Part shown: positions 1 through 64,000 of the stretch, one piece after another
Position numbering within the stretch: the first letter of the stretch is position 1
Layout of the letters: each line of letters opens with the position of its first letter
Assembly: GCA_049325335.1 (NCBI GenBank)
Contig: JBMOMC010000007.1
Coordinates: forward strand, 128,170-192,169
Length of the DNA: 64,000 nucleotides
Direction of reading: 5' to 3'
Source of the DNA: Nitrospirota bacterium
GTDB taxonomy: Bacteria; Nitrospirota; Nitrospiria; 2-01-FULL-66-17
The notes under the pieces: model-generated
What the model saw: the letters and a program-made list of their open reading frames with translations, nothing else
Told to the model about the DNA's origin: nothing
Databases searched by the model: none
Position numbers and translations under genes: made by a program

Positions 1-1
1 C

Positions 2-775
2 GGGTATGAAAAAGGCGCATTTACCGGTGCGCTCCGCCGTAAACCGGGAAAGTTCGAGTTTGCCAACCACGGGACCATCTTTCTCGATGAAATCGGAGAA
101 ATCAGCCCGGGGTTGCAGGCGAAACTCCTCCAGGTGCTCCAAGACGGCGAGTTCTCACGCGTCGGGGGAGAAACGGACGTCAAAGTGGATACGCGAGTGC
201 TGGCAGCCACCAATAAAAATTTGGAAAAGGCCGTGGCGGAAGGCGTGTTTCGCGAGGACCTGTTCTATCGCATTAACGTGGTGTCGGTTCATCTGCCGCC
301 TTTGCGTGAACGCAAAGAAGAAATCCCGTACCTCATCGAATATTTTCTTGAAAAATTCAACCACCAATATAACAAACGGTATCCTCGGCTCTCGGACCAC
401 ACCTTGCAGCGGTTCATTCAATACGACTGGCCCGGGAACATCCGGGAACTCGAAAACCTCGTGAAACGGATCGTGGTATTGGACAACGAAGACGTGGTGC
501 TGGCGAAGTCTCCGAACAAAGAGGAGGCCGCGCAGACGGTCCCACCACCGCCGGCAGCGCTGGCGCCGAGCCTCACCGAGCAGACCGCATCGGGTCCGAA
601 TTACTCGCTCAAAAGCGTGGGGAAAGAAGCTGCGAGCCACGCAGAACGGGACCTTATTCGAAACGTCCTGTATCAGACGCACTGGAACAGAAAACGCGCG
701 GCGGAGATTCTTCAGATCAGTTATAAGGCTCTGCTGTATAAGATCAAGAAGTACAATTTGAACAGCGATGGATAA
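2..775 (+). CDS. sigma-54-dependent transcriptional activator (NtrC family), C-terminal part; 5' end lies outside the window
   Basis: Frame 2 reads from base 2: [10 protein letters not shown]...[33 protein letters not shown]...GNIRELEN, the AAA+ sigma-54 interaction motifs, plus a C-terminal Fis-type HTH ([19 protein letters not shown]). Stop TAA at 773-775. Confidence 0.85.
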
Positions 776-824
776 GCGCACCCCGCGCCGCCCAATGGCC
801 TGGTAAGTTCACGGAGGAACCGCC

Positions 825-1289
825 TTGTTCGCGCGAACTGTGCCACTTAGCCCAGACGTCTACCACTACTTCCTGGAAATGGAAACCAGCCGTTCCATCC
901 GGTACTGCCACTTTTTTTCGCTCTGTCACCTTGGGATCGACCAGATCAGCTCGAACGACCACCTGATGGTTCGCTCGATTGCCGACATTGTGCGCGAAAC
1001 CATTCGCGGAACCGATCTACTGGGATTCGCCGGAGACCGAACCCTCTCCATCCTGTTGTTGAATACCGAAATTCAGGGCGCTTACGTTATCGCCGAACGG
1101 CTTCGAAACCGGGTCGCCGAACAAACCTTCTCCGATGACCAGGCCCCCATCCGCCTGACGGCAAGTATCGGCGGCGCCTGTTTCCCAACCCACGGCAACG
1201 ACGCGACTACGCTCATCTGGAAAGCCAATGAAATGTTGGCGTTCGCCAGGGCCCAGGGAGGAAACCGGACCGCGGTGCCGACGGCGTAA
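825..1289 (+). CDS. stand-alone degenerate GGDEF-domain protein (154 aa, no sensor domain)
   Basis: TTG start preceded by GGAGG 8 nt upstream. GGDEF-fold motifs present (RYCHFFSLCHLGIDQISSNDHLMVRSIAD; SIGGACFPTHGNDATTLIWKANEMLAFARAQGGNR), but the signature is GFAGDRT instead of RYGGEEF. Confidence 0.6.
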   Translation: MFARTVPLSPDVYHYFLEMETSRSIRYCHFFSLCHLGIDQISSNDHLMVRSIADIVRETIRGTDLLGFAGDRTLSILLLNTEIQGAYVIAERLRNRVAEQTFSDDQAPIRLTASIGGACFPTHGNDATTLIWKANEMLAFARAQGGNRTAVPTA

Positions 1290-1304
1290 CCACCAACTCG
1301 CCGA

Positions 1305-1880
1305 TTATCGGCTCTTCAGGGGTTGAAAAAACGCCCATTCATCGGGCGTGAGCGCTTCGTGCACGGTTGATCGGGACGTCTCACGCCGTGGGTGCGCCAC
1401 CGGCGCCACGGTGAGATCCTCCCGCTGCGGTCGCTGAGCAACTGTATCCGACTCCCACCCCACCACCACGCTCCCGTCCACGTCAAGGCATTGATACCGG
1501 ACAACCGTCACGGAATCGCCCAGCAGTCGAACCGCGTCTCGCAGGCCGGTCACCACGCCCGGCACGGCGACGATAATGCGAACGCCTCGCGAACACGCGG
1601 GCAACCCATGCGCCGACCGCCAGGCGGGATAGGAACTTTTCCACCTCGCCAGATGGACCAACCACATGAGACCCCCGGGGTCCTCCTCTGTCCAGAGGTA
1701 GAGCAGGATCGTCCCCTCCGGCGCATCGCCGATGAGCAGTCCGATCCGCTCCGACACAATGGTCCGCTCAACAACGGATTCGCGCGGGATAAACGGATTG
1801 TACGCAGCGGCCACGCGCATCAGATCGCCGACCGGCGGTTCAACCTGACGCGCCGTCACGCACGCCGACCCTATCGACAT
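1305..1880 (-). CDS. hypothetical protein (start uncertain; the ORF is open up to 2030 and crosses the G10 tract)
   Basis: Long minus-strand ORF ending ...DEWAFFQPLKSR. No recognisable domain. Candidate ATG starts at 1880 or 1820. Overlaps the upstream ParA-like ORF in another frame. Confidence 0.4.
   Translation of the reverse strand: MSIGSACVTARQVEPPVGDLMRVAAAYNPFIPRESVVERTIVSERIGLLIGDAPEGTILLYLWTEEDPGGLMWLVHLARWKSSYPAWRSAHGLPACSRGVRIIVAVPGVVTGLRDAVRLLGDSVTVVRYQCLDVDGSVVVGWESDTVAQRPQREDLTVAPVAHPRRETSRSTVHEALTPDEWAFFQPLKSR
1326..1348 (-). terminator. candidate rho-independent terminator (minus strand): hairpin CGCCCGAUGAAUGGGCG followed by UUUUUU
   Basis: Plus strand reads AAAAAACGCCCATTCATCGGGCG. 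On the minus strand this is a 5-bp GC stem with a 7-nt loop followed by a T6 run, lying within the last codons of the 1305..1880 ORF at the end of the long minus-strand gene block. Confidence 0.4.
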
Positions 1881-2761
1881 GTGGTCGCCGCGCCGAACAG
1901 CGCGGCATTCGCCGATGGAGTCACGGAGTCTTCCAGACGCCGCACACCGTTCGGCGATGCAAGGGCGGGGATCCATTGCGCAACCAGCGGCGAGATCGTG
2001 CTCCACACGCGATCCCCCCCCCCATCCCACAGACGCCCGGCCAGAAACGATGGGGCCAACTCGCCGACGTCAGGAACAGGACCCGCCACCGCGCACGGCT
2101 TGCCCAGAAACGTGTTGACGGCTCGAACGATATGCATCCATCCTGCGTGTTGTGCGTCGTCGGACGTCAACAACAGTAACCGAATACGCACATCGGGATG
2201 ATCCGCCACGGCCCGTTTGACCGCCTGATACGCGCGGGTCACCGACTCGTAGGACGCCTCGCCGGCCAAAAACACCACCTCGTCGGGAGGCGGACCGAGG
2301 CTGGGCCACGCCCCGTCTCCTTCGGCATTGACGTGAACCATCACCACGTGCGAGGCGGTCGCTCGGGCGTCCCATTGCCGTCGCAGGCCGTGATCGCAAA
2401 ACACCCCGGGCCGCTCTCGCCCCACCAGCGGGGTTCGCGCGATCCATGGTCCGACATCGGACCTGACCACGGGGTCGGCCTCGCCCACGGCGCGATAGCC
2501 GTTCAAACCGAACACGGGACCGAACACGTGTTCGTGAGTTTGGCCGACCAGCACGTGTTGTCCGCCGCGCGCCATGATCCCGGCGATGCACGCGACCACG
2601 ATCGACGCGGGGATATGATCGTCCTGACTGACCAGATACACCGTCATCGGGCCGGCGCCCGACGGAAGCGATTGCGGGAGCGTGGTGACGTCGGTTACCG
2701 CCGACGACGGTTTCGCCTCGCCCAAAAACAGATGGGAAACGTCTTCAAGCCGACGCGGCAT
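1871..2761 (-). CDS. ParA/MinD-family ATPase-like protein with degenerate Walker A
   Basis: Fold-level resemblance to ParA/MinD: MTVYLVSQDDHIPASIVVACIAGIMARGGQHVLVGQ aligns with xIAVxNQKGGVGKTTxAxNLAxxLAxxGxRVLLVD, but KGGVGKTT is replaced by QDDHIPAS. C-terminal box ...DVRIRLLLLTSDDAQ...FLGKPCAVAGPVPD resembles the ParA C-terminal region. Confidence 0.55.
   Translation of the reverse strand: MPRRLEDVSHLFLGEAKPSSAVTDVTTLPQSLPSGAGPMTVYLVSQDDHIPASIVVACIAGIMARGGQHVLVGQTHEHVFGPVFGLNGYRAVGEADPVVRSDVGPWIARTPLVGRERPGVFCDHGLRRQWDARATASHVVMVHVNAEGDGAWPSLGPPPDEVVFLAGEASYESVTRAYQAVKRAVADHPDVRIRLLLLTSDDAQHAGWMHIVRAVNTFLGKPCAVAGPVPDVGELAPSFLAGRLWDGGGDRVWSTISPLVAQWIPALASPNGVRRLEDSVTPSANAALFGAATTCR
2014..2023. 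repeat. homopolymeric tract C10 (G10 on the coding minus strand)
   Basis: Sequence gatCCCCCCCCCCatcccac. It encodes GGG in the ParA-like ORF (WDGGGDRVW) and is also read as WGGG in the overlapping 1305..2030 frame. Confidence 0.8.
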
Positions 2762-2772
2762 AGATTGCGCAC

Positions 2773-3255
2773 TTAGACTTGGTGGGCGGCCGCATCAGGG
2801 GGGATCAAGGGTTCATCCGGCCGGCGCCGGCGCACGCGACGGATGGCGCCGATGTTTCGGTGCCACCGATCCACGTCGCGCTGCACGTCCGCGATGTCGA
2901 GCAGCCATTCCTGCCCGGTGATCGCCTCAAACACGGTTCGTTCGTAGAAGACCAACACCACGTCCCCGGTCGCCACCAAGGTTAATTCCACCAATGGACG
3001 TTTGATGGTGGGGAGGATTTCGCGAATCCTGACCATGACCCGACGGATCCGCTGGAGCGAAACACCCGCGTCGAGCAGTTTTTTGGCCGTTTTGTAGGCG
3101 ACAAGATCTTCGAAGGTGTACCGTGCGTGGCCACCGTTGGTCCGAACCGACGGGGTCACCAATCCGGTCCGGTCCCAGTACTGCATCTGCCGCCTGGTGA
3201 GGCCGACGATGTCTCGGACCTGTCCGCTGTGGAAGTATCGGGTTTCAACGCCCAT
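2773..3255 (-). CDS. MerR-family transcriptional regulator (160 aa)
   Basis: N-terminal MerR HTH: RYFHSGQVRDIVGLTRRQMQYWDRTGLVTPSVRTNGGHARYTFEDLVAYKTAKKLLDAGVSLQRIRRVM. The C-terminal ~80 aa are of unknown function. Confidence 0.8.
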   Translation of the reverse strand: MGVETRYFHSGQVRDIVGLTRRQMQYWDRTGLVTPSVRTNGGHARYTFEDLVAYKTAKKLLDAGVSLQRIRRVMVRIREILPTIKRPLVELTLVATGDVVLVFYERTVFEAITGQEWLLDIADVQRDVDRWHRNIGAIRRVRRRRPDEPLIPPDAAAHQV

Positions 3256-3287
3256 GACACCCTTTCAACGAGCGTGTGACGTGCGCC

Positions 3288-3317
3288 ATCTTAATCAAGA
3301 GCGCTCACGGCTGTCAA
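3288..3317 (-). promoter_or_regulatory. candidate sigma70-type promoter for the MerR gene with a palindromic operator in the spacer
   Basis: Minus strand reads TTGACA (3317..3312), an 18-nt spacer containing the perfect palindrome GAGCGCTC (3299..3306), then TAAGAT (3293..3288), about 30 nt upstream of the ATG at 3255. MerR-type promoters typically carry the operator dyad inside a long spacer. Confidence 0.35.
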
Positions 3318-3365
3318 GGAGCGATACAACTTTTTCGGTTTTTGGATGGTTCCGTACGACGGAGA

Positions 3366-4784
3366 TCAGAACAGACCGAGTTGAACGAGTTCTTCTTTGG
3401 TGAACGGAACCGGATACGAGCCGGTAAAACACGCGTCGCAGAACGAGGCGCCGTCCGACTCCTGGGCGCCGAAAGCCGCGAACAGACCTTCACGACTGAG
3501 GTACGCGAGGCTGTCGGCCCCGATGTATTTGCGGGTTTCCTCCACCGTGTGCGACGTGGCGATCAGCTCCTGCCGCGTGGGGGTATCGATCCCGTAGAAA
3601 CACGGCGAAATGATCGGCGGCGAGGCGATCCGCAGATGTACTTCCTTGGCGCCGGCGCCGCGCAGCATCTTGAGCAGTTTGCGGCTCGTGGTGCCGCGGA
3701 CCAGCGAATCATCCACCACCACCACTCGGCGGCCCTCCAAGACTTCCCGAATCGGGCTCAGCTTAATGCGCACGCCGAAGTGACGGATCGACTCTTGGGG
3801 TTCGATAAACGTGCGGCCGATGTAATGGCTCCGAACCAGGCCTTCTTCGAACGGCATTCCCGCTCCTTCGGCAAACCCCAGCGCAGAGGGAATTCCGGAG
3901 TCCGGGACCGGGATCACCACGTCGGCCGCGACCGCAGATTCCTGCGCCAGACGGAGGCCGTTCCGTTTCCGGATCGAATACACGTTGTGGCCGAACACCC
4001 GGCTATCCGGACGCGAGAAATACACGTGCTCGAACACGCACTGGGCCTGCCGCGTCGGGGCAAACGGGTGAAACGACGTCACACCCCGATCGTTGATCAC
4101 CACGAGTTCACCCGGCTCCAGGTCTCGCACGTATTCGGCTTCAACCAGGTTGAACGCCACGGACTCCGACGACACGACCCACCCTTCTCGAAGCCGACCC
4201 AACGACAACGGCCGAACCCCGAAAGGATCCCGCACCGCGACCAAACCGTCGGGACACAAGAACAACAGGCTGAACGCGCCGCGGACCTTGCCCAAGGCGT
4301 CGATGATCCGCGAGACGACCGCATCTTGGCGCGAATGGGCGATCAGGTGGATAATCACCTCGGTGTCCGCCGAGGACTGAAAAATCGCGCCGTAGGCCTC
4401 CAGTTCGCTGCGAAGGCCCTGCGCGTTGACGAGGTTTCCGTTGTGCGCCAACGCCAGATGACCGCGGGCAAAGTTGATCAAGAACGGTTGCAGATTTTTC
4501 TCGTGCGAGCCCCCGGCGGTGGAGTACCGGTTGTGGCCGATCGCCATCCGTCCCGGCAGACGAGCCAGCCGCGTTTTGTCAAAGACCTCCAGCACCAGCC
4601 CGGGACCTCGTTCTTGGTAATAGTCGCGGCCGTCCGACGACACGATGCCGCTGCCTTCTTGTCCGCGATGTTGTAACGCGTGGAGCCCCAAATAGGTCAG
4701 GTTCGCGGCTTCGGGATGGCCGTAGACGCCGAAAATTCCGCACTCCTCGCGCAACTTATCGAACGGCATCAACTCGACGAGCAT
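3366..4784 (-). CDS. purF: amidophosphoribosyltransferase
   Basis: [23 protein letters not shown]... (N-terminal Cys nucleophile), GHNRYSTAG, and PRTase motif [17 protein letters not shown] extends to 4931; first plausible start is the Met at 4784 or 4769. Confidence 0.9.
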
Positions 4785-7027
4785 TCGGAACTCCTCAATT
4801 GCCGGGACAATCCGTCCGACCACGCGGCGCGAACGGCTGTCAACTCCACGTCGACCAAGATGTCGTCGGCCACCGCGATCACCAACCGATCGCCTCCCGT
4901 GTTCCCGACGTGCGCCGCCGGAACGCCCCACCGGGCCGCAACCGCCAGCACGCGTTCAACGGCGTGCGGCTCGGCCGAGAGCACCGCGCGCGACTGGCTC
5001 TCCCCGAACAACATCGCGTCGCGGCGAATCCCCTGGGGATTGGGCACGGTGATCACGGCGCCCACGGACGTGTCCGACGACATACAACACTCGGCCAACG
5101 CCACGGCCAATCCGCCGTCGGAGCAATCGTGCGCGGATTCCACCAGCCCGTCGCCCGTGAGCTCCAGCACACACCGGTACAATGCCGTTTCCGCGTCCAG
5201 AACCAATTCCGGCGGGAGCCCTTGTTCGCGGTGATGCACCACGGACAGGTACTGCGTGCCCCCCAACTCTTCCTTGGTCTCTCCCAGCACGATGACCACG
5301 CGACCGGACGATTTGAAGGCCTGCGTCATCACCTGCGCCGCCGGCGCCTTGCCCACCACGCCGATGATGGGCGTCGGATAGATGCCGATGCCACGCGTTT
5401 CATTATAAAAACTCACGTTGCCGCTGACCACCGGCACCCCGAACGCGCGGCACGCATCGGCCATCCCGTCCACGACCAGAGCGAATTGCCACATGACCTC
5501 AGGCCGTTCGGGATTGCCGAAATTGAGACAATCGCTGGCGCCCAACGGTCGCGCCCCGCTGCACACCACGTTCCGGCAGGCTTCCGCGATCGCGATCATG
5601 CCGCCGACATAGGGATTCAGCATGCAGTACCGGCTGTTGCCGTCCACGCTGATCGCCACCGCGGTGTCGGTTCCCTTGACGCGGAGCACCGCAGCGTCGG
5701 ACCCCGGCAGCACGATCGTGTTGGTCCCGACCATGTGATCATATTGCCGGTAGACCCAGGCCTTGCTCGCGACGGTGGGTGAGGCCAATACATCGAGCAA
5801 GGCATCGCGGTACGACTTGGGCTCCGGGAGTGATTCCAGGGACAACCCCTGAAGACTGTCCAAGTAGGGCGGCGGCGCGATCGGACGCTCGTACTTCGGC
5901 GCATCGTCGGTGACCAGGTCGATCGGCAACTCCGCCGCGACGACGTCCCCCCGGCGCACGACCAAGCGGCCCGTGTCCGTCACTCGCCCGATCACCGCGA
6001 CGTCAAGGCCCCACTTCTCGCAAATCACCCGCACCGCGGCCTCACACCCCGGCTTGGCGACCAGCAGCATCCGTTCTTGGGATTCCGAGAGCATGATCTC
6101 GTACGGCGTCATGCCGGTCTCGCGCGTGGGCACCAACGCCACATCGATGTCCACCCCGGTGCCGGCCCGCCCGGCCATTTCGCACGAGGAACTGGTCAGC
6201 CCCGCCGCGCCCATGTCTTGAATCCCGATGATCACATCGCCGGCCATGAGTTCCAGACAGGCCTCGATCAGCAGTTTCTCCATGAACGGATCGCCGACCT
6301 GGACCATCGGCCGTTTCTCGGACGCCCCGTCGCCGAAGGCTTCCGACGCCATGGTCGCGCCGTGGATCCCGTCGCGCCCAGTTTTGGCGCCGATGTACAT
6401 CACCGGATTGCCCACGCCGGCGGCCTGCCCTCGGAACAGCCGATCCTTGCGCGCCAGGCCCAAACAAAAAACGTTGACCAGCGGATTCGAGCGGTACAGG
6501 TCTTGGGTCGCCACCTCGCCGCCGACCGTGGGCACGCCCACGCAATTGCCGTAACCCGCGATGCCGGCCACCACGCGTTCGAACAGATACCGCGTGCGCG
6601 GCTCGTCGATCGGGCCGAATCGCAGCGAGTCCAAAAGCGCGACGGGCCGCGCGCCCATGGTGAACACGTCGCGGAGAATACCGCCCACCCCGGTGGCGGC
6701 GCCTTGGTACGGCTCGATAAACGACGGATGATTGTGGCTCTCGATCTTGAACACCGCGGCCAGACCGTCCCCGATGTCCACGGCGCCGGCGTTTTCGCCG
6801 GGCCCTTGCACGACTTCCTCGCCGGTCGTGGGCAAGCGTTTGAGATGCACGCGCGAGCTCTTGTAACTGCAGTGCTCGCTCCACATCACGGACACGATGC
6901 CCAGCTCCACCAGGGTGGGCGCGCGCCCCAACCGCTCGCGCAATCTGGCGTATTCCTCTGCAGTGAGGCCGTGCCTCGACAGGAGTGAGGGATCGAGCGG
7001 TTCGGTCAGGAGCGTGTCGCGTGGCAT
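4769..7027 (-). CDS. purL: phosphoribosylformylglycinamidine synthase subunit PurL
   Basis: [45 protein letters not shown], and duplicated AIR-synthase-related domains. Start taken at MPRDTLL (7027); the ORF is open to 7081. Confidence 0.9.
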
Positions 7028-7043
7028 CTGAGTTCCGGGGCCG

Positions 7044-7733
7044 CTAAACGGGTTGGCAGAGGGCGCCGAGCGCGGATTCAAACAATGCGCGCCCGTCGCC
7101 GCCCCCGAGCGCCGTTTCGGACGCGCGCTCCGGGTGGGGCATCATCCCCAGCACGTTCCGCGCGGGGTTGCACACGCCCGCGATCGCGTCGACCGACCCG
7201 TTGGGATTGGTCACCCCGTCCTCAAGCGGCGCGTACCGAAAGACGATCTGGCCTTGATCGCGCAGGCGCGACAACGTGTCGGGGTCCGCCCAATAGGACC
7301 CGTCCGCATGCGCGATCGGCAACCGCAAGACTTGGCCTGCGGCGTACCGCGCGGTAAACGGCGTGTCGGTCCGCTCCACGCGCACCCCCACGGTTCGACA
7401 GAGAAACTTGAGCGAGGCGTTCCGCAACAGGGCGCCGGGCAGCAACCCGGACTCGACCAAGATCTGGAAGCCGTTGCAGATGCCCACGGTCAACCCGCCG
7501 CGCGCCGCGTGCCGCCTGACCGCGTCCATGATCGGGGAACACGCCGCCAACGCGCCGGTGCGCAGATAGTCACCGTATGAGAACCCGCCGGGGAGCACCA
7601 CCAGGTCCGCGGTCGGCAGCTCCGCGTCGCGGTGCCACACCATCCGCACGGACGCCCCGAGCACGCGGCCCAACACGTGCTCGCAGTCTCGATCACAGTT
7701 CGATCCGGGGAATACCACGACGGCTGCGTTCAC
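7044..7733 (-). CDS. purQ: phosphoribosylformylglycinamidine synthase subunit PurQ (glutaminase)
   Basis: [19 protein letters not shown]...[18 protein letters not shown]...GICNGFQIL...MPHPER: class-I glutamine amidotransferase, PurQ type. Confidence 0.9.
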
Positions 7734-7743
7734 GACGAGGGAC

Positions 7744-8124
7744 TCACTCGGATATTTTCAACAGATCGCGCACGGTTTTGAGCAACGTATTCGTCTGGAT
7801 CGGTTTGGGAATATACGCGTTGGCGCCCAACTGCATCCCCTTTTCGCGATCCGCGTCCGCGCCTTCCGTGGTGACGATGATGACGGGAATGTGGCTGTAC
7901 GACGGTTCCTTGCGGACAATGCTGAGGAGCTTCAGGCCGTCCATCAGCGGCATGTTGATGTCCGCGACGATTAAGTGCACGGGGTGTTCGGACAGTTTCT
8001 TCAACGCGTCGACCCCGTCGGTCGCTTCAACGATCTTGGCGCCTTTGATCCGTTTGAGACTGAACGAGACAAGCTGGCGCATCGTGGGCGAGTCTTCTAC
8101 GACCAAAAAGACGTATTCAGCCAT
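7744..8124 (-). CDS. cheY: CheY-like single-domain response regulator
   Basis: MAEYVFLVVEDSPTMR...LIVADINMPLMDG...PVIIVTTEG...AYIPKP: complete receiver signature (E/D pair, phospho-Asp, Thr, Lys). Confidence 0.85.
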   Translation of the reverse strand: MAEYVFLVVEDSPTMRQLVSFSLKRIKGAKIVEATDGVDALKKLSEHPVHLIVADINMPLMDGLKLLSIVRKEPSYSHIPVIIVTTEGADADREKGMQLGANAYIPKPIQTNTLLKTVRDLLKISE

Positions 8125-8175
8125 GTCGGTTTTGTCACCTCCCACCGCCAACGGGCCCGCGGCCCGGTGACGCGC

Positions 8176-9027
8176 TCACGCCGCCTTGTTGGTCATCAAG
8201 CCCAAAAACCCTTTGATCGTCGACAGCGACCGCTGGGATCGCGAGTACAACATGGCGCTGAAAATCGCGGTGGCCGCGTGCCCGCCCAACATGGAAAACA
8301 ATTCGTGATCGACCCGGGTCAGCCGCTGTTTCTTTTGTTCAAACAGGTCGAAAATGGCGATCACGCCGATCACCCCGTCGTGAATCTTCAGCGGAATACA
8401 CGCGATCGGACGATCCGGCGACGACACGATCGGCTGATTGAGATCCTCGACGATAAACGGCTCGCCGGTTTGCGCTGTTTTCCCGATGATGCCTTCGCCC
8501 AACGGGATTTTTTTGATGCTCGGATCCATGGTTTCCGCGGCCGCCACGTTGAGCACGGGTTCTTCGTCGCTGCGCGTGAGAATCGCGAAGTGGTCCGACC
8601 CGATCAAATTGAGAATGATCTCGCTGATGATCCGCAACACTTCGTTGAGGTCCATCGTGGAATGGAGTTGGTAGCTCGCCACGTAGAGATTCGCCAAATT
8701 GTTGTTTTCTTCTTCCACCTCCACGTACCGGCTGGCAAAATCCTTGTTTTCTTCTTCGACCACCTTGTAGCGATTGAGCATCGCCTCTCGTTCGGCCTTC
8801 ATCTCGTCGAGTTGTTGACGAAGCTTCGAGAGCTCGGGCGAGGACGGGCCTTTGTGCCCGGCCCGGGCCTGTTCGATCGCTTGAGCGAGGGCAAACCGCA
8901 GCCGCTCATTCTCCTTGAGCAGATCGTTGGTAAACTCGATCCCCTTGTGAAACACCCCCAAAAACTCGTCCGCCCGGCGAAAGATTTCCGGCTCCTTGCC
9001 CTTTTCCTTGTCTTTATCCTTCTCCAT
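8176..9027 (-). CDS. coiled-coil + GAF-domain protein
   Basis: Lys/Glu-rich N-terminus (MEKDKDKEKGKE), heptad-like region (LSKLRQQLDEMKAEREAMLNRYKVVEEENKDF...), and a C-terminal GAF-like fold (...IPLGEGIIGKTAQTGEPFIVEDLNQ...ACIPLKIHDGVIGVIAIFD). Confidence 0.6.
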   Translation of the reverse strand: MEKDKDKEKGKEPEIFRRADEFLGVFHKGIEFTNDLLKENERLRFALAQAIEQARAGHKGPSSPELSKLRQQLDEMKAEREAMLNRYKVVEEENKDFASRYVEVEEENNNLANLYVASYQLHSTMDLNEVLRIISEIILNLIGSDHFAILTRSDEEPVLNVAAAETMDPSIKKIPLGEGIIGKTAQTGEPFIVEDLNQPIVSSPDRPIACIPLKIHDGVIGVIAIFDLFEQKKQRLTRVDHELFSMLGGHAATAIFSAMLYSRSQRSLSTIKGFLGLMTNKAA

Positions 9028-9098
9028 ACCGTCATCCTTTCACGGGCCCGGAGTATAGCACCGGGCTGTTCAGACCCGCAAGACTCCGACTTCCCCGT

Positions 9099-10184
9099 CT
9101 ATCGATGCGCCCCCGCCATGACCCGTTTGGCGATCTGCTCCGCGATCGCGTGCAGCGGCGCCACCACGTCGACCGCGCCTTCGAGGATCGCCTCCTGCGG
9201 CATGCCGAATACCACAGCGGTTTCTTCAGACTCCGCGATGGTGCCCCCTCCCCCTTGTTTAATTTTGGCCATGCCGCGCCGCCCGTCGTGGCCCATCCCC
9301 GTGAGGATGACGCCCACCAGGTCCGCGCCGAACACCTCGGCCGCCGAGGTCATTAGATCGTCGACGGAAGGCACGTACCGGTCGTCGAGACCCGCCGGGG
9401 TCAGGACCACCTTCACCCTGTCCCCGCACCGCACGAAGGAGAGGTGGTGTCCGCCCGGGCAGATCACGATCTGCCCGGGCCGACACCACTGGTCCGGGCT
9501 CGCCTCGGAAATATCCCACGCGGACAGACGATTGAGTCGCTCGGCGAACGACGCGGTAAAGCCGGCCGGCATGTGCTGCGCCACCGCCACCGCGCACGGC
9601 AGATCCCGCGGCAACGTGGACACGATGGTTTGCAGCGCGGCGGGACCGCCGGTGGATGAGCCGACCGCGACCAGTTTGAGTCGGTCGGGCGCGCCGACCG
9701 CGGGTTTGATGAGGATCGGGTCGGCGGGGCTCACCGCCGCGGCTTTGGCCGCGCGTTCGCATAATCGCACCGGCGAGGCGGCCGCGATCGCGCGCACCTT
9801 CGTCTCCAATTCGCCGCGCACCTTCAGCACTTCCCACGACGCCAGGTGGGTGGGTTTGGCGAGGAAATCCGCGGCGCCCAGTTCCAGGGCATGAAACACG
9901 TTGGAGGCCTCCGACGCCGCGCTGACCACCAAGACCGGCGTGGGCAACGTGTGCATCAACCACCGGAGAAACGCGAATCCGTCCATCCGAGGCATTTCCA
10001 GGTCCAACGTGATGACGCTCGGCCGATATTTATTGACCGCCTGAATCGCCTCCAATCCGTCCGAGGCGGTCCCCACGACCTCGACGCCGGGGACTTCCTT
10101 GAGCATCATGACTATCGCCTGCCGGTAGAACGCGGAATCATCCACCACCAGTACGCGCGTCGGCGTCGCGTCATGCCGCGGCAC
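9099..10184 (-). CDS. cheB: chemotaxis response regulator protein-glutamate methylesterase
   Basis: N-terminal REC (RVLVVDDSAFYRQ...ITLDLEMPRMDG) and C-terminal CheB methylesterase domain (VAVGSSTGGPAAL...VAQHMPAGFT...GMGHDGRRG). Confidence 0.9.
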   Translation of the reverse strand: MPRHDATPTRVLVVDDSAFYRQAIVMMLKEVPGVEVVGTASDGLEAIQAVNKYRPSVITLDLEMPRMDGFAFLRWLMHTLPTPVLVVSAASEASNVFHALELGAADFLAKPTHLASWEVLKVRGELETKVRAIAAASPVRLCERAAKAAAVSPADPILIKPAVGAPDRLKLVAVGSSTGGPAALQTIVSTLPRDLPCAVAVAQHMPAGFTASFAERLNRLSAWDISEASPDQWCRPGQIVICPGGHHLSFVRCGDRVKVVLTPAGLDDRYVPSVDDLMTSAAEVFGADLVGVILTGMGHDGRRGMAKIKQGGGGTIAESEETAVVFGMPQEAILEGAVDVVAPLHAIAEQIAKRVMAGAHR

Positions 10185-11010
10185 GGGACTGCTCCTCCTT
10201 CTGATACACGATATCTCGGTTGAGATGCCGCAGGTTGAACGCGGTGCTGACGTTGATCAATGACTCCGAATGGCCCAAGAGCAGGTACCCGCCCGGGCGC
10301 AATCGGTTCCAAAACATCTCGATCACCCGTTTCTTCACGGGCAGGTCGAAATAAATGATGACGTTGCGGCACAGGATCACGTCCACCCTGGGCACCAAGG
10401 TCGCCCGCTCCGCGTCCGCCAGGTTAAACGCGAAAAAACTGACCATACGTTTGACCGAATCGTTGATACGAAACCCGCTCCCCTCGGCGTGAAAAAACCG
10501 CTCGCGATACTCCGGAGGCGTTGACCGAAACGATGAGGGCGGATACACCCCGCGCCGAGCCGTCTCCAACACGCGCTGGCTGATGTCGCTGGCGACGATC
10601 TCGATGTGCCAGTCCGCGTACTCCGGGTGGTTCGCCAGCGTCATGGCGATGGAATACGGTTCTTCCCCGGTCGACGACCCGGCGCTCCAGATCCGCAGAG
10701 TGCGATCCGTGCGCCGTTTCATCAACCCCGGAAGAATTTCGTTCCGGAGCGCCTGCAGTTGATGGTCTTCCCGGAAGAAATACGTTTCGTGAATCGTCAG
10801 CAGGTCGACGATCACCGCGAATTCTTCGGTCCGCCGCGCGTCGTACTTGAGGAACAAATACAGGTCTCGGAACCCGGACAACCGGAGCCGACGGAGGGTC
10901 TCCTGGAGACGATTTTCCATGAAGAACTTCGATTGGTCGTCCAGCCACACGCCGCAATGGTCATACAACATGTCCCGGAGCAGCTTGAAGACGTCGGCGC
11001 TGAGCGGAAT
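10171..11010 (-). CDS. cheR: chemotaxis protein methyltransferase CheR (start codon uncertain)
   Basis: CheR N-domain (LSADVFKLLRDMLYDHCGVWLDDQSKFFMENRLQETLRRLRLSGF) plus SAM-MTase domain (LRIWSAGSSTGEEPYSIAM...LCRNVIIYFD). No ATG/GTG/TTG lies between the upstream gene stop (~11057) and the conserved N-domain; the nearest in-frame candidates are ATT/ATC, or a GTG about 155 nt inside the upstream gene. Confidence 0.8.
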   Translation of the reverse strand: MPLSADVFKLLRDMLYDHCGVWLDDQSKFFMENRLQETLRRLRLSGFRDLYLFLKYDARRTEEFAVIVDLLTIHETYFFREDHQLQALRNEILPGLMKRRTDRTLRIWSAGSSTGEEPYSIAMTLANHPEYADWHIEIVASDISQRVLETARRGVYPPSSFRSTPPEYRERFFHAEGSGFRINDSVKRMVSFFAFNLADAERATLVPRVDVILCRNVIIYFDLPVKKRVIEMFWNRLRPGGYLLLGHSESLINVSTAFNLRHLNRDIVYQKEEQSRAAA

Positions 11011-11056
11011 TGAGACTTGTTCGATGGCGATCCCCCGTGGTGTGGTGTGTGCCGGG

Positions 11057-13084
11057 CTACGACGCCTCGTCCAACGCCATCGTGAGTTGCTCCACCGCGA
11101 AATGCGCGGACTCTCGAACCACGTGATCCGGATCTTGCGCCGCCAGCTCGCGCAGCCGCGGCAACGCGCGGGTGACCCGCGCGCGACCGAGCGCCACGGC
11201 CGACGCCGCACGAACCCCCCAATGCGCGTGGTCCAACATCGGGATGACCGGTTCCGCGATCTGCTCGCCGCCGATTTCACCCGCGGCCGCGATCGCGGCC
11301 TGTTTGACGTCCGGGTCGTTCGAGGAGAACAGCCGAATCATGGCCGGCAACGCCCCGCGAACCTTGCGCGTTCCCAGCGCGACGCAGACCGCGATTTGAA
11401 TCAATCCGACCGGATCATTCACCAGCAGCAGCAGCGTCTCTTCGATGCCCTCGGCGCCCCGCTCGCCCAACAACCGAATCACCTCGGCGCGGATCCAGAT
11501 ATCGGGATCATGCAACAGCGGCCGAATCAGGTCGTCGATCACGGCATCCCGTCGTCGGGCCAGAATCCGGATCATTTCGAGCCGCACGGTCGGGTCTTCG
11601 TCGTTTAAGGCCACGTGCGCCACGGTTCTCACGTCGCCGCCCAACGACTCCAACGCCGCCAGCCCGGTACGCCGGATCATGGGGTCCGGATCCTTCAGGT
11701 CCAACATCAGGCGGCCGTGCGCCTCGGGCGCTTGAAAGGCGCCGAGTAATCTCGCGGCGTAACAGTGGATCTCCACCGTGGAGCCGTCGAGCAGACCCAG
11801 CAGCCGAGACACCAGGCCGGGGCTCTTGAGCCGCGTTAAGGCGCGGTACGCGGCCTCTTGAACATTCGGGTACGGATCCGCCAACAACTGGAGTAAGGGA
11901 CGGACCCCCAGCGGGTCCGCCAGTTGCCCCAAGGCCGCGGCCGCGGCTTGGCGAACGTGGCCCTCGGGATCTCCCGTGAGTTCGACGAGTCCGTGAACGG
12001 CTTTCCGGTCGCCGATCTCCCCAAGCGCCCGCGCCACGTCTTCGCGCAGTCCGGCCGGGGCTCGCGGGATCACGGCCAATAATTTGGGCACGCCCTCGCG
12101 CTGCATGCGGACACACGCCGCCACCAGTTCCTCCCGACACGATTCGTCGTAGACCGCGGCGAGCGCGGCGATGGCTTGCACGTCGCCCATCCACCCCAAC
12201 ACCGTGATCGCGTTGCGTTTGACCGCCGCGTCGCCGCCAGCGAGGCTGTCCCGAAGGTATCGGCTCACCGGCTCGTCGTAGATTTCGCGCATACGACAGA
12301 TAATCTTGGTTTTCACGTCGGGCGGCATCCGACCGTACAACTCGATCACCGCACGCACGGCCACGTGGCGGACCTTCGACGACCCGAGTCGGATCGCCTG
12401 TGCCAAGGGATTCACCACCCGCCCATCGCCGATCCGTCCGAGCGCCTCCAATGCCGCGCGTTCCAACGTCGGTTTGCCGAGGCACCCGACCAGCGGTTCG
12501 ACCGCCCGCCCATCGCCGATTTCCTGTAAAGCTTTGACCGCGGAAAACTGCAGCAGGGGACGGCCCTGTCGCAACAGATCGGCCAACGGCTCCACCGCCC
12601 TGGGATCCCGCAGTTTCCCCAACGCCTCCACCGCCGCCATCGCCACATTCTCGTCGGTCTGGCCCACCAACCGCACCAGGACCGTGGTCGCGCGCCGATC
12701 ACCGATATCTCCCAGGATATCGACTACGAACTTCTGCACATCGGGTTCAGCGGAGGGCACCGCGGCCAAGAGCGCCGGAACCGCGGCGAGGCCGAAGCGC
12801 ACCAGCACTTCGGCGGCAGCGTTTCGCAACGACGCGTTGTCCGGATCGGCCACCCCCGCGATCAGATGCGGGGCCATGTCCGCACGCCATCCCAACCCGA
12901 CCAAGGCCTCGACCGCGGATTTCCGAACGCGCCACTCCGAGTCCCTGAGCGCGGTCAGCAGATCCGCCACGGCCTCGTACCCGCATCGGGCGAGGTCCGC
13001 GACCGCGGCCACCCGCTCTTCCATCTCGCCGCTCGCCAATCGCGCGCGGCAGGTCGTGACGTCTGACTGATGCGGCTCGGCCAT
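11057..13084 (-). CDS. HEAT-repeat (PBS-lyase-like) protein
   Basis: More than 15 tandem ~30-aa repeats of the form D.xVRxxAxxALGxIGDxRAVxPL. Start taken at MAEPHQ (13084); the ORF is open to 13222 but would then overlap the upstream gene by 119 nt. Confidence 0.7.
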   Translation of the reverse strand: MAEPHQSDVTTCRARLASGEMEERVAAVADLARCGYEAVADLLTALRDSEWRVRKSAVEALVGLGWRADMAPHLIAGVADPDNASLRNAAAEVLVRFGLAAVPALLAAVPSAEPDVQKFVVDILGDIGDRRATTVLVRLVGQTDENVAMAAVEALGKLRDPRAVEPLADLLRQGRPLLQFSAVKALQEIGDGRAVEPLVGCLGKPTLERAALEALGRIGDGRVVNPLAQAIRLGSSKVRHVAVRAVIELYGRMPPDVKTKIICRMREIYDEPVSRYLRDSLAGGDAAVKRNAITVLGWMGDVQAIAALAAVYDESCREELVAACVRMQREGVPKLLAVIPRAPAGLREDVARALGEIGDRKAVHGLVELTGDPEGHVRQAAAAALGQLADPLGVRPLLQLLADPYPNVQEAAYRALTRLKSPGLVSRLLGLLDGSTVEIHCYAARLLGAFQAPEAHGRLMLDLKDPDPMIRRTGLAALESLGGDVRTVAHVALNDEDPTVRLEMIRILARRRDAVIDDLIRPLLHDPDIWIRAEVIRLLGERGAEGIEETLLLLVNDPVGLIQIAVCVALGTRKVRGALPAMIRLFSSNDPDVKQAAIAAAGEIGGEQIAEPVIPMLDHAHWGVRAASAVALGRARVTRALPRLRELAAQDPDHVVRESAHFAVEQLTMALDEAS

Positions 13085-13103
13085 CGCGTCCCTCCCCCCG
13101 CGC

Positions 13104-14174
13104 CTACGCGGCCGCCTGACGATTGCGATTGAGCAATTCGCGCCGAGTCGCCACGAATTGTTCGAGCGTTTGCTGGAACAAATCCGCCGTCGCGGGAAAT
13201 GACGGGTCCCGCCGTTCTTCATAGAGACGCCGCCCTTCGTCGATCTCCGCGCGCAACAACTCGAAAAACGTCCCCTTCACCACTCCCTCGTCCACCTTCT
13301 TCGCGTTATACAGCGCAATGTCGGAAACGATGATGCGGGCCAGGCGCCGCGCGGCCTCCACCACCGGATCGTCGGTCTTGGACGCTGAGGGCGCCGGGGG
13401 TTGGACCGGCGGCATCGACGGTTCCTTGGCGACTGCGGGCGCCGGAGGAACCGTCGGCGCGCTCGGCGGCGCCACGCGCGACGCGGCGGGAGCCGACGGC
13501 TGGGGCCGCGCGCTGGGCGGCGGTACCGGCGCGGGCGCAACCGCTTTTGCGGCAACGGCCTGGGCCTCCGCGACTCGCTCCGGTTGATGGGGTTCGGGCG
13601 ACGGCTCCGAGGCCGAGGCCTCGCGTTCACACAAGGCTTTGACCTTGGTCACCAAATCCGTTTCGATCTGGTGTCGCTCGATGTAGTCGTCCGCGCCAAA
13701 GAGCTGACCCGGTTGGCGCCGGTACCGGTCCTTATTGTGAATCGCCGCGACCAGGATGATTTTCACCCCCGCAGTCGCGGCATTGTTCCGGATGCGCTCG
13801 CACACTTGGAACCCCATAATGTCCGACAGCCCCACGTCCACCAGGACCAACGCGGGCCGCGCGTCACTCACGCGAACCAAGGCGTCCGCGCCGGTGGCCG
13901 CTTCGATGACTTCGAACCCCGCTCCCGAGAGCAACTCGCCGATCAGTTCGCGCGTCGCCTCGCCCTGCAGCGCGACCACCACGCGTTGGCGCTGGTCGTT
14001 GGTCGGCGGCGACGGGGACGTCTCCGGGGCGGCCGCGGCGGCGGGGATCGCAAACGCCTCGATCCTGACCCGCAGCCCGCTCCGACATCCGGGACACGCC
14101 ACCACCGTGTGATCGGCCAGGGACGGGAGCGCGTAGCCGACTCCCGCGCCGCATTGTGCGCAGACGATGTTCAT
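13104..14174 (-). CDS. MJ0042-type zinc-ribbon + degenerate receiver-like domain + Pro/Ala-rich linker + C-terminal domain protein
   Basis: N-terminus [14 protein letters not shown]...[15 protein letters not shown] (CxxC...CxxC). Receiver-like fold ([18 protein letters not shown]...[16 protein letters not shown]...[10 protein letters not shown]) retains the phospho-Asp position but lacks the DD pair, Thr and Lys. Long [19 protein letters not shown]... linker follows. Confidence 0.6.
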
Positions 14175-16402
14175 GGGTTCTCCTTCGTGAGTTTAAAGCG
14201 GGAGACTTGTGCCTCCAGTTCCCTGGCCGCGGACAGCAGGCTGTCGACCGCCGCGGTCGTCCGATTCATCGCGTCCCGATTTTGATGACCGACGCGCCCG
14301 ATCGATGACACGGCGCCGACGATGGCTTCGCTTTCGGTTCGCCGTTGCCGAACGAACTCTTGGACCGTCTTGACCCGTTGGTTCGCGGATTCAATGACCT
14401 GGCTGACTTGTCGGTTCCCCTTGGCGTGTTCGGTCGCCGCGCGGGTCACGCGTTGCGACATCGCACGCGCCTCCTCGCTGACCCGCTCCACGTCCTCGAG
14501 CATGCGCGCCTGCGTGCGCGCCACCTCGATGAGGTGCGCCACCTGCGCGGTGACGGTCTGCATCTCCGCGTTGACCCGTTGCACGCCGCTCATTTGCTGA
14601 TCCGTTTCCCGCGCGATGTCCAAAATTCTCGTCGTGGAACTCTTCGCGCCCTCCAAAATCTTGTCCAACGCCGCCCGCGCGGCGCCCGACACCCGCACGC
14701 CTTCTTCCACACGGCTCGCGCTGTCCGCGATCGCCCGCACCGCGCCCGCGCCCTCGACCTGCAGCGCCGCAATAATGTCGTGGATCTCCTTGGTCGACGT
14801 CGCGGTCCGCTCCGCCAACTCCTTGATCTCGCCCGCGACCACCGCAAAGCCTTTGCCGTGTTCGCCCGCCTGCGCGGCGATGATCGCGGCGTTGAGGGCC
14901 AAGAGATTGGTCTGCTCGGCCACTTCGTCGATCACGCTCAGAATGCTCCCGATCGACTCGGTCCGCTGTTGGAGCCGTTGGATCACGGCCGACGCGTCGT
15001 CGGAAAACGCCTTGATGCGATGGATGCCGTCGATCGTTTGCGCCACGCATTCCTGCCCGTGTCGCGCGTCATCCCCTACGCGGTGTGACAGCTCCACCGT
15101 CGTGTGGATCTCGGCCCGGATCTGGGTCGTGGACTGCTCGATCGAATCCGCCGACGAGGCGGTGTCCGCCGCGGCTTTTGAGAGCACGCCCAACGCCGCC
15201 TCCGCCTGTCGGATCGATTCGGCCAGGATTTTCACCGAGTGTTGGGTGCCGGATGCCGCCCGCGCGTAACCGTCGGCGTCCCGGGCGATTTCCTCGGTCG
15301 ACGCCGTCATCTGCGCCGTCGCCGCGGTGCTCTCCTCGATCATGGTCGAGAGTCCGTCCATCCCGGAGCCGAGTTCCGTAATCGCTTCGTGCAGCTCGGT
15401 CGTGGATTGCAGGGTCGCCTCCACGTGGATCGCCTGCGATTCGATCCCGCTGTGCACCACGGCGGCGTCCCGCGCCAAATCGCGGCCCGAGGCGCCTACC
15501 GTGCGACTGACGTCGGACACCTTCCGGATAATGACCTCCAGCTTGTCCACGAACCGATTGAACCCTCCCGCCAAGTCGCCGATTTCATCGCGCGAGGATA
15601 ACTCCAACCGTCTGGTCAGATCCCCTTCCCCGTCGCTCACGTCGTTGATGCGCTCCACCACCCGATGGAGCGGACCGAACACGCCGCGCCGGAGCGAGAC
15701 CCGCAGCAGCAGCCCCACGATCGTGATGGTGCCGAACGCGCCCCACGCCATGTCGCGTCGATTCGCGCCGACCTCGTTCCACAACTGATCGGTCGCGGTG
15801 GAGATCATGAGGACTCCCCGCAACTTGTGGTCCGAACCGTGACACAGGTAACACCGTTGAAAATTCGGCAACGGCCGCAGGTAGGTCATCACCTCCCGGT
15901 CGTTGATCCGCTCAAAGTAATATTCGTCCTTCGCGTTGAGCGGGTCCGCCAGAATGCGGGTAAAGGCTTCGCGAAACGCCGGCGCCTCGACCCCGGTCGC
16001 GCGATTGGGCGAGACGTTGGGATGATCCGCCACCCACTCGGGGCGAATCGGCACGCGCGTTTTCACCTCTTCAATGGTCTTGAGGTCCATGAACCCCTGC
16101 TCGACGCCCAACCCGTCTTTTCCGCGCACGACCTGGATCCGGACGATTTCCGGCAATTCCTTGAGGTCGTCGAGCAAATGCCGCGCCATATCGGCGCGGA
16201 ACGCCACCATGTCTTTGTCGAACGCCAGGTGCACCGAAGCGGCCAGCAACCCCGCTTTCTCCCGCTCGTGGTTGATCAAATCGTGCCGCATCTTGGTCTG
16301 CAGGATCACGAAAATCGCGACAAACCCGACCACCAAGGTCGCCAACACCAGGGTGATGACCTTCGACGAAAGTTTCCGACCGGACTGGTTCGGCGCGCCC
16401 AT
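14171..16402 (-). CDS. methyl-accepting chemotaxis protein with periplasmic CXXCH (haem-c) sensor domain and HAMP
   Basis: TM1 ([20 protein letters not shown]), a ~190-aa periplasmic domain containing [13 protein letters not shown]2, HAMP, then the MCP signalling domain ([29 protein letters not shown]). Start at MGAPNQ (16402) gives a 1-nt overlap with the cheW stop. Confidence 0.85.
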
Positions 16403-16872
16403 CACGCCACCTCGGACAACACGGCGAATTCCGCGGGTCCCAACACCGCGTCCAAATCCACGACCAGCAACAAGGCGTCCTTGACGCGACAGACGCCTCG
16501 ACACATCGTCCCGCCGTCGGCGTCCGACTTGCGCGCCTCAAAGTCGTCGGCATCCACGTCCAACACATCCGACACGCGATCCACGACCAACCCCAGCAGC
16601 CGCTCACCCAATCGCACGATCAAGATGTGCGCGGGACGCGTGCGCGCGCTCGCGGGGACGCCGAAACGTTCCCGCAGTTCGATCAACGGCAGCGTGGTGC
16701 CCCGAAGGTCCATCAACCCGTCGAGAAACGCCGGAGCGTGCGGCACCGGAACCGGCTCGCGGTAAAACACGATTTCGCGGATCCGTTCGATTTCGGTCAC
16801 GTACGGACGTTCGCCGATCTCCAAACACAGCAGTTTGCGGCGAACGTGCAGCGTTGCCAGCCGTCCCGCCAT
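16402..16872 (-). CDS. cheW: chemotaxis coupling protein CheW
   Basis: Single CheW domain ([23 protein letters not shown]...[21 protein letters not shown]). Stop/start overlaps with both flanking MCP genes. Confidence 0.9.
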
Positions 16873-18986
16873 CAGGCCACCTTGAACCGATTGACCTCGG
16901 AGCGCAGCGTCTCGGCCTGCCGCACCAGTCCGTTCACGACCCCGCTCATTTGTTCCGCGACGGCCGCGCTGTCCTTCGAGACCATTTGAATTTCTTCGGC
17001 CGACTTCATGATGATTTCGCTGCCGCGCCGCTGTTCGCGGACGGCCGCGGCGATGTGTTGCACCCGATCGGTGACGTGTTCCACCGCCTGGGTAATCTGC
17101 TTGCTGCCCTTGGCCTGCTCTTCGGTGGACAACCGCACCTGCCTGGTGATATCCCGCATCCGCTCCGCGGCCTCGCGAATTTGTTCCGATCCCTTGCTTT
17201 GCTCCTGGGTGGCGCGCGAAATCTGATCGACCATCTGGGTGATCTGTCGCATGGACTCGGTCACTTGCCGGATTCCCTTGACCTGTTCGATCGTGGCCAG
17301 CTCGATGCCGCGGGCCATATTGGTGGACTGCGTGGAGCTCTCCAAAATCTTCTTGAGCGCCTCGCCGGCCTCCAGCGCCATCTTCATGCCCTCTTCCACC
17401 CGCACGTACCCGTCTTGAATCGCGGTGACCGCGTCGCGCGACTCCCCCTGCACCGCGCCGATGAGCTGCGCGATCTCCTTGGTGGACACCGAGGTCCGGT
17501 CCGCGAGATTTTTGATCTCATCCGCCACGACCGCGAACCCCTTGCCCTGTTCACCCGCCTGCGCCGCCAAGATGGCCGCATTGAGCGCCAGCAAGTTGGT
17601 CTGTTTGGTGACTTCGTCGATCACGGTCAGGATTTTGCCGATCTGGTCGGACCGTTGACCCAGTTGGTGGATGACGTCGGTGGTCTTTTTGACGGTTTCG
17701 CTGATTTTCTCCATGCTCGCGATGGTCTTGGTCACCGACAACATCCCGATTTCCGACGCCTCGCGCGTCACCCGTTCGGCCAACGAGGCCGACTGCTTCG
17801 CGTTTTGCTCGACTTCCTTCACCGACGCGTTGATCTCGGTCACCGCCGAGGCGGTTTCACCCGAGGCCGTGGACAACAACACCACGTTGCCGGCCACCTG
17901 TTTGATCGAAGCCGACATTTCAATAATGGCCGATGACGTCTCCTCCACCGACTTGGTCAGATCCACAGTGTTGGCCGCCACTTCGCTGATCGCCGCGCTC
18001 ATCTGTAAAATCGAGGACGAGGTGGCTTCCGACGCCGACGAGAGCACCTCGATCCCATCGCCGACCTCCCGCAGCGACGCGTTCATTTCCACCAACGAGG
18101 AGGAGGTCTTCTCCGTGGAAATCGATTGGATGTTGGCGCCCTCCGTGACTTTCCGGCTGTTGCCCGCGATGTGCTCCGACGCGGACGTCACCGCGTTCGC
18201 CGCGTCCTGCACTTTGCGAATCATGGCTTTCAGGCTCGACGCCATTTGATTGAACCCGCTCGCCAACACGCCGATTTCGTCGCGCGACGCGACCTCGATC
18301 GTCTGCGTAAAATCGCCGTCCGCCACGCGCGTGACCACCAACGCCATCCGCTCGATCGGCGCCATGTTCTTGCGCACGAAATACCACATCACCCCCATGC
18401 CGGCGCCGACCGTAAGCACGGTGATCAACACGCTCCACCACATAATGCTCGAGAGCTTCTTTTCCAATTCCCGAGGCGACAACGCCATCACCACGGTACC
18501 GATGCGGGCCTTCCCGCCCGAGCCGCCGGCCATGGCTTCTCCGGTGCTGAACAACACCGGCTCCACCACCATCAACAGCGTCTTGCCGTCCTTCTCCACC
18601 TGTTCGACGAATCCTTCGCTCGCCTGAACCGCCTTCACCGCGAGGGGATCGCTGTCGACTTCCTTACTGAAGTTGGCATCGCTGTGGACCCAGACAATCC
18701 CGCGCCCGTCGAGGATCTTGACGTACGCCACGTCGGTCTCGGTCATGATGCCCTTGATGTAACTGACCAGGCTCGACGAGTCGCCGATCGAAATGCCGTA
18801 CGTGCTGTTGTGGGCCAAGTTACTGGCCAGCGACACGCCGCGTTTGATCAGCGCCTCTTGCAGGAACTGCCCGGTCCTCGCCATCGACACCACGGTCAGC
18901 ACCACGGAGACGCTCAGCAAGAGGAGACTGGTAATGATGACGAACTTAAACCGCAGTCCGAACCGGATATTTCGTCGCTCCAACAT
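16872..18986 (-). CDS. methyl-accepting chemotaxis protein (2 TM, periplasmic sensor, HAMP)
   Basis: TM1 [21 protein letters not shown], a ~150-aa periplasmic domain without Cys, TM2 [25 protein letters not shown], and the MCP signalling domain ([25 protein letters not shown]). Confidence 0.85.
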
Positions 18987-19015
18987 ACGCTCCTCCCCCC
19001 ATACCGTTCATCCCG

Positions 19016-19768
19016 TTAGGCCGCGGCTCGCGCCGACGACGCGTCAACGGCCACGAGCCGCTCCAAATGCAAGACGCCGATCAATCGCTCGCGGTGCCGC
19101 AAGGTCGCGGTGACAAATCCCGCTTCGCGCTCCCCCATGGTCGTGGGCGGCGGACCCAGCGCATCGGCCTCGGCGTTGATGACCTCCGTCACGTGATCCA
19201 CCACCATGCCCACCGGCGCCCCGTCGATCACGACCACCACGATCCGGGACTTGGAGTCGTGGTCCCGCGCCGGCATGGATAATCGGCGACGCACGTCAAA
19301 AATCGGCACGATCGATCCCCGCAGCGAAATGATGCCCATTATGTTCGCCGGCCCTCGCGGGATCGGCGTGATGTCGGTCGGACGAATAATCTCCCGAACC
19401 GAACGAATCCACAGACAGTATTCTTCCGCGTCCAACGTGAACCCTAAAAATTCTTCGACGCGCGCCTCCGGCGCTTCGGAAACCGCCGCGCCGGACGACG
19501 GCTCCGCCGAACCACCGTACGGCGCTTCCACACGCTCCGGGGCCCCGTCCTGGCCATTCATCGGGCCGGCCGGCGGTGGCGCCTCGATCGCGATCGCGAC
19601 CGGCTCCGCAAGCACGGGCGGGTCCGGCTGGGCCGGCGCGGGGACTGACGCTGGTTCGGCCGCTGGCACCGGTTCGGCCACCGTCGTGCGCTCCCGGTTG
19701 ACCGGGCTCGTTGTCGCGCGCGTTCTCCGCCGTGACCGCGATTGGTGTGACGTGCGGGATCGCCTCAC
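19016..19768 (-). CDS. CheW-domain protein with Arg-rich / Pro-Ala-rich N-terminal extension
   Basis: C-terminal CheW fold (EEFLGFTLDAEEYCLWIRSVREIIRPTDITPIPRGPANIMGIISLRGSIVPIFDVRRRL...). The N-terminal ~100 aa are low-complexity. ATGA overlap with the upstream small MerR gene. Confidence 0.75.
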   Translation of the reverse strand: MRRSRTSHQSRSRRRTRATTSPVNRERTTVAEPVPAAEPASVPAPAQPDPPVLAEPVAIAIEAPPPAGPMNGQDGAPERVEAPYGGSAEPSSGAAVSEAPEARVEEFLGFTLDAEEYCLWIRSVREIIRPTDITPIPRGPANIMGIISLRGSIVPIFDVRRRLSMPARDHDSKSRIVVVVIDGAPVGMVVDHVTEVINAEADALGPPPTTMGEREAGFVTATLRHRERLIGVLHLERLVAVDASSARAAA

Positions 19769-20004
19769 GCCGCCTCCTGTCGCACCTTCTCGGCCGCGCG
19801 GCTGACCAGGAATCCTTCATCCGTCAACGCCTTGACCCGCTTGAGGATCCGAACGTCGTGGTCCGTGAATCGGCGGAACAATTTCACCCCGTGGCGTTCG
19901 CTGACCGGCGTCACCACCCCGATCAAGACCCAGTACTCGAGTTGCCGAGGGGACAGCCCGACCTGCCGACACACCTCATTGGGACCGCATAACCCCGTGC
20001 GCAT
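19765..20004 (-). CDS. DNA-binding-domain-only MerR-family protein (79 aa, BldC-like architecture)
   Basis: VCRQVGLSPRQLEYWVLIGVVTPVSERHGVKLFRRFTDHDVRILKRVKALTDEGFLVS is a MerR winged-HTH, about 45% identical over ~60 aa to the 2773..3255 MerR N-domain. No effector or dimerisation domain. Confidence 0.7.
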   Translation of the reverse strand: MRTGLCGPNEVCRQVGLSPRQLEYWVLIGVVTPVSERHGVKLFRRFTDHDVRILKRVKALTDEGFLVSRAAEKVRQEAA

Positions 20005-20017
20005 CTACCGCTCCATC

Positions 20018-20037
20018 ACATCCCACAGGCTTGTGGG
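20018..20037. promoter_or_regulatory. perfect inverted repeat ATCCCACA-N4-TGTGGGAT immediately upstream of the small MerR-like gene
   Basis: Sequence atcccacaggcttgtgggat lies 14-33 nt upstream of the ATG at 20004, inside a 280-bp non-coding gap within the otherwise tightly packed che cluster. Confidence 0.35.
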
Positions 20038-20283
20038 ATCGCACCGCGACTAGCAGCAAGGACCGTGCCGAGGTGCGATCTCCCTAGAGCCCATGGAACC
20101 GCGGAGGGGCGTGACCAGAGGTCGTTACGCGTCGTCGGTTGGGTAACGCGTCACCCGGTGCGTGCCAAAAATTGACGCAATGACCCAAAGACGTGACGGA
20201 GCGGACAGGACGCGGGGTGCGAAGAAACCTTCCTCGGGTCCCCGATCGTCGGGTCCTCGAGGGCAGCACGGAATCAGGCGGGC

Positions 20284-22290
20284 TTAGGCGGCCAGGGGAA
20301 GGGCGGTTGAACGACGGCACACGGCTTCATCGATCAACGCCCCGACGTCGAGCACCAGAATGGTCTTTCGATTCCCCAGTTCAGTGGCGCCGGCAACGCC
20401 GGGGATACCTTGGAGCAGTGAGCCAATGGATTTGATGACGATTTCCTGCTGCCCATAAATCGTATCCACGACCAACCCCAACCGCTTTTCCGCCAACCCG
20501 ACGACGATGATGTACAGGCGGCTGTCCCCGTTCCGGGCCGGCTCGACGCCGAACAGATCGCTAAGCCGCAGGAGCGATAAGGTGTGGTCGCGTAGGTGTA
20601 TGACGGGCCGGCCCCCGATCGTGACCACTTGGCTGGATTCGATCATGACGCTTTCGGACACCGCGCTGATGGGGATCGCGTAGGTCTGCGTCCCCACGCC
20701 CACGATCAACGCCTTGATGATCACCAATGTGATCGGCAGCGTCAACACGAAGCTCGTCCCCTGGCCGAGCTCCGTATCGACCTCAACGATCCCGTTGAGC
20801 TTGGCGATATGCCGGGCCACCACGTCGAGGCCGACCCCCCGCCCGGAGAGTTCGGTCACGGCCTCGGCGGTGGAGAACCCGGGTTGGAAGAGAAAGTCGA
20901 TGATCTCTTTGTTGGTATAGTCCCGGTCCGGCTCCGCGATGTGATTGGCAAGCGCCTTCTCGCGCACTTTCGCCAGGTTCACGCCCGCACCGTCGTCCGA
21001 GACCGTGATGGTCACGGTATGGCCCTTGTGGGCCGCGCTCAGATGGATCGTCCCCACCTCCGGCTTGCCGCGGCGACGGCGTTCCTCGCACGGCTCGATC
21101 CCGTGATCGAGGGCATTGCGGATCAAGTGCAACAACGGATCCGCGATCGCCTCGACCATGGATTTGTCGAGTTTGGTTTCCTCGCCGGACGTCGTGACCT
21201 GAATCTCCTTGCCCAAGTCCCGGGAGATTTTTTTGATCGCGCGCACGGAGCGATCGAACAACTGCGCCACCGGGATCATGCGGATTTCAATCAACCCTTC
21301 CTGCAGCCCGGACACGCGGTGTTCCAAGGCTTGGGCGGCCTTATGTAATTCCATCGCGGGGCCCACCAACCCCCCATTTTGGAGCAGGTCTCGCGCGATC
21401 TGGACGATCACCGACTTGGAGAGCACCAGCTCCCCCAGCATATTCAACAAAGCGTCGAGTTTGACGATGTCCACCCGGATCGTTTGGCTGAGGCTGCGGG
21501 TCGACGGCGAGTCCGATTCACCGGCGGGTGCGGCCTTTGTCGGCGTCGGCTCCGCGCCGCCCAGTTGCACGATGTCGGCGCGATCCTCGGCCAGCAACCG
21601 CGTCAACGCGTCCCGGTCCTGCGCGGTGCCGACCAAAAGCGTAAACGCGATCCCGGCCTCCGGCGACACTCCGGAGCTGGGCAACGTGGAAATCACTTCC
21701 CCCACGCCCTGGAGTTTCGCGGTCAGACTCGACAGGGACTTGTCGAAATCTTCGAACCGGAAACGGACGCGGATCTCGAACAACCGATGGTTGGCCTTGA
21801 TGTTTTCCTGAAGGCGATGTTGTTCGTACTCGGTGAGGACTTGGAGAATTTCGGGATCAACCCCGGACTTCTCGGTGGACGGCGCCGCGGCGGGCGCCCC
21901 GTTCACGGCCTCGCGGAGGCGCGCCGCCAGCCCCGACGTATCCGGCGGCACCTGGTCCGATGACGCGGCGGCGATCAACTGGGCCAACGCCTCGACGCCG
22001 TCGCCCAAGAGATCCGCGAGATTTCGACTCATCCCGAGTTTGCCCATGCGCAGCCGGTCCATCAGGTCTTCCAGCGAATGGGCTAGGTCCGACACCGCGG
22101 TCAACCCCATCACCCCGGACATCCCCTTGAGGGTGTGGGCCGCGCGAAACAACGCGTTGAGCGATTCCGGACTGATCGAGTCGGGCGATTGCTCGATCCG
22201 ATCCAGATGGCGGCGGAGGGTATCGAGGAGTTCGTCGGACTCGGCGAGGAACTCTCGAAGCGTGTCGTCCTTGTTCCGGCGATCCATCAC
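20284..22290 (-). CDS. cheA: chemotaxis histidine kinase CheA
   Basis: P1/Hpt (AAHTLKGMSGVMGL), dimerisation region, HATPase (DHGIEPCEERRRRGKPEVGTIHLSA...DDGAGVNL...GRGVGLDVV) and C-terminal CheW-like P5. No fused receiver domain. Confidence 0.9.
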   Translation of the reverse strand: MMDRRNKDDTLREFLAESDELLDTLRRHLDRIEQSPDSISPESLNALFRAAHTLKGMSGVMGLTAVSDLAHSLEDLMDRLRMGKLGMSRNLADLLGDGVEALAQLIAAASSDQVPPDTSGLAARLREAVNGAPAAAPSTEKSGVDPEILQVLTEYEQHRLQENIKANHRLFEIRVRFRFEDFDKSLSSLTAKLQGVGEVISTLPSSGVSPEAGIAFTLLVGTAQDRDALTRLLAEDRADIVQLGGAEPTPTKAAPAGESDSPSTRSLSQTIRVDIVKLDALLNMLGELVLSKSVIVQIARDLLQNGGLVGPAMELHKAAQALEHRVSGLQEGLIEIRMIPVAQLFDRSVRAIKKISRDLGKEIQVTTSGEETKLDKSMVEAIADPLLHLIRNALDHGIEPCEERRRRGKPEVGTIHLSAAHKGHTVTITVSDDGAGVNLAKVREKALANHIAEPDRDYTNKEIIDFLFQPGFSTAEAVTELSGRGVGLDVVARHIAKLNGIVEVDTELGQGTSFVLTLPITLVIIKALIVGVGTQTYAIPISAVSESVMIESSQVVTIGGRPVIHLRDHTLSLLRLSDLFGVEPARNGDSRLYIIVVGLAEKRLGLVVDTIYGQQEIVIKSIGSLLQGIPGVAGATELGNRKTILVLDVGALIDEAVCRRSTALPLAA

Positions 22291-22658
22291 CCGGACCCGA
22301 TCAACCGTTGGATCGTGGACTGCAGATGTTGGGGCTCGAACGGCTTCTTCACGTATGCGGACGCTCCCAAGTTGAGCCCCCGCCGCACGTCTTCGTCGCT
22401 GCCCTCCGTGGACACGATGACCATCGGGATCGATTTATACTCCGGGTGGTGTTTCACGAAATGCACGATCTCCAGACCGTTGATGTCCGGCATATTGATG
22501 TCGGTGACGATCAGGTCGAGCGCCTGCTGCGGGATGCGTTTGAGGGCTTCGAACCCGTTGGGGGCTTCGATGGTTTCGAACCCCTCCATCTCCTCGATAG
22601 CGGAGACGATCAGCGCGCGCGTGGTGGGCGAATCATCCACCACCAACACGCGTTTCAT
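22287..22658 (-). CDS. cheY: CheY-like single-domain response regulator
   Basis: MKRVLVVDDSPTTR...LIVTDINMPDINGLEI...PMVIVSTEG...AYVKKPF: complete receiver signature. Overlaps the cheA start by 4 nt. The ORF is open to 22676. Confidence 0.85.
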   Translation of the reverse strand: MKRVLVVDDSPTTRALIVSAIEEMEGFETIEAPNGFEALKRIPQQALDLIVTDINMPDINGLEIVHFVKHHPEYKSIPMVIVSTEGSDEDVRRGLNLGASAYVKKPFEPQHLQSTIQRLIGSG

Positions 22659-22698
22659 GTCGGTCCGTTTTTGCACGCGGCTGAGTATAGCATAGGGT

Positions 22699-23895
22699 TT
22701 AAGAATCGCCCGTTCTGGTCCGCTGAATTTGTTGTTGCAACAACGTCTTGCCGAGGGAAACGGCCGCGACGCGAAGAAACGCCTCCAGCCCCCCGGTCTC
22801 GCCGATCGGCGTCTGGTGCGGGAGATTGTCCCCGTACAAGAAGGCGACCACCCGCTCCGCGCTCACGATGGGCGCGAGATAACTTTCCTGCGGCCAGTGT
22901 CCGCCCAGGCGCTCCATGACCATCCGATTGCCGGAGAGATCGGGCCAAGCGCCCTTGAGCGCGGAGCGGCTGTCCGCGACCGCTCTGAACGACGACGCGT
23001 CGGTCAGCGGCACGACGATGGACCGGACCACCTCGTCGGGCGAGCCCTCCGTCACCTCCACGCCGAACTGTCCCCACCCGCCGACCGCGTCGCCTCGCAC
23101 CAAAAAAATGACCGATCGATTCATCAACTCGCCGGCAAACCGCAGCATCATCAGGAAGACGTCGTGGCCGGACACCGCCCCGCCGAGCTCTTCGATCATG
23201 GCCGGCAACAACGATAAATCCTTTCTCGGAATTTCTGCGCGATCCCCCAATACCGCGGCCCCCAACGCGTCGTCCGACACCAGGCCCGCCAGGCTTTCCG
23301 GGTCCGGTGTTTCGATCGCCGGGTGCGACATCGGGGTGGACTCGTCCAGGCCCGCGAACGAGTCCTCGGCGCCGGAGGATTCGTCGAGGACCAGGTCATC
23401 CCCGACTCCGCCCCCGGATTCGTCCTCGAGCCGGGCGCCTTCCAACAGCAGAAACTCGGCGCTGATGCCTGCGTTCATCAACACGCCGTCCTCGGAAAAT
23501 TTCCCCAACGTGAACTGAAAGGTCCCGGTTCGCCAGCCCAGCAGATCACGCACCACGTCGATGATGTGCAGGCGTAATTCGCTCTCCACTTGCTCCGGGC
23601 TCATCGAGCCCATTTCCACCAAGATCGTGCCGATGGGCTTCTTGACGGTGCGGACCTTTTGGATGCCGAGCGCTCGTTCGAGGTCCGCGCGCGTGATCAG
23701 GTTCTTCTGGACCAGCACGTAGCCGAACCGGCTCTTATTGTCGGAACTGGCGTAAGTCACGTTGCCTTGGTTGAAGACCACGCGCCCCATGCCGTCCTTT
23801 TTAATGAGCGTCAACACGCCCGAGCGTTTGCTCAGGTTGATGATTTGAAAAATATCCGGTAAGCCGAGGTCTTCGAGACGACCCTCAAGGCTCAT
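22699..23895 (-). CDS. DUF4388 (PATAN-like) N-terminal domain protein with C-terminal GAF-like region
   Basis: N-terminus LEGRLEDLGLPDIFQIINLSKRSGVLTLIKKDGMGRVVFNQGNV matches the DUF4388/PATAN pattern. The C-terminal ~150 aa look like an alpha/beta sensory fold. Overlaps the purS stop by 4 nt. Confidence 0.55.
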   Translation of the reverse strand: MSLEGRLEDLGLPDIFQIINLSKRSGVLTLIKKDGMGRVVFNQGNVTYASSDNKSRFGYVLVQKNLITRADLERALGIQKVRTVKKPIGTILVEMGSMSPEQVESELRLHIIDVVRDLLGWRTGTFQFTLGKFSEDGVLMNAGISAEFLLLEGARLEDESGGGVGDDLVLDESSGAEDSFAGLDESTPMSHPAIETPDPESLAGLVSDDALGAAVLGDRAEIPRKDLSLLPAMIEELGGAVSGHDVFLMMLRFAGELMNRSVIFLVRGDAVGGWGQFGVEVTEGSPDEVVRSIVVPLTDASSFRAVADSRSALKGAWPDLSGNRMVMERLGGHWPQESYLAPIVSAERVVAFLYGDNLPHQTPIGETGGLEAFLRVAAVSLGKTLLQQQIQRTRTGDS

Positions 23896-24173
23896 GGCCC
23901 CTTGGGTGTGGGCTGGTCAGAGGCCTCGGCGCCGTCGAGCACCTCATAGCGGTAGTCCTCAATGACGGGATTAGCCAAGAGGCGCCGGCACATGTCCTCA
24001 ACCCGTCGTTCCGCGGTGGATCGGTCGGTGGTCCGCAAGTCGATATCGATCAGTTTCCCGATGCGCACGCCGCTCACGTCGTCAAATCCCAATCCGGCCA
24101 ACGAGCGCGCCACGGCGTCGCCTTGCGGATCCAAAATCCCTCGTCGATACGTCACGTAGACCCGAGCCTTCAC
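23892..24173 (-). CDS. purS: phosphoribosylformylglycinamidine synthase subunit PurS
   Basis: MKARVYVTYRRGILDPQGDAVARSLAGLGFDDVSGVRIGKLIDIDL...: PurS family, ~90 aa. Confidence 0.85.
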   Translation of the reverse strand: MKARVYVTYRRGILDPQGDAVARSLAGLGFDDVSGVRIGKLIDIDLRTTDRSTAERRVEDMCRRLLANPVIEDYRYEVLDGAEASDQPTPKGP

Positions 24174-24300
24174 GTCGCCTCCCCGCCCGTCGCGTCCGCC
24201 ACGAAGGAAGGCCGGCCATCACCTCGGCGCAGAACGCAGCTAATACTAACGCACCCGCCCGCAACCGGCAAGGCGGCCCCGGCGAGATGTCGCGGACCGC

Positions 24301-25602
24301 TCACGCGGCGCCTCCGAACACCCGCTGGAAAATCACATCGGTATGCCGAAGAAAATAGCCCGGGTCAAAGCACCCCTCCAACGCCTCCGGCCGGAGGCGC
24401 GCGGCGACTGCGGGATCGGCGCGAACCAAATCCGTAAAGCGCCCTCCCCCGTTCCACGCCCGCATCGCCAACCCCTGGACCAGGGCGTACGCCTCCTCGC
24501 GAACCATGCCCGCGTCCACCAACGACAACATCACCCGTTGGGAATACACCAACCCGCCAGTCTGGTCCAGGTTGCGCCGCATCCGATCCGGATACACCTG
24601 CAGCCGCTCCAGCAGGGTCGCGAACCGATCCAACATGTAGTCAAGCAGGATCGTGGAATCGGGCAGGATAATCCGCTCCACCGAGGAATGCGAGATATCC
24701 CGCTCGTGCCACAGTGCCACGTTGTCCAACGCGGCCTGCACGTTGGCCTTGATCACCCGGGCCAGGCCGGAGATGTTTTCCGACGCGATCGGGTTGCGTT
24801 TGTGCGGCATGCTGGACGAGCCTTTTTGTCCGGCCGCGAAGTACTCTTCGGCCTCTAACACCTCGGTCCGTTGTAGGTGGCGAATTTCCACCGCGAACTT
24901 TTCCAAACTCGCGGCGATCAACCCGATCACGGTCATATACGCGGCGTGTCGGTCGCGTTGAATGATCTGATTGGACACCGGGTCCGGCGCCAGCCCAAGG
25001 CGTTCGCACACCCGGGACTCGATCGCCGGGGGGAGATGGGCGAAGGTCCCCATGCTGCCCGAGAGTTTGCCGACCCGGATCTCTTCCTCCACGTGGTCCA
25101 ACCGCCGCGCATGGCGCGTCACCTCGTCGTACCAAATCGCCAGTTTCAGTCCGAAGGTAATGGGCTCGCCGTGGACGCCGTGCGAGCGGCCGATCATCAC
25201 GGTCCCGCGATGGCGGTGGGCGAGGTCCCGCAGCACCCACCGCAGGCGGGACACGTCCTCGCGGAGGATGGCGGTCGCTTCCACGAGGGTGAGGGCGAGC
25301 GCGGTATCCAAGATATCGGACGACGTGAGGCCTTCGTGGAGAAACCGGCCCTCGGGACCGACGGTTTCGGCCACCGCGTTCACGAACGCCAACACGTCGT
25401 GCTGGGTGGTGCGCTCCAACTCTTCGATCCGGGCCTCGTCCACCTTCGCGTTGGAGCGAATCGCCTCCGCCGCGGCCCGAGGAATTCGCCCGTGCTCCGC
25501 CATCGCGTCGCACGCGGCCAGTTCCACCTTCAGCCACGTGTCATATTTGTGCGACGGACTCCACAGCCCCTTCATGGCGGGCCGACTATACCGATCAATC
25601 AC
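24301..25602 (-). CDS. purB: adenylosuccinate lyase
   Basis: VIDRYSRPAMKGLWSPSHKYDTWLKVELAACDAMAEHGRIP (cf. B. subtilis MIERYSRPEM...) and fumarate-lyase signature GSSSMPHKRNP. Start assigned to the GTG at 25602. Confidence 0.9.
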   Translation of the reverse strand: MIDRYSRPAMKGLWSPSHKYDTWLKVELAACDAMAEHGRIPRAAAEAIRSNAKVDEARIEELERTTQHDVLAFVNAVAETVGPEGRFLHEGLTSSDILDTALALTLVEATAILREDVSRLRWVLRDLAHRHRGTVMIGRSHGVHGEPITFGLKLAIWYDEVTRHARRLDHVEEEIRVGKLSGSMGTFAHLPPAIESRVCERLGLAPDPVSNQIIQRDRHAAYMTVIGLIAASLEKFAVEIRHLQRTEVLEAEEYFAAGQKGSSSMPHKRNPIASENISGLARVIKANVQAALDNVALWHERDISHSSVERIILPDSTILLDYMLDRFATLLERLQVYPDRMRRNLDQTGGLVYSQRVMLSLVDAGMVREEAYALVQGLAMRAWNGGGRFTDLVRADPAVAARLRPEALEGCFDPGYFLRHTDVIFQRVFGGAA

Positions 25603-25621
25603 CGTCCGACCTCCCCACGCG

Positions 25622-26122
25622 TCACACGCCCATGTCCCGCAGACGCTGCTCGATGTGGTGCGGCTGGCACCCTTTCGGCGCCACGAACGCGAGTTCAATC
25701 CCGTTTTGGGATTGCCCCTGCAACCACGCCTTCAAAAACGTCCGCGCCGCGATCACCGGGTCGAAGTGGCCCGCGTGCGCCCCGAACAACTCCACGGCCG
25801 CGACCTTGACCTGCAAGGCTTCCAACACCGGTCGCAGCGCGTCGGCGACCTGATGGAGCACCAGATAGGTATAGTCGGACGCGCGCCCCAACCCCACGCA
25901 CAACACGCGCGGCGTGGAAAACGTGGGCACGGAGAGCAACGCGGTTTCACCGAGGTGACCCTGCACCCGGCCGTCCACGATCAACCGCGAGAGCTTGCCG
26001 CCGGCCAGCCAGTCCACCTGCCCCGCCAGACCGTGCGGCGGTCGCACGTCCTCAAAAAACCCCGTCACCAACACGTCGGCGCAGACCCGCGCCGCGGGGT
26101 CAGCGAGGACCGTCGCCCGCAT
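25622..26122 (-). CDS. stand-alone leucyl-aminopeptidase (M17) N-terminal-domain-like protein; no catalytic domain
   Basis: ADVLVTGFFEDVRPPHGLAGQVDWLAGGKLSRLIVDGRVQGHLGETALLSVPTFSTPRVLCVGLGRASD aligns with the PepA N-domain (ACIVVGVFE...GKPGQTLLL...RILLIGCGKE). The protein ends after ~166 aa. Confidence 0.5.
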   Translation of the reverse strand: MRATVLADPAARVCADVLVTGFFEDVRPPHGLAGQVDWLAGGKLSRLIVDGRVQGHLGETALLSVPTFSTPRVLCVGLGRASDYTYLVLHQVADALRPVLEALQVKVAAVELFGAHAGHFDPVIAARTFLKAWLQGQSQNGIELAFVAPKGCQPHHIEQRLRDMGV

Positions 26123-26582
26123 GGGTTTGTTCGCCGGAGCGGACCGGCACCGCGGGATCGTGTTTCGCGATGTGATCCAAAATCCCGTTGACGAAGGCCC
26201 CGGACTCGTCGGTGCCGTACTTCTTAGCGATTTCAATCGCCTCGTTCAACACCACGCGCTCCGGCACGTCGCGCGCGTACAGCAATTCGTACACGGCCAG
26301 GCGAAGCACGTTGCGGTCCACCGTCGCCATCCGGTCCATCGACCAATGCGTGGCGTGGCGAGTCACCAACGCGTCGATCGTCGCTCGATGTTCGTCCACC
26401 CCGCGCACCAAGGACTCCGCAAACGCCTGAACCTCGGGAGTCGCGCGGCGCTCCGCCCAAAACTCCGCCATCTCTCGCGCCCGACGCGCGACGTCGTCCG
26501 GGGCCGCCGAGGTTAAATCGGTCCCGAACAACACCTGCAACGCGTACTCCCGCCCTTTTCGACGAAATCCCACCGCGATTAC
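26100..26582 (-). CDS. nusB: transcription antitermination factor NusB
   Basis: REYALQVLFGTD...DRNVLRLAVYELLYARDVPERVVLNEAIEIAKKYGTDESGAFVNGILD. Downstream of ribH, as in many bacteria. Confidence 0.85.
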   Translation of the reverse strand, partial: VIAVGFRRKGREYALQVLFGTDLTSAAPDDVARRAREMAEFWAERRATPEVQAFAESLVRGVDEHRATIDALVTRHATHWSMDRMATVDRNVLRLAVYELLYARDVPERVVLNEAIEIAKKYGTDESGAFVNGILDHIAKHDPAVPVRSGEQTHAGDGPR

Positions 26583-27091
26583 TCCTTCGCGCGCAACCGT
26601 CTCGCCAACAACGCCATGTCCAAGGCGGTTCGCGCTGATTCGGCCCCGCAATTACGCCCCGACGGGTCGGCCCGCTCCTCGGCCTGCGCCGCCGTATCCG
26701 TGGTCAACACGCCGAACACCACCGGACGTCCCTCCCGCAATCCCACGTCCATGATGCCGCGCGACGCGGCGTGCGAGATGAACTCAAAGTGGGGCGTGTC
26801 GCCCCGGATCACGGCACCCAAACAAATGACCGCGTCGTACCGCCCCGCGCGACACAACCATTGCGCCGCCAGCGGCAACTCGAACGCGCCCGGCACGTAC
26901 ACCACGGACACGGCGCGTTGATCCACGCCGCCGGCGACGAGCGCCGCGCGCGCCGCGCGGACCAGACGAGCGGTGATGACCGCGTTGAATCGGCTGGCCG
27001 CGATCGCCACGCGTAAGCCGAGACTCCTCGGCGCCCGGATCGCGGCCCGCGGCCGCCTCCCAGGGCCTTTCACCGCGCGCCGGGCGGTCAT
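26579..27091 (-). CDS. ribH: 6,7-dimethyl-8-ribityllumazine synthase
   Basis: [22 protein letters not shown]...[17 protein letters not shown]...[21 protein letters not shown]. Confidence 0.9.
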
Positions 27092-28290
27092 ACCTTATTT
27101 AACATGTGACCGAGCTTTTGTTTCTTGGTCCGGAGGTAGTCGCGATTGCTCTCGTGGGGGTGCGTTTCGATGGGTACGCGTTCGGCCACGGTCAACCCGT
27201 AGCCGTCCAAGCCCACCACTTTGCGCGGGTTATTCGTCATCAACCGAATCCGGCGGACGCCGAGATTCACCAGGATTTGGGCCCCGATCCCGTAGTCGCG
27301 CAGATCGGCCTTGAATCCCAACGCCAGATTCGCCTCCACGGTATCCTGGCCCTGGTCCTGGAGCGCGTAGGCCTTCACCTTGTTGACCAACCCGATGCCG
27401 CGCCCTTCTTGGTTCAAATACAACAACACGCCCGCGCCCTCCTGCTGGATCATGGACATGGCGGCGTGGAGCTGTTCCCCGCAGTCGCACCGCATGGAAC
27501 TGAACACGTCGCCGGTCACGCAGCCCGAATGCACGCGGACCAAGGTCCCGTCGGACCCGCTGATCGTCCCTTTGACCAATGCCATATGGGTCCCGTGATC
27601 GATCGTGTTCTCGTAAACCACGACGCGAAACTCGCCGTACCGTGTCGGCAAGTCCGCCTCCGCGACCCGACGGACGAACGACTCGCGTTGCATCCGGTAC
27701 TCGATCAAATGTTTGATCGTCGTGATCTTGAGACCGTGTCGGCGCGCGAACGCCATCAACTCCGGCACCCGCGCCATGGTCCCATCTTCGTTCATGATCT
27801 CGCAAATCACGCCGGACGGCGTGAGGCCGGACAACCGGGCCAGGTCCACCGAGCCCTCGGTTTGTCCGGCGCGTTTGAGGACCCCGCCGGGTTGCGCGCG
27901 AATCGGGAAAATATGGCCGGGCCGGGCCAGATCCTCCGGTTTGGTGCCGGGATCAACCAGCGCTTGGATCGTCCGCGCGCGGTCGCCCGCCGAAATGCCG
28001 GTGCTCACCCCGGCGCGCGCGTCCACCGACACGGTAAACGCGGTGCCGAACGTGGCAGTGTTTTGCGACGCCATCGGCGTCAACTGCAACGCCTCCGCAC
28101 GCTCCGGCGTCACCGCGACGCAGATCAACCCCCGCGCGTGCCGCGCCATGAAATTGATCGCGTCCGGCGTCACCTTCTCGGCCGCGAGCACGAGATCACC
28201 CTCGTTTTCCCGATCCTCGTCGTCGATGAGGATGATCATCCGCCCGGCCGCGATCTCCGCGATGGCGGATTCGATGGTATCGAAATCCAT
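27088..28290 (-). CDS. ribBA: bifunctional 3,4-dihydroxy-2-butanone-4-phosphate synthase / GTP cyclohydrolase II
   Basis: DHBP-synthase half ([17 protein letters not shown]) plus GCH-II half ([23 protein letters not shown]...[11 protein letters not shown]). Confidence 0.9.
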
Positions 28291-28400
28291 TGATTTTTCC
28301 CGATATTTGCCCGAGAAATTCATCTTAGGGAAACCAGCCGGCCTTGTCAATTACCACGCCCGACCGGACACCACGCATACGCACCGCACACGCCGCTCCC

Positions 28401-30230
28401 TCAGGGGAAGCGACCCGCTCCTCCGTCGCGGTCAAGAGCCGACAGTCGTTGGCGCGCGACCTCGATGTGTGGGGCCGTACCCGGTTGACCGGGAGCCAAT
28501 TCCAGAAATTTTTGATACGCCGCGATCGCCGCATCCCGCGCGCCTTGTTCGTCCAAGATGAGCGCCAGGTTCACGTACGGCATCGCGAACAGCGGCGCAA
28601 CGCGGATCGCCGTGCGAAACGCGTCTTCCGCCCGTGCAACCTCGCCGCGCGCGAGATAGAGCTCCCCCAGGCCGTTGTGCAACAGCCCGTTGTCCGGAAC
28701 GCGCTCCAGCGTGCGCAGATACACGTCCTCCGCCGCCGGAGAATACCCGCGGGTGCGATAGATTTGCCCGAGGTTCACGTACACTCCCGCGTTGTACGGA
28801 AAGCGCTCCAACGCGCGGAGATACACGTCCTCCGCCGCCTCAAAATTCCCGCGTACCACATACGCCAGGCCAAGATTGAGGTAGGCCGCTTGATTCCCCG
28901 GCGCACCGGCCAAGACATCCCGCCACAGACTGACCTCGTCCCGCCACACCGGGTTTCGTCCGATCACCGCAACCACCATCGCGGCCAAGAGCGCGATCAC
29001 CCCGAGCCGGCGAAGGCCCACCACCACCGCGCGCGCCCGCGAACGCTCCCAGCACCACGCCAGGAGCGGCCCCGCCGACAACGCCACGGCAACCGCCGAC
29101 AGATACCCTCGATTCTCTTGGTACAAGGCCAACGGCGTAATCACGGTCAGCGCTGCCACCGGGAGCAACGCCGCGGGAAACCAGAGCGCCGCGTAGGCCA
29201 GCACTGGCGCTCGACGCCAAGCACCCACCGCCACGCCGGCCAAACACGCGCACACGGCCACCGCGCCCAACGCCTGGGTCGTCATCGTGCGAATCGGGCC
29301 GAATGCATGGGAAACGGACAGGTCGATCGGGAACAGTTGTCCTCCCAGTGTTTTGGTCACGATCGCGGCAAACGTCAGTCCCACCGTCAACGGGCCTTCG
29401 ACAGATGAAGACGGGATCACGGCCCCCATCATCCGCTGACGCCAGAGCAGATAGACGACCGTTACGACGACGAACGGGACGTACGCCGCCCAAGTGGATC
29501 GATCCTTCCAGGCGCATCGCCGAACAACGACGTCGTATCCCACAAGCAACAACGGCACCATGACCGCGGCTTCTTTCGCCAACAAGGAGGCGGCGTAGGC
29601 CGCGACCGCCCCGCTCAAGGCAAATCGCCGCCCCGTCGTGCGATAGCGGGCGAACGCCCAAACCGCCGCAACCGCTGCAAGGCTATACAACACGGACGAG
29701 CGCGCCGTGATGTAGTTCACAGCTTCGGTCTGGATCGGATGCAGCGCGAACACGGCCGCGCCCCAGAACGCGGAGACGCCGCACCCCAAGAGCTGCCAGA
29801 GGAGCAACGCCGCCATCGCCGACGCCATGACATGGAGCGCAATGTTGACCACGTGATAACCGACCGGATTGTCCTTGCCCCAGGCATAATTCAGGCCGTA
29901 ACTGACCATCACCAACGGCCGATACGAAGGCGTACCTTGCGTATTTCCGATCGTCACAGACTGGAAGTGTTCGGGCAATCGATCAAGCCGGTGGACCGCG
30001 GGGTTCCTCAGAATCATGTTCTCATCGTCGTAATGAAATCCGTTCGGCAGTGAATTGGCATATGCGGCTATCGTGGCAACGAACAGGATCGCCCACGGCC
30101 ACCACGGCAACGGCGGCCGCCACGATTGCGGAGGCTGGGCGGGAGCGCCCCACCGCTCCCACAACCCGGGCGCGCGGGGCGGCGCCCCGGTTGAAACTCC
30201 GACGCGTGACTCGTGCGAGTGTCGGTTCAC
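28401..30230 (-). CDS. multi-pass membrane protein (DUF1736/TMTC-like) with C-terminal TPR repeats
   Basis: About 10 predicted TM helices in the first ~400 aa, then TPR repeats (AAYLNLGLAYVVRGNFEAAEDVYLRALERFPYNAGVYVNLGQIYRTRGY...). Confidence 0.7.
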   Translation of the reverse strand: MNRHSHESRVGVSTGAPPRAPGLWERWGAPAQPPQSWRPPLPWWPWAILFVATIAAYANSLPNGFHYDDENMILRNPAVHRLDRLPEHFQSVTIGNTQGTPSYRPLVMVSYGLNYAWGKDNPVGYHVVNIALHVMASAMAALLLWQLLGCGVSAFWGAAVFALHPIQTEAVNYITARSSVLYSLAAVAAVWAFARYRTTGRRFALSGAVAAYAASLLAKEAAVMVPLLLVGYDVVVRRCAWKDRSTWAAYVPFVVVTVVYLLWRQRMMGAVIPSSSVEGPLTVGLTFAAIVTKTLGGQLFPIDLSVSHAFGPIRTMTTQALGAVAVCACLAGVAVGAWRRAPVLAYAALWFPAALLPVAALTVITPLALYQENRGYLSAVAVALSAGPLLAWCWERSRARAVVVGLRRLGVIALLAAMVVAVIGRNPVWRDEVSLWRDVLAGAPGNQAAYLNLGLAYVVRGNFEAAEDVYLRALERFPYNAGVYVNLGQIYRTRGYSPAAEDVYLRTLERVPDNGLLHNGLGELYLARGEVARAEDAFRTAIRVAPLFAMPYVNLALILDEQGARDAAIAAYQKFLELAPGQPGTAPHIEVARQRLSALDRDGGAGRFP

Positions 30231-30247
30231 CCGAGCGGCGCCAACGG

Positions 30248-31429
30248 TTATGACGTGGACCGGTACAGGGGCGACAGACGCCGGAGCCGTTCGATCACCG
30301 AGGGGAGGAGCCCCAGGGTTTCGCGAATGTCCGACTCGGTACTCTCGCGTCCGAGCGAGAATACGACGGATCCTTGGGCCCTGGTGGTCTCGATCCCCAG
30401 CGCCGTCAACACGTGGGAGACCTTCGAGGACACGGTAAAGTCACTGCACGCCGACCCGCTCGCCGCGGCCACCCCGGCGTGTTCCAGCGTCCGGACCAAG
30501 GCCTCGCCCTCGACGTACTCGACGCACGCGCTGACGTGCCCGGCGACTCGCTGGTCGGGGTGCCCGGTCAACCACACCCCCATCATCTTGGACAGGCCGT
30601 CGGCGAGCCGCCGGTGCAGCGACTGCATCGACGCCTGCCACGCGGCGCCGTGCTCGCGCACGAGGGCGGCCGCGCGCCCCATTCCCACGATCGCGGGCAC
30701 ATTATGACCGCCGGACCGCCGCCCGCTCTCTTGCGCGCCCCCGACCAACAATGGGTCAAGACGCACACCACGGCGCACGTAGAGGACCGCGACCCCAGGC
30801 GGCCCGTACAACGGGTTCGCCGACACGCTCAGCGCATCCACCCCGAGCGAGCCCACGTCGAGCGGCCCGCGTCCGGCCGCGGCAACCGCATCGGTGTGCA
30901 TAAGCGCGCCGCGCTCGCGGGCAATCCGCGCGATCTCAGCAATCGGCTGGATCGTGCCGATCTCGGGGTTGGCGGTCTGAATCGAGACCAGCACCGTATC
31001 ATTCCGGATAGCCGCCGCCACCGCGCCCGGGTCCACCACGCCGTGCCGATCCACGGACACGATGGTCAGCGACGCGCCGTCGCGTTCCAACCGGCGGGCG
31101 GTGTCCAACACCGACGGATGTTCGATCGCGGAGACAATGAGATGGCGACCGCGTCCGGCCAACGGCCTCATCAGCCCCCGCAGCGCGAGCGTATTGGATT
31201 CCGTACCGCTGCCGGTGAACGTGAGCTCGCGCGGGTCGCACCCCAGCAGCGCCGCCACGCGCGCGCGCGCCTCCTCCACCGCGGCGCGCGGTCGTTCGCC
31301 GAACCGGTGCAACGACATGGGATTGCCGAACTCTTCGGTGAACCACGGCAACATGGCCGCGACCACGTCGGGATGCGGTTTGGCCGCGGCAATGTGATCC
31401 AGGTAAATAGGCGTCATGGTGGCGGGCAT
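30248..31429 (-). CDS. cysteine desulfurase-like class-V aminotransferase lacking the PLP-binding lysine
   Basis: IYLDHIAAAKP...SGTESNTLAL...AIEHPSV and active-site loop ASGSACSD are present, but the PLP motif SFSGHKIYGPKG is replaced by SVSANPLYGPPG (Lys to Pro). Confidence 0.75.
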   Translation of the reverse strand: MPATMTPIYLDHIAAAKPHPDVVAAMLPWFTEEFGNPMSLHRFGERPRAAVEEARARVAALLGCDPRELTFTGSGTESNTLALRGLMRPLAGRGRHLIVSAIEHPSVLDTARRLERDGASLTIVSVDRHGVVDPGAVAAAIRNDTVLVSIQTANPEIGTIQPIAEIARIARERGALMHTDAVAAAGRGPLDVGSLGVDALSVSANPLYGPPGVAVLYVRRGVRLDPLLVGGAQESGRRSGGHNVPAIVGMGRAAALVREHGAAWQASMQSLHRRLADGLSKMMGVWLTGHPDQRVAGHVSACVEYVEGEALVRTLEHAGVAAASGSACSDFTVSSKVSHVLTALGIETTRAQGSVVFSLGRESTESDIRETLGLLPSVIERLRRLSPLYRSTS

Positions 31430-31530
31430 TGTATCACGCCGCCTCACCAGGCACGAGGGGAGAATGGGTTCGGCGACCGCGCCCGCAATTCATTGACTTG
31501 GCTACCCCGCGCCGCCATACTCCACCGCCT

Positions 31531-32724
31531 ATGAGTGAGTCCCGCCGTTCCATGTTTTCCCTACCACGCACCGTGGTCATGTTGGGCGTGGTGAGCCTGT
31601 TGACCGACGCGAGCAGCGAGATGATCTATCCCCTGCTGCCCCTGTTCTTGGCCACGACGCTCGGAGCCGGCGCCGCGTTCATCGGGTTGATCGAGGGCGT
31701 GGCCGAGAGCACGGCCAGTTTGCTCAAATTCGCCTCGGGTTGGTGGTCGGATCGACTGGGCAAACGCAAGGCCCTGGTAGTCGCGGGGTACACCGTATCG
31801 GCCTGCGCGCGGCCGTTGGTGGCGTTGGCGGGGGCGGGGTGGCACGTGTTGGCGATTCGATTCACCGACCGCGTGGGCAAGGGCCTGCGCTCGGCCCCGC
31901 GCGACGCGCTGTTAGCGGCCTCGACCCCGCCCGGATCGTGGGGCAACGCCTTTGGGTTTCACCGGGCCATGGACCACACAGGCGCCATCATCGGCCCGCT
32001 CATCGCCATGGCGCTCTTGGCTTGGGGCCTGACCGACCTGCGGGTGCTGTTTGCATTGGCCGCGATTCCGGGATTGCTCGCGGTGGCGGTGTTGGTGTTT
32101 GCGGTGCGCGACGACACAACGGTCGCGCGTTCGGTCCCCGCCGCTCAGCCGATTCGACTCAGCCTCGCGCCGTTTTCGCCGCGGTTTAAAACCGTACTGG
32201 CCGTAATCACGCTGTTTACCTTGGGCAATTCCAGCGATGCGTTCTTATTACTCAAGGCCCACGCAGTGGGGATCAACGCAGCGTGGATCCCGCTGCTGTG
32301 GATCCTGCTGCACATCACCAAAGCCGCCAGTTCCACGCCCGCCGGCGCCCTATCGGATCGCATCGGCCGGCCGCGTCTCATCCTGGCGGGGTGGATGACC
32401 TACGCCGCGGTGTACGCCGGATTCGGGGTGGCGGACTCCGCGTGGCAGGTCTGGGTCCTCTTCGCGGTCTACGGACTCTTCTTCGGCCTCACCGAAGGCG
32501 TTGAAAAGGCCTACGTGGCGGACCTGGCGCCCGCCGAGCACCGCGGAACCGCCTACGGCCTGTACCACGCCGCGGTGGGCATGGCCGCCCTGCCCGCGAG
32601 CCTGCTGATGGGCCTGGTATGGGAGCACGTGAGCCCCGTCGCTGCGTTCGGCCTCGGCGCGGGCCTGGCCCTGCTCGCCTCGGCCTTGTTCCTCGTGGTA
32701 CTCCGGGCGCAGGGACGCGCATAA
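31531..32724 (+). CDS. MFS transporter
   Basis: 12 predicted TM helices and MFS motif region GWWSDRLGKRKALVVAG. The ORF is open from 31429; start taken at MSESRR. Divergent from the desulfurase-like gene. Confidence 0.75.
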   Translation: MSESRRSMFSLPRTVVMLGVVSLLTDASSEMIYPLLPLFLATTLGAGAAFIGLIEGVAESTASLLKFASGWWSDRLGKRKALVVAGYTVSACARPLVALAGAGWHVLAIRFTDRVGKGLRSAPRDALLAASTPPGSWGNAFGFHRAMDHTGAIIGPLIAMALLAWGLTDLRVLFALAAIPGLLAVAVLVFAVRDDTTVARSVPAAQPIRLSLAPFSPRFKTVLAVITLFTLGNSSDAFLLLKAHAVGINAAWIPLLWILLHITKAASSTPAGALSDRIGRPRLILAGWMTYAAVYAGFGVADSAWQVWVLFAVYGLFFGLTEGVEKAYVADLAPAEHRGTAYGLYHAAVGMAALPASLLMGLVWEHVSPVAAFGLGAGLALLASALFLVVLRAQGRA

Positions 32725-32743
32725 AAAATCCCCGAAAAAAACC

Positions 32744-32773
32744 TTGACATCCCAAGGAAGGTTCCGGTATTCT
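32744..32773 (+). promoter_or_regulatory. candidate sigma70 promoter for rpsU
   Basis: TTGACA (32744-32749), 18-nt spacer, TATTCT (32768-32773), about 58 nt upstream of the rpsU ATG. An A-rich stretch lies just upstream. Confidence 0.45.
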
Positions 32774-32831
32774 GCGCCGTCGTCTTTGAGGGGCCAACAC
32801 CGGCCGACTACGGAGGTTGTGACTTCAGGCA

Positions 32832-33023
32832 ATGAAAATCGTTGTCAGCGATAATCAGGTCGACAAGGCCTTGCGGGTCCTCAAGAAGAAACTCATTAAA
32901 GAGGGCTTGCTCAAAGAGATGAAAAAACGCGAGTACTACGAAAAACCGAGCGTGAAACGCAAACGCAAGGAAAAAGAATCGCGCAAACGTATCCGCAAGC
33001 TCGCAACCAAAAAGACCCCGTAG
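32832..33023 (+). CDS. rpsU: 30S ribosomal protein S21
   Basis: MKIVVSDNQVDKALRVLKKKLIKEGLLKEMKKREYYEKPSVKRKRKEKESRKR matches the S21 consensus. Confidence 0.9.
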   Translation: MKIVVSDNQVDKALRVLKKKLIKEGLLKEMKKREYYEKPSVKRKRKEKESRKRIRKLATKKTP

Positions 33024-33033
33024 TCCCTCACCA

Positions 33034-34095
33034 ATGAGTCTGCGGCTCACAGCCGCGTTGCTCGTCCTACTCCTGGCGAGCGCTCCGCGCCAGGCAGATG
33101 CCACATCATTTAATCCGTATCCAGTAGATGGGGTTGACAATGGTCCGCCCGTCGGCATCCAGATTCGCCTACGCGTGGTTCAAATCCAGATCTTTCACGA
33201 TCACGGCGATCAACTTCCCGACGGTCGCGCGATCGGTTCGGGCACGGGCCTCGGCCGCGACGGCGTGTTGGTGCGTCGGGCGGAACTCGGGGTCGCCGGA
33301 GGCGCCCCCCTGGGCGCACGGTATCTCGTGGTCGCGGATCTGGTCGCCTCCCCCGTCCTGCGCGATGCGTTCATCGAGATCGGGGCGGAGCCGAAGTTTC
33401 AACTCCGCGTGGGTCAATTCCGCCTGCCATTCGGGCTCGAGACTCAACTGCCGCCTTACAAGCTCCCCGCGATCAACCGGATGCTCATGACGTTCCCCGG
33501 CGAGCAGCCCGATGAAGTTCCGGGATTGTTGCAGGAGTGGGATCGCGGACTCGCCCTGCTGGGCGAACCGATCAGCGGCCCGCTCAACGTCTCCTATGCG
33601 CTCGCCGTGGTCAACGGAACCGGTCCCAACGCGCCGGATTCCAACGACGGCAAGGACCTGGTCGGCCGCGTGGGGCTTCGCCTCGCGGGATACCAACTCG
33701 GCACCTCGTGGTACCGCGGCCGCGCGCCGAACCTCGCGGGGCTCGACCGCCCCCGCACCCGCGTCGGCTGGGACCTGGAGATCCACCCGAATCCGCTCAA
33801 CGCGCTCCTGATCCGCGGCGAATTGATCCACGGCCGCGACGACGCCACGGCGTTTCGCGGCTGGTACCTCCTGGCAACCTACGCCGTGACCGATCACTGG
33901 GTCCCGCTCATCCGGATTGAACGGTTGGACCCCGACCGGACCGTTGCCGCCGACACGTTGGGCCGCACCACCCTCGGACTGACGTACACCCACTCCGAAC
34001 AACTCGCCGTCTCCGCCAACTACGAATACCGCCGCGCCCCCGCCCTCCCCGGGGTGGACAACCTCGCGGTGGTACAGATTCAAATCAGTTTTTAG
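33034..34095 (+). CDS. outer-membrane beta-barrel porin (phosphate-selective porin O/P-like)
   Basis: Signal peptide MSLRLTAALLVLLLASAPRQADA, alternating beta-strand pattern, and a C-terminal aromatic residue (F) typical of OMPs. Confidence 0.6.
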   Translation: MSLRLTAALLVLLLASAPRQADATSFNPYPVDGVDNGPPVGIQIRLRVVQIQIFHDHGDQLPDGRAIGSGTGLGRDGVLVRRAELGVAGGAPLGARYLVVADLVASPVLRDAFIEIGAEPKFQLRVGQFRLPFGLETQLPPYKLPAINRMLMTFPGEQPDEVPGLLQEWDRGLALLGEPISGPLNVSYALAVVNGTGPNAPDSNDGKDLVGRVGLRLAGYQLGTSWYRGRAPNLAGLDRPRTRVGWDLEIHPNPLNALLIRGELIHGRDDATAFRGWYLLATYAVTDHWVPLIRIERLDPDRTVAADTLGRTTLGLTYTHSEQLAVSANYEYRRAPALPGVDNLAVVQIQISF

Positions 34096-34154
34096 AGGCG
34101 CCCGAAACGATAGTCACTCAGTTTTCTCCCCGCTCTTCATGTTCACGGAGAGTG

Positions 34155-34276
34155 GAGGCGGTCGAGGAAGGGTCTAGATGCCAGCGAAGCGAGCACCGGA
34201 CCGGAGCGTACTGAGTCGTACGCGAGGACCGGAAGCGCAGCGACAACGCCGCAGATGGCCCTTCATCGACCGCCTC
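34155..34276 (+). ncRNA. candidate structured RNA element (type unresolved) enclosed by a 17/18-bp terminal helix
   Basis: GAGGCGGTCGAGGAAGGG (34155-34172) is complementary to CCCTTCATCGACCGCCTC (34259-34276) with one mismatch. The enclosed ~86 nt contain further inverted repeats (GCGTAC-N6-GTACGC) and the motifs GGACCGGAAGCGCAGCG ... GCCGCAGATG. Lies in the porin/acpS intergenic region. Confidence 0.3.
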
Positions 34277-34323
34277 ACCGTCGGCTTGATTTGGGGATAG
34301 GGGCGCTGCCATAATCCGCCCCG

Positions 34324-34734
34324 ATGAACCACGGAACTATCGTCGGCATCGGCATCGACTTGGTGCGGATTTCGCGCGTGCGGGAGGCGTTGGGCCGCTG
34401 GGCCGACCGGTTCCTCGCGCGCGTGTTGTCGCAGGACGAAACCGCGTATTGCCGGGCCCGGATCGACCCCGCGCCCCACGTCGCAGCGCGATTTGCCGTC
34501 AAAGAAGCGGCCATGAAGGCCCTGGGCGTGGGATGGACCGGCGCGGCGTGGCGTGAGTTCGAAGTGGTCAACATGCCGTCGGGTCAACCCACTCTGCGCC
34601 TGTCCGGACGGGCCGCCCAACGCATGGCCACCCTGGGGGCGGACACCGCGTTCGTCAGCCTGACCCACGACGGGGACTACGCCGCGGCGCAGGTCATCAT
34701 CAGCCGCAGGCCGGCCCCGTGCTCCGCGCCATGA
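34324..34734 (+). CDS. acpS: holo-[acyl-carrier-protein] synthase
   Basis: MNHGTIVGIGIDLVRISRVREAL...AVKEAAMKALGVG: AcpS/4'-phosphopantetheinyl transferase. Confidence 0.85.
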   Translation: MNHGTIVGIGIDLVRISRVREALGRWADRFLARVLSQDETAYCRARIDPAPHVAARFAVKEAAMKALGVGWTGAAWREFEVVNMPSGQPTLRLSGRAAQRMATLGADTAFVSLTHDGDYAAAQVIISRRPAPCSAP

Positions 34735-36341
34735 ACGTCGTCACCGCGCAGGAAATGCGTCGCCTCGACGACGCCGCGATCACCGAATACGCCATTCCCG
34801 TGACCATCCTGATGGAGCAAGCCGGCATGGGCGTGGTGCGCGAGATGGAACGGCGGTTCGGCGATCTCGGGGGGCGGTCGGTGGTGGTGCTCGCGGGCAA
34901 AGGCCACAACGGCGGCGACGGGTTGGTGGCGGCGCGGCACCTCGTGCAGCGCGGCGCGCACGTGCGGGTGTTTTTGACCGTGCCCGCGGACGCCAGCCGC
35001 GGTGAAGCGCAACTCCAAACCCACATCTTCCGCAACATCGGCGGAAAACTGTTCGATCCGTCGTCGTACGATCGCGCGGTGTTTCGTGCCGCCCTCGATG
35101 ACGCGGATCTTGCGATCGACGCGCTGGTGGGTACGGGGCTGACCGCGCCGATCTCGGGCTTGGCCGCGGAACTGATCGCGGATGTGAACGCGTCCGGCAA
35201 ACCCGTGACCGCGGTCGATATCCCCTCCGGCATCAGCGCGGACACCGGCGAGGCGTTGGGCGTGGCCGTGCGCGCAACGCTAACCGTTACGTTCGCGCTG
35301 CCCAAACGTGGGCACTTCCTGCCACCGGGGTCGGACCATACCGGCGAGTTGCGGGTGGTGGACATCGGTATCCCGACACGCGCCATCGACCAGGCTGCGC
35401 TTCCCGTGTCCCTGTTCACGGAGGCGGCTGCCGCGGCCTGCGTGCCGGCGCGCCCGCGCGAGGGACATAAGGGCACCTTCGGTCATGTCCTGGTGGTGGC
35501 GGGCTCGATGGGCAAGAGCGGCGCGGCCATGTTGACCGCGCGCGCCGCGCTGCGCACCGGGGCCGGGTTGACCACGCTCGCGTGCCCGGAGAGCGTGTTG
35601 CGCGCGGGTGAAGCCAAACCCGCGGAGATCATGACGTTGCCGTTGCCGGAAACGCCCGACCATACGCTCGCGTCGGCCGCGCTCGGTCCCTTGCTGGCCG
35701 CGGCCAAACAGGCCACGGTGGTGGCGATCGGCCCGGGGTTGTCCACGCACCCCGACACCCAGTCCCTGATCCGGGAGTTGGCCGCGCGCCTGTCGATCCC
35801 CATGGTCATCGACGCGGACGGCCTCAACGCGCTTGCGGATCATCTGGACCCGTTCAAACGCCCCCACCCTTCCACGGTGCTCACCCCGCACCCCGGCGAG
35901 ATGGGGCGGCTCACGAAATTGGGCTCGCGCGAGGTGCAACGGCGACGGATCGACCTCGCGGCGGAATTCGCCAAGGCCCACCAGGTCGTGGTGGCGCTCA
36001 AGGGCGCGCGGACCGTGGTGGCGGGTCCCGACGGGCGCGTGACCGTCAATCCCACCGGCAACGCGGGCATGGCCACGGCCGGCACCGGCGACGTGTTGAC
36101 CGGCGTCATCGCCGCGCTCGTGGCGCAGGGCCTATCGCCCGCGGATGCGGCACGGCTGGGCGTGTATGTGCACGGCGCGGCCGGCGACCTGGTGGCCGCG
36201 GATCGCGGCGAGCGCGGCATGGTGGCCGGGGATCTGCTGGATCGCCTCCCAGCCGCGTTGGATCGGATCGCCCCCACCGCCGCGCAACCCGTGCCCCGTC
36301 TGTTTAAACGTTCGGAACCCACGGTAAGGAGCGACTCATGA
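34719..36341 (+). CDS. nnr: bifunctional NAD(P)H-hydrate repair enzyme Nnr (epimerase/dehydratase; YjeF N+C domains)
   Basis: YjeF_N (VVVLAGKGHNGGDGLVAARHL) plus carbohydrate-kinase-like YjeF_C (VVAGSMGKSGAAMLTARAALRTGAG...GTGDVLTG). Confidence 0.85.
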   Translation: MLRAMNVVTAQEMRRLDDAAITEYAIPVTILMEQAGMGVVREMERRFGDLGGRSVVVLAGKGHNGGDGLVAARHLVQRGAHVRVFLTVPADASRGEAQLQTHIFRNIGGKLFDPSSYDRAVFRAALDDADLAIDALVGTGLTAPISGLAAELIADVNASGKPVTAVDIPSGISADTGEALGVAVRATLTVTFALPKRGHFLPPGSDHTGELRVVDIGIPTRAIDQAALPVSLFTEAAAAACVPARPREGHKGTFGHVLVVAGSMGKSGAAMLTARAALRTGAGLTTLACPESVLRAGEAKPAEIMTLPLPETPDHTLASAALGPLLAAAKQATVVAIGPGLSTHPDTQSLIRELAARLSIPMVIDADGLNALADHLDPFKRPHPSTVLTPHPGEMGRLTKLGSREVQRRRIDLAAEFAKAHQVVVALKGARTVVAGPDGRVTVNPTGNAGMATAGTGDVLTGVIAALVAQGLSPADAARLGVYVHGAAGDLVAADRGERGMVAGDLLDRLPAALDRIAPTAAQPVPRLFKRSEPTVRSDS

Positions 36342-36946
36342 CGTTGTTCGGCATCACCCTGGCATTCTCCATCTTATTGGCCGCGCTCGGCTCGGCCATG
36401 ATCATCCACTCCATCGTGGGTAAGCGCCGCATCCTGGCCGACTTTCGGAAGCTCTCGGCGCGCATCGGCGGACGCACCTCGCAACCCACGGTGTTTTCGT
36501 TCCCGCGGGTCGACGGCCGATTCGACGGTCGGGAGGCCGCGGTCTTTTTCCACCTGGCCAAGGGCGACAAGGCCAGTATCATCTATGTGGTCTACACGCT
36601 CTCGGCCAAAGCCGCGACCGCCCTGTTCCTGTCCAAGGACAAGTACTACAAACCGGTGAACGACCCGACCAAACTGTCCCGCGAAGCCGGCGAGGTGGTG
36701 CCGGGACTGGACGGTCGGTATGAAGTGCGGACCAGCGACGTGGCGCGGGCCAACCGTCTGTTCAACCAAGGCGACATCCGCAGCCACCTGGACGCGCTGG
36801 AACCGTTCCCCAGTCTGATGTTCGGCCCGGACCTGTTGGTGGCCGGCAAACCATTCGAGAGCGCGGCGGATACCCACCCGGAATCCGCGCTCAAGGCGTT
36901 TCGCGCGATGGACAAGATCGCCGCGGAGATGGAAGCCGTCGCGTGA
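36338..36946 (+). CDS. hypothetical membrane-anchored protein
   Basis: N-terminal TM helix ([22 protein letters not shown]). No recognisable domain. Start/stop overlaps with nnr and tsaE. Confidence 0.5.
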
Positions 36947-37446
36947 GCCGCGCCGCGCTCAACGAGCCGGACACGGCCTGGCGCATCGTCTCGCGCTCGG
37001 AAGCGGACACCCGCGCGTGGGGCCGTCGGCTCGGGGAGCGACTGGTCGGCGGCGAAACGCTCGCGTTGATCGGCGAGTTGGGCGCGGGCAAAACCCGCTT
37101 CGCGCAAGGGCTCGCCGAGGGCCTCGGCGTGGACGCGTTCCGGGTGTCGAGCCCGACCTTCGCGATCCGGCACGACCACGTCGGACGCGTCATGCTGCTG
37201 CACTTGGACTTCTACCGCCTGCACGACGCCGAGGAAGTCGAATGGCTGGGTATGCTGGACGCGCCGGATGACGCGGTGATCGCCGTCGAATGGGCCGACC
37301 GGTTGCCCGGCGCGCTGCCCGACGATCGGCTGGAAATCGCGTTCGTGGCCGGGCCCGATGCCGACGACCGGTCCCTCACGTGTACCGCACAAGGGCCGCG
37401 CGCCGAACGCGCGTTGGCCGCGCTGCGCGCCGCGCATGGCGGGTGA
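36943..37446 (+). CDS. tsaE: tRNA threonylcarbamoyladenosine biosynthesis protein TsaE
   Basis: P-loop [22 protein letters not shown] and [13 protein letters not shown]...LHLDFYRL, the YjeE family signature. Confidence 0.85.
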
Positions 37447-38260
37447 CGGCCCGGACCACGCCGCCTCGCTCGGCGAGATCCTTCGCCACGCGAAAGCGCA
37501 TCTGTTGTATGCGCGCGAATTGGGAGTACGGGACGTGCCGCTGACCCGACGCCCGATGTCTGACCGCCCGATCGCTCCCCGACGAACGGCCGGCACCCCC
37601 CCTACGAAACACCGACCCGCGCAGACGATGGTGGACGTGCGGCCGCGCGCATCCGCCTCATCAGCCGCGGCCGGGGATCCCGCCGCCGCGTTGGAGTGTC
37701 TGCGAACCGATACCATCGGCGATTGCCGCCGGTGTGGGCTCGCGCCCACGCGTACGAACCTGGTGTTCGGCGTGGGCAATCCGCGGGCGGACCTGGTGTT
37801 CGTGGGAGAAGCCCCCGGCGCCGAAGAAGACGCGAAGGGCGTGCCGTTCGTGGGCGCGGCCGGACAATTGTTGACCAAGATCATCGAAGCCATGGGACTG
37901 CGGCGCGACGACGTCTACATCGCCAACATCCTCAAGTGCCGCCCGCCCGGGAACCGCAACCCGCTCCCTGACGAAATCGACTCGTGCGAACCGTTCTTAA
38001 TCTCGCAGCTCGAGATCATCGCGCCCAAGGTCATTTGCGCGCTCGGCACCTTCGCGGCCCAGACCCTGCTCAAGACCAAGGACCCGATCTCACGCCTGCG
38101 CGGACGCTGGCACGCGTACCACGACATCCCGTTGATGCCGACGTTCCACCCCGCGTACCTGTTGCGGAATCCCGCCGAGAAGAAAACCGTGTGGACCGAC
38201 GTGCAAGCGGTGATGGAGAAGTTGCGATTGCCCACCAAGCAACATCTTCGGACGCCGTAG
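37436..38260 (+). CDS. uracil-DNA glycosylase, family 4
   Basis: GDCRRCGL...LVFVGEAPGAEEDAKGVPFVGAAGQLL...ANILKCRPPGNRNP...HPAYLLR. Start taken at MAGDG, overlapping the tsaE end. Confidence 0.85.
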   Translation: MAGDGPDHAASLGEILRHAKAHLLYARELGVRDVPLTRRPMSDRPIAPRRTAGTPPTKHRPAQTMVDVRPRASASSAAAGDPAAALECLRTDTIGDCRRCGLAPTRTNLVFGVGNPRADLVFVGEAPGAEEDAKGVPFVGAAGQLLTKIIEAMGLRRDDVYIANILKCRPPGNRNPLPDEIDSCEPFLISQLEIIAPKVICALGTFAAQTLLKTKDPISRLRGRWHAYHDIPLMPTFHPAYLLRNPAEKKTVWTDVQAVMEKLRLPTKQHLRTP

Positions 38261-38295
38261 GGGCGCACGGCCGTGTGCCCCTACACACGAGGAGG

Positions 38296-38790
38296 GTGAC
38301 CGTGCGCCAGCTCTGGGCCCCTTGGCGGATGAGTTACATTGACGGCCCCAAGGCGGGACCGTGTATTCTCTGCGCACAGCCCAAGGCGTCCGATGACCGC
38401 GCGACCTATATCCTGGAGCGCACCGAACACAGCTTCGTGATGATGAACCTCTACCCGTACTCGAACGCCCACCTGATGGTCTCGCCCTACGCCCACGTGG
38501 ACCGATTGGCTGCGTTGGATCGGGCCGCGGCGCTCGACCTGACCCTCACCCTCGCGCGCAGCGTGGAACGGTTGCGGGCCGCGCTCAAACCCGAGGGTTT
38601 TAACGTGGGATTGAATCTCGGGAAACCCGCGGGCGCGGGCATCGACGACCATGTGCACTTTCACATCGTGCCGCGCTGGAACGGCGACACCAACTACATG
38701 ACCCTCTTCGCGGAGGTCCGCGTGATCCCCGAACACCTGGACGCGACGTACGACCGATTGCTCGCGCACTTTCGGGAACCGCGCCCGTGA
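38296..38790 (+). CDS. HIT-family (histidine triad) hydrolase
   Basis: HVHFHIVPRW triad, NLYPYSNAHLMV. GTG start at 38296 preceded by GAGGAGGG. Confidence 0.85.
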   Translation: MTVRQLWAPWRMSYIDGPKAGPCILCAQPKASDDRATYILERTEHSFVMMNLYPYSNAHLMVSPYAHVDRLAALDRAAALDLTLTLARSVERLRAALKPEGFNVGLNLGKPAGAGIDDHVHFHIVPRWNGDTNYMTLFAEVRVIPEHLDATYDRLLAHFREPRP

Positions 38791-39086
38791 TGCTGACCGT
38801 GCTCGCGCTGATCATCGCCGCGGCCCTGCTGCTCGTGGCGGGCGAGAATCGCCACCAATTGATGGTCGTGGAACTGCCGCTGGGGTTCCGCTCCGGACCG
38901 CTCGCGGTCGCGGCCGTGATCCTCGCCAGCGCCTTGGCGGGCGCGATCCTGGCGACGATTGCGTTCGCGCCCGCGTGGATCCGCGCCTCGCTGCGCGCGC
39001 GACGCCTCCGGCGCGAACTCGACGCGGTCGAGTCGCCGCGACCGGCCCGCAACGAACCCGCGTTGCCCGCGGACCACGCGCCGTAA
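38787..39086 (+). CDS. small membrane protein (LapA/DUF1049-like)
   Basis: Two TM helices (LTVLALIIAAALLLVAG; LAVAAVILASALAGAILATIAF) and a basic C-terminal tail. Directly upstream of mutS. Confidence 0.45.
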   Translation: MMLTVLALIIAAALLLVAGENRHQLMVVELPLGFRSGPLAVAAVILASALAGAILATIAFAPAWIRASLRARRLRRELDAVESPRPARNEPALPADHAP

Positions 39087-39092
39087 GCCGCT

Positions 39093-41666
39093 ATGGCCGA
39101 ACCCACGCCATTGATGCGCCAGTACGACGCGCTCAAGGCCAATCATCCTGGGACCTTGCTGTTGTTCCGGGTGGGCGACTTCTACGAGTTGTTCGGCGAC
39201 GACGCGGTCGTGGCCGCCCCCATCCTGCAAATCGCGCTGACCTCGCGCGACAAGAACAAAGACACCGGCATCCCCCTCTGCGGCGTGCCGTACCACGCGG
39301 CGTCCGGATACATCGCCAAGCTGCTCGCGGCGGGCAAACGCGTGGCCCTGGCCGAACAAATGGAGGAACCGAAACCCGGCGCCCTGGTGGCGCGCGACGT
39401 GGTGCGCGTGCTCACCCCGGGCACGGTGGTCGACGACACGTTGCTCTGCGGATCCGAACACGCGTATCTCGCAGCGGTGCTCCGCGACGGCGACGAGGCC
39501 GCGATTGCGCGCGTGGACGTGTCCACCGGAGATTTCGACGTGGCCTCCTCGCGCGGGCCCCAGGCGGCCGCGCTGTCGGCCGACGAATTGGCGCGGACCG
39601 ACCCGCGCGAGGTCTTGGTCGGTCCCGGATGGGCCGACCCTCCGCGCCCCGGCGCCGTGTATCAAGCCTGCCCGCCGGAGGCCTTCGACTCGGCTGAGGC
39701 CGATCGCGCGTTACGCGAACAGTTTCCCGACGCCGAGGCGTGGACGGCGTTGTCCCCGATCGAACGGCGAGCGGCCGGCGCCCTGATTCGATACGTGCGG
39801 CACACGCTCAAGGGCCGCTGCGCCGCGCTCTCGCCGCCGACGCGCTCCGCGGCGGGCGACACCCTCGACGTCGACGAATCGGCGCAACGCACCTTGGAAC
39901 TGGTCCGCGGCGGCGATGGATCTCGGCAACACTCTCTCTTGGCCGTGCTCGACGAGACCGTCACCGCGATGGGTGGACGGTTGCTTCGCGATCGGCTGCT
40001 CCACCCGCTCTGCGCCATCCCCGCGATCGAGGCCCGACTCGACGACGTCGCCGCGTTCGTGGCCGATCCCGAGACGCGCGCCGTCCTACGCGAGCACCTC
40101 GGGACGATCGGCGACGTGGAACGCGCGGTATCGCGCGCCGCGGTGGGATCGTCGACCCCTCGGGACCTCGCCATGCTCGGCCGTTCGTTGGAAGCCGGCG
40201 CCGGTATCGCGAAACTCCTTACCGCAAGCTCCGAGCCCCGAGTACGCGCCATGGGCGAGCATTGGCCCGACTTCGGTCGATTGATCGACCGCCTCTCCGC
40301 GGCGCTCGTGCCCTCGCCGCCGCCGACCGCACGCGACGGCGGCGTGATCCGAGAAGGGTACCACCAAGAACTCGACGCGCTGCGGGTACTGCGCCGCGAC
40401 GCCTCCGCCTGGCTCGCGCAGTTGGAAGCGCGCGAGCGCGCGCGGACCGGGATCGACTCGCTGAAAGTTCGCCACAACCACGTGTTCGGCTACTACCTGG
40501 AAGTCACCAAAGCCAACGCCGGCCGCGTGCCTCCCGAGTATCGGCGCCGGCAAACCCTGGTCAACGCGGAACGGTACGTGATCCCGGAACTCCTGGACTT
40601 GGAGTCCAAGATCACCGGCGCGGACGAGAAAAGCCGCGCGCTGGAAATCCGGCTGATCGAAGAGTTGCGCGAAGCCGTGGTCGCACACGCCGCGGGCATC
40701 CAGGCCTACGCCCGACGTCTGGCCACCATCGACGTGGCCGCCGGGCTCGCCCACGCCGCCTCGTGCAACCGATGGGTCCGGCCGACCATGGTCGCGGAAC
40801 CCGTGCTCCGGCTGCGCGAGAGCCGTCATCCGGTGGTCGAGCGCGGTCTGCCCGCCCAGCACTTCGTCCCCAACGATACGGACATGGACGGCGGCTCCAC
40901 GCGGCTGGCATTGCTCACGGGCCCCAACATGGCGGGCAAGTCCACCTACATGCGCCAGGTGGCACTGATCGTCATCATGGCGCAGATGGGCTCGTACGTG
41001 CCGGCGGAAGAGGCCGTGATCGGATTGGTGGACCGGCTGTTCGCGCGCGTGGGCGCGCAGGACGACATCGCGGGCGGGCGCAGCACGTTTATGGTCGAGA
41101 TGAGCGAAACCGCGGCGATTCTCGCCCGCGCCACCCCACGCAGCTTGATCCTGCTCGACGAGATCGGCCGCGGGACCAGTACGTTCGACGGCATCAGCAT
41201 TGCCTGGGCGGTGGCGGAAGACGTGCACACGCGCATCGGCGCGCGCACCTTGTTCGCCACCCACTATCACGAACTGACCGCGCTCGCCGACTCCTTGCCC
41301 GGACTCAAGAACTACAAAGCCGCGGTGCGGGAGTGGAACGAGGAAATCGTCTTCATGCGGAAGATCGTCGCGGGTGGAGCCGACCGCAGCTACGGCATCC
41401 AGGTGGCGCGATTAGCCGGCCTTCCCGATACGGTCATCCGACGCGCGCGTGAAATCTTGCGCGATCTGGAACAACGCGGATCTCATTCCCAGGCATCGCC
41501 GCGCCCCGACGCCCAACCGGACCTCTTCGCCGCACCCGTTCACCCCATTGTGGCGGAAATCTCCGGGCTCGACGTCTCGCGGCTGACCCCCATCGACGCG
41601 CTCAATATCCTGGACCGGTTGAAAAAACGGATCGACGGAACGGACGGTCGCCAAGCCCTCGACTAA
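39093..41666 (+). CDS. mutS: DNA mismatch repair protein MutS
   Basis: MAEPTPLMRQYDALKANHPGTLLLFRVGDFYELFGDDA..., Walker A GPNMAGKSTYMRQ, and ...STFMVEMSETA...DEIGRGTSTFDG. Confidence 0.95.
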   Translation: MAEPTPLMRQYDALKANHPGTLLLFRVGDFYELFGDDAVVAAPILQIALTSRDKNKDTGIPLCGVPYHAASGYIAKLLAAGKRVALAEQMEEPKPGALVARDVVRVLTPGTVVDDTLLCGSEHAYLAAVLRDGDEAAIARVDVSTGDFDVASSRGPQAAALSADELARTDPREVLVGPGWADPPRPGAVYQACPPEAFDSAEADRALREQFPDAEAWTALSPIERRAAGALIRYVRHTLKGRCAALSPPTRSAAGDTLDVDESAQRTLELVRGGDGSRQHSLLAVLDETVTAMGGRLLRDRLLHPLCAIPAIEARLDDVAAFVADPETRAVLREHLGTIGDVERAVSRAAVGSSTPRDLAMLGRSLEAGAGIAKLLTASSEPRVRAMGEHWPDFGRLIDRLSAALVPSPPPTARDGGVIREGYHQELDALRVLRRDASAWLAQLEARERARTGIDSLKVRHNHVFGYYLEVTKANAGRVPPEYRRRQTLVNAERYVIPELLDLESKITGADEKSRALEIRLIEELREAVVAHAAGIQAYARRLATIDVAAGLAHAASCNRWVRPTMVAEPVLRLRESRHPVVERGLPAQHFVPNDTDMDGGSTRLALLTGPNMAGKSTYMRQVALIVIMAQMGSYVPAEEAVIGLVDRLFARVGAQDDIAGGRSTFMVEMSETAAILARATPRSLILLDEIGRGTSTFDGISIAWAVAEDVHTRIGARTLFATHYHELTALADSLPGLKNYKAAVREWNEEIVFMRKIVAGGADRSYGIQVARLAGLPDTVIRRAREILRDLEQRGSHSQASPRPDAQPDLFAAPVHPIVAEISGLDVSRLTPIDALNILDRLKKRIDGTDGRQALD

Positions 41667-42400
41667 TCGGCCGCGGACAGTTTGGCGAGATACCCGCGAA
41701 TACGACGCGCGTTCGCGCCGACGTCGCTTCGGCCCACGCGCGAGAGCGACCGCACGTCGATGCGACTGCCGGACTCCGTCGCGGACACGCGCACCACCAC
41801 GTCGTCTTTGAACCCGAACCAGAACGTGGTGGCCGTGGCCTCGATCCGACCGTGCGCGGGGTTGGCGTCGATGATCTCCCACTCCATGTCGCGCACCGCC
41901 TCCAACGCCCGGTCGAACGCCTGGGTTACGGGCATCGCCAGCGTGAGCGGCCCGATGTCCGGATACGCGCGTCGTTGCTGATCCGCCACCGGCGTTCCCG
42001 CGTACTCCACGGCGTTTGGCGCGCCGCGACGCAACGGAACCACCGCGGAAAACGACGGGGGATTCTCAAGGTCGGTCGTGATGTCGTGGATCGCGGGCAG
42101 ACTACGCGCCTGGACCAACTGCCACGCGGGAAGACCGGCCGCCGCGAGCCCGATGAGCACGCCGAGGATCGCCGACGCGCGGCCTCGCTTCTTGCCCCCG
42201 CGCGTCGCGAACACCCCGATCAAGGACAGCACGGCGCCGATCAGCGCGCCCGCCACCGCCCACCCGAGCACGCGGAATCCCGCGCCGAACGTCCACAAAT
42301 CCGCCCGGGCCCCGAAGCCCGCCAGCGCGCAGGCGACGGCGGAGGCGAGCGCGACCAGGAACCCCCATTTGGCGAACCACGAGGACGGGCGACCGCTCAC
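41663..42400 (-). CDS. DUF1499-family membrane protein
   Basis: N-terminal TM helices, then ...ATESGSRIDVRSLSRVGRSDVGANARRIRGYL, the DUF1499 signature. Converges on mutS with a 4-nt overlap. Confidence 0.6.
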   Translation of the reverse strand: MSGRPSSWFAKWGFLVALASAVACALAGFGARADLWTFGAGFRVLGWAVAGALIGAVLSLIGVFATRGGKKRGRASAILGVLIGLAAAGLPAWQLVQARSLPAIHDITTDLENPPSFSAVVPLRRGAPNAVEYAGTPVADQQRRAYPDIGPLTLAMPVTQAFDRALEAVRDMEWEIIDANPAHGRIEATATTFWFGFKDDVVVRVSATESGSRIDVRSLSRVGRSDVGANARRIRGYLAKLSAAD

Positions 42401-42401
42401 C

Positions 42402-42884
42402 TCACCCCCACTCCGGCAGTGCGCTCACGGCATCCCATTCGCGCGCGGTCACGGGCTGCACGGACAACCGCATTCCGCGGCGGAGCACGACCATGGACGT
42501 GAGGGCCGGAATCGCCCTGAGGCGATCGAGCGAGATCAGCGTCTTGCACGCGCGGACGAACCGCACGTCCACCATGTACCAGGTCGGACGGTTCGGATCG
42601 CTCTTGGGATCGTAGTGCACGTCGTCCGGGTCGAACGCGGTGAAATCGGGATACCCGTCGCAGACCACGACGGCTTCGCCCGCAATGCCGGGAGGCTGCG
42701 TATTGCTGTGATAGTACAGGACGCCGTCACCGGTTTTGATCTCGTCGCGCAGGAAGTTGCGGGCCTGATAATTCCGAACCCCGTCCCAACACGTGGTCCG
42801 GTCCTTGGCCCGTCGCAGATCCTCGATCGAAAACACGTCCGGCTCGGATTTCATCAACCAGAACGCCCTGCCGTTTCTCCCCAT
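42402..42884 (-). CDS. EVE (PUA-like) domain protein
   Basis: FWLMKSEPDVFSIEDL...GVRNYQARNFLRDEIKTGDGVLYYHS, the typical EVE family N-terminus. The ORF is open to 42911. Confidence 0.7.
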   Translation of the reverse strand: MGRNGRAFWLMKSEPDVFSIEDLRRAKDRTTCWDGVRNYQARNFLRDEIKTGDGVLYYHSNTQPPGIAGEAVVVCDGYPDFTAFDPDDVHYDPKSDPNRPTWYMVDVRFVRACKTLISLDRLRAIPALTSMVVLRRGMRLSVQPVTAREWDAVSALPEWG

Positions 42885-42914
42885 CGCCCCATCTCCGGTT
42901 CTCCCGCTCACGCC

Positions 42915-43673
42915 CTAGGCTCTCTCCAAGCCCCAGCGGCGCCGGACCCGGTGTTCCAACGGGGAGAAGACCAAGCGTTCCATGGCCAGGCCGAGCAGTA
43001 CGATGATTAGCATGACGGCCATCACCCGGGGCATGTCCGCGATTTCCCGGCCTTTGACCAATTCGGCGCCCAGCCCCAGGCTCACAAACAACATTTCTCC
43101 CGCAATGATGGCGTGCCACCCGAACGTCCATCCGATCTTGATCCCGGTCATGATCGAGGGCAACGCGGCGGGCAACACCACGTTGACGTACAATGTGACG
43201 CCGCCGGCGCCCATGGTCCGCGCCGCGCGGCGGTAGATCGGAGGGACGTTCCTGATCCCGTCCGCGGTGGACATGGCCACCGAGTTGACCACGCCCATGA
43301 CGATCACGAACAGGATCGCGCCGTCGTTGAGGCCGAACCACAAGAGGCCCATCGGCAACCACGCGATATTGGGCAAACTCTGAAGCCCGATCATCAGCGG
43401 ACCGACGGTCTCGCGGACCACGCGCAGACTGCCGATGGCTAGCCCCAGTCCGATGCCGATGATCAACGCCGCGCTAAAACCGATCACAAACCGGCTCAGG
43501 CTCGTCCCCACCGCGTTCAGAAAGGTCCGGTCCGCGATGCCGAGCCGAAGCGCCTCAAACACCTCGCCCGGTCCGGGAAACAGGTAGTCGGGCCAGACGC
43601 CCAAGCGGACCACGCCGTCCCACAGCAGCACCAGCAGGGCGAAGAACCCGACCCGAATCGCGTTATCACGCAT
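42915..43673 (-). CDS. ABC transporter permease (NitT/TauT family, SsuC/TauC-like)
   Basis: Six TM helices. ...LVFSPLE... and the EAA-like loop AARTMGAGGVTLYVNVVLPAALP. Confidence 0.8.
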   Translation of the reverse strand: MRDNAIRVGFFALLVLLWDGVVRLGVWPDYLFPGPGEVFEALRLGIADRTFLNAVGTSLSRFVIGFSAALIIGIGLGLAIGSLRVVRETVGPLMIGLQSLPNIAWLPMGLLWFGLNDGAILFVIVMGVVNSVAMSTADGIRNVPPIYRRAARTMGAGGVTLYVNVVLPAALPSIMTGIKIGWTFGWHAIIAGEMLFVSLGLGAELVKGREIADMPRVMAVMLIIVLLGLAMERLVFSPLEHRVRRRWGLERA

Positions 43674-44697
43674 CGCCCAACTCGGCTTTCACGGCCTTAT
43701 CGACTTCCGCCCGCAAGGCCTTGATGATCAACGCGGACGTATCGATCAGACCGGGATCTTCCAAGTGACGAGGGCGGTGGTGGTTGATGACAAACGTCTC
43801 CTTGATCCGACCGGGACGGTACGTCATCACCGCGATCCGGCTCGCCAGACACACGGCTTCGCGCACATTATGGGTGATGAACAGAATCGTTTTGTTCGTG
43901 GCGGTCCAGATCTCCTGCAATTCCACGTGGAGCAAATCGCGCGTCTGCGCGTCCAACGCGGCGAACGGCTCGTCCATCAGCAAGATGTCGGGATCCATGG
44001 CCAACCCCCGCGCGATAGCCACGCGCTGGCGCATCCCGCCGGAGAGTTCGTGGATCAATGAATCCGCGAACCGCGTCAGGTGCACCATCTTGATGTAGTC
44101 CATGGCCAAGTCGCGCCGCACCGCGGGCTCCACGCCATTGATCTTGAGGCCGAATTCCACGTTCTGGCGCACGTTGAGCCACGGAAACAATGCGCCGTCC
44201 TGGAATACCACCACCCGATCCGCGCCCGCGCCGGTCACGGGATGGCCTTTGATGCTGACGCGCCCCGCGCTAGGGAACTCCAATCCCGCGATCAGGTTCA
44301 GCAACGTGGACTTGCCGCAGCCCGACGGCCCGACAATACACACGAATTCACCCTCAAGGATTTGCAGATCGATGTCTTCGAGCGCCGTAATTTCTCCGCC
44401 GCTGGACGAGTACTTCTTGACGACCCCCTCCAACGTGACGCTGACCGGCTTGGGCGCTTCATTACCCTTGGTGATGATCAGGCGCCATAACCCGGGCTCC
44501 TCGATCATGGTGAACGAATACCCCATATCCCGGCAGAATCGCGGCGTGGTTTCTCGAGCGGTCGGCAAGTGGTCGGTCTGCGCCTCCAAGACCTGGCCTT
44601 CCTGCAACCCGTCCAATGCCTTTTTGATCATCAACAACGGATAGGGACACTGGTGTCGACGGACGTCCACCACCGCGTGCGGCGTCCCAGGACTCAT
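43666..44697 (-). CDS. TusA-like domain fused to ABC transporter ATP-binding protein (SsuB/TauB-like)
   Basis: N-terminal HQCPYPLLMIKKALDGLQEGQVLEAQTDHLPTARETTPRFCRDMGYSF aligns with TusA ([47 protein letters not shown]). This is followed by Walker A GPSGCGKSTLLN, the LSGGMRQR signature and Walker B ILLMDEP. Confidence 0.8.
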   Translation of the reverse strand: MSPGTPHAVVDVRRHQCPYPLLMIKKALDGLQEGQVLEAQTDHLPTARETTPRFCRDMGYSFTMIEEPGLWRLIITKGNEAPKPVSVTLEGVVKKYSSSGGEITALEDIDLQILEGEFVCIVGPSGCGKSTLLNLIAGLEFPSAGRVSIKGHPVTGAGADRVVVFQDGALFPWLNVRQNVEFGLKINGVEPAVRRDLAMDYIKMVHLTRFADSLIHELSGGMRQRVAIARGLAMDPDILLMDEPFAALDAQTRDLLHVELQEIWTATNKTILFITHNVREAVCLASRIAVMTYRPGRIKETFVINHHRPRHLEDPGLIDTSALIIKALRAEVDKAVKAELGDA

Positions 44698-45725
44698 GGC
44701 GGGCTCCCCGTCGCGGCGACCGGAATCGCGTCGGCTAACCATCGCCCATCGACGATCCGGGAAAGGTCCGGTTCCCGCCGACCCAGAAAACCCTGGTCGA
44801 ACGCCCAGCGGGCCATGTGGACGAGGGACGGCACGATGGGGTCGGTGGTAAACGCGACCCGGCCCCATGCCTCGTCCAGCACCGTCGCACCAAGCGGTTT
44901 CCCGACCAACTGCTTGAGCGCCTCGTTCGTCAGACGTTTCGCGTCCTCCGGCTGCGCAACGATGCGCGCGGTGAGTTCGACGTGGGCCTGGACCCACCGC
45001 GTCGCCAGTTCAGGATGCGCGGCGAGAAACCGGGGGTGCGCCACCAGCACCGTCGTGGCGAATCGCCCGTTGGTCAGGCGCTGCCACTCCTCGCGTTCAT
45101 CGAACAATACGCGGCCGCCGCCCTCGTGCACCAAACGCGACACCCACGGCTCCGCGGTCCACGCCGCGTCGAGTTCCCCGCGTCGGAACATGGTCAGTTG
45201 CTCCGCGTTGGCCATCGGGATCACCCGCACGTCGCCGCCCCGCTCCATCACGTCCAACCCGTGCTCTACGAGCCAGCCGCGCAATGCCACGTCCTGCGTG
45301 TTCCCCAGTTGCGGCGTGGCGACCCGTTTGCCGTGAAAATCCGCCGGACCGTTGATCCCCGCCCCGTCCCGCACCACGAGCGCGGCCCCGCCGTCGGCGG
45401 ACCCGGAAATTATCCTCAGGGCCTCGCCCCGCGATTTCACGTACCCCACGATGGCCGGTCCGGTCCCCAGGTACGCCACATCCAGTTCACCCGCAAACAA
45501 GGCCTGCACCGCGGCCGGTCCCGCGCTGAAGAGTTTCCACGAGATGGCGGCGTCCGGACCCAACGCCCGCGCGAACGACCCGTCCGCGCGTCCGATCAAC
45601 GCCTGGGCGTGGGTGATGTTGGGAAAATGGGCGACGCGAACCGTGACGGGCGCCGCAGCCGCAACCGGAATCGTTGCGAACCACCATCCGAGCGCGATCG
45701 CCGCGCAAAGGGTCCATTGACGCAT
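44694..45725 (-). CDS. ABC transporter substrate-binding protein (NMT1/SsuA/TauA-like)
   Basis: Signal peptide (AAIALGWWFATIPVAAAAPVTV), then ...RVAHFPNITHAQALIG...LDVAYLGTGPAIVG. Confidence 0.75.
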   Translation of the reverse strand: MRQWTLCAAIALGWWFATIPVAAAAPVTVRVAHFPNITHAQALIGRADGSFARALGPDAAISWKLFSAGPAAVQALFAGELDVAYLGTGPAIVGYVKSRGEALRIISGSADGGAALVVRDGAGINGPADFHGKRVATPQLGNTQDVALRGWLVEHGLDVMERGGDVRVIPMANAEQLTMFRRGELDAAWTAEPWVSRLVHEGGGRVLFDEREEWQRLTNGRFATTVLVAHPRFLAAHPELATRWVQAHVELTARIVAQPEDAKRLTNEALKQLVGKPLGATVLDEAWGRVAFTTDPIVPSLVHMARWAFDQGFLGRREPDLSRIVDGRWLADAIPVAATGSPP

Positions 45726-45795
45726 TGAAGTCAGAATAAGGGATCGACGGACAGGCCGTCAAGAACGGCGAGCGCGGCCAGCGCTCGCCGCGGGA

Positions 45796-46452
45796 TCACC
45801 CCGCGGTTGAGCCGACCGGACACATCACGCCGGTCCCGCCCAGCCCGCAGTACCCGCCCGGGTTCTTGGCCAAATACTGCTGGTGGTAGGCTTCGGCGTA
45901 ATAGAACGGCGGGGCATCAAGGATCTCGGTCGTGACGGGGCCGAATCCTCCGGCGCGCAGGGCCTCTTGGTATGCGTCGCGCGAAGCCAGCGCCGCGGCC
46001 AGTTGCGTGGCCCCGTACGCGTAGATCCCGGAACGATATTGGGTGCCGATGTCGTTGCCCTGGCGCATGCCTTGGGTCGGGTCGTGCGCCTCCCAAAACA
46101 CCGTCAGCAACCGCTCGTAGGTCACCGCCGCGGGATCAAAGACGACGAGCACGACTTCGTTGTGGCCGGTCAGTCCGGTGCAGACCTCCTCGTAGGTGGG
46201 ATTACGCGTCGTGCCGCCCGCGTACCCGACCGCGGTGGTGTAGACGCCTTTGGTTTGCCAGAACCGCTTCTCCGCGCCCCAAAAGCAGCCCATGCCAAAC
46301 ATCGCGCGCTCACACCCGTCAGGAAACGGGGGTTGCAGCGAGCGCCCCAGCACCGCGTGCCGCGCCGGAACCGGCATCGCCTCGGCTCGACCAGGCAACG
46401 CCTCATCAGACCTCGGCATACGAATCTTGTGTTCCAGTCCCCAGAACGCCAT
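45796..46452 (-). CDS. msrA: peptide methionine sulfoxide reductase MsrA
   Basis: [15 protein letters not shown]...GYAGG...EVV...YHQQYL. Confidence 0.85.
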
Positions 46453-46461
46453 GGTCAGGCC

Positions 46462-46836
46462 TCAACGCCGCTTGCGCGACTTGTCCCGCATCACTTCGAC
46501 GGCAAACGCTCCGACGGTGGGCGCAATCGGCGGCCCGGGTTTGGTGATGCGGACCCGGACCTCGCGAACCCGAGGTCTCGCCAACACGGTTTCCGCCGCC
46601 TCGATCGCCAAGGATTCCAACAAAGCGTATCGCGCCTTGTCCCCGATCTCGACGATCTGCCGGCACACGTCCGCGTAGTCCACGGTGGTCTCGAGGCCGC
46701 CCCGCAGTGCGCCCCGGTCCAGGTCGATCGCCATCTCCACGTCCGCGAGCACCCGCTGGCCGACCGCGCGTTCCTCCTCGGTGATCCCGCAATGGGTGAA
46801 GACGGCCAGGCCGGAAATGAGGAGGCGGTCGCTCAT
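46462..46836 (-). CDS. folB: dihydroneopterin aldolase
   Basis: [33 protein letters not shown]...ADVCRQIVE: FolB fold, ~120 aa. Confidence 0.8.
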
Positions 46837-47483
46837 GACGCGCCGCGGCGAATCAGATCCAGGAATTCTCCACGCGCCTTGTAGTCCGCTTTGAAAGCGC
46901 CCAACATGGCGCTGGTCACCGCCAGGGTATTTTGTTTTTCAACGCCGCGCATCATCATGCAGAGGTGTTGTCCCTCCATCACCACGGCCACGCCCAGCGG
47001 TTCGATACGGGACTGGATGGTCTCCGCGATCTGCTGGGTGAGCCGTTCCTGGACCTGGAGGCGTCGGCTGAAAATGTCCACCAGACGCGGCAGTTTTGAG
47101 AGCCCGATGATCTGTTTGTTCGGTAGGTAGGCCACGTGGCATTTCCCGAAAAACGGCAACAAGTGGTGCTCGCACAACGAATAAAAATCGATGTCGCGGA
47201 CGATCACCATTTCGTTGTATTCGATCGGGAACAAGGCGCCGTTGAGCGCGTCGTCCACGTCCTGTTGATAGCCGGACGTAAAGTGACGGAACGCTTGTTC
47301 GACCCGCTTCGGCGTGTTCAGCAATCCGTCGCGCCGAGGGTCTTCGCCGAGCAACGCCAACAACTGTCCGATCAGGTCCTCGATCCGCTGCGCCGTCTGC
47401 ACGCCGTCGCCGTCCACGGAGTCGGACGAATCCCGATTCGCTGACCGCCCGCTCGCCGCGTGAAGACGATCTTGCTTGCTCAC
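46833..47483 (-). CDS. folE: GTP cyclohydrolase I
   Basis: ...[11 protein letters not shown]...[34 protein letters not shown]...LQVQERLT. The ORF is open to 47567; start placed just after the queC stop. Confidence 0.85.
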
Positions 47484-48181
47484 GATCCCACTCCCGCCTT
47501 GGATGGGGCATACCGCGTCGGATCGTGAATGCCGGCCGCCGCGAATCCCCCGCGGCGAATTCGGCAACTGTCACAGCGCCCGCACGCCAGATACCCGATC
47601 GGATCATAACAGCTATGCGTGAGTTCAAAGGGCACGCCAAGGGCCGCGCCTCGACTGATGATCTCGGCTTTAGCCAGACCGCTCAGCGGCGCCACCACCT
47701 CCACGCCCCGCCCGGACTCCACGCCGGCCCGGGTGGCCAACCGCGTCAGGTCCTGGAACGCGGCGAGATATTCGGGCCGACAATCCGGGTAGCCGGAGTA
47801 ATCCACGGCATTCACGCCGATACCGATCGCGCCGGCGCCCAACGTTTCGGCCCAGGCCAGCGCCAGGGAAAGCAAGATGGTGTTCCGGGCCGGAACATAT
47901 GTCGCCGGGATTCCCGCCGAGCCGATGGCGCGGTCTTTGGGCACGGGCGTCACATCCGTTAACGCCGACCCCCCGAACGCCCGCAGATCAACGCGCACGA
48001 CGCGATGGGGCGCATGGTAGTACTCGGCCACCGCGCGCGCGCGCTCCAATTCCACCGCATGTCGTTGGCCGTAATCCACTGTCAGGGCGTATACCTCGCG
48101 CCCGTCGGCGCGCACTATCGCCGCGGCAACCGCGGAATCAAGCCCTCCGCTCACCAGAAATACGACGGCTGTCGACCGCAT
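47480..48181 (-). CDS. queC: 7-cyano-7-deazaguanine synthase
   Basis: [17 protein letters not shown]...YGQRH...[21 protein letters not shown], with a C-terminal Zn-binding Cys cluster. Confidence 0.9.
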
Positions 48182-48287
48182 CGTTCGCTCGCGAAAAAGG
48201 GAATTCAGTATAGCACCGCCGCGTCACGAGCGGCAAGGAAGGACCGTCCCGATAGGCGAACGGACCGGTTGACGCGGACCGCGAGGA

Positions 48288-50669
48288 TCAGGCCGCGAGT
48301 TTGATCTGGTCGAAGTCGGCCAACACGTCGCCGACCTGCTGGTACCGCTTGGTTTTGTCCTTCTCAAGGCAACGCATGATCATCGCGTTGAGGGATGAGG
48401 GCAACTTCGGGTTGAGTTCCTTCGGATGTTGCGGAACGGTGTGCAGGTGCTGGTAATACAGATCCCCCTTGGTAAAGGGCAGCCGTCCGGTGGCCATCCG
48501 ATACAGCGTGCACCCCAGGGAGTACAGATCGGACTGGTGATCAACTTCCTTGCCCAGGATCTGTTCCGGCGCCATATACAGCGGCGTGCCTTTGACCGAG
48601 GTGCGGTCGGCGATCGCGTCATTCACGATCTTGGCCAACCCGAAGTCCATGATCTTGACCATGCGGTCCCGGCTCAACATGATATTGGACGGCTTGATGT
48701 CGCGGTGAATGATGCGGCGAGCGTGCGCGTACCCCAATCCCGCGCAGATCTGCTTGGCGATGGAGAGAAACTGCGGCTGCGGCAGCGCGCCCATCTTATC
48801 GAGCAGTTCCTTTAAGCTCAACCCATCCACGAACTCCATCGAGATGAACACCTCGCCCGCGGGGTCATGGCCGGTGTCGTAGATGGTCACGATGTTGGGA
48901 TGATTGATCGACGCCGCGATGCGCGCCTCTTGCAGGAAGTTTTCCAGCACCGCGCGCTGCTCCTTCACGCTCGTCGGCAATACCTTGTACGCCACGATGC
49001 GGTGCAACACGGTGTCTTCGGCGCGGTACACCACGCCCATGCCCCCTTGCCCGATCTGCTTGAGGATCTTGTACCGCGCCTCGGTGCGGGGGGTCGAGGA
49101 CGACGAGGTCTTCTGCGGCGCCGGGGGCGAGGACGGCGCGGCTTTTGCGGCCTTGACCTGCGCCGCTCGGTCACGCGCGTCGCGAAACGCGAAGTCCTGC
49201 GCCAGCACCTTTTCATACAGGCGGAGCGCGCTGTCGAAGTCTCGTTCGGCTTCATACGCTCTCGCCAATTGGTACATCGGCTCCACTTCACGCTCGGGAT
49301 CGTCCTTGTGGAGCGCGAGCAATTTCTGACAACGATCTTTGACCGCGCTCAACATGCCGCGGTCCAGAAAAATCCGCCCTAAAATCAGCGACCCCTCAAA
49401 GTAGTCTTGCGACTGAGGGTCCAACCGTTGCAGCGTCTCGATGGCCTCATCCAACCGACCCATCTGGTGAAAGATCTTTCCGGCCTCGAACAGCTCCTCC
49501 GCCTGCGCGAACAACGACGCGGCGCGATCGAGGTTTTCCAGCTTGAGGTACACGTGAGCGGCTTCCCGAAACCGTCGGCCCTGCTCCAGCGCCTTGCCCG
49601 CGTCATCGGGACACCCGGCCGCCAGATAGAGATCGGCCGCGCGCTTGTGGTCCCCGATCGCGGCGTACATCTCGGCGGCGCGTTGGGGAGCGCCCGCGCG
49701 TTCGTAGAGCTCCGCGGCGCGCATCGGCTGGTTCACGGCCACGTACAAGTCGGCCGCGTCCACCAAGTCTCCGGATTGGACCTTGGCCTCGGCCAGCGCG
49801 GTGTCGCGACGGATCGGGTCGCCGAGCCGATCGAACATGTCGGCGGCCTTGTCAAACTGGCCCTGGCTCAGATACAAATCCGCGGCCTTATGTTCGGCGC
49901 CGGACTGCGCCAAGGCGTCCGCGGCGTCCGCCACCAATCCCTGCTGTCGGAAAATCGCGGCGGCCCGCTCGGGGTCGCCCGCTTTTAACCATAACCGGCC
50001 GGCCTGTTGAGCCGTCGCGGACAAGGCTTCCTGCCCCGCCGGCTGCGCGCCGCGCTCCTGACACTTGCGCGCTTCGTGTTGGTAATCCTGTTCGAACAGC
50101 TCCGCGGCCCGCGCCCACTGTTCAGCCTTTTCGAATAACGCGGCCGCGCGTTTTAAATATCCCGCCGACTGATACAGCGACGCGGCCACCACGTCTTGGC
50201 CGATCTTTTCGAACAACTCCGCGGCCGTCACCGTTTTTCCGGCTCGGCGCAACAACTCAGCGGCGCGTTGCTCGTCCCCGACCCGCAACAGCATGGTCGC
50301 GGCGCGCTCCGGCTCTTGCGCCGCCTCATACGCCTGCGCCGCGGCGTCCCAATGTTTGAGGTGCTCGAACAATTGTCCCAGTTCACGGTGGGCGTTCGCG
50401 CGGGTATATAACGCAATCGCTTGATCGTGGTCTCCCGCCGCCTGAAACGCGCGCCCCGCTTCCAAATACGCGCCCCGAGCCAACAAGGCCTTGGCCTCGC
50501 GCTGAAGCGCCGACCAACTCGGACGAGACGAGGCCCCGGAGCGGCCCCGCGCACGAAGGAGTACGAGGACCAACACCACCGCCAACAACGCGGCGGCCAC
50601 AGCCATCGGCACCCCGGAACCCACGGCTCCGAGAAACAGCACTAACCCGTTAAGCAGTTCGGCGATCAC
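48288..50669 (-). CDS. serine/threonine protein kinase with N-terminal TM segment and Ala-rich TPR-like repeats; kinase domain at the C-terminus
   Basis: N-terminal TM, then ~500 aa of repeats (AAELFEK.., AADLYLS.., AAELYER..). Kinase core: LKQIGQGGMGVVYRAED...AYKVL...HRDIKPSNIML...DFGLAK...GTPLYMAPE. Confidence 0.85.
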   Translation of the reverse strand: MIAELLNGLVLFLGAVGSGVPMAVAAALLAVVLVLVLLRARGRSGASSRPSWSALQREAKALLARGAYLEAGRAFQAAGDHDQAIALYTRANAHRELGQLFEHLKHWDAAAQAYEAAQEPERAATMLLRVGDEQRAAELLRRAGKTVTAAELFEKIGQDVVAASLYQSAGYLKRAAALFEKAEQWARAAELFEQDYQHEARKCQERGAQPAGQEALSATAQQAGRLWLKAGDPERAAAIFRQQGLVADAADALAQSGAEHKAADLYLSQGQFDKAADMFDRLGDPIRRDTALAEAKVQSGDLVDAADLYVAVNQPMRAAELYERAGAPQRAAEMYAAIGDHKRAADLYLAAGCPDDAGKALEQGRRFREAAHVYLKLENLDRAASLFAQAEELFEAGKIFHQMGRLDEAIETLQRLDPQSQDYFEGSLILGRIFLDRGMLSAVKDRCQKLLALHKDDPEREVEPMYQLARAYEAERDFDSALRLYEKVLAQDFAFRDARDRAAQVKAAKAAPSSPPAPQKTSSSSTPRTEARYKILKQIGQGGMGVVYRAEDTVLHRIVAYKVLPTSVKEQRAVLENFLQEARIAASINHPNIVTIYDTGHDPAGEVFISMEFVDGLSLKELLDKMGALPQPQFLSIAKQICAGLGYAHARRIIHRDIKPSNIMLSRDRMVKIMDFGLAKIVNDAIADRTSVKGTPLYMAPEQILGKEVDHQSDLYSLGCTLYRMATGRLPFTKGDLYYQHLHTVPQHPKELNPKLPSSLNAMIMRCLEKDKTKRYQQVGDVLADFDQIKLAA

Positions 50670-52153
50670 GCCGCCTCCCGGAACACCGTCAGCGACGTCT
50701 CCCCAATTTTGAGCACATCGCCGGGTTTCAGGAGCGCGTTGGTCACGGCGCGCCCGTTCAACAGACTGCCGTTGGTACTCCCGGTGTCCCGATACAACAC
50801 GCCCTCGCCGCTCACCTCCAGTTCACCATGGCGCCGCGACACCTTGGTATCCACGAGCGTCAAGTCGGCCTTCACGCGCCCAATGGTGGTGACCGGAGCG
50901 TGCAATATAAGTCGGCTGCTGGACCCGTCGGGGCGAACCACGTCAAGGCCCCAGGTTTCTGCCGCGGGCGCCGGAGGGGGAGGAGGAAGCGACGGCGGAG
51001 AGAGGTCCGCCGCCGGACGACAAATCGTCTCCTCGCCACGCTCCTCCGGCTCAACGGACTCGGCGGACTGTGCCCCTCCCAGAAAACGGATCAGGCACTC
51101 GCCGATCTGCAGCTCCGCGCCGTGAGTCAGCGACGTCTTGGTCAGGGGCGCGCCGTTGAACATCGTGCCGTTCCGGCTTCCGCAATCTTCCACGGTCACG
51201 CCGGATGCCTCCAGCCGGAACAGCAGGTGGCGGCGGGAAATCGCCGGGTCATCCACCACGATATCGTTGTCCTCGCCTCGCCCCAGACTCACGGACTGCG
51301 CCGTTAATTCGAACCGACGCGAGGCCCCGTCCGCGCCGAGGATCAACAACGCGGGCACGGGACGCGTGAAGTGCTGGACCAGCTCGTCCGGCCACGCCCC
51401 GCGCTCGAACACGCCGTCTTCGGCCCAGTGCGCCGACATCGCCGCGAACACGTGCAGCGCCAGCGTCCCTTGCCCGGCGTATTGGTAGACATAGGCCAAT
51501 AATCGCTCTTCAAGCGAGTCCTCACCCGTCTCAAACGCGGGGTCCGCAAAATAGCCGGCGATCAGTTGCCCGCCGCGAAAATAAAATAGGCTTAACTCAC
51601 CGCCGCGTCCGACCACCAACAACTGGTCCTGCGACCCCTTCTTGATATGTCCGACGACGCTCCCGATTTCCAACAGTTCCGTGGTGCCCTCGGTAGTGGG
51701 CGAGCACTGCATGACCGTCAAGATCGACTTCAGAAACAGCGGGTCAGCGCCCACCAGCGACAGTTCGGTCCCGTCGGAGGGGAGCTTTCGCAGCCCGGTA
51801 AACAACCCCCGGAGCGTGAGGGGTACGAAGACGCCCTGCTGCTCCCGCCCCGCCGCGTACGGCTCGTTGTCGATGATCACCAGATAGAACCGCGCGGACT
51901 CCGACTGGACCGCCAAGACCCCGTGAAATCCTGGCGTCCGGGCGCGCATCTTCTTAAACAGCAGATTCACGGAGGAATCCGCGTAGCGCTTCCCTGAAAA
52001 GACCACGCCGGTGCGGGGGAGCGTCAGCCGTCCGAGTGGTTGGGTGATTCGGCTTTTCGTTGCCGCCATCGATTGGATCAGTGTGAGTAAAGAACCGTAC
52101 GCCGACCGCCCAAATGACGGGAAAAGTGTAGAGGAGGCCCTCGGGGGTGTCAA
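50666..52153 (-). CDS. FHA-domain protein (two FHA domains after an N-terminal domain of unknown function)
   Basis: FHA1: VSLGRGEDNDIVVDDPAISRRHLLF...SRNGTMFNG. FHA2: TTIGRVKADLTLVDTKVSRRHGELEV...STNGSLLNG. Overlaps the kinase stop by 4 nt. Confidence 0.75.
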   Translation of the reverse strand: MTPPRASSTLFPSFGRSAYGSLLTLIQSMAATKSRITQPLGRLTLPRTGVVFSGKRYADSSVNLLFKKMRARTPGFHGVLAVQSESARFYLVIIDNEPYAAGREQQGVFVPLTLRGLFTGLRKLPSDGTELSLVGADPLFLKSILTVMQCSPTTEGTTELLEIGSVVGHIKKGSQDQLLVVGRGGELSLFYFRGGQLIAGYFADPAFETGEDSLEERLLAYVYQYAGQGTLALHVFAAMSAHWAEDGVFERGAWPDELVQHFTRPVPALLILGADGASRRFELTAQSVSLGRGEDNDIVVDDPAISRRHLLFRLEASGVTVEDCGSRNGTMFNGAPLTKTSLTHGAELQIGECLIRFLGGAQSAESVEPEERGEETICRPAADLSPPSLPPPPPAPAAETWGLDVVRPDGSSSRLILHAPVTTIGRVKADLTLVDTKVSRRHGELEVSGEGVLYRDTGSTNGSLLNGRAVTNALLKPGDVLKIGETSLTVFREAA

Positions 52154-52215
52154 ACGGATGCGGACCGGCTGCGAACGGGGCTGTCATCTTTCAGGGGACG
52201 GCCGCCCTCGGGGTG

Positions 52216-53004
52216 CTACAGGCGGGCCGCGCGACCGGCGGTTTGCAGGACCCGGTAACGGGCCAATACCCGATTGGAGTATTCCGTGGGCACCGGCTCC
52301 CCATGCCGAAGAAATTCATCGACCCGCGCGGGACCGTAGTTGTAGGCGGCGAGCGCGAGATCCAACGAACCGAACCGTTTCTGAAGCTGCGCCAAATACC
52401 GCACGCCCAAACTGATGTTGTAGGTGGGATCAAACAGACCGTGCTCTCCGGACCACGGACGATTGGTTTCCGCGGCGAGCTGTTCGGCCGTGTTCGGCAA
52501 CAACTGCATGAGGCCCAACGCCCCTTTACGGGACCGAGAACTGGGGTCGAATGAACTCTCAGTCATGATCACGGCGACGATCAGGGCCGGGTCGTACCCA
52601 TAGTGTTCGCTCAAATCCGCGAGCACTCCCCCAAGACGGCGACGTTCCGCCGGACCCAAATCGTCGGAACCCGCGGCCCGCAGGACGCGGTCCACCTGCA
52701 CCATACGAGACTCTGTTCTGGTATAGATCACGCGAAACCCTGACGAAGATCCCGTCGTGACCGACGGAGACGCGGGGACGACCGCGGACCCCCGAGCAAC
52801 GCAACAGAACATCTCGTGCGGGATCACTTCCTGCGCGCCGGGCGCCTCGCTCTCGAGCACCGCGCCCAGTCCGGCGAACAAGAGCGCCAACGCCGCTGGC
52901 AACGCCATAACCGCCGCGCGTTGCGCGCGCCAGCCCTCAAGCCGCCGGACAAATACCCGGTGCGAATAGGGGGACGCCGCTGGAAACGTCGTTCGTTGGC
53001 TCAT
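52216..53004 (-). CDS. lytic transglycosylase (SLT domain)
   Basis: Signal/TM at the N-terminus. SLT core: SRSRKGALGLMQLLPNTAE...YNISLGVRYLAQL...ALAAYNYGPARV. Confidence 0.75.
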   Translation of the reverse strand: MSQRTTFPAASPYSHRVFVRRLEGWRAQRAAVMALPAALALLFAGLGAVLESEAPGAQEVIPHEMFCCVARGSAVVPASPSVTTGSSSGFRVIYTRTESRMVQVDRVLRAAGSDDLGPAERRRLGGVLADLSEHYGYDPALIVAVIMTESSFDPSSRSRKGALGLMQLLPNTAEQLAAETNRPWSGEHGLFDPTYNISLGVRYLAQLQKRFGSLDLALAAYNYGPARVDEFLRHGEPVPTEYSNRVLARYRVLQTAGRAARL

Positions 53005-53081
53005 ATATCACTACTGATGCTGCAAGGCGGAGACCATCCCCGCGGCCTCCGCGCCTAAGCCGCCGGAACTTCACGACGAGT

Positions 53082-53119
53082 CCCGCCCCTGTTCAGGTTT
53101 GGACAGGCGCCGGGGCGGG
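53082..53119. other. GC-rich inverted repeat (CCCGCCCC ... GGGGCGGG) in the SLT / DUF4340 intergenic region
   Basis: The 8-bp perfect GC arms enclose a second short stem (TGT...ACA). No flanking T-run is present, so it is not a canonical intrinsic terminator. Confidence 0.3.
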
Positions 53120-53184
53120 CATTTCGCCAATCCACGTCAACAAACAGGAAACAAACTACCACTTCCGCCCCATGAAAGTCTCGT

Positions 53185-54525
53185 TTACCCCGCCTCCGGC
53201 GCCTTCGGGATCAACGCGGATTTCGAAGGGATGTGCTCCAGCACGGAGGAAGCAACCAGAAACACGGGACCGTCGGCGTCCGCGTATGCGTAACGCGCCT
53301 CTCCATTCGCCCCGCCGATTGTCACCACCGTCAACACGCGGGCGTTGTCGCCTCGGAGCGTGACGCGCGCCGCCGGAGACGACAGCGTGGCGGCTGCCGG
53401 CGCGGCCGCTACGGTTTCCGACACGACGGATTCCCCACGGAGCGCGGTGAGGGCGCGAACCAATGCATCCATCGCGTCGGCCGCCGACGGCTCCAGTCGC
53501 CGCCCATCCATTTCCCACCCGCCCTCACGCCGGGCCGTACGGTATGCGGCGTCGCCCTGCACGACTTCAACATCGACCACCTCGTCGACCGAGACGCGGA
53601 CCACCCGCATATCACGGAACGCCGCCGCGTCCAGCGGCATTTCGTCCACCACGCGTTCGTTCACGCGGTAGAGCGTCTCTCCGTCGGTCCGGACATACAA
53701 CGCGCCGTCCGCCGCGCCGAAGAACTCGACGGCGATCTGGCGGGCGTTGCTGGTCACCGTCAGGGTAAGTCGGGGCTTGGCCTCCAGACCGAGCGCCTTG
53801 CGCTGCCCCGCATCGTCCACGAAGCCCGTGGCTCGCAACGCGCGCAGGCGACTCAGCAACGACGCCGTCCGCTCCGGATCAGCGGTTCGATCCGGCTCCA
53901 CGGTCCGCCACTCCGCCCCGTCTCGTCGCAGCGTGACCACGCGTTTGGGTCGCGTGATCACCACCTCCGTAACCGTCTCCGGCTGGAACGCGATGAATTC
54001 TTTCCGCCTCACGTCGTCGCGGGAGACCTCGAACGTGGATTTGGTCGCGGCCGAAACCAGAAAGAGTTTCCCGTCGTCCCGTTTCACATACACGCCGCCC
54101 CCGGTCGGACTCGCCGCTCCGAACGCCACGACGGCTTGCGGGCCGTTGCTCCGGCTCGCGGTCACGCGCACCGCGGGGTCGACCACGCCGAGGTCCGCCT
54201 CATCGCCGACCTCATCGATCGCGCGGACCACCGACATCGCGGTCAGTTGCGTGAGCAGACGTCGCACCGTACCGTCGTCGGCATCGGCCAAAACCGGCGT
54301 GGTGACGCGCCAGAGGCCCCCGTCGGTCCGCTCCAACACGAGACGGTCGGACGGCGTGGTGATCTCCAGTCCCGTCACGTCGTCTTCCGTCAACGACAGG
54401 ACTCGGCTCTCGCGCTCCTGCTGCTCGGAACGGCTGCGTTCGCGCGGATTATCGACGACAATCAGATACAGGCCCAATAGCGCGGCGATGCTCACCAGGG
54501 CCAGCGTTCCCCAGTACCGCCTCAT
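53185..54525 (-). CDS. DUF4340-domain protein (partner of GldG-like ABC auxiliary proteins)
   Basis: N-terminal TM, then a repetitive beta-rich extracytoplasmic region. It sits immediately downstream of the GldG-like gene with a 1-nt gap, as DUF4340 proteins typically do. Confidence 0.55.
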   Translation of the reverse strand: MRRYWGTLALVSIAALLGLYLIVVDNPRERSRSEQQERESRVLSLTEDDVTGLEITTPSDRLVLERTDGGLWRVTTPVLADADDGTVRRLLTQLTAMSVVRAIDEVGDEADLGVVDPAVRVTASRSNGPQAVVAFGAASPTGGGVYVKRDDGKLFLVSAATKSTFEVSRDDVRRKEFIAFQPETVTEVVITRPKRVVTLRRDGAEWRTVEPDRTADPERTASLLSRLRALRATGFVDDAGQRKALGLEAKPRLTLTVTSNARQIAVEFFGAADGALYVRTDGETLYRVNERVVDEMPLDAAAFRDMRVVRVSVDEVVDVEVVQGDAAYRTARREGGWEMDGRRLEPSAADAMDALVRALTALRGESVVSETVAAAPAAATLSSPAARVTLRGDNARVLTVVTIGGANGEARYAYADADGPVFLVASSVLEHIPSKSALIPKAPEAG

Positions 54526-54528
54526 GGC

Positions 54529-56064
54529 CTACAGTCGGCGACGCCGTCTCCAGACGGCAAACCCGTATCCCGCGACCGCGCCCGGGAGAATCAGCACCGG
54601 CACCCAAAACACGGTGCGTTGCTGCCCGGCGGTCAGGAGTAAGGGACTGGACGCGCCTTCCTTCGGCCGAATGGCGATCAGGTCCTGATCTTCGGCCAAC
54701 CAATTGATCGACGCGACCAGCAAGTCCCCGTTGCCCGAAAGGTTGAAGAAGCCGTTGAGCGCGAACCGCGCGTTGCCGGATACCACGGCCCGCCACGTCG
54801 GCGCCTGCGGCGACGACTCCCCGTCGCCCGCGGGGGGCGGCGCGTTGGGAGCGACGGCCGCCATGAGATCCAACGGCCCCTGCGCGTCCTGACCCCGGTC
54901 ATATCGGGCCTTGCCGCCCACAATTTGGGTCTCGCCCCAACTCTCCGGGCTGGACAATGCCACCGCGCGGTACTCGATCTCCGCCCCCGTCGGCGGTTGA
55001 AACGTCAGCGACTGCGCGAGCGGGAAAAACGTCGCGAGACGGAAATCCTTGACGATCTCGTGATCCCCGTAGGTACGAATTACCGGAGTGGTATAGTCCC
55101 CTCCGAACAGCCGCGACACGGGGTCAATCACCGTATCCTCGCGAAACGTGATTCCCCATTGTGCCGCCAGGTCTTCCACCCCGGTCTTCTGCCCCGGTCC
55201 CCGCAGCAATAACACCCGTCCGCCGCCGGACAAATACGCGGTGAGGGCGTCGAGTTCCTGGCGCAGCAACGGCTTTTGCGGGTCCGCGACCACGACCACG
55301 GTGATGGCGGGGTCTACAACGCCCGTTTGCGCCAAGAACAACGGCGAGACGTCGTAGCCTTGCCGTTCAAGCGCGTCCTTGGCCTGCGACAGACCGTTGA
55401 CGTCGGGGTCGCTCACGCTGGGTTCGCCGTGGCCCTCCAGCACCGCGATCCGTTTCTTGGCCGTTTTCCCGAGCCGGATGAGCCCATTGGTCAGGTCCTG
55501 TTCGCTCACGGCGCGAAGCCGAGATTCACGTCCCGCGCTCTCCAGAACAATGGTGTCGTACTGCGTGATGCCGTACTGCTTGGCTGCGGCCGGGTGTGTG
55601 TCGGGGTCGACGGTTTCGCTGGAGATCTTCCGGCTGTAGTGCCGATAGGTATCGAGCAGGTCCTTGAACTTCGCCTCGGTTTCGCTGCCTTTTTGAACAA
55701 AGGCCGTGACCTTCACCTCGTCGGTCAGGCCCTCCACCACCTTGATACTTTGCGGCGCCAAGGTAAACGTCCCGCTCTGAGAGAGATCCACTCGGGCCGG
55801 ATGCCGGACCGCGAGGACATTCACCATCACCACCACCGCCCCGACCAACGCCACCACGATGACGCTGTGCGCGCCCATGCGCGTTGAACGACGACGACCC
55901 CACGCGCCCAGCTCGCGACGCGCCGCCACCGCCCAGACAACGGCCAGTACGGCGGCGGTCCCGTACCCGGCTAGGGCATACCAGCGCCCTGGAAAACGAA
56001 AGTCGAGGAAGAGGCCGGCCGCCGCGACCAACACTGCGGCCATTCCGAGAATCCGTCGCATCAT
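54529..56064 (-). CDS. GldG-like ABC-type transport auxiliary component
   Basis: N-terminal TM helices, a large extracytoplasmic domain (...VLLLRGPGQKTGVEDLAAQWGITF...), and a C-terminal TM anchor (VFWVPVLILPGAVAGYGFAVW). The ORF is open to 56130. Confidence 0.65.
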   Translation of the reverse strand: MMRRILGMAAVLVAAAGLFLDFRFPGRWYALAGYGTAAVLAVVWAVAARRELGAWGRRRSTRMGAHSVIVVALVGAVVVMVNVLAVRHPARVDLSQSGTFTLAPQSIKVVEGLTDEVKVTAFVQKGSETEAKFKDLLDTYRHYSRKISSETVDPDTHPAAAKQYGITQYDTIVLESAGRESRLRAVSEQDLTNGLIRLGKTAKKRIAVLEGHGEPSVSDPDVNGLSQAKDALERQGYDVSPLFLAQTGVVDPAITVVVVADPQKPLLRQELDALTAYLSGGGRVLLLRGPGQKTGVEDLAAQWGITFREDTVIDPVSRLFGGDYTTPVIRTYGDHEIVKDFRLATFFPLAQSLTFQPPTGAEIEYRAVALSSPESWGETQIVGGKARYDRGQDAQGPLDLMAAVAPNAPPPAGDGESSPQAPTWRAVVSGNARFALNGFFNLSGNGDLLVASINWLAEDQDLIAIRPKEGASSPLLLTAGQQRTVFWVPVLILPGAVAGYGFAVWRRRRRL

Positions 56065-56101
56065 CCAGTGGGTTTCGTTGCCATCAGGCCGCTTGAGCGC
56101 G

Positions 56102-56890
56102 TCACCCGGTCTCTCGCCACCGGCCGGCATCCAGCACCCGGTGGGTCAAAAACAAGCCGAATCCTGCCAAACTCACCACGTACAATGCGCTCGGCACACT
56201 CAACAGGCCTTTCATAAAGTGATCGAAGTGCGCGGTGATCGACAGGTGCTCCAACACGGGTTGGATAGCGCTCCCTTCCGCAGTCACCGAGGCCCATCCC
56301 AACACCCACATTCCCAGGATCATGCCGAGCGCCACCACGCCGGCGCTGATTTGATTTTCGGTGAAGGAGGACGCCAACAACCCCAACGCCAGGTACACGG
56401 CGCCCACCAACAATAACCCCAGATAACCCGACAACACCGTGGGCCAGTCGATTGCGCCCCACCGGGCGAGCAGGAGCGGCATGTATAGGGTCAAGACCAA
56501 CAATCCGAGATATAACGTGAACACGGCCAGAAATTTACCGACGACCAATTGCGCCAACGTGATCGGCGACGTCATCAACAGTTCGACCGTCTTATGCTTT
56601 CGTTCCTCGCTGAGCAAGCGCATCGTCAGCAACGGCATCACGAGGAGCAGGATCACGTGAATATTGCGGAACATCGGCTGGAACACCAGCGTGGTCAGAT
56701 TCAACTGCGGCAACGCGCCCTGAAATCGCATCATTTGCAGGCTTTGCAGGCTCGCGATCGTGACGATCTGGGAGAAGAACAGCCCCACGATCGCCAGGAA
56801 CACCCCGGCCACCACGTACAGAATCGGCGATACCGTGGCCACGCGAATCTCTTTGCCAGCGATCGCCAATACGGCCCGCAGCGCGTTCAT
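56102..56890 (-). CDS. ABC-2 type transporter permease (GldF-like)
   Basis: Six TM helices and an ABC-2 family pattern. Start taken at MNALRAVLAIAGKEIR, overlapping the ATPase stop by 4 nt. Confidence 0.75.
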   Translation of the reverse strand: MNALRAVLAIAGKEIRVATVSPILYVVAGVFLAIVGLFFSQIVTIASLQSLQMMRFQGALPQLNLTTLVFQPMFRNIHVILLLVMPLLTMRLLSEERKHKTVELLMTSPITLAQLVVGKFLAVFTLYLGLLVLTLYMPLLLARWGAIDWPTVLSGYLGLLLVGAVYLALGLLASSFTENQISAGVVALGMILGMWVLGWASVTAEGSAIQPVLEHLSITAHFDHFMKGLLSVPSALYVVSLAGFGLFLTHRVLDAGRWRETG

Positions 56891-57828
56891 ACGGCCTCCT
56901 CCGCGGTCAGTTTCAGGAACACGTCCTCCAGCGTCATGGTCATGGGTCGCAACTCCACCAATCCCCAGTCGCGCGTGACCGCGCACCGGGCCACGGCTTC
57001 CCGCACATCGTGCCCCAACTCCGCCTCCACCAGCCACGCGCGATCACCCGCCCCATCCGAGCGCTCCGGGGAGACGCCGATGACGTGCGGCACCTGACGG
57101 ATCACCTCTTCGACGTCGGCGCCGGAACGCGCCAAGGTCACCCGTATTTTTTCCGACTTGCGGAGCCGGGCCGCCAGCCCCTCGTGCGTATCCACGGCCA
57201 CGATCCGGCCTTCGTGAATGATCACCACGCGTTGGCAGGTGGCCGTCACTTCCGGGAGGATGTGCGTGGAGAGCACGATGGTGTGCGCGCCGCCAAGACT
57301 TCGGATCAGTTCGCGGACCTCGATGATCTGCTTTGGATCGAGTCCCACGGTCGGTTCATCCAGGATCAGCACCGGCGGATCGTGAATCAGCGCCTGCGCG
57401 ATCCCCACCCGCTGCCGGTACCCCTTCGAGAGATTGCCGATCAACCGGCCGCGCACGTCGCCAAGCCCACACTGGTTTAGGACCCGGTCCAACGCGGAGG
57501 AAATCGACCGACGGGCAACACCTTTGATCCGCGCGGTAAACCGCAGGTATTCCGTCACGGTCAGCTCGGGATAGACGGGCGGGGTCTCGGGCAGATAACC
57601 GATCCGTTGCTTCGCGTCCAACGGGTGATCGAACACGTCGTAGCCGGCCACCACCACCGACCCGCTGGTGGCCGGAACGAACCCAGTGATGATCCGCATC
57701 GTGGTGGTTTTGCCCGCGCCGTTGGGGCCGAGGAACCCCAGGATTTCACCGTCCCCCACCTCAAACCCCACCCGGTCGATCGCCGTCGTCGGGCCATAAC
57801 GCTTGGTCAACTCACGGACTTGGATCAT
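56887..57828 (-). CDS. ABC transporter ATP-binding protein (GldA-like)
   Basis: Walker A GPNGAGKTTTMR, signature LSKGYRQRVGIAQAL, and Walker B VLILDEPTVGLD. Confidence 0.9.
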   Translation of the reverse strand: MIQVRELTKRYGPTTAIDRVGFEVGDGEILGFLGPNGAGKTTTMRIITGFVPATSGSVVVAGYDVFDHPLDAKQRIGYLPETPPVYPELTVTEYLRFTARIKGVARRSISSALDRVLNQCGLGDVRGRLIGNLSKGYRQRVGIAQALIHDPPVLILDEPTVGLDPKQIIEVRELIRSLGGAHTIVLSTHILPEVTATCQRVVIIHEGRIVAVDTHEGLAARLRKSEKIRVTLARSGADVEEVIRQVPHVIGVSPERSDGAGDRAWLVEAELGHDVREAVARCAVTRDWGLVELRPMTMTLEDVFLKLTAEEAV

Positions 57829-57924
57829 ACGATCGGCGCTCGTTCTACAGAAAACCGCGCGAGGTTGTCAAGATAACCGGATCGACCGCGTTGAGCCGTG
57901 CTCAAGATCGCATCGCGACCCGCG

Positions 57925-58350
57925 CTACGCGGCGGAGTAATCTCGGTAGGTGGCCCGTATCCGGTCGAGCCACTGACGCTGGTCGGCTTCAAGGCGGATC
58001 AACACGGCGTGCGTGGACGGGTCCTCGGCAAGGCGGGCGCCTTCCCGGTACTGCAGTTCCAGACGCCGCTCCTGATCGTAGGCCCACGACAGGGCTTCCC
58101 GCGCCGGGGGGATCGGCGCCGGGGCGGCGTGCGCGGACTCGCTGACGCGATCGCCGGAGACCAACAACGGCGTCAACGCCGCGGCATGCGCCTGCTTAAG
58201 CGTGACCCCCTCCTCCCACGACCGTCGCACGCGGGGGCCCGTCGCCTCTAGCATGTGCAGTCGATAGACGCGACCCAGTTGACGCTCGCATTCCAGGCTG
58301 TCGGAAACCAGTTCACGCAACGCGGGACTGAGCGCGTCCGCCATGCTCAC
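57925..58350 (-). CDS. hypothetical protein
   Basis: 141-aa ORF with a 4-nt overlap to the upstream HAMP sensor gene. No recognisable motif. Confidence 0.4.
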   Translation of the reverse strand: MSMADALSPALRELVSDSLECERQLGRVYRLHMLEATGPRVRRSWEEGVTLKQAHAAALTPLLVSGDRVSESAHAAPAPIPPAREALSWAYDQERRLELQYREGARLAEDPSTHAVLIRLEADQRQWLDRIRATYRDYSAA

Positions 58351-59681
58351 GCAACCCCTTCGGCGCGCCGGGGGGACGGCGGCGCCGCGGCGTCCGACCG
58401 CCGGGGCCGCGGCGGAGGATCTCCCGCGTGATCCGGGACGTGCTCGATCTGCCGGATGGTCGTTTGCGCCCCGGCGATCGCGTCCACGATTTCATTGACC
58501 TGTTCGCGCGCGCCGGGAGGAAGGTCGGCTCGCCCCTGGAGTCGTTGTCCCGCGCTCCCCGCGCGCGCCAGGTGATCCTGCGCGTCGCGCTGAAGATCCA
58601 AAGTTTTTTCTCCGATCGCGGCCAACCGTTCGGCTTTCGTGAGCCGTTCCTGCGCGCGTTTGAGGTTGTAGGCCATTTGTTGGAACGAGCCAGCGACGCG
58701 CTCCAATTCATTGTTGGTCGCGGTGGAAATCTGAAAATCAAAGTCACCCTGGGCGATCCGACGCGCCCCGTCGTCGATCTCGCGGATGGGACGGACAATG
58801 CTCCGGCTGATCCCCCACGCAAAGAGCAGGGCCAGCAGCACCGCCGCCCCGACCAACGCGGCGTACCGCTGCAGACCCGCTTGCTCCGCGATGACGGAAC
58901 CGGGAACCGCCACCGACAGCATCCACGGCGTCGCCACGCCGGGCAGGGTGATTTGACGAGACGCCGCGGCCGAGCCGGTCGCCGCCTCGACCCGTTCGCC
59001 GACGGAGACGACCGTCCGACCCACGTGGTCCAAGATCCGGAGCGACCCGCCGTCCGAGGAATCGAGCGTCAACGCCCGCACGAACCAGTGGACCGGAACG
59101 GCCCCGTACAATGCGCCCGCCACCGCGCCGTCGGCGCCGATCAGCGGCACGGCCACTCCCAGCGCCGACGGCGCGCTCTGGTCGGGAGCGCCCGCCCCGC
59201 CGAACACCACGCGGCCGCTCGACGCGGCCTGCGCCGCCATGACGCGTTCAACCTCCGGATCCACCGCGGCGTCCACCTCCAGCCGACGCTGATACCCGAT
59301 CAGGAGGTCCCCCGACGTATTGTGCACCGCCAACGTGCCCACGGGAACTGGAGACCGATCGCCCCACGCGGAGAGAACCACGGCGGCCGCGTCCCAATCC
59401 AGCCATGACCTGGTCTCGCGCGCTCGTTGCGCCTGCTCGGCCACGAACACCAGTTCCCGGCGGGCCGAGTCAACGGCCAGACCGAATCGTTCGGCGGCGA
59501 CGTCCGCGCGCGCCTGCACCGCGGCGTCCGTTTCCAAGGCGCGTTCCGACAAAGAATACCAGTAAAGAGACGCAATACCGAGGAGGGCCGGGGTCACGCC
59601 GGCCCATAAGAACCACGCGAGAAGTTGGTGTCGAAGACCGAGTCGCGGCATTGCGGGGTCGCCAGTTACACGGCGCCCCAC
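58347..59681 (-). CDS. membrane sensor protein with periplasmic domain + HAMP and a degenerate, truncated HisKA (no H-box His, no ATPase domain)
   Basis: TM1, a ~250-aa extracytoplasmic region, TM2 (YAALVGAAVLLALLFAWGI), HAMP (IVRPIREIDDGARRIAQGDFDF...ELERVAGSFQQMAYNL), then KAERLAAIGEKTLDLQRD without the conserved His. The protein ends without a HATPase_c domain. Confidence 0.55.
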   Translation of the reverse strand: MGRRVTGDPAMPRLGLRHQLLAWFLWAGVTPALLGIASLYWYSLSERALETDAAVQARADVAAERFGLAVDSARRELVFVAEQAQRARETRSWLDWDAAAVVLSAWGDRSPVPVGTLAVHNTSGDLLIGYQRRLEVDAAVDPEVERVMAAQAASSGRVVFGGAGAPDQSAPSALGVAVPLIGADGAVAGALYGAVPVHWFVRALTLDSSDGGSLRILDHVGRTVVSVGERVEAATGSAAASRQITLPGVATPWMLSVAVPGSVIAEQAGLQRYAALVGAAVLLALLFAWGISRSIVRPIREIDDGARRIAQGDFDFQISTATNNELERVAGSFQQMAYNLKRAQERLTKAERLAAIGEKTLDLQRDAQDHLARAGSAGQRLQGRADLPPGAREQVNEIVDAIAGAQTTIRQIEHVPDHAGDPPPRPRRSDAAAPPSPRRAEGVA

Positions 59682-59705
59682 TATACGGGGGGACGGACTA
59701 GGGAA

Positions 59706-61163
59706 TCAAGAGGACGCCGCGTCGGATGTCACCACGCGGTTTTTACCCGAGGCTTTGGCCCGATACAACGCGTCGTCCGCGGTTTGAATCAACGTCTCGG
59801 CCGACCACTCGCCGAGCGACGAGGCGATCCCGATACTGATGGTCAGCGACTGCGGCAACTCGCCGGCCGTGAGCGTAAACGGGTGGGCCTCCACGACTTG
59901 ACGAATCTTCTCCCCCACATTGTGCGCCTGCCTCTGGTCGATCTCGGGTAACAGGATCACGAACTCCTCGCCGCCGTACCGAGCCACCAAGTCCGCCGAT
60001 CGCGTGTACGCCAACAAGAGGGCCGCGATCTCCCTGAGAATCTGATCCCCTTTGAGATGGCCGTACGTATCGTTGTAGCGCTTAAAGTTGTCCAAATCGA
60101 TCATCAACAACGACACCGGCGACTCGTACCGCCGCGCGTGTTGGACGCTGCGCGCGAGCTGCTGGCGAAAGTACCGGTAGTTGTGTAGACCGGTCAAACC
60201 GTCGCGGATCGCCAGTTGCTGAATTTCTTGATAGAAACCCAGGTTGGCGATCGCCATCGCGGCATGGTTGGCCAACACTGACAACAGACGGCCGTCTTCA
60301 TGCGTAACCCACTTCGGCTTATTCGCTGCCACGATCAACCCGCTCACCCGACCTTGAAAATACAGCGGGACCGCCGCCATGTTATAGAAGCCGAACGCCC
60401 GGGTCAGCTCATGGATGATCCGCGGGTCCGACTGTGGATCGTTCGAGACCAACACGCCCTGGCCTTTGAAGTCCCACGCCGCCCGAATCTCCGGCGTCAC
60501 GCGGTAACGCACCGCCGCCAGATGATCGTCTCGCACGCCGTAACCGGGAACCTGCGCCACCATGTCATGGGAACTCTTGTCGTACCGGAGGACAAAACAG
60601 ATCTCGGCTCCAAGCGCCTCGGCGATGTGCGTGGTGAGGTGCCGGTACAGTTCGTCGGCTTCCTGAAACCGCGCGCACCCCTCTCCAAAACGGCCGATCA
60701 CCGTGAGTTCATGCAACTGACGGTCCCGATCACGAAGCGCCTGCTGCATCACCGCCTCGCGTTCGGCGAGCGCGAACGACATGTGATCGAACGCCTGGGT
60801 CACCTCCCATAGATCGCGGTCGCGGGTCACCACGGGCGGCAACGGAATGTGCGAGGAGCCCGGCGTGATGTTCCGCACGGCCGAGGCCAGTGCCGCGATC
60901 GGGCGCAGGATGTGGCGTGAGACCACCCACGCGAACGCCACGGTGGCGAGCGCCAATACGCCGGCCAGCCACATGACCGCGTTCAACGCCGCGCGCGGTT
61001 GCATCTGGCCGAACGCCGCGAGCACGTCGGTGAGCGCGCCGAATCGCGCCACCACGTACCCCGCGGTCACCAGCAAGACAAAACACGTCCAGCCCGCGAA
61101 CGCCGCGATGAGTTTGTTTCGCAGCGTCATCTCGTTGAGGCGATTCACCCAGCGACGGAGCAT
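59706..61163 (-). CDS. diguanylate cyclase (TM-HAMP-GAF-GGDEF)
   Basis: Intact active site RYGGEEFVILLP, with IRDGLTGLHNYRYF...DLDNFKRYNDTYGHLKGD...ADDALYRAKASGKNRV, preceded by a GAF domain. Confidence 0.85.
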   Translation of the reverse strand: MLRRWVNRLNEMTLRNKLIAAFAGWTCFVLLVTAGYVVARFGALTDVLAAFGQMQPRAALNAVMWLAGVLALATVAFAWVVSRHILRPIAALASAVRNITPGSSHIPLPPVVTRDRDLWEVTQAFDHMSFALAEREAVMQQALRDRDRQLHELTVIGRFGEGCARFQEADELYRHLTTHIAEALGAEICFVLRYDKSSHDMVAQVPGYGVRDDHLAAVRYRVTPEIRAAWDFKGQGVLVSNDPQSDPRIIHELTRAFGFYNMAAVPLYFQGRVSGLIVAANKPKWVTHEDGRLLSVLANHAAMAIANLGFYQEIQQLAIRDGLTGLHNYRYFRQQLARSVQHARRYESPVSLLMIDLDNFKRYNDTYGHLKGDQILREIAALLLAYTRSADLVARYGGEEFVILLPEIDQRQAHNVGEKIRQVVEAHPFTLTAGELPQSLTISIGIASSLGEWSAETLIQTADDALYRAKASGKNRVVTSDAASS

Positions 61164-61165
61164 CG

Positions 61166-62809
61166 CTACTCCACCCGCGCCGTGAACGGCTTGGAACTTC
61201 CCTCGCGATCGTCGGTCCAGAGCACCATTGCTCGCCCCACATCATCAACCGCCACCGACGGCCGACCGTGTTGTTGAACACCTAGTAGCATGGAATCGTC
61301 GTTCACTCTTACGTTCTGACTGAACGTCGTCTGCCCAGCGAGCCTCCGAGCGACATAGATATCGGTCTGGCCCGTACCGTCGTCAGCAATCGGGCACGTC
61401 GACGGGCTCCCGCTGATCTCGATACATTTTCGATTGTCCGCAAACGCCACCGTCACCTCGCCGTCGGCACCCAGTGCCACACTAGGGAAATTTTGTTCTG
61501 ATCCGAGTCCTGCGTCGTCGATGACCAACACGTTGTCAGTCACACCAAGCCCCTCGGCGCTGCTGCTGGCGAAATAGACATGACGGCGTAGCGTCGCCGT
61601 ACGGCCGTCGCTCCAGGCCACTACTGCCATTCCGGAGGAACCCACCGCGACACTGGCTAAGGCCTGTGGGCCGGCAACCACAGCATTCACCCGAGTTTCC
61701 GACGCGACCAACTCAATGGCGCCGCCACTCATCCTAGCACGTCGCCACCATACGTCATTCGACCCTTCGCTCGGATCGTCCCTGGTGTCGCTCCACGCCA
61801 CCACGATCGATCCGCGATCGTTGACGGCAACTGCAGGACGAATCGGGTGAAGCGCGGTGGGCCCGCTGGCCTGAACCGGACTTGAGATGGTAAATGTTCC
61901 ACTGTCCGTTAGCTCCCCAAGGGCCAGAAAAATCGCCGTGTCCGAGGCACCTTGAGCCACCCACGCGAAGCAGGCCGTTCCTTGAGGAGCTACGGCGAGC
62001 GCAACGAGTGGGTCTCCCACCGCCCCCATCAACGCGACGAATTGACTCGGACCGAGGACAACGCTCCCCGACGCATTCAGGCCGACACCCCTTGCATACA
62101 CCTCCCACTGCACGCCGTCCGGACTACCGACCCACACCACAACCGCGCGCCCGGCGGCGTCAACCGCCACAGATGGGTATCGATGGGGATGGGTGGTCGT
62201 CGTCGGACTCAGTTGCGACGGCGGACTGAATGTTTGTCCGCGATCCCTACTCACACTGAGATACACGCGTTCCAGACCACTCAGGTTTTCACTCCACACG
62301 TAGTAGACGGTTGATCCGTACAATGCCGTGCTGCGTTGTCCCCCAGACAATGTGCCGGCCGAGGCCCCACTCGCTCCCACCGGAAGTGCAGCATTGGCCT
62401 GCGGTTCTAACTGCGTACCCACCACCACCCGAATGCTCTGGGTGATCGTCCCGCGGGGATCGTCGGTACTGGTCGCGCGAATGATCGGAGAGTCATCTGG
62501 AACCGTGTTCGGCGCGGTATAAACGCCGTCCGCGTCGATTGTTCCGTACGCGGTGCCACCGATAACCGACCAGGTAACACCAGGCCCTGCATCGATTACC
62601 GTCGCGTCAAAATCGAGCGATCCGCCCTTGGTCGTGGTCGTACCATCTTTTGGCACAATAATGACCGTAGCTGGAGGGCTGACGCCTACTGACCCGCTGC
62701 TGCCCCCACCTCCACCCCCGCCGGATGAGCAGGCCCCGAGCAACAGGAGCCCCCAGGCCCATACCGCGCCCGTCGAAAGCCCCCGTACACGGTTTACGAC
62801 GTACCTCAT
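61166..62809 (-). CDS. secreted lipoprotein with Gly-rich linker, Ig-like (Big-2-like) segment and BNR/Asp-box-like repeats
   Basis: Lipobox LLLLGACSS followed by GGGGGGGSSGS. Contains the Asp-box SVSRDRGQTFS and repeated ...VAV..GRAVVVW... beta-propeller-like units. Confidence 0.55.
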   Translation of the reverse strand: MRYVVNRVRGLSTGAVWAWGLLLLGACSSGGGGGGGSSGSVGVSPPATVIIVPKDGTTTTKGGSLDFDATVIDAGPGVTWSVIGGTAYGTIDADGVYTAPNTVPDDSPIIRATSTDDPRGTITQSIRVVVGTQLEPQANAALPVGASGASAGTLSGGQRSTALYGSTVYYVWSENLSGLERVYLSVSRDRGQTFSPPSQLSPTTTTHPHRYPSVAVDAAGRAVVVWVGSPDGVQWEVYARGVGLNASGSVVLGPSQFVALMGAVGDPLVALAVAPQGTACFAWVAQGASDTAIFLALGELTDSGTFTISSPVQASGPTALHPIRPAVAVNDRGSIVVAWSDTRDDPSEGSNDVWWRRARMSGGAIELVASETRVNAVVAGPQALASVAVGSSGMAVVAWSDGRTATLRRHVYFASSSAEGLGVTDNVLVIDDAGLGSEQNFPSVALGADGEVTVAFADNRKCIEISGSPSTCPIADDGTGQTDIYVARRLAGQTTFSQNVRVNDDSMLLGVQQHGRPSVAVDDVGRAMVLWTDDREGSSKPFTARVE

Positions 62810-62824
62810 ACGCCCCTGACCAGC

Positions 62825-63337
62825 TTAGACAGACATCATGGCGCAAAATTCCAGATCTGCACGCCCATGCGGGCGGTGCCGGTGCCGCGCGTGACCCGCG
62901 CGGTAGTGGCATTGTCCAAGGTGACCCGGAACTGCGCCACGTTGATCGCGCCCACCGTGGTCGAGGAGGCCTGCGCCCCGCTGTGCCCAAACGGCGCAGA
63001 CCGTGCCCAGCGCCACGGTCTGCGCCGGGGTGACCGCGCTGATCGCCGCCGTGGTCGTGGTCACGCCCGCGCCCACCGGGATGTCCAGGTGCTGCACGCT
63101 CACCACCCCCGGGCTGGGACTGCACCAGCTCCCACACCAGCTCCAAGGTCTGGCCCGCCACCTGCCGCGCCAACAGGATAGAGCAGGGTGCGCGTGCGAT
63201 CCACCGCCACCGGCGCTACACGCGGCAAGCAGGCCCACCGCGCACGCGACGAGCGTGCGCCGAAGCGTCGTAACGTGTACGCGCTCATCGTGGCAGGGAA
63301 CGCAGGGAATCTGACTGTCGGCAAACATACGTCTCAT
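62825..63337 (-). CDS. questionable ORF with lipoprotein-like signal (may be non-coding)
   Basis: Begins MRRMF...LVACAVGLLAACSAGG (lipobox-like), but the remainder is low-complexity (Trp/Arg/His-rich). An alternative overlapping ORF is Arg-rich noise. Confidence 0.2.
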   Translation of the reverse strand: MRRMFADSQIPCVPCHDERVHVTTLRRTLVACAVGLLAACSAGGGGSHAHPALSCWRGRWRARPWSWCGSWCSPSPGVVSVQHLDIPVGAGVTTTTAAISAVTPAQTVALGTVCAVWAQRGAGLLDHGGRDQRGAVPGHLGQCHYRAGHARHRHRPHGRADLEFCAMMSV

Positions 63338-63346
63338 CCCTCACCC

Positions 63347-64000
63347 TTACGGGAACACGTTCGGATCGTTGTAGAACATGGGGTTGGCAATGACGTGACC
63401 GGTATTGGGATTGACCGCGACGAACGAGAACGGAATCCGGTAGAGAATCCCCCCGACGGTGTAGCTCAGGATCACATATTGCCTGGCGTTAGCCGTCATT
63501 CCAGAGATGGTGGACAGGGTCACGGTGTACTCGTTGTTCACTGTCGAGTAGTTCGACGTGATCGACCCGACGGTCTCGGTCGCCCCTGCGCTGTCTCGCC
63601 ACCGATTGAGAGTGAACGTGCCTGCCCCCCCATTAAAGAGGGCGCCGGATTGATCGTAGAATCTGACTCTGATCGTGGCGCTGGGCACCGCGGCTCCGCT
63701 ACCGAGGATCGTCACGGTGGACGGTTGGACCGATACGTGTCGATGTCCGGTGGGCGTCCCGGCTCCATAATTGAAGGCGGCACTGGCCTCTAGCCGTTGG
63801 TTGTCGGTGGCCGTGGCATCCAGAAGACGCGTGGTCACGATCAGCAGGTCGCCCGACACGACGGGGGCGCCGGCATTGAGCGTAATCGTCCGCGCATACA
63901 CGCCGCCGCCCACGTTCGTCACGGTCGCACCAACGGTAAAGTTCGTGCCGTTCGTCAGGTTAGCGGCGGTCCGGGTATTGCGGATCGTGACGTTCGCCGA
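63347..64000 (-). CDS. hypothetical beta-rich (probably secreted/surface) protein, N-terminus beyond window end
   Basis: The frame is open to base 64000 (…SANVTIRNTRTAANLTNGTNFTVGATVTNVGGGVYARTITLNAGAPVVSG…). Thr/Asn/Gly-rich with alternating hydrophobic residues and no Arg bias, unlike the spurious high-GC frames. Confidence 0.45.
   Translation of the reverse strand, partial: SANVTIRNTRTAANLTNGTNFTVGATVTNVGGGVYARTITLNAGAPVVSGDLLIVTTRLLDATATDNQRLEASAAFNYGAGTPTGHRHVSVQPSTVTILGSGAAVPSATIRVRFYDQSGALFNGGAGTFTLNRWRDSAGATETVGSITSNYSTVNNEYTVTLSTISGMTANARQYVILSYTVGGILYRIPFSFVAVNPNTGHVIANPMFYNDPNVFP

Follow-up and report, generated by a model that had tools for sequence, protein, structure and literature searches.

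The window, by which we mean the whole stretch of 64,000 nucleotides analysed here, comes from a Nitrospirota MAG and carries a complete chemosensory (che) gene cluster between purS and purQ. Its PATAN and GAF proteins are 100% identical to those encoded on an NCBI Nitrospirota MAG contig. Pfam assignments and direct reading give the order purB-purS-[14 che-type genes, 7744-23895]-purQ-purL-purF, all on the minus strand, with purS 16.1 kb from purQ and the 14 signalling genes between them. This agrees with an earlier note on this DNA: every ORF it named could be given a Pfam assignment, and 1305-31447 is indeed a one-strand block, with all Pfam-supported genes there on the minus strand. The note counted 15 genes in the cluster, but its own list has 14, and the sole candidate beyond these is an extra ORF at 20084-20320 that has no Pfam match and is not called in relatives.

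The genes of the block are all on the minus strand, and we take them from upstream to downstream. The upstream array (25622-28323; Pfam) consists of ribBA, ribH, nusB and an M17_N-only protein, and its order is the same in all che-containing relatives. Next are purB (adenylosuccinate lyase, 24301-25602; Lyase_1, ADSL_C) and purS (23892-24173; PurS 1.3e-31). The head of the signalling cassette is a PATAN (DUF4388) protein (22699-23895; DUF4388 2.2e-28), followed by a cheY-type response regulator (22287-22658, start refined to ATG 22658; Response_reg 2.1e-27) and cheA (20284-22287), in which Pfam finds four domains (Hpt, dimerisation, HATPase, CheW). An intergenic region of 279 nt (20005-20283) is the break point of the cluster. 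The first gene after it, and after the predicted internal promoter discussed below, encodes a 79-aa MerR-type HTH-only protein (19765-20004; MerR_1 4.5e-11), whose 61-83% identity across the clade is above that of most cluster proteins. Then come a CheW-like protein with an N-terminal extension of about 100 aa (19016-19768; CheW 4.8e-33 at residues 106-240), an MCP with an sCache sensor (16872-18986; MCPsignal, HAMP, sCache_3_2), cheW (16402-16872; CheW 6.6e-31) and an MCP with HAMP and a 40H-type sensor match (14171-16402; MCPsignal, HAMP, Mcp40H-20_sensor). The protein at 13104-14174 (Response_reg 7.8e-12) joins a Zn-ribbon (CxxC…CxxC at residues 5-30) to a degenerate receiver, a Pro/Ala linker and a C-terminal helical domain; in its translation ALQGE replaces the acidic DD pair of REC. 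It is followed by a HEAT-repeat (PBS-lyase-like) protein (11057-13084; HEAT_2 1.1e-81 in 10 stretches), whose NblB/CpcE-like NCBIfam match is below cut-off. The methyltransferase gene cheR (10171 to about 11031; CheR, CheR_N) encodes a conserved N-terminus without a canonical start codon, homology beginning from ATC 11031/11025 when the DNA is aligned with three orthologues. The cassette closes with cheB (REC plus methylesterase, 9099-10184; CheB_methylest 8.5e-60, Response_reg), a coiled-coil and GAF domain protein (8176-9027; GAF_2, GAF_3, GAF) with Nitrospirota orthologues at 53-88% identity, and a cheY-type single-domain response regulator (7744-8124; Response_reg 2.4e-28), which is 72-92% identical in relatives and always has purQ directly downstream. 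The purine genes then resume with purQ (FGAM synthase glutaminase subunit, 7044-7733, GTG start; GATase_5 3.4e-40), purL (FGAM synthase large subunit, 4769-7027, start refined to ATG 7027; AIRS, AIRS_C, FGAR-AT_linker) and purF (amidophosphoribosyltransferase, 3366-4784, start refined to ATG 4784; GATase_6/7, Pribosyltran).

Both edges of the cluster are as the earlier note described them. The purS stop and the PATAN start overlap by 4 nt in a common ATGA, and 10 nt separate the cheY stop from the purQ GTG, a gap seen again in the gene call of an independent Logan assembly, where an exact match to the purQ protein is also called. The ATGA overlap is retained in 12 loci, and the distance from purS stop to PATAN start is at most 16 nt in 27 of 33 orthologous loci. 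Between cheY and purQ the gap is 9-31 nt in three of four lineages and 114 nt in one relative. The statement that most internal junctions are overlaps of 1-4 nt was too strong; with gene starts refined against homologues, 6 of the 13 are overlaps (1-14 nt), another 6 leave 19-71 nt between the genes, and the last is the 279-nt break point. Judged from these spacings, co-transcription across each of the two pur/che edges is plausible.

The same arrangement runs through a deep clade of Nitrospirota to which the manganese oxidiser Ca. Manganitrophus belongs. The order ribBA-ribH-nusB-M17N-purB-purS-che…che-purQ-purL-purF is present in all 28 metagenome loci that have upstream sequence and in four NCBI MAGs, and purS immediately precedes the PATAN gene in 28 of 28 group-A metagenome loci with upstream sequence. 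The left half (rib-nusB-M17N-purB-purS-PATAN-cheY-cheA-gap-MerR-CheW-MCP-CheW-MCP-REC-HEAT) can be followed in GCA_040960215.1, GCA_016853205.1 and Ca. M. noduliformans GCA_012184425.1, the last at 46-47% identity. The right half (…HEAT-cheR-cheB-GAF-cheY-purQ-purL-purF) is in GCA_016853205.1, GCA_016200325.1 and a JGI contig. An assembly artefact is ruled out, since the order recurs on more than 30 independent contigs that come from different samples. Within the clade, identity falls from 86% to 40% among PATAN orthologues and reaches 61% for PurL; the che proteins have diverged at the same pace as the housekeeping proteins beside them. The content of the cluster varies in place, with additional genes at the break point and a variant in L115/L116, and flanking synteny past ribBA and purF decays in more distant relatives. 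The earlier note implied an insertion; no such event is visible in this genome, and the block is a conserved lineage feature present in every relative with an orthologous PATAN gene. Composition also goes against a recent insertion, with GC3 of 0.816 in the block versus 0.815 in the flanks and an RSCU correlation of r = 0.98; the block is fully ameliorated. No tRNA, boundary repeats, integrase, transposase or other mobility genes are found at the block.

It had also been claimed that purS, purQ and purL are normally contiguous. This is true of the majority in our survey of 79 diverse genomes, in 49 of which purS and purQ are no more than 300 nt apart, but not of the rest: purS is 0.3-3 kb from purQ in 9 and absent from the upstream flank in 21. 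None of the surveyed diverse genomes outside the clade has che genes between purS and purQ. The window resembles the Bacillus-type purS-purQ-purL operon in that the three FGAM synthase subunits are co-directional, with purB upstream and purF downstream, and differs from the canonical operon in its distant purS and in having no purC between purB and purS. Apart from the missing purC, the pur order around the che block matches that of two loci without the cluster: L028, with ribBA-ribH-nusB-purB-purC-purS-purQ-purL-purF, which also keeps the order of the upstream array, and a Nitrospiraceae MAG, L002, with purB-x-purC-purS-purQ. In the PurB tree the che-containing loci cluster together. In neighbour-joining trees of PurQ+PurL+PurF, L002 nests among the che-containing lineages (joint clade with L002, 197/200; monophyly of che-containing loci only, 4/200), though over very short internal branches. 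Its gene order, with purC present and che absent, speaks instead for a position of L002 outside the che-containing group. A single gain of the cluster is not cleanly supported by the sequence trees.

The suggestion that signalling and purine synthesis genes are co-transcribed has to be qualified, as predicted promoters before and inside the block, together with opposite-strand genes at its break point in some relatives, are evidence for independent internal transcription. A predicted sigma-70-like promoter, TTGCCG-17 nt-TAGTAT (24243-24271, minus strand), lies in the purB-purS spacer; CTTGCCGG and CGTTAGTATTA do not change among 6 genomes, unlike the remainder of the spacer (alignment A3). The cheA/MerR-like gap, which is 240-375 nt in all close relatives and holds extra or opposite-strand genes in L097, L102, L107, L109 and L118, contains a predicted sigma-54-type -24/-12 element, GGCACGGTCCTTGCT (20055-20069, minus strand). 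It is the single match to GGCAY-N5-TTGCW in the 64 kb. The chance expectation is 0.43 matches, and 36 of 100 shuffles gave at least one, so within one genome the pattern is not significant by itself, and its weight comes from positional conservation: the element is at the same place, about 31 nt upstream of a palindrome, in 12 of 16 orthologous loci, with the match absent in L097, L102 and L106. The palindrome, TCCCACA-N4-TGTGGGA (20021-20038, minus strand), lies between the element and the MerR-like start. Its half-sites are identical in 12 of the 16 loci, including Manganitrophus, and the loops vary (alignment A2). Its fold z-score is -2.65, and it may serve as an operator or as a 5'-UTR hairpin. 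Judging by these motifs, the block probably does not form a single transcript. No terminator signal is found after cheA, however, so transcription that starts at the purS promoter may continue through the entire block. A promoter for purQ may lie within the cheY/GAF coding sequence.

Two plus-strand ORFs lie at the start of the window. The first (2-775) encodes the last 258 aa of a sigma-54-dependent activator (bEBP); tblastn with the bEBP of L087 (Sigma54_activat) finds it at 84% identity over residues 215-470. The gene is cut off by the window edge and is convergent with the che-pur block; we infer that its product may activate the internal sigma-54 promoter. A short GGDEF ORF (825-1289; GGDEF 2.3e-11), with a partial domain (profile positions 60-161), has an L087 orthologue at the same place.

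The PATAN protein offers hints about the output. Residues 56-105 match the NCBIfam c-di-GMP_motif model NF053729 at 42.5 bits (cut-off 38), and RLGYTLVxKGxITxxDLExALxIQ is a full match to the 24-residue MshEN c-di-GMP-binding motif (Wang et al. 2016, PMC5013675), with a relaxed second copy following. An AF2 model predicts a four-helix segment at this motif and a C-terminal domain (pLDDT about 90) that matches GAF structures. In MshEN receptors the motif is at the N-terminus of a GspE/PilB-type ATPase, whereas here it is inserted within the PATAN domain. The PATAN domain of Synechocystis binds PilB1/PilC (Han et al., bioRxiv 10.1101/2021.06.11.447907). Among the Manganitrophaceae, genes for type IV pilus assembly are part of the core genome; no pilus genes are found within the window. 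By analogy, the combination of PATAN, MshEN-type motif and GAF hints at a type IV pilus/c-di-GMP output. A close comparison is with the cyanobacterial Tax/Pix systems (PatA-type PATAN-REC regulators of type IV pili; Synechocystis PixG/PixH). The cluster has in common with them its opening PATAN protein, with a single-domain CheY right behind it, and the presence of CheA, CheW and MCP. Unlike them, the PATAN protein here ends in GAF instead of a receiver and carries the MshEN-type motif, and the cluster adds CheB/CheR, two MCPs, the HEAT protein, the Zn-ribbon pseudo-receiver, a GAF protein and the MerR-like HTH, in a different phylum.

We believe, with moderate confidence, that a chemosensory cassette became nested in a housekeeping gene array long ago, was fixed there and has since been passed on vertically. 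One step we take as shown: in the ancestor of a large clade of Nitrospirota, Ca. Manganitrophus among them, a Nitrospirota-type cassette (PATAN/GAF protein-CheY-CheA-…-CheW-MCP-CheW-MCP-pseudoREC-HEAT-CheR-CheB-GAF-CheY) entered the purS-purQ spacer of a conserved ribBA-ribH-nusB-purB-(purC)-purS-purQ-purL-purF array, and it has been retained since. The conserved motifs suggest at least two units instead of one 30-kb transcript. The sigma-70-like promoter would drive purS-PATAN-cheY-cheA, with the ATGA overlap coupling translation of the PATAN gene to that of purS, and the sigma-54 promoter would drive the MerR-like gene through cheY, the palindrome after it being a likely operator for the MerR-like protein. 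With only 10 nt between cheY and purQ, transcription probably reads on into purQ-purL-purF. On this two-unit reading, the FGAM synthase subunits are joined to signalling genes on either side, physically and probably also in transcription. That the cassette is instead a recently acquired island inserted horizontally into the pur operon of this genome is very hard to credit. Other Nitrospirota carry the cassette family at a different locus (RecQ-LolA-YajQ), which implies one move or more, but the synteny data effectively refute a recent arrival here: the site is the same in every relative found, down to the most divergent PATAN orthologue, and the in-step divergence, the matching composition and the lack of island marks noted above all speak against it.

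A more serious competitor, though we find it doubtful, is that the cassette landed once in the purS-purQ spacer and was kept because the region rarely rearranges, with no regulatory meaning. On that reading the che genes and purQLF would each be under their own unrecognised promoters, purine synthesis and signalling being independent. The ribBA-ribH-nusB-M17N-purB array joins functionally unrelated genes that are equally conserved, so synteny here is no proof of shared function by itself. Roughly one in three of the diverse genomes surveyed has purS apart from purQ, and the adjacency is therefore dispensable. The internal promoter motifs, the longer cheY-purQ gap of one relative and the variable cluster content also fit an accident. 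Against it, the pur/che junctions stay intact and short although outer synteny decays, the ATGA overlap persists, and the 10-nt cheY-purQ spacer is too small for a promoter outside coding sequence. A further reading, in which purine supply is adaptively tied to nucleotide-second-messenger signalling and de novo purine capacity to behavioural state, or the reverse, seems to us improbable. It could draw circumstantially on the c-di-GMP motif above its curated cut-off, the two GAF proteins of the cassette (GAF is a fold that often binds cyclic nucleotides), the short GGDEF gene and bEBP conserved nearby, the long conservation of both junctions, and the position of the paralogous cassette in other Nitrospirota directly after yajQ, of a nucleotide-binding protein family. 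However, that group-B cassette at lolA-yajQ functions without pur neighbours, and we found no precedent in the literature.

The nested pathway we favour is most likely non-flagellar, which is the weakest step in our account, and the HEAT-repeat protein and degenerate receiver would be further output candidates. The Che7 cluster of Myxococcus xanthus offers an analogy, since it is likewise a non-motility-type che cluster with a HEAT-repeat (PBS-lyase-like) protein, encoded alongside CheA, CheW, MCP, CheY, CheB and CheR. Che7 is not known to contain a PATAN protein, a MerR-like HTH or a pseudo-REC, nor to lie among pur genes. It is reported, in PMC9040617 citing the primary work, to exert its effect via a HEAT-repeat protein.

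On the minus strand the genes run, by the ORF listing and Pfam, from a class-V aminotransferase and a TPR protein through ribBA, ribH, nusB, a gene encoding only a Peptidase_M17_N domain, purB and purS into 14 signalling genes, and then on to purQ, purL and purF. A 160-aa MerR regulator and two genes without assignment lie 3' of purF on the same strand. The 14 signalling genes (7744-23895; the che block) are assigned by Pfam, in order, as DUF4388/PATAN (22699-23895), cheY, cheA, a 79-aa MerR-like HTH, a CheW-like gene (250 aa), an sCache-MCP, cheW, an MCP, a Zn-ribbon/degenerate-REC gene, a HEAT-repeat gene, cheR, cheB, a GAF protein gene and cheY. This bears out the che cluster that had been read between purS and purQ, with 14 intervening genes by our count instead of the 15 claimed. 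CheA is a 668-aa ORF in which Pfam finds all four of the Hpt, dimerisation, HATPase_c and CheW-like domains. Pfam also finds MCPsignal in the two MCPs (1.2e-37 and 4e-51), a CheW domain in two proteins, and a complete adaptation and receiver set made up of two single-domain REC proteins with CheR and CheB. The block is a Che pathway cluster, having CheA, MCP together with CheW, and CheY together with CheR and CheB.

The junctions between the pur and che genes are as tight as first described. An ATGA is common to the purS stop and the PATAN start, and 10 nt separate the cheY TGA from the purQ GTG. The gene calls at the cheY/purQ junction recur in an independent Logan assembly, and the purS-che-purQ arrangement is no artefact. 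The idea that most internal junctions are overlaps of 1-4 nt holds only in part: overlaps do exist, but with gene starts refined against homologues they make up 6 of the 13 junctions and span 1-14 nt. Another six are gaps of 19-71 nt, and the last is a 279-nt gap (20005-20283) from cheA to the MerR-like gene.

Several of the genes are odd in themselves. At the start of cheR (region 10950-11100, minus strand) the conserved N-terminus offers no ATG, GTG or TTG; the match to orthologues sets in at an ATC, 11031 or 11025, which lies about 25-31 nt past the stop of the HEAT gene. Only two canonical starts are available, a GTG at 11211 that overlaps the HEAT gene by 155 nt and an ATG at 10971 that truncates CheR_N; a non-canonical start or a sequence error in the MAG is possible. 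In the Zn-ribbon/REC protein (13104-14174, minus strand) the acidic DD pair of receivers is replaced by ALQGE, and a Pro/Ala-rich linker leads to a terminal helical domain of about 90 aa that has no Pfam match. The small protein between nusB and purB (25622-26122, minus strand) is the N-terminal domain of Peptidase_M17 alone, without the catalytic domain, and it holds that position in every che-containing relative.

The earlier note was right about what it saw, but its interpretation holds only in part: the che-pur nesting belongs to the deeply conserved gene order of a Nitrospirota clade and is not, as the note implied, an insertion that happened in this genome. The close relatives were found through the PATAN and GAF proteins (they were not among the PurQ matches listed); both proteins have 100% identical copies on a 426-kb NCBI contig labelled "MAG: Nitrospirota bacterium". 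The left half of the region, from ribBA-ribH-nusB-M17N-purB-purS through PATAN-cheY-cheA, the gap, and MerR-CheW-MCP-CheW-MCP-REC-HEAT, is found in three relatives: GCA_040960215.1 (70% identity), GCA_016853205.1 (64%) and Ca. Manganitrophus noduliformans GCA_012184425.1 (46%). The right half, REC-HEAT-cheR-cheB-GAF-cheY-purQ-purL-purF, is found in GCA_016853205.1, GCA_016200325.1 and one JGI contig. Among more distant relatives gene order breaks down past ribBA and purF, but the block from rib through pur and che to purF stays intact. Divergence of the Che proteins keeps pace with that of the housekeeping proteins next to them.

A metagenome scan with the PATAN alignment gave 80 loci, which tblastn with the window proteins sorted into two groups. 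The first, group A, has 30 loci at 40-86% identity, and purS stands directly before the PATAN gene in all 28 that have upstream sequence, usually with the entire rib-nusB-purB array before it. The che block occupies the same site in 28 of 28 informative metagenome loci and in four NCBI MAGs, with no patchy presence among close relatives; purS and purQ, 16.1 kb apart in the window, are separated in all clade members. Having the cassette within the pur array marks out a single large clade. Among pur-nested clusters the most divergent (L115 and L116, with PATAN at 40-42% identity) have an extra cheY after cheA, and no MerR-like or MCP matches were detected at the usual places, so the content of the cluster has been remodelled in place. 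Group B has 50 loci at 35-39% identity, also in Nitrospirota hosts, with a homologous head of PATAN-cheY-cheA-...-CheW-MCP...-HEAT-cheR and no pur or rib genes upstream. There the cassette always follows recQ-lolA-yajQ, and an AAA ATPase takes the place of the MerR-like gene (L170, L171); in L170 the genes after CheW encode multihaem cytochromes. Within the phylum the cassette family is therefore found at two chromosomal sites, and it does travel as a unit, as the earlier note had asked.

A recently acquired genomic island would also put a che block between purS and purQ, and the earlier note suggested comparing the composition of the block with its flanks. There is no difference (GC3 0.816 against 0.815, RSCU r = 0.98) and no break in GC across the block, which agrees with long residence. 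Searches at the block for a tRNA and for boundary repeats found neither, and Pfam found no integrase, transposase or other mobility domain in the block region. The typical composition, the lack of these features and the non-patchy presence effectively rule out a recent island.

The usual state of purS and purQ was surveyed in 79 diverse genomes among the PurQ matches listed, all distant at 52-63% identity. The supposed norm of contiguity is the majority state but not a universal one: 49 of the 79 among the matches listed have purS next to purQ, nine have 0.3-3 kb between them, and 21 have no purS in the upstream flank. The che-less "empty site" can be seen in the comparison locus L028, which reads ribBA-ribH-nusB-purB-purC-purS-purQ-purL-purF, and L054, L004 and others outside the clade have purB-purS-purQ-purL.

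It is more difficult to place L002, a che-less MAG labelled Nitrospiraceae with the order purB-DUF1835-purC-purS-purQ, three ORFs, purL-purF. All che-containing loci cluster in the PurB neighbour-joining tree. In the PurQ+PurL+PurF tree L002 falls within the che-containing group (joint clade in 197 of 200 bootstraps, che-only monophyly in 4 of 200), and a tree of the PurB C-terminus with PurS places it the same way, weakly; these distance trees, made with a numpy neighbour-joining routine, cannot tell a place for L002 within the che-containing clade from one beyond it. With nearly equal four-point distance sums, the internal branches must be very short. Gene order points the opposite way to the PurQ+PurL+PurF tree. 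A purC lies between purB and purS in L002, L028 and the further comparison locus L007 and in none of the che-containing loci (it is absent from the entire 64-kb window), so the position of purC varies together with the nesting, as a second character of gene order. Two histories fit: loss of the cassette in the Nitrospiraceae lineage, or a near-simultaneous split of the three lineages with L002 as sister group. Under both, the nesting goes back as far as its clade's radiation.

The arrangement had been taken to suggest co-transcription, and we believe the most economical model would have two units. The first would be purS-PATAN-cheY-cheA. An alignment of the purB-purS spacer from six genomes has two invariant boxes, CTTGCCGG and, 17 nt on, CGTTAGTATTA, with the remainder variable; TTGCCG-17-TAGTAT (24271-24243, minus strand), about 70 nt before the purS start, is reasonably predicted to be a sigma-70-type promoter. 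The leader of about 70 nt after TAGTAT holds partly conserved blocks, CGTTCTGYGCCGAG and CCTTCNTCCGCGGCG, with no Rfam match. Of 33 loci, 27 have purS and PATAN spaced by at most 16 nt, 12 of them by exactly -4. With only 10 nt between cheY and purQ, a promoter could not fit there without lying in coding sequence, and the second unit would accordingly run from the MerR-like gene through cheY and on into purQ-purL-purF; in the four available lineages cheY and purQ are 9, 10, 31 and 114 nt apart.

Conserved elements also lie in the 279 nt between cheA and the MerR-like gene. Spacer alignment and a pattern search found a sigma-54-type -24/-12 element, GGCACGGTCCTTGCT (GGCAY-N5-TTGCW; 20055-20069, minus strand), with GG at -24, GC at -12 and the spacing TGGCAC-N5-TTGCW. 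The pattern occurs once in the 64 kb and is not significant alone since 0.43 matches are expected by chance; 12 of 16 orthologous loci, Manganitrophus among them, nevertheless have it at an unchanged offset. Another conserved box, CAATTTTTGRCAC...GTTACCCA at about 20140-20180, lies upstream and could be an enhancer or IHF region. Thirty-one nt downstream of the sigma-54 element is an invariant palindrome, TCCCACA-N4-TGTGGGA (20021-20038, minus strand), with 7-bp arms and a variable loop, followed by the RBS and ATG of the MerR-like gene. Constant half-sites around a varying loop are more what one expects of a protein operator than of an RNA stem, and the MerR-like HTH, adjacent and unusually well conserved, is the obvious candidate to bind the palindrome. 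A sigma-54 activator (enhancer-binding protein) gene, cut by the window start (2-775, plus strand), is 84% identical to its counterpart in the comparison locus L087. A short partial GGDEF-domain ORF (825-1289, plus strand) follows it. Both genes run towards the end of the block and have counterparts at that place in L087, and the nearby activator is a candidate to act on the sigma-54 element.

A single operon covering the whole co-directional 30 kb is unlikely. In some relatives the gap between cheA and the MerR-like gene holds extra genes (an MCP and a porin-like gene in L118, a PBP-like gene in L107), opposite-strand ones included, so the two halves cannot be one transcript there. A transcript-level fusion is plausible at each edge, joining purS with the first che unit and purQLF with the second. 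A scan for consensus promoters and terminators gave fewer matches than shuffles and none at the junctions, and it missed both of the conserved promoter-like elements, which were found by alignment. No terminator was found after cheA, where folding z-scores are near 0 in four of five genomes. Rfam gave nothing at gathering thresholds in the whole window and one chance-level match at permissive thresholds in 19900-24400, so neither the purB-purS nor the cheA-MerR spacer holds a known riboswitch or leader.

The first gene of the cassette offers some idea of what the pathway may do. The MshEN motif RLGxx(L/V/I)(L/V/I)xxG(L/V/I)(L/V/I)xxxxLxxxLxxQ is a tandem motif of 24 residues (Wang et al. 2016, PMC5013675). 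Residues 56-105 of the PATAN protein match NCBIfam NF053729, an MshE-related c-di-GMP motif, at 42.5 bits against a curated cut-off of 38. The family consensus RLGYTLVxKGxITxxDLExALxIQ matches the 24-residue motif exactly, and a second copy is relaxed, with P for R and H for Q. By its sequence the protein is a putative c-di-GMP receptor of MshEN type. The AlphaFold model has a mean pLDDT of 69 (about 90 in the C-terminal domain), with a four-helix segment at the MshEN-motif site in the PATAN domain and then a disordered linker. The best PDB matches of the modelled C-terminal domain are all GAF domains, and a group-B orthologue matches Pfam GAF_2; hhalign of the family alignment against the GAF protein at the tail of the block found no similarity. 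The architecture is predicted to be PATAN(MshEN-like insertion)-linker-GAF, the GAF fold with high confidence. The PatA-type (PATAN-REC) proteins of Tax/Pix systems share the PATAN domain, but their C-terminus is REC where this one is a GAF fold.

In Synechocystis the output module is the PATAN domain, which binds PilB1 and PilC of the pilus motor (10.1101/2021.06.11.447907). The core genome of the Manganitrophaceae includes type IV pilus assembly genes according to a comparative paper, in which a term search found no occurrence of flagella or chemotaxis. The Che7 system of M. xanthus is reported to have a HEAT-repeat partner (PMC9040617, citing the primary work). Pfam found no pilus genes in the 64-kb window. 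Our best guess, by analogy, is a non-flagellar pathway that would integrate c-di-GMP and possibly act on type IV pili, because of the PATAN/MshEN motif, the PilB1/PilC precedent, the core pilus genes and the HEAT partners of Che7.

It is tempting to go further and suppose that expression of the FGAM-synthase subunits is wired to a chemosensory pathway sensing c-di-GMP and GAF ligands, so that purine supply is coupled to a decision about surface behaviour. Under such a coupling purS would be expressed from one che transcription unit and purQL with purF from the sigma-54-driven one, and slow-growing chemolithoautotrophic Nitrospirota would tie the de novo supply of purines (GTP is the precursor of c-di-GMP) to surface behaviour. 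If true it would be an undescribed regulatory link from a Che-type pathway to central nucleotide metabolism. We consider it improbable, and any adaptive tie of the nesting to purine metabolism is speculative. If both junctions are co-transcribed, three genes required for step 4 of purine synthesis would run from promoters of a signalling cluster, one of them sigma-54-dependent, which would be an unusual control for an essential pathway.

Searches of the literature on Manganitrophus and chemotaxis, on purS/purQ/cheA and on DUF4388 and chemotaxis found no published description of the arrangement. The parts are known; what is new is a chemosensory cluster of unusual composition at an unusual but stable site. 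As a synteny marker the nesting is clean and simple to score, and it identifies a deep clade of Nitrospirota that to our knowledge includes the only known manganese-oxidising chemolithoautotrophs. The combination of PATAN with an MshEN c-di-GMP motif and GAF, HEAT, a Zn-ribbon pseudo-receiver and a MerR-like HTH is an undescribed chemosensory architecture. By analogy it may control type IV pili in its host organisms, which as far as we know are not yet genetically manipulable. Elsewhere in the window two further sets of genes are related to signalling or the cell surface and unrelated to the che-pur nesting: a TPR-Ser/Thr kinase adjoining a double-FHA protein (48288-52153, minus strand) and a DUF4340/ABC_transp_aux (GldG-like) pair (53185-56130, minus strand).

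Follow-up and report, generated by a model that had tools for sequence, protein, structure and literature searches.

The 64-kb stretch of DNA from a Nitrospirota bacterium analysed here (the window) carries a chemosensory gene cluster of a known non-flagellar Che class, which goes by the names 'beta group' or che cluster 5 (Esn) for Geobacter and Che8 for Myxococcus. Two adjacent genes of this cluster, encoding a HEAT-repeat protein and a protein that combines a zinc ribbon (ZnR), a degenerate receiver (REC) and a RomX domain (ZnR-REC-RomX; ZnREC in gene orders), are the uncharacterised signature accessory pair of the beta-group/Che8-type cluster. In Myxococcus, the binding partner of RomX is a Ras-like GTPase determining cell polarity; with a receiver protein that ends in a RomX domain the pathway thus probably steers something other than flagella.

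Results

The cluster comprises 13 genes (Table 1). With CheA, two CheWs, two MCPs, two CheYs, CheR and CheB it encodes every part of a chemosensory system, to which unusual accessory proteins are added, and the neighbours that a preliminary description had assigned to the pair (GAF coiled-coil protein, DUF4388/PATAN protein, two CheYs and che genes) are all confirmed by Pfam and NCBIfam. CheY-2 is the best-conserved protein (55-93% identity), the GAF coiled-coil protein is kept in every complete cluster (49-56% identity), and the CXXCH motif of one MCP is present in 10 of 11 orthologues. Residues 56-105 of the PATAN protein match an MshEN-type c-di-GMP-binding motif (NCBIfam NF053729, E 4.1e-11, 42.5 bits with a cut-off of 38).

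Table 1. Genes of the che cluster and domains of the ZnR-REC-RomX protein, in window coordinates
Feature	Coordinates	Strand	Evidence
CheY-2, canonical ED, D, T, K	7744..8151	(-)	Pfam Response_reg 2.4e-28; NCBIfam CheY 1.1e-24
Coiled-coil + GAF protein	8176..9027	(-)	Pfam GAF_2 7.3e-16
CheB methylesterase with receiver	9099..10184	(-)	Pfam CheB_methylest 8.5e-60, Response_reg 1.5e-23
CheR methyltransferase, start approximate	10171..11010	(-)	Pfam CheR 4e-58, CheR_N
HEAT-repeat protein, 675 aa	11057..13084	(-)	Pfam HEAT_2, HEAT, HEAT_PBS
ZnR - atypical receiver - Pro/Ala linker - RomX-domain protein, 356 aa	13104..14174	(-)	ORF, AF2
RomX domain, aa 269-356, three-helix bundle	13107..13370	(-)	hmmsearch, Foldseek, BLASTP
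Disordered Pro/Ala-rich linker, aa 189-268	13371..13610	(-)	composition, pLDDT
Degenerate receiver, aa 62-188	13611..13991	(-)	Pfam PF00072, Foldseek, residue mapping, DSSP of model
Zinc-ribbon domain, aa 1-40 (C5, C8, C27, C30)	14055..14174	(-)	conserved Cys, AF2, family profile
MCP, periplasmic domain with conserved CXXCH	14171..16402	(-)	Pfam MCPsignal, HAMP, weak Mcp40H-20_sensor
CheW	16402..16872	(-)	Pfam CheW 6.6e-31
MCP with sCache sensor	16872..18986	(-)	Pfam MCPsignal 4e-51, HAMP, sCache_3_2
CheW with Pro/Ala-rich N-terminal extension	19016..19768	(-)	Pfam CheW 4.8e-33, aa 106-240
CheA: Hpt, dimerisation, ATPase, CheW-like	20284..22290	(-)	Pfam; NCBIfam CheA 6e-121
CheY-1, canonical DD, D, T, K	22287..22676	(-)	Pfam Response_reg 2.1e-27
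DUF4388/PATAN protein	22699..23895	(-)	Pfam DUF4388 2.2e-28

The cluster is syntenic throughout Nitrospirota, with all 13 genes in Ca. Manganitrophus and many Nitrospirota MAGs and with purS and purQ flanking each copy, and also in Geobacter, Geotalea and other 'Deltaproteobacteria' MAGs; in Geobacterales the gene order is that of G. sulfurreducens che cluster 5. Of 28 che-linked loci, which represent two or more phyla and whose proteins are 25-40% identical, 26 have ZnREC, HEAT and CheR side by side, an arrangement that is far beyond chance. Moreover, the che-linked ZnR-REC-RomX proteins form a single clade, and the PATAN, GAF, HEAT and RomX-domain proteins are invariant cluster members.

G. 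sulfurreducens cluster 5 (GSU2212-GSU2224, 'beta group') harbours the EsnB/EsnC electrode-sensing network. The Geotalea order Era-EngA-PATAN/REC-CheY-CheA-ATPase-CheW-RR-CheW-ZnREC-HEAT-CheR-CheB-GAF-CheY-cytochrome fits the published GSU2220 (CheW), GSU2221 (ATPase), GSU2222 (CheA), GSU2223 (CheY), GSU2224 (RR) and GSU2225 (EngA), and the window shares with the Geotalea/Geobacter loci the order PATAN-CheY-CheA-CheW-CheW-ZnREC-HEAT-CheR-CheB-GAF-CheY at 27-60% identity per protein, with all ZnREC proteins in one clade. Unlike its Geobacter counterpart, the window cluster contains two mcp genes (Geobacter: none), has neither the AAA_22 ATPase nor the additional response regulator, has a PATAN protein without receiver domain and a ZnR-REC-RomX protein in which the last acidic Mg2+ ligand is gone and the zinc ribbon is divergent, and lies inside a pur operon instead of beside era/engA and a c7 cytochrome gene.

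In the literature cluster 5 is equated with M. xanthus Che8, not Che7, and this beta group/che8 type is conserved in M. xanthus and Anaeromyxobacter. The published Che8 order (MXAN_4751-4759), CheY8a-CheB8-CheR8-[two unnamed genes]-CheW8a-CheW8b-CheA8-CheY8b, is mirrored by CheY2-(GAF)-CheB-CheR-HEAT-ZnREC-CheW-CheW-CheA-CheY1 in the window, and by this published order the two unnamed genes (MXAN_4754/4755) fall exactly at the HEAT and ZnREC positions, although Che8 has no mcp genes and CheA8 is longer (862 aa). The synteny and the order match with cluster 5, itself equated with Che8, thus place the cluster in this known non-flagellar class. The assignments of domains and orthologues can be taken as firm; the orthology to the G. 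sulfurreducens and M. xanthus genes should be read as deduced via a close relative and published locus numbering.

The preliminary description had named M. xanthus Che7, with its HEAT-repeat protein Cpc7, as nearest relative, a place that instead goes to Geobacter cluster 5 (Esn) and Che8. Che7 is the sister of Che8 in the grouping of Moine et al., has an output other than motility and, comparing Cpc7 by description, likewise combines a HEAT/PBS-lyase-like repeat protein with a short TPR-less CheR in a che operon. However, its gene order differs, it has a cytoplasmic Mcp7 and a desaturase, whereas the window cluster has neither desaturase nor cytoplasmic MCPs, and Zn-ribbon/RomX, PATAN and GAF proteins are not reported there.

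The suggestion of a non-flagellar output, by contrast, is supported: in Geobacter the orthologous cluster is required to colonise electrodes and to produce matrix, not for swimming, and according to the literature the same type occurs as Che8 in the flagellum-less M. xanthus. Deletions of esnB and esnC impair only electrode colonisation, and cluster 5 has been reported as a regulator of the extracellular matrix. The earlier claim that the components are uncharacterised is therefore true only in part, since phenotypes are known for G. sulfurreducens deletions of EsnC (the CheA orthologue) and EsnB (the CheW orthologue); for the HEAT and Zn-ribbon receiver genes the claim stands, as no deletion phenotype was found in the literature. 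The full CheA/W/Y/R/B/MCP set and the canonical CheYs would also suit an ordinary flagellar chemotaxis operon merely carrying additional genes. We regard this as highly improbable, as Pfam scans found no flagellar genes in the 64-kb window, Geobacter che clusters, including the beta-group type, are not located near flagellar genes, this type yields surface-colonisation and matrix phenotypes and is reported from non-flagellated myxobacteria, and the PATAN, GAF, HEAT and RomX-domain proteins are constant rather than incidental members.

In the 675-aa protein the HEAT repeats form one uninterrupted solenoid. Its ORF spans 11057-13222, and the ATG at 13084 fits the lengths of the orthologues (about 631-680 aa, at the same position in 26 loci) and an independent gene call. 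The earlier view of a protein made almost entirely of HEAT repeats, encoded between cheR and the Zn-ribbon receiver gene, is borne out by coordinates, strand and Pfam scores (HEAT_2 E 1.1e-81 in 10 stretches, HEAT E 8.8e-35, HEAT_PBS E 2.4e-25). 'PBS-lyase-like' is correct only for the similarity of the repeats; the NblB, CpcE and CpcF models stay far under their cut-offs (149 vs 300, 98 vs 330 and 75 vs 220). Conservation peaks at aa 45-220.

The HEAT gene starts 19 nt past the stop codon of the ZnR-REC-RomX gene and is packed tightly onto cheR, most loci having between -3 and +30 nt separating the two. This translational packing would fit a HEAT solenoid that is not an output but tethers CheR/CheB to the receptors, as a putative stand-alone counterpart of the CheR-fused TPR domains of the M. 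xanthus Frz, Che3, Che4 and Che6 systems: FrzF and CheR3/4/6 carry TPRs, and CheR7 and CheR8 are short and TPR-less. Moreover, one Nitrospiria genome (locus L060) lacks HEAT, CheR and CheB together, along with CheY1, and keeps ZnREC, GAF and CheY2. The pairing of HEAT and ZnREC is therefore not obligatory, and HEAT may functionally belong with the adaptation enzymes. As the L060 pattern is also explicable by a single contiguous deletion, and as Cpc7 reportedly binds CheY7 and not CheR7, we consider such a purely adaptational scaffold unlikely.

The 356-aa protein, which NCBI holds with the same sequence as a 'response regulator [Nitrospirota bacterium]', is a four-part adaptor composed of a GltJ-type zinc ribbon, a degenerate receiver with a remodelled alpha4 face, a disordered linker and a RomX bundle, and its AF2 model has three confident domains. 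The zinc ribbon is modelled as four beta strands (pLDDT about 80-88), and its four cysteines are invariant across about 80 homologues. The window protein alone stays under the PF13717 cut-off (E 0.066), but its orthologues match the model (6.7e-15) and the family profile matches the GltJ/AgmX ZnR structure 7zok (E 9e-7) as well as 2nb9 (E 7e-8); it is thus homology, and not the window sequence by itself, that justifies the proposed 'MJ0042-type' label.

The receiver exceeds the gathering score of Response_reg (E 7.8e-12), and its modelled fold agrees with PhoB, DivK and CheY (Foldseek TM 0.85-0.9), as expected for the pseudo-receiver described before. Aligned with E. coli CheY, D12/D13 are replaced by L/Q and T87 by A, D57 corresponds to D113, which is invariant in 27/27 che-linked homologues, and helix 4 is replaced by a conserved 20-residue loop according to DSSP of the model. 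Thus, the retained phospho-Asp and the loss of the DD pair and the Thr were correctly recognised, but the presumed loss of the Lys (K109) is a conservative change to Arg, with Lys in many homologues, and 23/27 che-linked homologues have an acidic residue (Asp or Glu) at the D13 position, Gln being confined to the window's own subclade. The linker, previously described as Pro/Ala-rich, indeed contains 30% Pro and 24% Ala, has pLDDT values <50 and is conserved in neither length nor sequence.

These features bear on a Cpc7-like model built on the preliminary analogy, in which phosphorylated CheY binds the HEAT protein as the output and alters its activity or its partners, in the manner of CheY7~P and Cpc7 in M. 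xanthus, and the Zn-ribbon receiver acts only as decoy, phosphate sink or CheA competitor. A HEAT-repeat gene in one operon with two canonical single-domain CheYs, the sister relationship of Che7 and Che8 (Group 1), the literature link of Che7 to a HEAT-repeat protein and a well-conserved N-terminal third, as expected of a binding surface, are all in line with it. Yet the receiver lacks both acidic Mg2+-site residues and would therefore be a poor phosphate sink, Pfam detects neither a Des7-like desaturase nor a cytoplasmic MCP in the window cluster, and the invariant RomX domain and the zinc ribbon of the neighbour are left unexplained, so that this reading appears improbable to us.

The last ~90 residues of the 356-aa protein, its most informative feature, had been overlooked. 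They match RomX (8zna) with E 1.7e-23 in an hmmsearch against the PDB and with 39% identity (E 2e-17) in BLASTP, 8zna is the sole significant Foldseek match (TM 0.82), and the assignment repeats in the Geotalea orthologue; fusions of the RomX fold with REC and zinc-finger domains had previously been picked up by Foldseek. R277, R280 and D285 correspond to R11, R14 and D19 of RomX helix 1, which contact MglA-GTP, and are invariant or nearly so in the family. Mutating these RomX residues abolished MglA-GTP binding or exchange activity (bioRxiv 10.1101/2024.02.20.581209), although the GEF activity is disputed, Dinet et al. 2026 finding RomRX to be an MglA-GTP effector and not a GEF. Trp87 of RomX helix 3, involved in RomR binding, is missing.

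Neither the 64-kb window nor ~1.3 Mb of related loci yielded an MglA/MglB-like gene (tblastn with an approximate MglA query; Pfam scans of the rest of the window), and for this reason the link to a GTPase is one that we infer. A paralogous ZnR-REC-RomX clade (57 loci) has no che genes and lies in a conserved setting between a rhomboid protease gene and a sigma-70 gene (43 and 39 of 57 loci, respectively); the RomX domain may therefore have non-GTPase partners. In these phyla ZnR-REC-RomX might then be a general adaptor for e.g. a sigma/anti-sigma factor, a protease or, as in ZitP-PopZ, a protein that organises the pole, and through its che-linked copy the Che pathway would act on transcription or proteolysis. 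ZnR ligands do vary (ZitP-PopZ; GltJ-MglB), ZnR-containing switch proteins show no correlation with MglA/MglB outside Myxococcales, and M. xanthus CheA8 cross-talks with an orphan response regulator controlling transcription. However, the three MglA-contact residues of helix 1 are exactly conserved in both clades, most simply because a partner of the same kind is conserved, and we deem a GTPase-independent role decidedly unlikely.

Discussion

We give an even chance to the reading that the RomX-domain protein couples the Che kinase to a small-GTPase/polarity-type partner, with the HEAT protein as scaffold and a non-flagellar output. The two MCPs, one with an sCache and one with a putative haem-c sensor, would feed CheA, which would phosphorylate both canonical CheYs and CheB. 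The degenerate receiver, presumably a poor phospho-acceptor in the window's lineage, would more likely dock on CheA-P1, CheY~P or the HEAT scaffold, and the RomX domain, possibly together with the zinc ribbon, may recruit or sequester a small Ras-like GTPase in its GTP-bound state, or else a polarity factor of equivalent role. Thereby chemosensory input would bias cell polarity, type IV pili or surface attachment/matrix production rather than flagellar rotation. The HEAT protein may be a platform holding the RomX-domain adaptor near the array and/or the adaptation enzymes CheR/CheB, and the PATAN protein may contribute c-di-GMP input.

A close parallel to this coupling is the RomR/RomX-MglA/MglB module. 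At its C-terminus the 356-aa protein has a genuine RomX homologue that retains the MglA-contact residues, the remaining protein follows the RomR plan of receiver and Pro-rich disordered linker, and Frz is a precedent for a Che system that addresses the RomR/MglA polarity module via receiver proteins. Geobacter and Pelobacter genomes have RomR, and genomes with RomR almost always also have MglA/MglB. Unlike RomR and RomX, however, the window protein joins receiver and RomX in one polypeptide with an additional zinc ribbon, is encoded within a che operon, lacks the Glu-rich tail of RomR-C in addition to Trp87, and has a degenerate receiver that is not specifically RomR-like. The small four-Cys zinc ribbon, placed at the N-terminus ahead of a flexible linker, is of one family (PF13717) with those of GltJ (AgmX), whose ZnR binds MglB and an MglA-binding linker, and Caulobacter ZitP, although a GYF domain or membrane anchor is lacking and the window's ribbon is so divergent that it escapes detection by itself.

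Cyanobacterial PATAN-receiver proteins act on type IV pilus motors. As in the type IV pilus phototaxis clusters of these regulators (PatA, PixG/PilG-type), the PATAN/DUF4388 gene comes first in a che-like operon, but the window PATAN protein has the MshEN-type motif instead of a receiver, and there are no pilus genes near the window cluster.

Taken together, the HEAT and ZnR-REC-RomX genes are a real and previously unstudied part of a conserved sensing-gene cluster, and the RomX domain provides a concrete, testable idea of its output, i.e. a Ras-like GTPase/polarity module, which is distinct from the analogy to Cpc7.

Organisation of the che cluster and its flanks

The che cluster of the window comprises 13 co-directional, tightly packed genes on the minus strand and is bounded by purS and purQ. 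From the purS side they encode a DUF4388/PATAN protein, CheY, CheA, CheW, an sCache MCP, CheW, a second MCP, the zinc ribbon-receiver-RomX protein ZnREC, a HEAT-repeat protein, CheR, CheB, a coiled-coil GAF protein and a second CheY. The GC content of the window is 59-69%, and one of its proteins matches an NCBI entry, from a Nitrospirota MAG, with 100% identity. The cluster splits the pur genes in the order purB-purS-che-purQ-purL-purF, as in related loci from other genomes (L003, L006, L007, L029, L060 and L063). As this insertion point is conserved from the clade of the window to Ca. Manganitrophus, with proteins 35-70% identical, the insertion into the normally contiguous purSQL unit must be old.

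Coordinates of the features discussed (window unless another locus is named)
Locus	Feature	Positions	Strand	Remarks
Window	pur genes split by the che cluster	7044-25698
Window	purS	23892-24173		one flank of the che cluster
Window	DUF4388/PATAN protein	22699-23895	-	MshEN-type motif at aa 56-105
Window	First CheW	19016-19768	-	CheW domain at aa 106-240
Window	sCache MCP	16872-18986	-
Window	Second MCP	14171-16402	-	CXXCH at about aa 181-195
Window	ZnREC	13104-14174	-	356 aa; PF00072, E 7.8e-12, above cut-off
Window	ZnREC receiver	13611-13991	-	helix-4 loop at aa 144-163
Window	HEAT protein	11057-13084	-	675 aa; HEAT_2, E 1.1e-81, ten stretches; HEAT_PBS, E 2.4e-25
Window	purQ	7044-7733		other flank of the che cluster
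Window	Ser/Thr kinase and FHA protein	48288-52153	-	793 aa and 495 aa
L060 (Nitrospiria MAG)	Reduced cluster	1882-13055
L076 (Geotalea)	AAA_22 ATPase	7304-8104
L076 (Geotalea)	c7-type cytochrome	16308-18485		725 aa, nine domains
L004 (other genome)	Paralogous locus	9309-12432

Both MCPs carry an N-terminal sensor domain and a HAMP domain. The second has a periplasmic CXXCH in the conserved context LPNF..C.LCH....H.LRG, which is kept in 10 of 11 orthologues, and a weak Pfam match to the Geobacter Mcp40H-20 sensor, suggesting that its sensor domain binds c-type haem and provides the pathway with a redox or gas input. A c-di-GMP input is suggested by the tandem MshEN-type c-di-GMP-binding motif predicted in the PATAN protein (NCBIfam NF053729, 42.5 bits versus a cut-off of 38); this would fit the Esn network of Geobacter, which has a diguanylate cyclase among its members. 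The first CheW bears a Pro/Ala-rich N-terminal extension of ~100 aa and is in this respect similar to the long Geotalea CheW (310 aa, domain 171-306).

Elsewhere in the window, the gene for a TPR-containing Ser/Thr protein kinase precedes that for a double-FHA protein, possibly a pair of kinase and phospho-threonine reader, with an SLT transglycosylase and a DUF4340 protein encoded downstream. Pfam scans of 20 further window genes returned housekeeping functions only, and no MglB/roadblock, pilus or flagellar genes.

The C-terminus of ZnREC is a RomX domain

The last ~90 residues, with a motif ending in EGR.LY..R, are the most conserved part of the ZnREC family and were passed over in the preliminary description. 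There is no Pfam model for this region, i.e. the isolated C-terminal 91 aa gave no Pfam match, and the domain was recognised only via a sequence search of the PDB. The C-terminal family profile produced one strong match among all PDB sequences, RomX from M. xanthus (8zna_A, E 1.7e-23, RomX residues 2-80), and a direct BLASTP comparison yielded 39% identity to RomX (E 2e-17; 42% for the Geotalea orthologue). As Foldseek with the full-length ZnREC model gave receiver matches only, we modelled the C-terminal domain separately. The resulting AlphaFold2 (AF2) model is a three-helix bundle (pLDDT 92.6), and 8zna is its only significant Foldseek match in the PDB (TM 0.82/0.81).

The residues R277, R280 and D285 align with R11, R14 and D19 in helix 1 of RomX and are invariant or nearly so in 30 homologues. 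According to the 2024 RomX preprint, mutations show that these three RomX residues are needed for binding of MglA-GTP or nucleotide exchange (bioRxiv 10.1101/2024.02.20.581209). The RomR-binding side differs: RomX uses W87 in helix 3, together with L75/R76, to bind the RomR receiver, against which this Trp is buried. W87 has no counterpart in ZnREC, as neither its C-terminal helix nor that of its homologues contains a Trp; a basic residue is found near the position of R76. Moreover, RomX is a stand-alone protein of ~90 aa that acts with a separate RomR, whereas here it forms the C-terminal domain of a ZnR-REC protein. The same preprint notes in passing, from Foldseek, that some uncharacterised proteins combine a RomX-like fold with receiver and zinc-finger domains; its text, as far as consulted, does not mention a che-operon setting for such fusions. 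In the literature searched we found no link of RomX with Geobacter, Che8 or Nitrospira. The new element is the recognition of one of the two signature genes of the cluster as encoding a RomX-domain protein.

Atypical receiver, disordered linker and zinc ribbon of ZnREC

The receiver adopts a confident (beta/alpha)5 fold in the AF2 model, with Foldseek TM values of 0.85-0.9 to PhoB, DivK and CheY. The preliminary description of a receiver-like fold that keeps the phospho-Asp but lacks the DD pair, Thr and Lys agrees with this model and the alignment: D113 corresponds to CheY D57 and is invariant in 27 of 27 che-linked homologues, D12/D13 are replaced by L/Q, T87 by A and K109 by R. Among the che-linked homologues, position 13 is D/E in 23 of 27 and position 109 is R/K in 26 of 27, so the family is better termed an atypical receiver, within which the window's own subclade is the most degenerate. 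Across the family, helix 4 is replaced by a conserved 20-residue loop (Y151, R153, P155, L158 and G160-A161-D162-D163; AF2 model and alignment), indicating that the usual alpha4-beta5-alpha5 output face has been remodelled. When searched for features specific to RomR, the receiver showed none; its best matches are receivers of the MtrA/PhoB/RpaA type. With 30% Pro and 24% Ala, the linker agrees with its earlier description as Pro/Ala-rich; disorder is predicted for it.

The zinc ribbon contains two CxxC knuckles (C5, C8, C27 and C30), which are invariant in the family, and four strands in the AF2 model. Its earlier assignment to the MJ0042 type rests on the orthologues and the family: the window sequence itself stays below every profile threshold (PF13717, E 0.066, 13.6 bits versus a cut-off of 30.3), the orthologous Geotalea ribbon scores 55.2 bits (E 6.7e-15), and the family profile matches two zinc ribbons of known structure, 2nb9 and that of AgmX/GltJ (7zok).

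A single ZnREC chain thus joins three modules that occur apart from one another in the polarity system of Myxococcus: a zinc ribbon of the GltJ type (the GltJ ribbon itself binds an MglA-binding linker first and MglB next), a receiver that continues into a disordered Pro-rich linker, as in RomR, and RomX.

The HEAT protein

The open reading frame of the HEAT protein extends to 13222; we take the ATG at 13084 as start, which is favoured by the lengths of the orthologues and an independent gene call, so that the 676-aa HEAT/PBS-lyase-repeat protein first described is confirmed at a length of 675 aa. According to the Pfam profile, the repeats are arranged in tandem over most of the protein, and designed HEAT proteins (alphaRep) match it at E 1e-58. 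A function as phycobilin lyase or NblB is rejected, as the scores lie far below the NCBIfam equivalog cut-offs (NblB, 149 versus 300; CpcE, 98 versus 330; CpcF, 75 versus 220), and the similarity to these proteins, as far as sequence tells, is at the level of the repeats only.

We envisage that the HEAT solenoid would serve as a platform for ZnREC. A role as adaptation scaffold, comparable to that of the TPR domains which other myxobacterial CheRs carry as fusions, would also fit: the HEAT gene is packed against cheR, and one Nitrospiria genome that keeps ZnREC lacks HEAT as well as CheR, CheB and CheY1. The reduced cluster of this genome (L060), which also retains the GAF protein and CheY2, is a natural 'adaptation-less' variant. 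Finally, a role like that of Cpc7, the HEAT protein of the M. xanthus Che7 system, is possible, in which the HEAT protein would bind CheY~P. These three roles are not mutually exclusive.

Distribution and kinship with known chemosensory systems

A search of one genome per species yielded at least 472 relatives of ZnREC, and 80 loci were fetched. Among these, 28 are che-linked, with ZnREC, HEAT and CheR adjacent in 26; Geobacter, Geotalea, Geobacteraceae and further 'Deltaproteobacteria' MAGs are represented among the che-linked loci. Neighbour-joining places the che-linked ZnREC proteins of the two phyla in a single clade. The cluster of Ca. Manganitrophus noduliformans is collinear throughout, lies between purS and purQ-purL-purF and shows 33-71% identity protein by protein. 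The other 57 loci, mostly from Nitrospirota (e.g. L004, L026, L033 and L056), contain a paralogous ZnR-REC-RomX clade without che genes, typically between genes for a rhomboid protease and a sigma-70 factor (43 and 39 of the 57 loci, respectively). The ZnR-REC-RomX architecture is thus not specific to chemosensing. Just upstream of its paralogue, L004 contains a T2SS/T4P-like operon and CheY-CheC/X genes.

The window cluster is collinear with the Geotalea, Geobacter and other deltaproteobacterial loci (PATAN-CheY-CheA-CheW-CheW-ZnREC-HEAT-CheR-CheB-GAF-CheY). In Geotalea sp. SG265 (L076) the order is Era, EngA, PATAN-REC, CheY, CheA, AAA ATPase, CheW, response regulator, CheW, ZnREC, HEAT, CheR, CheB, GAF, CheY and the nine-domain c7 cytochrome. 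This fits the published identities in G. sulfurreducens, i.e. GSU2220 CheW (EsnB), GSU2221 ATPase, GSU2222 CheA (EsnC), GSU2223 CheY, GSU2224 response regulator and GSU2225 EngA. The locus type would accordingly be che cluster 5, termed the beta group by Tran et al. In their account (Tran et al. 2008), this group has no mcp genes, regulates the extracellular matrix and is shared among delta-proteobacteria, M. xanthus and Anaeromyxobacter being named; HEAT or zinc-finger genes are not mentioned in the main text of that study. M. xanthus che8 is the cluster conserved in G. sulfurreducens (Thomas et al.), and its function was not yet known in 2022. The tabulated locus, MXAN_4751 (CheY8a), 4752 (CheB8), 4753 (CheR8), two unnamed genes, 4756/4757 (CheW8a/b), 4758 (CheA8) and 4759 (CheY8b), has the gene order of the window, with the gap of unnamed genes exactly where HEAT and ZnREC are expected. 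We found no literature on GSU2216/2217 or MXAN_4754/4755, and protein searches gave entries named after MAGs and Geobacteraceae, with none labelled G. sulfurreducens or Myxococcus. For the G. sulfurreducens and M. xanthus clusters themselves we infer the last step of orthology from a close relative and the literature, not from their sequences. The window cluster is a cross-phylum addition to a known, mechanistically unexplained chemosensory class.

The window cluster differs from the Geobacter version in that it contains two mcp genes (the clusters of two related loci, L064 and L083, have one each), lacks the ATPase and the extra response regulator, encodes a PATAN protein without receiver and a ZnREC with a more degenerate active site, and is located inside the pur operon. 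Both the AAA_22 ATPase, encoded between cheA and cheW in Geotalea, and the c7 cytochrome that follows the Geotalea cluster are absent from the Nitrospirota version.

The cluster had originally been compared with Che7 (Cpc7), which likewise encodes a HEAT-repeat protein in a che operon. Mcp7 of Che7 is cytoplasmic, without TM or HAMP, whereas the window MCPs have sensor domains and HAMP. Additionally, the Des7 desaturase belongs to the Che7 operon, whereas the window che cluster contains no desaturase. We do not regard the cluster as a Che7 homologue, and the analogy comes second to Che8.

Possible output of the pathway

A non-flagellar output of the cluster is likely, as had been surmised at the outset. 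The view that its components are uncharacterised holds for the HEAT and ZnREC genes only, as deletion phenotypes of esnB and esnC exist for relatives: mutants lacking either gene colonise electrodes poorly but still reduce Fe(III) oxide.

In M. xanthus, RomX binds MglA-GTP, and Frz acts on polarity via receiver proteins and RomR. Starting from what is directly observed, namely the domain architectures, the synteny and the retention of the RomX contact residues, we propose that CheA, controlled by the two cluster MCPs, would phosphorylate both canonical CheYs, that the degenerate ZnREC receiver would serve as docking module rather than as phospho-acceptor, and that the RomX domain would recruit or sequester either a small Ras-like GTPase in its GTP form or an equivalent polarity factor. 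The output would then be polarity, pili or surface attachment, not flagellar switching. In its full form, i.e. that a widespread Che8/beta-group-type pathway, which occurs in Nitrospirota, Geobacterales and, reportedly, in myxobacteria, is wired directly to a Ras-like small GTPase/polarity switch via an operon-encoded fusion of GltJ-type zinc ribbon, RomR-like receiver with Pro-rich linker and RomX, with the HEAT solenoid as platform, this proposal is a tentative one that we consider less likely than not. Geobacter and Pelobacter genomes encode RomR, and genomes with RomR nearly always encode MglA/MglB. A tblastn search of the window and 85 loci with an MglA query sequence found no MglA-like ORF. 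Besides this negative result, weak points of the GTPase model are that the GEF activity of RomX is contested (Dinet et al. 2026), that different lineages use different ligands of the zinc ribbon, and that a large paralogous clade has the ZnR-REC-RomX architecture outside che loci.

Knowledge of the Che8/beta-group/Esn class goes back more than 15 years; its Geobacter phenotypes concern electrode colonisation and matrix, and none has been assigned to it in Myxococcus. To our knowledge, no output mechanism has been proposed for it so far. The presence of a RomX domain with intact GTPase-contact residues in one of the two invariant accessory genes makes this long-standing question directly testable at low cost, namely as GTPase binding. 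We know of no work on polarity or surface behaviour in Nitrospirota, including Ca. Manganitrophus. Our analysis extends RomX/RomR/GltJ-type polarity modules to this phylum, including this manganese oxidiser. If the proposed pathway is true, it would provide a mechanism for the long-unexplained Che8 and Esn systems and constitute, next to Frz, a second route by which bacteria couple chemoreceptor arrays with cell polarity; compared with Frz, this route would be simpler and spread over a much wider phylogenetic range.

Follow-up and report, generated by a model that had tools for sequence, protein, structure and literature searches.

A chemoreceptor with a predicted haem c single-Cache sensor domain in a conserved Nitrospirota che cluster

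The closest described relatives of the receptor that we discuss here are GSU0935 and GSU0582, two chemoreceptors (MCPs) of Geobacter sulfurreducens. In GSU0935, Cys140 and Cys143 are the thioether cysteines that hold the haem, His144 is its proximal ligand, and Met60 is its distal axial ligand (PMC8396549). When reduced, both proteins pass from a high-spin to a low-spin state, and NO and CO bind to them by displacing Met60 (PMC8396549). A 2026 bioRxiv preprint unites GSU0582 and GSU0935 with the DUF3365/Tll0287 proteins under the name sCache_heme, a family defined by a short helix that carries the CXXCH motif and is inserted before the last strand of the Cache fold (PMC12889525). An sCache_heme protein is encoded by more than half of Nitrospirota genomes, where the family is enriched, and for a signalling-linked member tight NO binding is described (PMC12889525).

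Here we analyze a stretch of 64,000 nucleotides of Nitrospirota DNA, which we refer to as the window. We propose, at a probability of roughly 0.85, that the gene at 14171..16402 encodes a chemoreceptor with two transmembrane segments (TM1 and TM2) whose periplasmic single-Cache domain is predicted to carry one c-type haem, in the manner of GSU0935 and GSU0582. Such a receptor is a candidate for the means by which a Nitrospirota lineage, related to the Manganitrophaceae that oxidise manganese, monitors the redox state of its periplasm or NO and feeds that signal into a conserved chemosensory pathway.

The chemoreceptor and its CXXCH motif

The gene is a single open reading frame on the minus strand, as are all of its features described below, and it encodes a protein of 743 aa with Pfam matches to MCPsignal (8e-38) and HAMP (4e-12). 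Its start ATG at 16402 overlaps the stop codon of the upstream cheW as TGATG, and at the other end its stop codon (14171) shares the letters ATGA with the start codon of the response regulator gene that comes next downstream. The parts of the protein follow each other as TM1, the periplasmic haem-Cache sensor, TM2, HAMP, and a long signalling hairpin. By hydropathy on the Kyte-Doolittle scale, TM1 (aa about 14-36, 16295..16363) has a mean of 3.0 over 19 aa, while TM2 (aa about 219-237, 15692..15748) is moderately hydrophobic at 1.59. The AlphaFold model described below agrees with this topology, its helices 6-66 and 205-240 extending into the two transmembrane segments. The HAMP domain spans aa 238-289 (15536..15691; PF00672, E 3.7e-12), and the core of the MCP signalling domain spans aa 445-618 (14549..15070; PF00015). 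The tip of the hairpin, GEHGKGF, is found at aa 513 between arms of 226 and 228 aa, which amounts to about 64 heptads, a class taken from arm length and not from a class-specific model. With HAMP, MCPsignal and the conserved tip all present, and with cheA, cheW, cheR and cheB encoded alongside, the protein is an MCP.

An earlier note on this DNA had drawn attention to a single CXXCH motif in the extracytoplasmic part of this receptor, and sequence, hydropathy and domain order all confirm it. The motif is C184-Y-L-C187-H188 (15839..15853; codons TGT TAC CTG TGT CAC, read from 15853 to 15839), which we predict to be the haem c attachment site together with the proximal His. It sits in a loop of 182 aa between TM1 and TM2. 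The region that had been marked as extracytoplasmic, 15724..16300, corresponds to this loop, aa 37-218; since HAMP and MCPsignal come after TM2, the loop must be periplasmic. It contains the sensor domain (15749..16294), which we assign to sCache_heme from the family profile, the AlphaFold2 model and Foldseek.

Could such a motif have arisen by chance? The protein has only three cysteines (184, 187 and 452), and from its composition we would expect 8e-5 CXXCH motifs in a loop of 182 aa. That expectation, together with the retention of the motif residues in 100 of 100 relatives (see below), means that the CXXCH in the MCP loop is not a chance occurrence. Across the six frames of the window there are four CXXCH motifs, and the one in the MCP is the only one in a believable gene. 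We also considered and rejected the one other CXXCH that falls in a long open reading frame, at residue 12 of 62825..63337, an Arg/Gly/Ala-rich translation with no Pfam match that looks like an artefact of high GC content. We looked within the 64-kb window for cytochrome c maturation genes and for any other believable c-type cytochrome, and found none there. That this organism can attach haem c is an assumption based on general knowledge of Nitrospirota.

The che cluster and its possible output

The receptor lies within a cluster of chemosensory genes, all on the minus strand, in the order cheA-cheW-mcp-cheW-mcp-RR-HEAT-cheR-cheB. Upstream of the haem MCP, a gene for a DUF4388 protein (22699..23895) is followed by cheA (20284..22290; Hpt, dimerisation, HATPase_c and CheW domains in Pfam), a second cheW (19016..19768; Pfam CheW 4.8e-33), a second MCP (16872..18986), and the cheW that is translationally coupled to the haem MCP through the TGATG overlap (16402..16872; Pfam CheW 6.6e-31). 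Pfam assigns the second MCP a plain sCache_3_2 sensor; the earlier note had reported that its periplasmic domain is free of Cys, which turns out to be true of the entire protein. Downstream of the haem MCP we find a response regulator that has a CxxC...CxxC segment at its N-terminus and a long tail rich in Pro and Ala (13104..14174; Pfam Response_reg 7.8e-12), a HEAT-repeat protein (11057..13222; Pfam HEAT_2 1e-81), cheR (10171..11280; Pfam CheR 4e-58), cheB (9099..10184; Pfam CheB_methylest 8.5e-60 plus a receiver domain), and a GAF protein (8176..9027). Beyond these come two genes of purine biosynthesis, one for a purQ-like glutamine amidotransferase (7044..7733) and one that is purL-like (4769..7081).

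A scan over species-representative genomes returned six orthologous loci, all of them in Nitrospirota, and the whole che cluster is syntenic in all six. The sensor domain is 87% identical in the Nitrospirota MAG Betzabe_MAG041 (L001; 91% over the whole MCP), 76% and 49% identical in two loci of uncultured Nitrospirota (L002 and L003), and 45-46% identical in the three loci of Candidatus Manganitrophaceae / Manganitrophus (L004-L006). M65, C184, C187, H188 and H192 are kept in every one of these orthologues. In L002 the alignment with the HEAT-repeat protein starts at aa 2, and in the other five loci it starts at aa 47-61; translation of this protein probably begins about 45 codons into the open reading frame. 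A literature search on Manganitrophus combined with chemotaxis and haem found nothing relevant.

What such a cluster controls need not be flagellar rotation. It is quite possible, if somewhat short of an even bet, that it governs a non-flagellar function such as surface motility, biofilm formation or exopolysaccharide, to which the haem MCP would be a redox input. Several features point in this direction: the presence of the 700-aa HEAT-repeat protein, the GAF protein and the DUF4388 protein; the atypical response regulator, with its N-terminal cysteine pairs and its tail; the lack in the cluster of a single-domain CheY, of CheZ, CheC and CheD, and of flagellar genes; the unusual length of both MCPs, at about 64 heptads; and the conservation of the arrangement in six Nitrospirota genomes. 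On the other hand, many alternative-function systems typically have a CheA with a C-terminal receiver domain, and this CheA lacks one. The question concerns the output of the cluster and is independent of the identity of the sensor.

Homology and fold of the sensor domain

Taken alone, the sequence of the window MCP falls below the thresholds of both Pfam models of haem-Cache domains. PF21563 (Mcp40H-20_sensor) gives it 22.2-23.3 bits, where the gathering cut-off is 27, and PF11845 (Tll0287-like) gives it 16.4 bits (E 0.012), where the cut-off is 24.1. The best two PDB matches of the single sequence are 3b47 and 3b42, both with an E-value of about 0.02 and both aligned across the CXXCH. A homologue search by word index returned two relatives only, and exhaustive HMMER was then used, covering 1.84 billion cluster representatives. 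This search yields relatives in 505 clusters (at 50% identity) for E <= 0.001, and in 138 for E <= 1e-10. Most of the proteins related to the Geobacter haem sensors turn out to have a longer domain, with an additional conserved motif, for which no structure has been solved. Extending the Geobacter model by this long form would reach a much larger group, that of the 505 clusters.

When a family alignment of 32 sequences (profile A2) is run against the PDB, the similarity becomes clear, with E-values of 1.3e-13 for 3b42 (GSU0935) and 3.6e-10 for 3b47 (GSU0582), and no significant match to Tll0287 (5b82, E 0.17). The same profile has weak matches to p85 SH2 domains (E 0.01-0.6), which we discard as a chance similarity to the AFxDxxTxxxV stretch. 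In the 32-sequence set, PF21563 is matched by 27 relatives at E <= 0.01 (best E 5.6e-14) and PF11845 by 14, and several full-length relatives exceed the PF21563 cut-off, at 30-123 bits. The earlier note had suggested a sensor of the GSU0582/GSU0935 type and an alignment with those two domains; in the alignment the CXXCH is matched in both, Met65 is matched to the Met ligand of GSU0935, and the profile E-values above bear the suggestion out.

Conservation was counted over 100 full-length single-domain sensors, each from a separate cluster at 50% identity. C184, C187 and H188 are invariant (100/100), and Met65, whose codon is at 16208..16210 (minus strand), is kept in 99 of the 100. C184, C187 and H188 align with Cys140, Cys143 and His144 of GSU0935, and Met65 aligns with Met60, so that we predict it to be a switchable distal axial haem ligand. 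In the profile alignment Met65 pairs with the first of the two Met in the YMMKG segment of 3b42. His144 sits at position 110 of that chain, so the numbering is offset by 34 and this residue is Met60. Met65/Met60 and the CXXCH are paired in the same way when relatives of the long and the short type are aligned with GSU0935 independently, by MAFFT.

A second block of conservation falls in an insertion at aa about 95-140 (15983..16120, minus strand), the mark of the long type. It contains F104 (99%), G99 and T109 (97% each), V113 (95%), and A103 and D106 (93% each), and outside it R195 is kept in 92% of the relatives. The matches also include relatives of the short type, in which the CXXCH comes at about residue 140. 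We also considered His192, in CHGSDH, as a universal second ligand, and rejected it: only 42% of the 100 relatives keep it, and even close relatives have Tyr or Arg there.

Across the relatives the sensor module is found fused to MCPs, to histidine kinases, to GGDEF-EAL proteins and to a hybrid kinase with GGDEF, and some adenylate cyclases carry it in triplicate. Such varied output fusions are what one expects of a signal-input domain.

With three sequences AlphaFold2 performed poorly (pLDDT 57), and we replaced that input by the 32-sequence alignment, from which the monomer is modelled at pLDDT 93.4 and pTM 0.85. The model starts with helix 6-66, which comprises TM1 and a long N-terminal helix with Met65 at its end, followed by helix 70-81 and strand 86-93. 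It continues with short helices 108-114 and 121-125, helix 141-152, and strands 160-166 and 169-179. Next comes the short helix that bears the CXXCH, 182-188, and then strand 194-203 and helix 205-240, which runs into TM2. The CXXCH helix is thus placed between strands 169-179 and 194-203, as in the definition of sCache_heme, and this confident model predicts a single-Cache fold for the periplasmic domain.

A Foldseek search of the model against the PDB gives three matches at E <= 0.001: an integrative model of WalK (its sCache domain, E 5e-7) and two chains of GSU0935 (1.8e-6). Weaker matches are erWalK, the extracellular domain of WalK (2.3e-3), GSU0582 (3.0e-3) and other Cache ligand-binding domains. 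The RMSD to 3b42 is large, at 13 Å, so that the support for the structural match comes from the 3Di and sequence scores; plausibly, this RMSD reflects the domain swapping of the crystal chains together with the inclusion of the transmembrane helices in the query. Of the earlier comparison with "PAS-like haem-c domains", the homology to haem sensors stands, but the PAS label does not, as the domain is now classed as Cache (sCache_heme; PMC12889525), in agreement with the AlphaFold2 model and Foldseek.

Proposed mechanism and candidate signals

We infer haem occupancy, a Met-on/Met-off switch, the signal that is sensed and the output from homology. In the mechanism that we propose, the loop would be exported and a cytochrome c maturation system would then attach haem to Cys184 and Cys187. 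His188 would be the fixed proximal ligand, and Met65, at the end of the N-terminal helix that is continuous with TM1, the labile distal one. In the reduced haem Met65 would be bound and the iron low spin, and oxidation of the haem, or binding of NO or CO, would displace Met65. The N-terminal helices would then shift against the beta-sheet, a movement that could pass through TM1 and TM2 to HAMP and on to the hairpin of about 64 heptads. The hairpin would set the activity of CheA by way of the co-translated CheW, with adaptation by CheR and CheB, and the cell would steer, or regulate some other output of the che cluster, by periplasmic redox potential, by NO, or by both. By analogy with the Geobacter proteins, the signal read by the haem MCP is probably redox state or a gas, for example nitric oxide.

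Which of the two? The haem domain may be mainly a sensor of NO and not of redox potential, with NO displacing Met65 and a five- or six-coordinate nitrosyl haem as the signalling state. NO is a nitrogen-cycling intermediate relevant to Nitrospirota, and we count this in favour of such a sensor. In addition, GSU0582 and GSU0935 bind NO whether oxidised or reduced (PMC8396549), and NO sensing has been proposed for all sCache_heme members fused to signalling modules by the authors of that family (PMC12889525). However, the protein from P. azotoformans belongs to the Tll0287 branch and has no aligned axial residue, whereas the window family has the Geobacter-like Met in 99 of 100 members, and the Geobacter proteins also show a redox-linked spin switch (PMC8396549). 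We also see no pointer to NO metabolism within the 64-kb window. A sensor mainly for NO is a tentative reading, and on balance not the one that we would back.

A more speculative idea, which we regard as improbable, is that the long-type insertion, which the crystallised Geobacter domains do not have, rebuilds the classical Cache ligand pocket beside the haem, such that a small-molecule or metal ligand would be combined with the redox or NO state of the haem. If that were so, the receptor could guide these cells, which are related to Candidatus Manganitrophaceae, oxidisers of Mn(II), to the interface between oxidant and reductant on which they live.

Is there a haem at all? CXXC motifs are able to act as metal or disulfide sites, and the window protein is under the Pfam thresholds of both haem-Cache models, so one may imagine a site for Zn, Cu or Fe, or a thiol-disulfide site, in an ordinary Cache domain. 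This we find very unlikely. A His follows the second Cys in all 100 relatives, a Met aligns with the known distal ligand in 99 of them, the family is homologous at E 1e-13 to two crystal structures with haem at the aligned motif, and a metal site would lack further ligands, as conservation of any other Cys or His is too low, H192 being at 42%. Nor is it credible, or hardly so, that the haem is stably ligated by Cys and His, as in domains of the Tll0287 type, and serves electron transfer and not sensing: the weak PF11845 match (E 0.012), shared by 14 of 32 relatives, would speak for it, but the periplasmic domain has no Cys beyond the two thioether cysteines, which makes Cys ligation impossible, Tll0287 itself is matched without significance (E 0.17), and TM2 and HAMP link the domain to an MCP signalling module in a che operon.

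Comparison with known sensors

A haem-bearing receptor of the GSU0935/GSU0582 type thus remains our preferred reading, and the comparison with those two proteins (3B42, 3B47; PF21563) is the closest that we can make. They are likewise MCPs with two transmembrane segments and a periplasmic single-Cache domain, in which a short helix that precedes the last strand carries the single CXXCH. The predicted distal Met and proximal His are aligned with those of GSU0935 (M65/Met60, H188/His144), and the strand-CXXCH-strand region follows the common pattern T-x-L-x-P-[LI]-x-N-x-x-x-C-x-x-C-H. The differences are of several kinds. The window domain is longer by about 35-40 aa, inserted after strand β2, and GSU0935 lacks this insertion. 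Relative to the Geobacter prototypes it has the extra His192 of CHGSDH, which the Nitrospirota orthologues keep, against 42% of the family as a whole. The signalling hairpin has about 64 heptads (by length), whereas the name of PF21563 gives class 40H. Unlike the genes of the Geobacter prototypes, the window MCP gene lies inside a che operon. Finally, the window protein scores just below the threshold of PF21563.

The likeness to the sCache_heme family at large (DUF3365/Tll0287-like, PF11845/IPR021796; PMC12889525) is seen in the extracytoplasmic Cache domain, the CXXCH helix before the last strand, the strict conservation of the CXXCH, the fusions to MCP, HK, GGDEF/EAL and cyclase modules, and the enrichment in Nitrospirota. 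To the Tll0287 branch of the family the window protein is only weakly similar (PF11845 E 0.012; 5b82 E 0.17). Tll0287 uses Cys/His ligation, which is excluded in the window domain because there is no third periplasmic Cys in aa 37-218.

The cofactor-free sCache domains of WalK, KinD, CitA and DcuS, which are among the best Foldseek matches, share with the window domain the long N-terminal helix continuous with TM1, the central sheet and the return to TM2. They differ in having neither the CXXCH helix nor the conserved Met, and they bind small ligands instead of haem. The window sensor belongs with sCache_heme (PF21563/PF11845), and it reveals no new kind of system: it is a slightly divergent member of a family already described and common in Nitrospirota.

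The chemosensory cluster

The che cluster at 8176..23895 runs in the order DUF4388, cheA, cheW, mcp, cheW, mcp-haem, RR, HEAT, cheR, cheB and GAF, and its synteny is common to six Nitrospirota genomes (L001-L006), including Candidatus Manganitrophus. Because single-domain cheY, cheZ, cheC and cheD are all absent from the cluster, because its two MCPs (the haem MCP, with its predicted haem-c site, and the second MCP) each have about 64 heptads, and because the synteny extends over those six genomes, we suggest that it encodes a specialised chemosensory pathway, possibly a non-flagellar one.

The stop codon of the haem MCP overlaps the ATG of the adjacent response regulator (13104..14174, minus strand), which has a zinc-ribbon-like CxxC...CxxC at its N-terminus. 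Ahead of its conserved helical C-terminal region, this regulator also has a linker, rich in Pro and Ala and about 100 aa long.

Other proteins with CXXCH motifs

Among the relatives of the haem MCP sensor, P0048, P0051, P0055, P0080 and P0086 have three tandem CXXCH modules spaced by about 130 aa, a layout found also in P0094, P0123, P0134 and P0137; all are about 700-760 aa long and are encoded outside the window. The Pfam scan of these proteins covered P0048 and P0055, and in both it reports three PF21563 domains (the family of the Geobacter GSU0935/GSU0582 haem sensors), then HAMP, then an adenylate/guanylate cyclase domain. The triple-CXXCH relatives look like triple-haem Cache arrays with a cyclase as output.

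In the window, the only long ORF with a CXXCH besides the haem MCP is 62825..63337 (minus strand), with CVPCH at residue 12. Its composition is rich in Arg, Gly and Ala and it has no Pfam match, which disfavours a cytochrome and suggests a spurious ORF from GC-rich DNA. Three other long ORFs, putative genes, have no Pfam match: 61166..62809 (minus strand, 547 aa), 3276..4676 (plus strand, 466 aa) and 36646..37893 (minus strand, 415 aa).

Other signalling and fusion proteins

On the minus strand, the gene for a TPR-rich Ser/Thr protein kinase (48288..50669, 793 aa) overlaps the end of that for a protein with two FHA domains (50666..52153, 495 aa); they are probably a kinase/phospho-reader pair. 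An unusual fusion at 43666..44997 (minus strand) joins a TusA sulfurtransferase domain (aa 109-177) to an ABC-transporter ATPase domain (aa 206-346).

A GAF-GGDEF diguanylate cyclase (59706..61163, minus strand) lies directly upstream of a 444-aa protein (58347..59681, minus strand). The latter, which has a weak dCache_1 match, a HAMP and no recognised output domain, resembles the output-less Cache-HAMP receptors of bioRxiv 10.64898/2026.05.25.727664, but lacks a CXXCH.

Follow-up and report, generated by a model that had tools for sequence, protein, structure and literature searches.

A domain-only MerR-type protein and its candidate operator within a chemosensory gene cluster of Nitrospirota

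Introduction

What is a protein that consists of a DNA-binding domain and nothing else doing in the middle of a chemosensory operon? The question is raised by a gene for a 79-amino-acid MerR-type protein, here called sMerR, in a che cluster of the Nitrospirota. This phylum includes the main nitrite oxidizers, the comammox bacteria, and the manganese oxidizer “Candidatus Manganitrophus,” and to our knowledge almost nothing is known of its gene regulation and behavior. We know of no description of a chemosensory transcriptional output via a MerR-type protein, and our literature search turned up no MerR-type gene described from a Nitrospirota che cluster. A preliminary description of this DNA proposed that sMerR provides the che pathway with a transcriptional output or acts on an internal promoter of its own.

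We analyzed the whole stretch of DNA (64 kb, 64.7% G+C), hereafter the window, and compared it with 28 further genome loci (29 with the window) and 13 metagenome loci, giving a set of 42 that are phylogenetically related, and counts across them are not independent.

Results

Gene context

The che cluster is nested inside the pur operon of a Nitrospirota metagenome-assembled genome (MAG), and every gene of the region is encoded on the minus strand. In the order of transcription, purB, purS, a DUF4388 gene, cheY, and cheA are followed by a 279-bp gap, sMerR, a CheW-domain gene, mcp, cheW, a second mcp, the receiver gene RR2, a HEAT-repeat gene, cheR, cheB, a GAF gene, and a CheY-like gene, after which the pur genes resume with purQ, purL, and purF. 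This is a non-flagellar che cluster, and HEAT-repeat and DUF4388 proteins are among its products. The features discussed below are these:

20284..22290, minus strand: cheA (Pfam Hpt, H-kinase_dim, HATPase_c, and CheW), with which the upstream unit purS-DUF4388-cheY-cheA ends
20231..20260, minus strand: GC-rich hairpin 3' of the cheA stop (direct/inverted repeat D1), a possible weak terminator on weak evidence
20140..20174, minus strand: distal block, CAATTTTTGGCA-N17-TACCCA (TTGGCA-N17-TACCCA), kept in the alignment of the window with L001, L002, and L003
20127..20133 and 20146..20152, plus strand: two ACGCGTC copies, the second in the spacer of the distal block
20056..20069, minus strand: predicted sigma-54-type promoter, GGCACGGTCCTTGC (GG-N10-GC), from motif match and conserved position
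20017..20039, minus strand: operator-like element, ATCCCACA-AGCC-TGTGGGAT-GTG, a palindrome with 8-bp arms (20020..20039) plus a third TGTG half-site
20011..20014, minus strand: Shine-Dalgarno sequence GGAG of sMerR, 6 nt 5' of the ATG; (A/G)GGAG is kept in L001 to L003
19765..20004, minus strand: sMerR, an open reading frame of 79 amino acids encoding a complete MerR winged helix-turn-helix (wHTH)
19016..19768, minus strand: CheW-domain gene (Pfam CheW, E 4.8e-33), with a low-complexity N terminus and a start that overlaps the sMerR stop
13104..14174, minus strand: RR2, with a zinc ribbon, a receiver (Pfam Response_reg), a Pro-rich linker, and a RomX-like domain (RomX match)

Open reading frames and Pfam domains bear out the preliminary description on the place of sMerR between cheA and the CheW-domain gene. 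Its stop does overlap the next start, the GTG of the CheW-domain gene sharing bases with the sMerR TGA as GTGA. The gap upstream of sMerR, put earlier at 280 bp and said to be the only long one of the cluster, is indeed the longest, at 279 bp (20005..20283) versus at most 127 bp elsewhere. A terminator scan of the gap region found none. The hairpin after cheA folds no better than shuffled sequence (z = 0.64), and L001 has a different hairpin at the equivalent place (z = -1.46).

The small protein

Profile match and predicted fold identify sMerR as a MerR-type wHTH with no further domain, rather than an excisionase. Residues 9 to 75 match Pfam MerR_1 (PF13411) with E 4.5e-11 and 43.1 bits, against a cutoff of 21.6. 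The AlphaFold (AF2) model, built on 40 homologs, has a pLDDT of 93.3, with helices at residues 8-15, 19-27, 48-62, and 67-78 and strands at 34-38 and 41-46. This is the canonical layout of the MerR DNA-binding domain, an a1-a2-b1-b2-a3-a4 wHTH alone, as had been proposed. The protein ends at residue 79 after a4, and the long antiparallel coiled coil (a5) and C-terminal effector domain of canonical MerR proteins are absent. sMerR carries no known dimerization element, even though its candidate site is a dyad. An assignment to the excisionases (Xis), which would have spoken against a MerR-type protein, found no support: no HTH_17/excisionase profile matched at E<=0.1, and the neighbors across the loci compared are che and pur genes rather than an integrase.

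The family is narrow. A profile search of 1.84 billion representatives returned only 10 clusters at E<=1e-30, and the 148 small homologs listed are all short (54 to 138 amino acids), with Nitrospirota the sole organism named for any of them. The exact sequence of the window protein is on record from a Nitrospirota MAG (P0001), and all 28 loci in species-representative genomes are from Nitrospirota, including “Ca. Manganitrophus” and Nitrospira. The protein is basic. Across 40 homologs the motifs RQLEYWvLIG, HG.K, and LTDEGflVSRA are highly conserved, and one Cys is invariant; RQLEYW of the recognition helix and the wing Lys vary little or not at all, and recognition helix and wing are the most conserved part of the family.

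Sequence and fold place sMerR nearest, among solved proteins, to CvkR, GlnR/TnrA, CueR, MtaN, CarH, and RacA. The closest structural matches are DNA-bound MerR-type domains; Foldseek gave TM scores of 0.75 to 0.80 for CvkR, GlnR, CueR, MtaN, and CarH, and of 0.74 to 0.80 for the canonical regulators CueR, MtaN, CarH, and SoxR. CbpM matched weakly (NCBIfam E 0.002; Foldseek 3ucs, TM 0.72), and the NCBIfam TnrA profile did not match. Within the window, a 160-amino-acid MerR protein at 2773..3255, to which about 45% identity had been claimed, shares 40% over 50 residues. The same wHTH subtype stands at the N terminus of the next-closest relatives, which carry GGDEF-like or PAS-GAF domains, implying that the domain serves as a DNA-binding output module. 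A Rosetta-stone fusion of sMerR to CheW was sought and discarded, as the fusion partners in longer relatives are GGDEF-like, PAS-GAF, or VTT domains and not CheW, REC, or RomX.

The likeness to BldC of Streptomyces drawn in the preliminary description is not supported. NCBIfam NF033787 (HTH_BldC) gave no match to the 79-amino-acid protein at E<=0.01, BldC is missing from the top 50 structural matches, and BLASTP against an approximate BldC sequence found 28% identity over 50 amino acids. Nor is BldC the only architectural parallel: GlnR/TnrA, RacA, CbpM, and the CvkR N-domain are all MerR-type wHTHs that lack the canonical coiled coil and are better matches.

Conservation across loci and the constant partner

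sMerR lies in an equivalent che cluster in 20 of the 28 genome loci, and in all 14 loci with both flanks available it has cheA on one side and the cheW-like gene on the other. The remaining 8 of 28 (L004, L011, L020, L022 to L024, L026, and L027) carry sMerR without che genes. As an observation in its own right, these eight weaken the idea of a transcriptional output for the che pathway.

The constant partner of sMerR is a zinc-ribbon/receiver (ZnF-REC) protein and not the che genes. A homolog of RR2 lies downstream of sMerR and co-directional with it in all 21 loci that extend far enough, and in 17 of these 21 the homologs carry the RomX-like domain, with up to four copies. In RR2 itself, the C-terminal domain matches RomX of Myxococcus (PDB 8zna, E 1.3e-11). 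Such a constant ZnF-REC/RomX-like partner suggests that the output is of the polarity/GTPase type and not transcriptional. A scan of the window genes found no MglA or MglB. Fusions of the ZnF-REC-RomX-like kind are noted in the RomX structure preprint, where they are uncharacterized.

The control region

When the loci are aligned on the sMerR start, the gap emerges as a conserved control region with three blocks: the sigma-54-type motif, the palindromic element, and the distal block. We searched up to 400 nt upstream of sMerR for the pattern GG[CT]A[CT]N5TTGC and found it in 22 of 29 genome loci and 12 of 13 metagenome loci (34/42), often as the sole match on its strand in a locus of 10 to 20 kb. 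The window motif, GGCACGGTCCTTGC, has its GG and GC doublets exactly 10 nt apart, in line with the consensus TGGCAC-N5-TTGC(A/T). Within the window alone such motifs occur at chance level (2 found versus 1.9 expected), and palindromes with up to 2 mismatches are likewise unremarkable there (4 versus 2.5 expected); the significance of both motif and palindrome therefore comes from their positional conservation across loci only. From the usual -12 geometry we infer a transcript start near 20044, which would put the palindromic element at about +6 to +28.

Seven of the 29 genome loci lack the sigma-54 motif. In one clade without it (L005, L007 to L009, L014, and L047), the element is followed instead by TGTGCTAnACT, an extended -10-like box, and ends 1 nt before the TAnACT. 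L005 has an opposite-strand gene between cheA and sMerR, so sMerR must have its own promoter there. The internal promoter that had been suggested for the gap is thus supported, both by the sigma-54-type motif and by the L005 arrangement. The canonical placement of a MerR operator, a dyad in an overlong 19- to 20-bp sigma-70 spacer, was not found in the window, and a strict sigma-70 scan detected neither a promoter in the window gap nor the distal block. A fragment of a sigma-54 activator with GAFTGA lies at 2..~740 of the window, about 19 kb from the promoter; no activator is encoded in the cluster, and none was found within 10 kb in the other loci.

The distal block is kept in the window, L001, L002, and L003 while its flanks and spacer diverge. 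Its consensus, TTGnCn-N17/18-TAC(C/A), follows a T-run 100 to 139 nt upstream of the -24 GG. The pattern TTT[TA]G..N16-19..TAC, which was chosen after the data were seen, occurs at -100 to -139 in 23 of 33 loci versus a background of 0.006 per 120 nt. The block is a candidate enhancer for a sigma-54 activator, a candidate sigma-70-like promoter, or both, as at glnAp1/p2.

Two other repeats in the gap were set aside. The preliminary description had noted two ACGCGTC copies 12 bp apart as a possible site; the copies and their spacing are as described, in and beside the distal block, with the position corrected from ~20128..20153. They are unconserved in L001 to L003, even in the 90%-identical L001. 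We therefore rejected them as an operator or enhancer, and they probably have no function as a separate site. The inverted repeat GATCGCACC/GGTGCGATC (I1), which flanks the sigma-54 motif, is peculiar to the window and missing from L001.

The palindromic element

The palindrome is a perfect 8+4+8 inverted repeat (I6, ATCCCACA-GGCT-TGTGGGAT), as first described, and lies at 20020..20039 rather than 20018..20037. The element that contains it, with the consensus CCCACA-N3-C-TGTGGG-ATGTG, occurs upstream of sMerR in 29 of 29 loci, including the eight without che genes. A search beyond the gap with a position weight matrix shows that it is unique in the 64-kb window (33.4 bits versus 8.4 for the next unrelated site). 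The element lies 2 to 39 nt downstream of the -12 box across loci (16 nt in the window). Double changes keep its dyad symmetry, as in CCCACA/TGTGGG to TTCACA/TGTGAA, at 20 cells versus 9.3 in shuffles, and none of 500 shuffles reached as high a value. The palindrome is degenerate in one clade (L011/L012/L013/L016/L018/L021). Operator types follow protein clades, a covariation that is uninformative because shared ancestry predicts it anyway. Among 25 metagenome matches to the element, about half come from the same locus type, and 11 or 12 are without sMerR, which by a rough estimate is about the number expected by chance for 18 fixed bases.

Is the element read as DNA or as RNA? We favor a double-stranded DNA site. 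If the palindrome instead acted as a 5' RNA stem-loop of the sigma-54 transcript, on mRNA stability or translation, sMerR would bind elsewhere or not at all. Several properties suit such a hairpin: the centroid fold has an 8-bp stem with a tetraloop (-12.1 kcal/mol), it would begin at about +6 given the start near 20044, and the double changes also keep base pairing. G-U pairs (15) are slightly above A-C pairs (9), an asymmetry that proved indecisive as a discriminator between DNA and RNA. However, in L033, L037, and L051 the 23-bp element, which is asymmetric, is turned around exactly, with promoter and gene oriented as elsewhere, which points to a DNA site rather than a hairpin. In L025, L018, L021, L012, L016, and L013 the -12 box is only 2 to 14 nt away, so that the left arm would be left untranscribed, and in the L005 clade the element precedes the -10-like box. 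The bases themselves are conserved beyond pairing, with ACA and TG invariant, and the element lies anywhere from 9 to about 100 nt from the start codon. The whole leader folds no better than shuffles (z = 0.27), and Rfam gave no match at E<=1 for the gap and its flanks. We therefore consider an RNA role for the palindrome unlikely.

Discussion

Proposed mechanism

What, then, does sMerR do? We lean, with slightly more belief than doubt, toward a protein that binds the dyad element and autoregulates a sigma-54-dependent sub-operon. The sub-operon would have its own promoter, with sMerR first, followed by the cheW-like gene, mcp, cheW, mcp, the ZnF-REC-RomX-like gene, the HEAT-repeat gene, cheR, and cheB. 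Transcription would start in the 279-bp gap from the sigma-54-type promoter at 20056..20069, which is known from its conservation only. sMerR, as a dimer or higher oligomer, would most likely occupy the 16- to 23-bp sequence CCCACA-N4-TGTGGG(ATGTG) at 20017..20039, over or just downstream of the predicted transcript start, and its binding would feed back on the operon, most simply as a repressor. The distal block (20140..20174), about 100 bp upstream, may serve as an enhancer, a second sigma-70-like promoter, or both. The extra TGTG half-site may reflect oligomerization without a dimerization helix.

We infer feedback of sMerR on its own operon from strict co-occurrence, dyad covariation, and independence of orientation, while the pairing of protein and element is suggested by their co-occurrence in both che and non-che contexts, the uniqueness of the site, and the precedent of CvkR. 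Autoregulation through the palindrome, as raised in the preliminary description, is plausible, given that no locus has sMerR without the element, whether or not che genes are there, and that the window holds no second copy. It could also be that a different protein occupies the element.

Other roles for sMerR

Another regulator on the palindrome is a premise of a second possibility, that sMerR is an adaptor that uses the MerR fold to bind proteins, like CbpM, which binds the J-domain of CbpA. sMerR would then act on RR2 or on CheA/CheW. It is always linked to the ZnF-REC gene, is translationally coupled to the CheW-like gene, and has the weak CbpM matches given above. There is also a reported precedent in CsoR of Pseudomonas putida (PMC11978298), a DNA-binding repressor that contacts CheA. 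However, the residues of the recognition helix and wing are the ones conserved most, and the best sequence and structure matches are DNA-binding domains. Furthermore, the sMerR subtype is the only DNA-binding module in the GGDEF-like and PAS-GAF fusions, and none of the best 150 relatives is fused to CheW, REC, or RomX-like domains. We find an adaptor role quite improbable.

It is tempting to give the constant partner a direct part in regulation. In such a split system, sMerR would be the DNA-binding half, and RR2, phosphorylated by the CheA of the cluster where che genes are present, would bind sMerR and supply or withhold dimerization on the dyad, so that a Frz-like polarity pathway would report to the sigma-54 promoter. 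We regard this as a speculative arrangement with a low chance of being right.

It is very unlikely that sMerR is a BldC-like pleiotropic regulator that forms head-to-tail oligomers on direct repeats genome-wide, with the che-cluster site as one target: BldC is likewise domain-only (PMC5859096), the element holds a TGTG-N3-TGTG direct repeat, and weaker second copies of the element lie about 170 to 190 bp upstream in L015, L017, L019, and L025, but profile and structure searches do not lead to BldC, BldC repeats are AT-rich (AATTNNNNC) and unlike the sMerR-associated site, the 64-kb window holds no second site, and the number of metagenome matches without sMerR is, by the rough estimate above, close to chance.

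Comparison with known systems

The closest solved relative of sMerR is CvkR (Alr3614, PDB 7xn2), the MerR-type repressor of type V-K CRISPR-associated transposons (CAST), which is both its best sequence match (E 5.7e-6) and its best structural match (TM 0.80). The two have an RRQLQYW-type recognition helix in common, and CvkR represses from a palindrome with ACA/TGT cores, AnnACATnATGTnnT (PMC9938897). However, CvkR has about 150 amino acids with its own dimerization and putative effector domains, is 21% identical, and acts at sigma-70 promoters of a cyanobacterial transposon. Only the N-terminal 72 to 79 residues align, and with no C-terminal domain and no CAST genes, sMerR falls outside the CvkR subfamily.

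GlnR/TnrA of Bacillus and Staphylococcus are likewise small MerR-type wHTH proteins without a coiled coil (TM 0.75 to 0.78). Their dimers assemble on the DNA, at palindromes, and a partner protein, glutamine synthetase (GS), controls them in trans. In contrast, sMerR lacks both their N-terminal dimerization residues and their C-terminal GS-binding tail, and their site, TGTNA-N7-TNACA, has the opposite half-site polarity. BldC, whose relatives are said to be widespread in bacteria, resembles sMerR in being domain-only, MerR-like, and of similar size (68 amino acids). It oligomerizes through the wHTH alone, head-to-tail on AT-rich direct repeats, and controls a developmental regulon, whereas the candidate site of sMerR is a GC-rich dyad with one extra direct half-site beside its own gene.

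For the promoter arrangement, a parallel is found in glnAp1/glnAp2 of the Escherichia coli glnALG operon, where tandem promoters place a sigma-70-like or enhancer block upstream of a sigma-54 promoter. The likeness lies in a block about 100 to 125 bp upstream of the sigma-54 promoter. The window differs in that no NtrC-type sites were recognized and in the extra candidate operator downstream of the sigma-54 promoter. A MerR-type regulator placed downstream of a sigma-54 promoter has no precedent known to us, nor do we know of any description of MerR-type control at a sigma-54 promoter, and our literature search found no operator described downstream of such a promoter.

The parallel for the partner is the Frz/RomR-RomX module of Myxococcus xanthus, in that RR2 combines a RomR-like receiver, a Pro-rich linker, and a RomX-like three-helix domain and in that the che cluster here is a non-flagellar one. 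It differs in that the Myxococcus module as described has no MerR-type protein and the window has no MglA/MglB gene. Our literature search found no description of the sMerR family, of its fixed place heading this operon, or of its invariant pairing with a RomR/RomX-like fusion protein.

Implications

No part of this locus is of a new kind; the locus combines a domain-only MerR-type protein with an autoregulatory dyad, a sigma-54 promoter, and a non-flagellar che cluster. Together they make a compact module that is conserved across the phylum, with a 23-bp site, a predicted sigma-54 promoter, a 79-amino-acid protein, and an invariant RomR/RomX-related partner. If sMerR proves to be only a self-repressor, the module would be an ordinary autoregulated operon leader in an unusual setting. 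Should it indeed act on a sigma-54 promoter, MerR-type regulation would reach further than is known so far, and if sMerR is controlled by the RomX-like response regulator, polarity signaling would be linked to transcription.

Che cluster within a purine operon

The che genes split a purine biosynthesis operon, giving the order purB-purS ... purQ-purL-purF, and this arrangement is kept in Nitrospirota metagenome-assembled genomes. One homologous locus, L011, carries the small MerR gene and a response regulator gene without che genes (purB-purS-small MerR-RR-purQ-purL-purF). The features considered here are as follows.

Features of the window
2..~740 (+), sigma-54 enhancer-binding protein gene, partial, whose product carries a Fis-type HTH at the C-terminus besides the GAFTGA motif
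3285..3320 (-), MerR-type promoter of the 160-aa MerR gene: TTGACA, an 18-nt spacer with GAGCGCTC, TAAGAT
3366..25698 (-), purine operon region with the che cluster lying entirely between purS and purQ
11057..13222 (-), HEAT/PBS-lyase-repeat protein, 721 aa, within the che cluster
13104..14174 (-), RR2, the receiver protein encoded downstream of the small MerR gene: zinc ribbon, receiver domain, Pro-rich linker, RomX-like three-helix domain
19969..19971 (-), codon for Cys12 of the 79-aa small MerR protein, in helix 1
20039..20048 and 20069..20087, 9-bp perfect inverted repeat GATCGCACC / GGTGCGATC, flanking the sigma-54 motif on both sides
22699..23895 (-), DUF4388 (PATAN-type) protein, first of the che genes

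In NCBIfam, the DUF4388 protein hits NF053729 (E 4e-11), an MshE-related cyclic-di-GMP-binding motif, and in L005 a REC-GGDEF gene (10348..11271) directly follows the small MerR gene. The HEAT/PBS-lyase-repeat protein, whose top NCBIfam matches are NblB and CpcE, is kept in every che-type locus; we take it to resemble Cpc7 of the Myxococcus Che7 cluster.

Upstream region and small MerR protein

The promoter of the separate 160-aa MerR gene is a classical MerR-type promoter, and the layout at the small MerR gene is unlike it. Sigma-54 is in use in this genome, since the window begins within an enhancer-binding protein gene; about 19 kb separates that gene from the sigma-54-type promoter of the small MerR gene, and none of the other loci has a counterpart within 10 kb. 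The inverted repeat around the sigma-54 motif is not kept in L001, a relative at 90% identity.

Lower-scoring extra copies of the operator-like element (14 to 20 bits) occur in four loci (L015 9721, L017 9722, L019 69-74 and L025 2080), about 170 to 190 bp upstream of the main element and adjoining the conserved distal block. One further copy of this lower-scoring kind lies within a cheW gene (L002 13265). The extra copies could reflect two-site looping, or chance. In the L005/L007/L009 clade, where 1.5 to 2.2 kb separate cheA from the small MerR gene, an opposite-strand gene for a 393-aa, possibly porin-like protein is inserted in the gap (L005 8619..9800, -).

Cys12, a single cysteine in the 79-aa protein, is unchanged across 40 homologs and could have a structural role or act as a redox or metal switch.

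RR2 and polarity output

The RomX-like domain of RR2 matches PDB 8zna (E 1.3e-11). The RR2 counterpart in L020 lies at 10297..12636, and the RR2-type protein of Nitrospira-type loci carries three to four RomX-like domain repeats. RR2 unites RomR-like and RomX-like parts in a single chain. These features hint that Nitrospirota may have a polarity output of the Frz-like kind, but neither mglA nor mglB was found among the window genes scanned.
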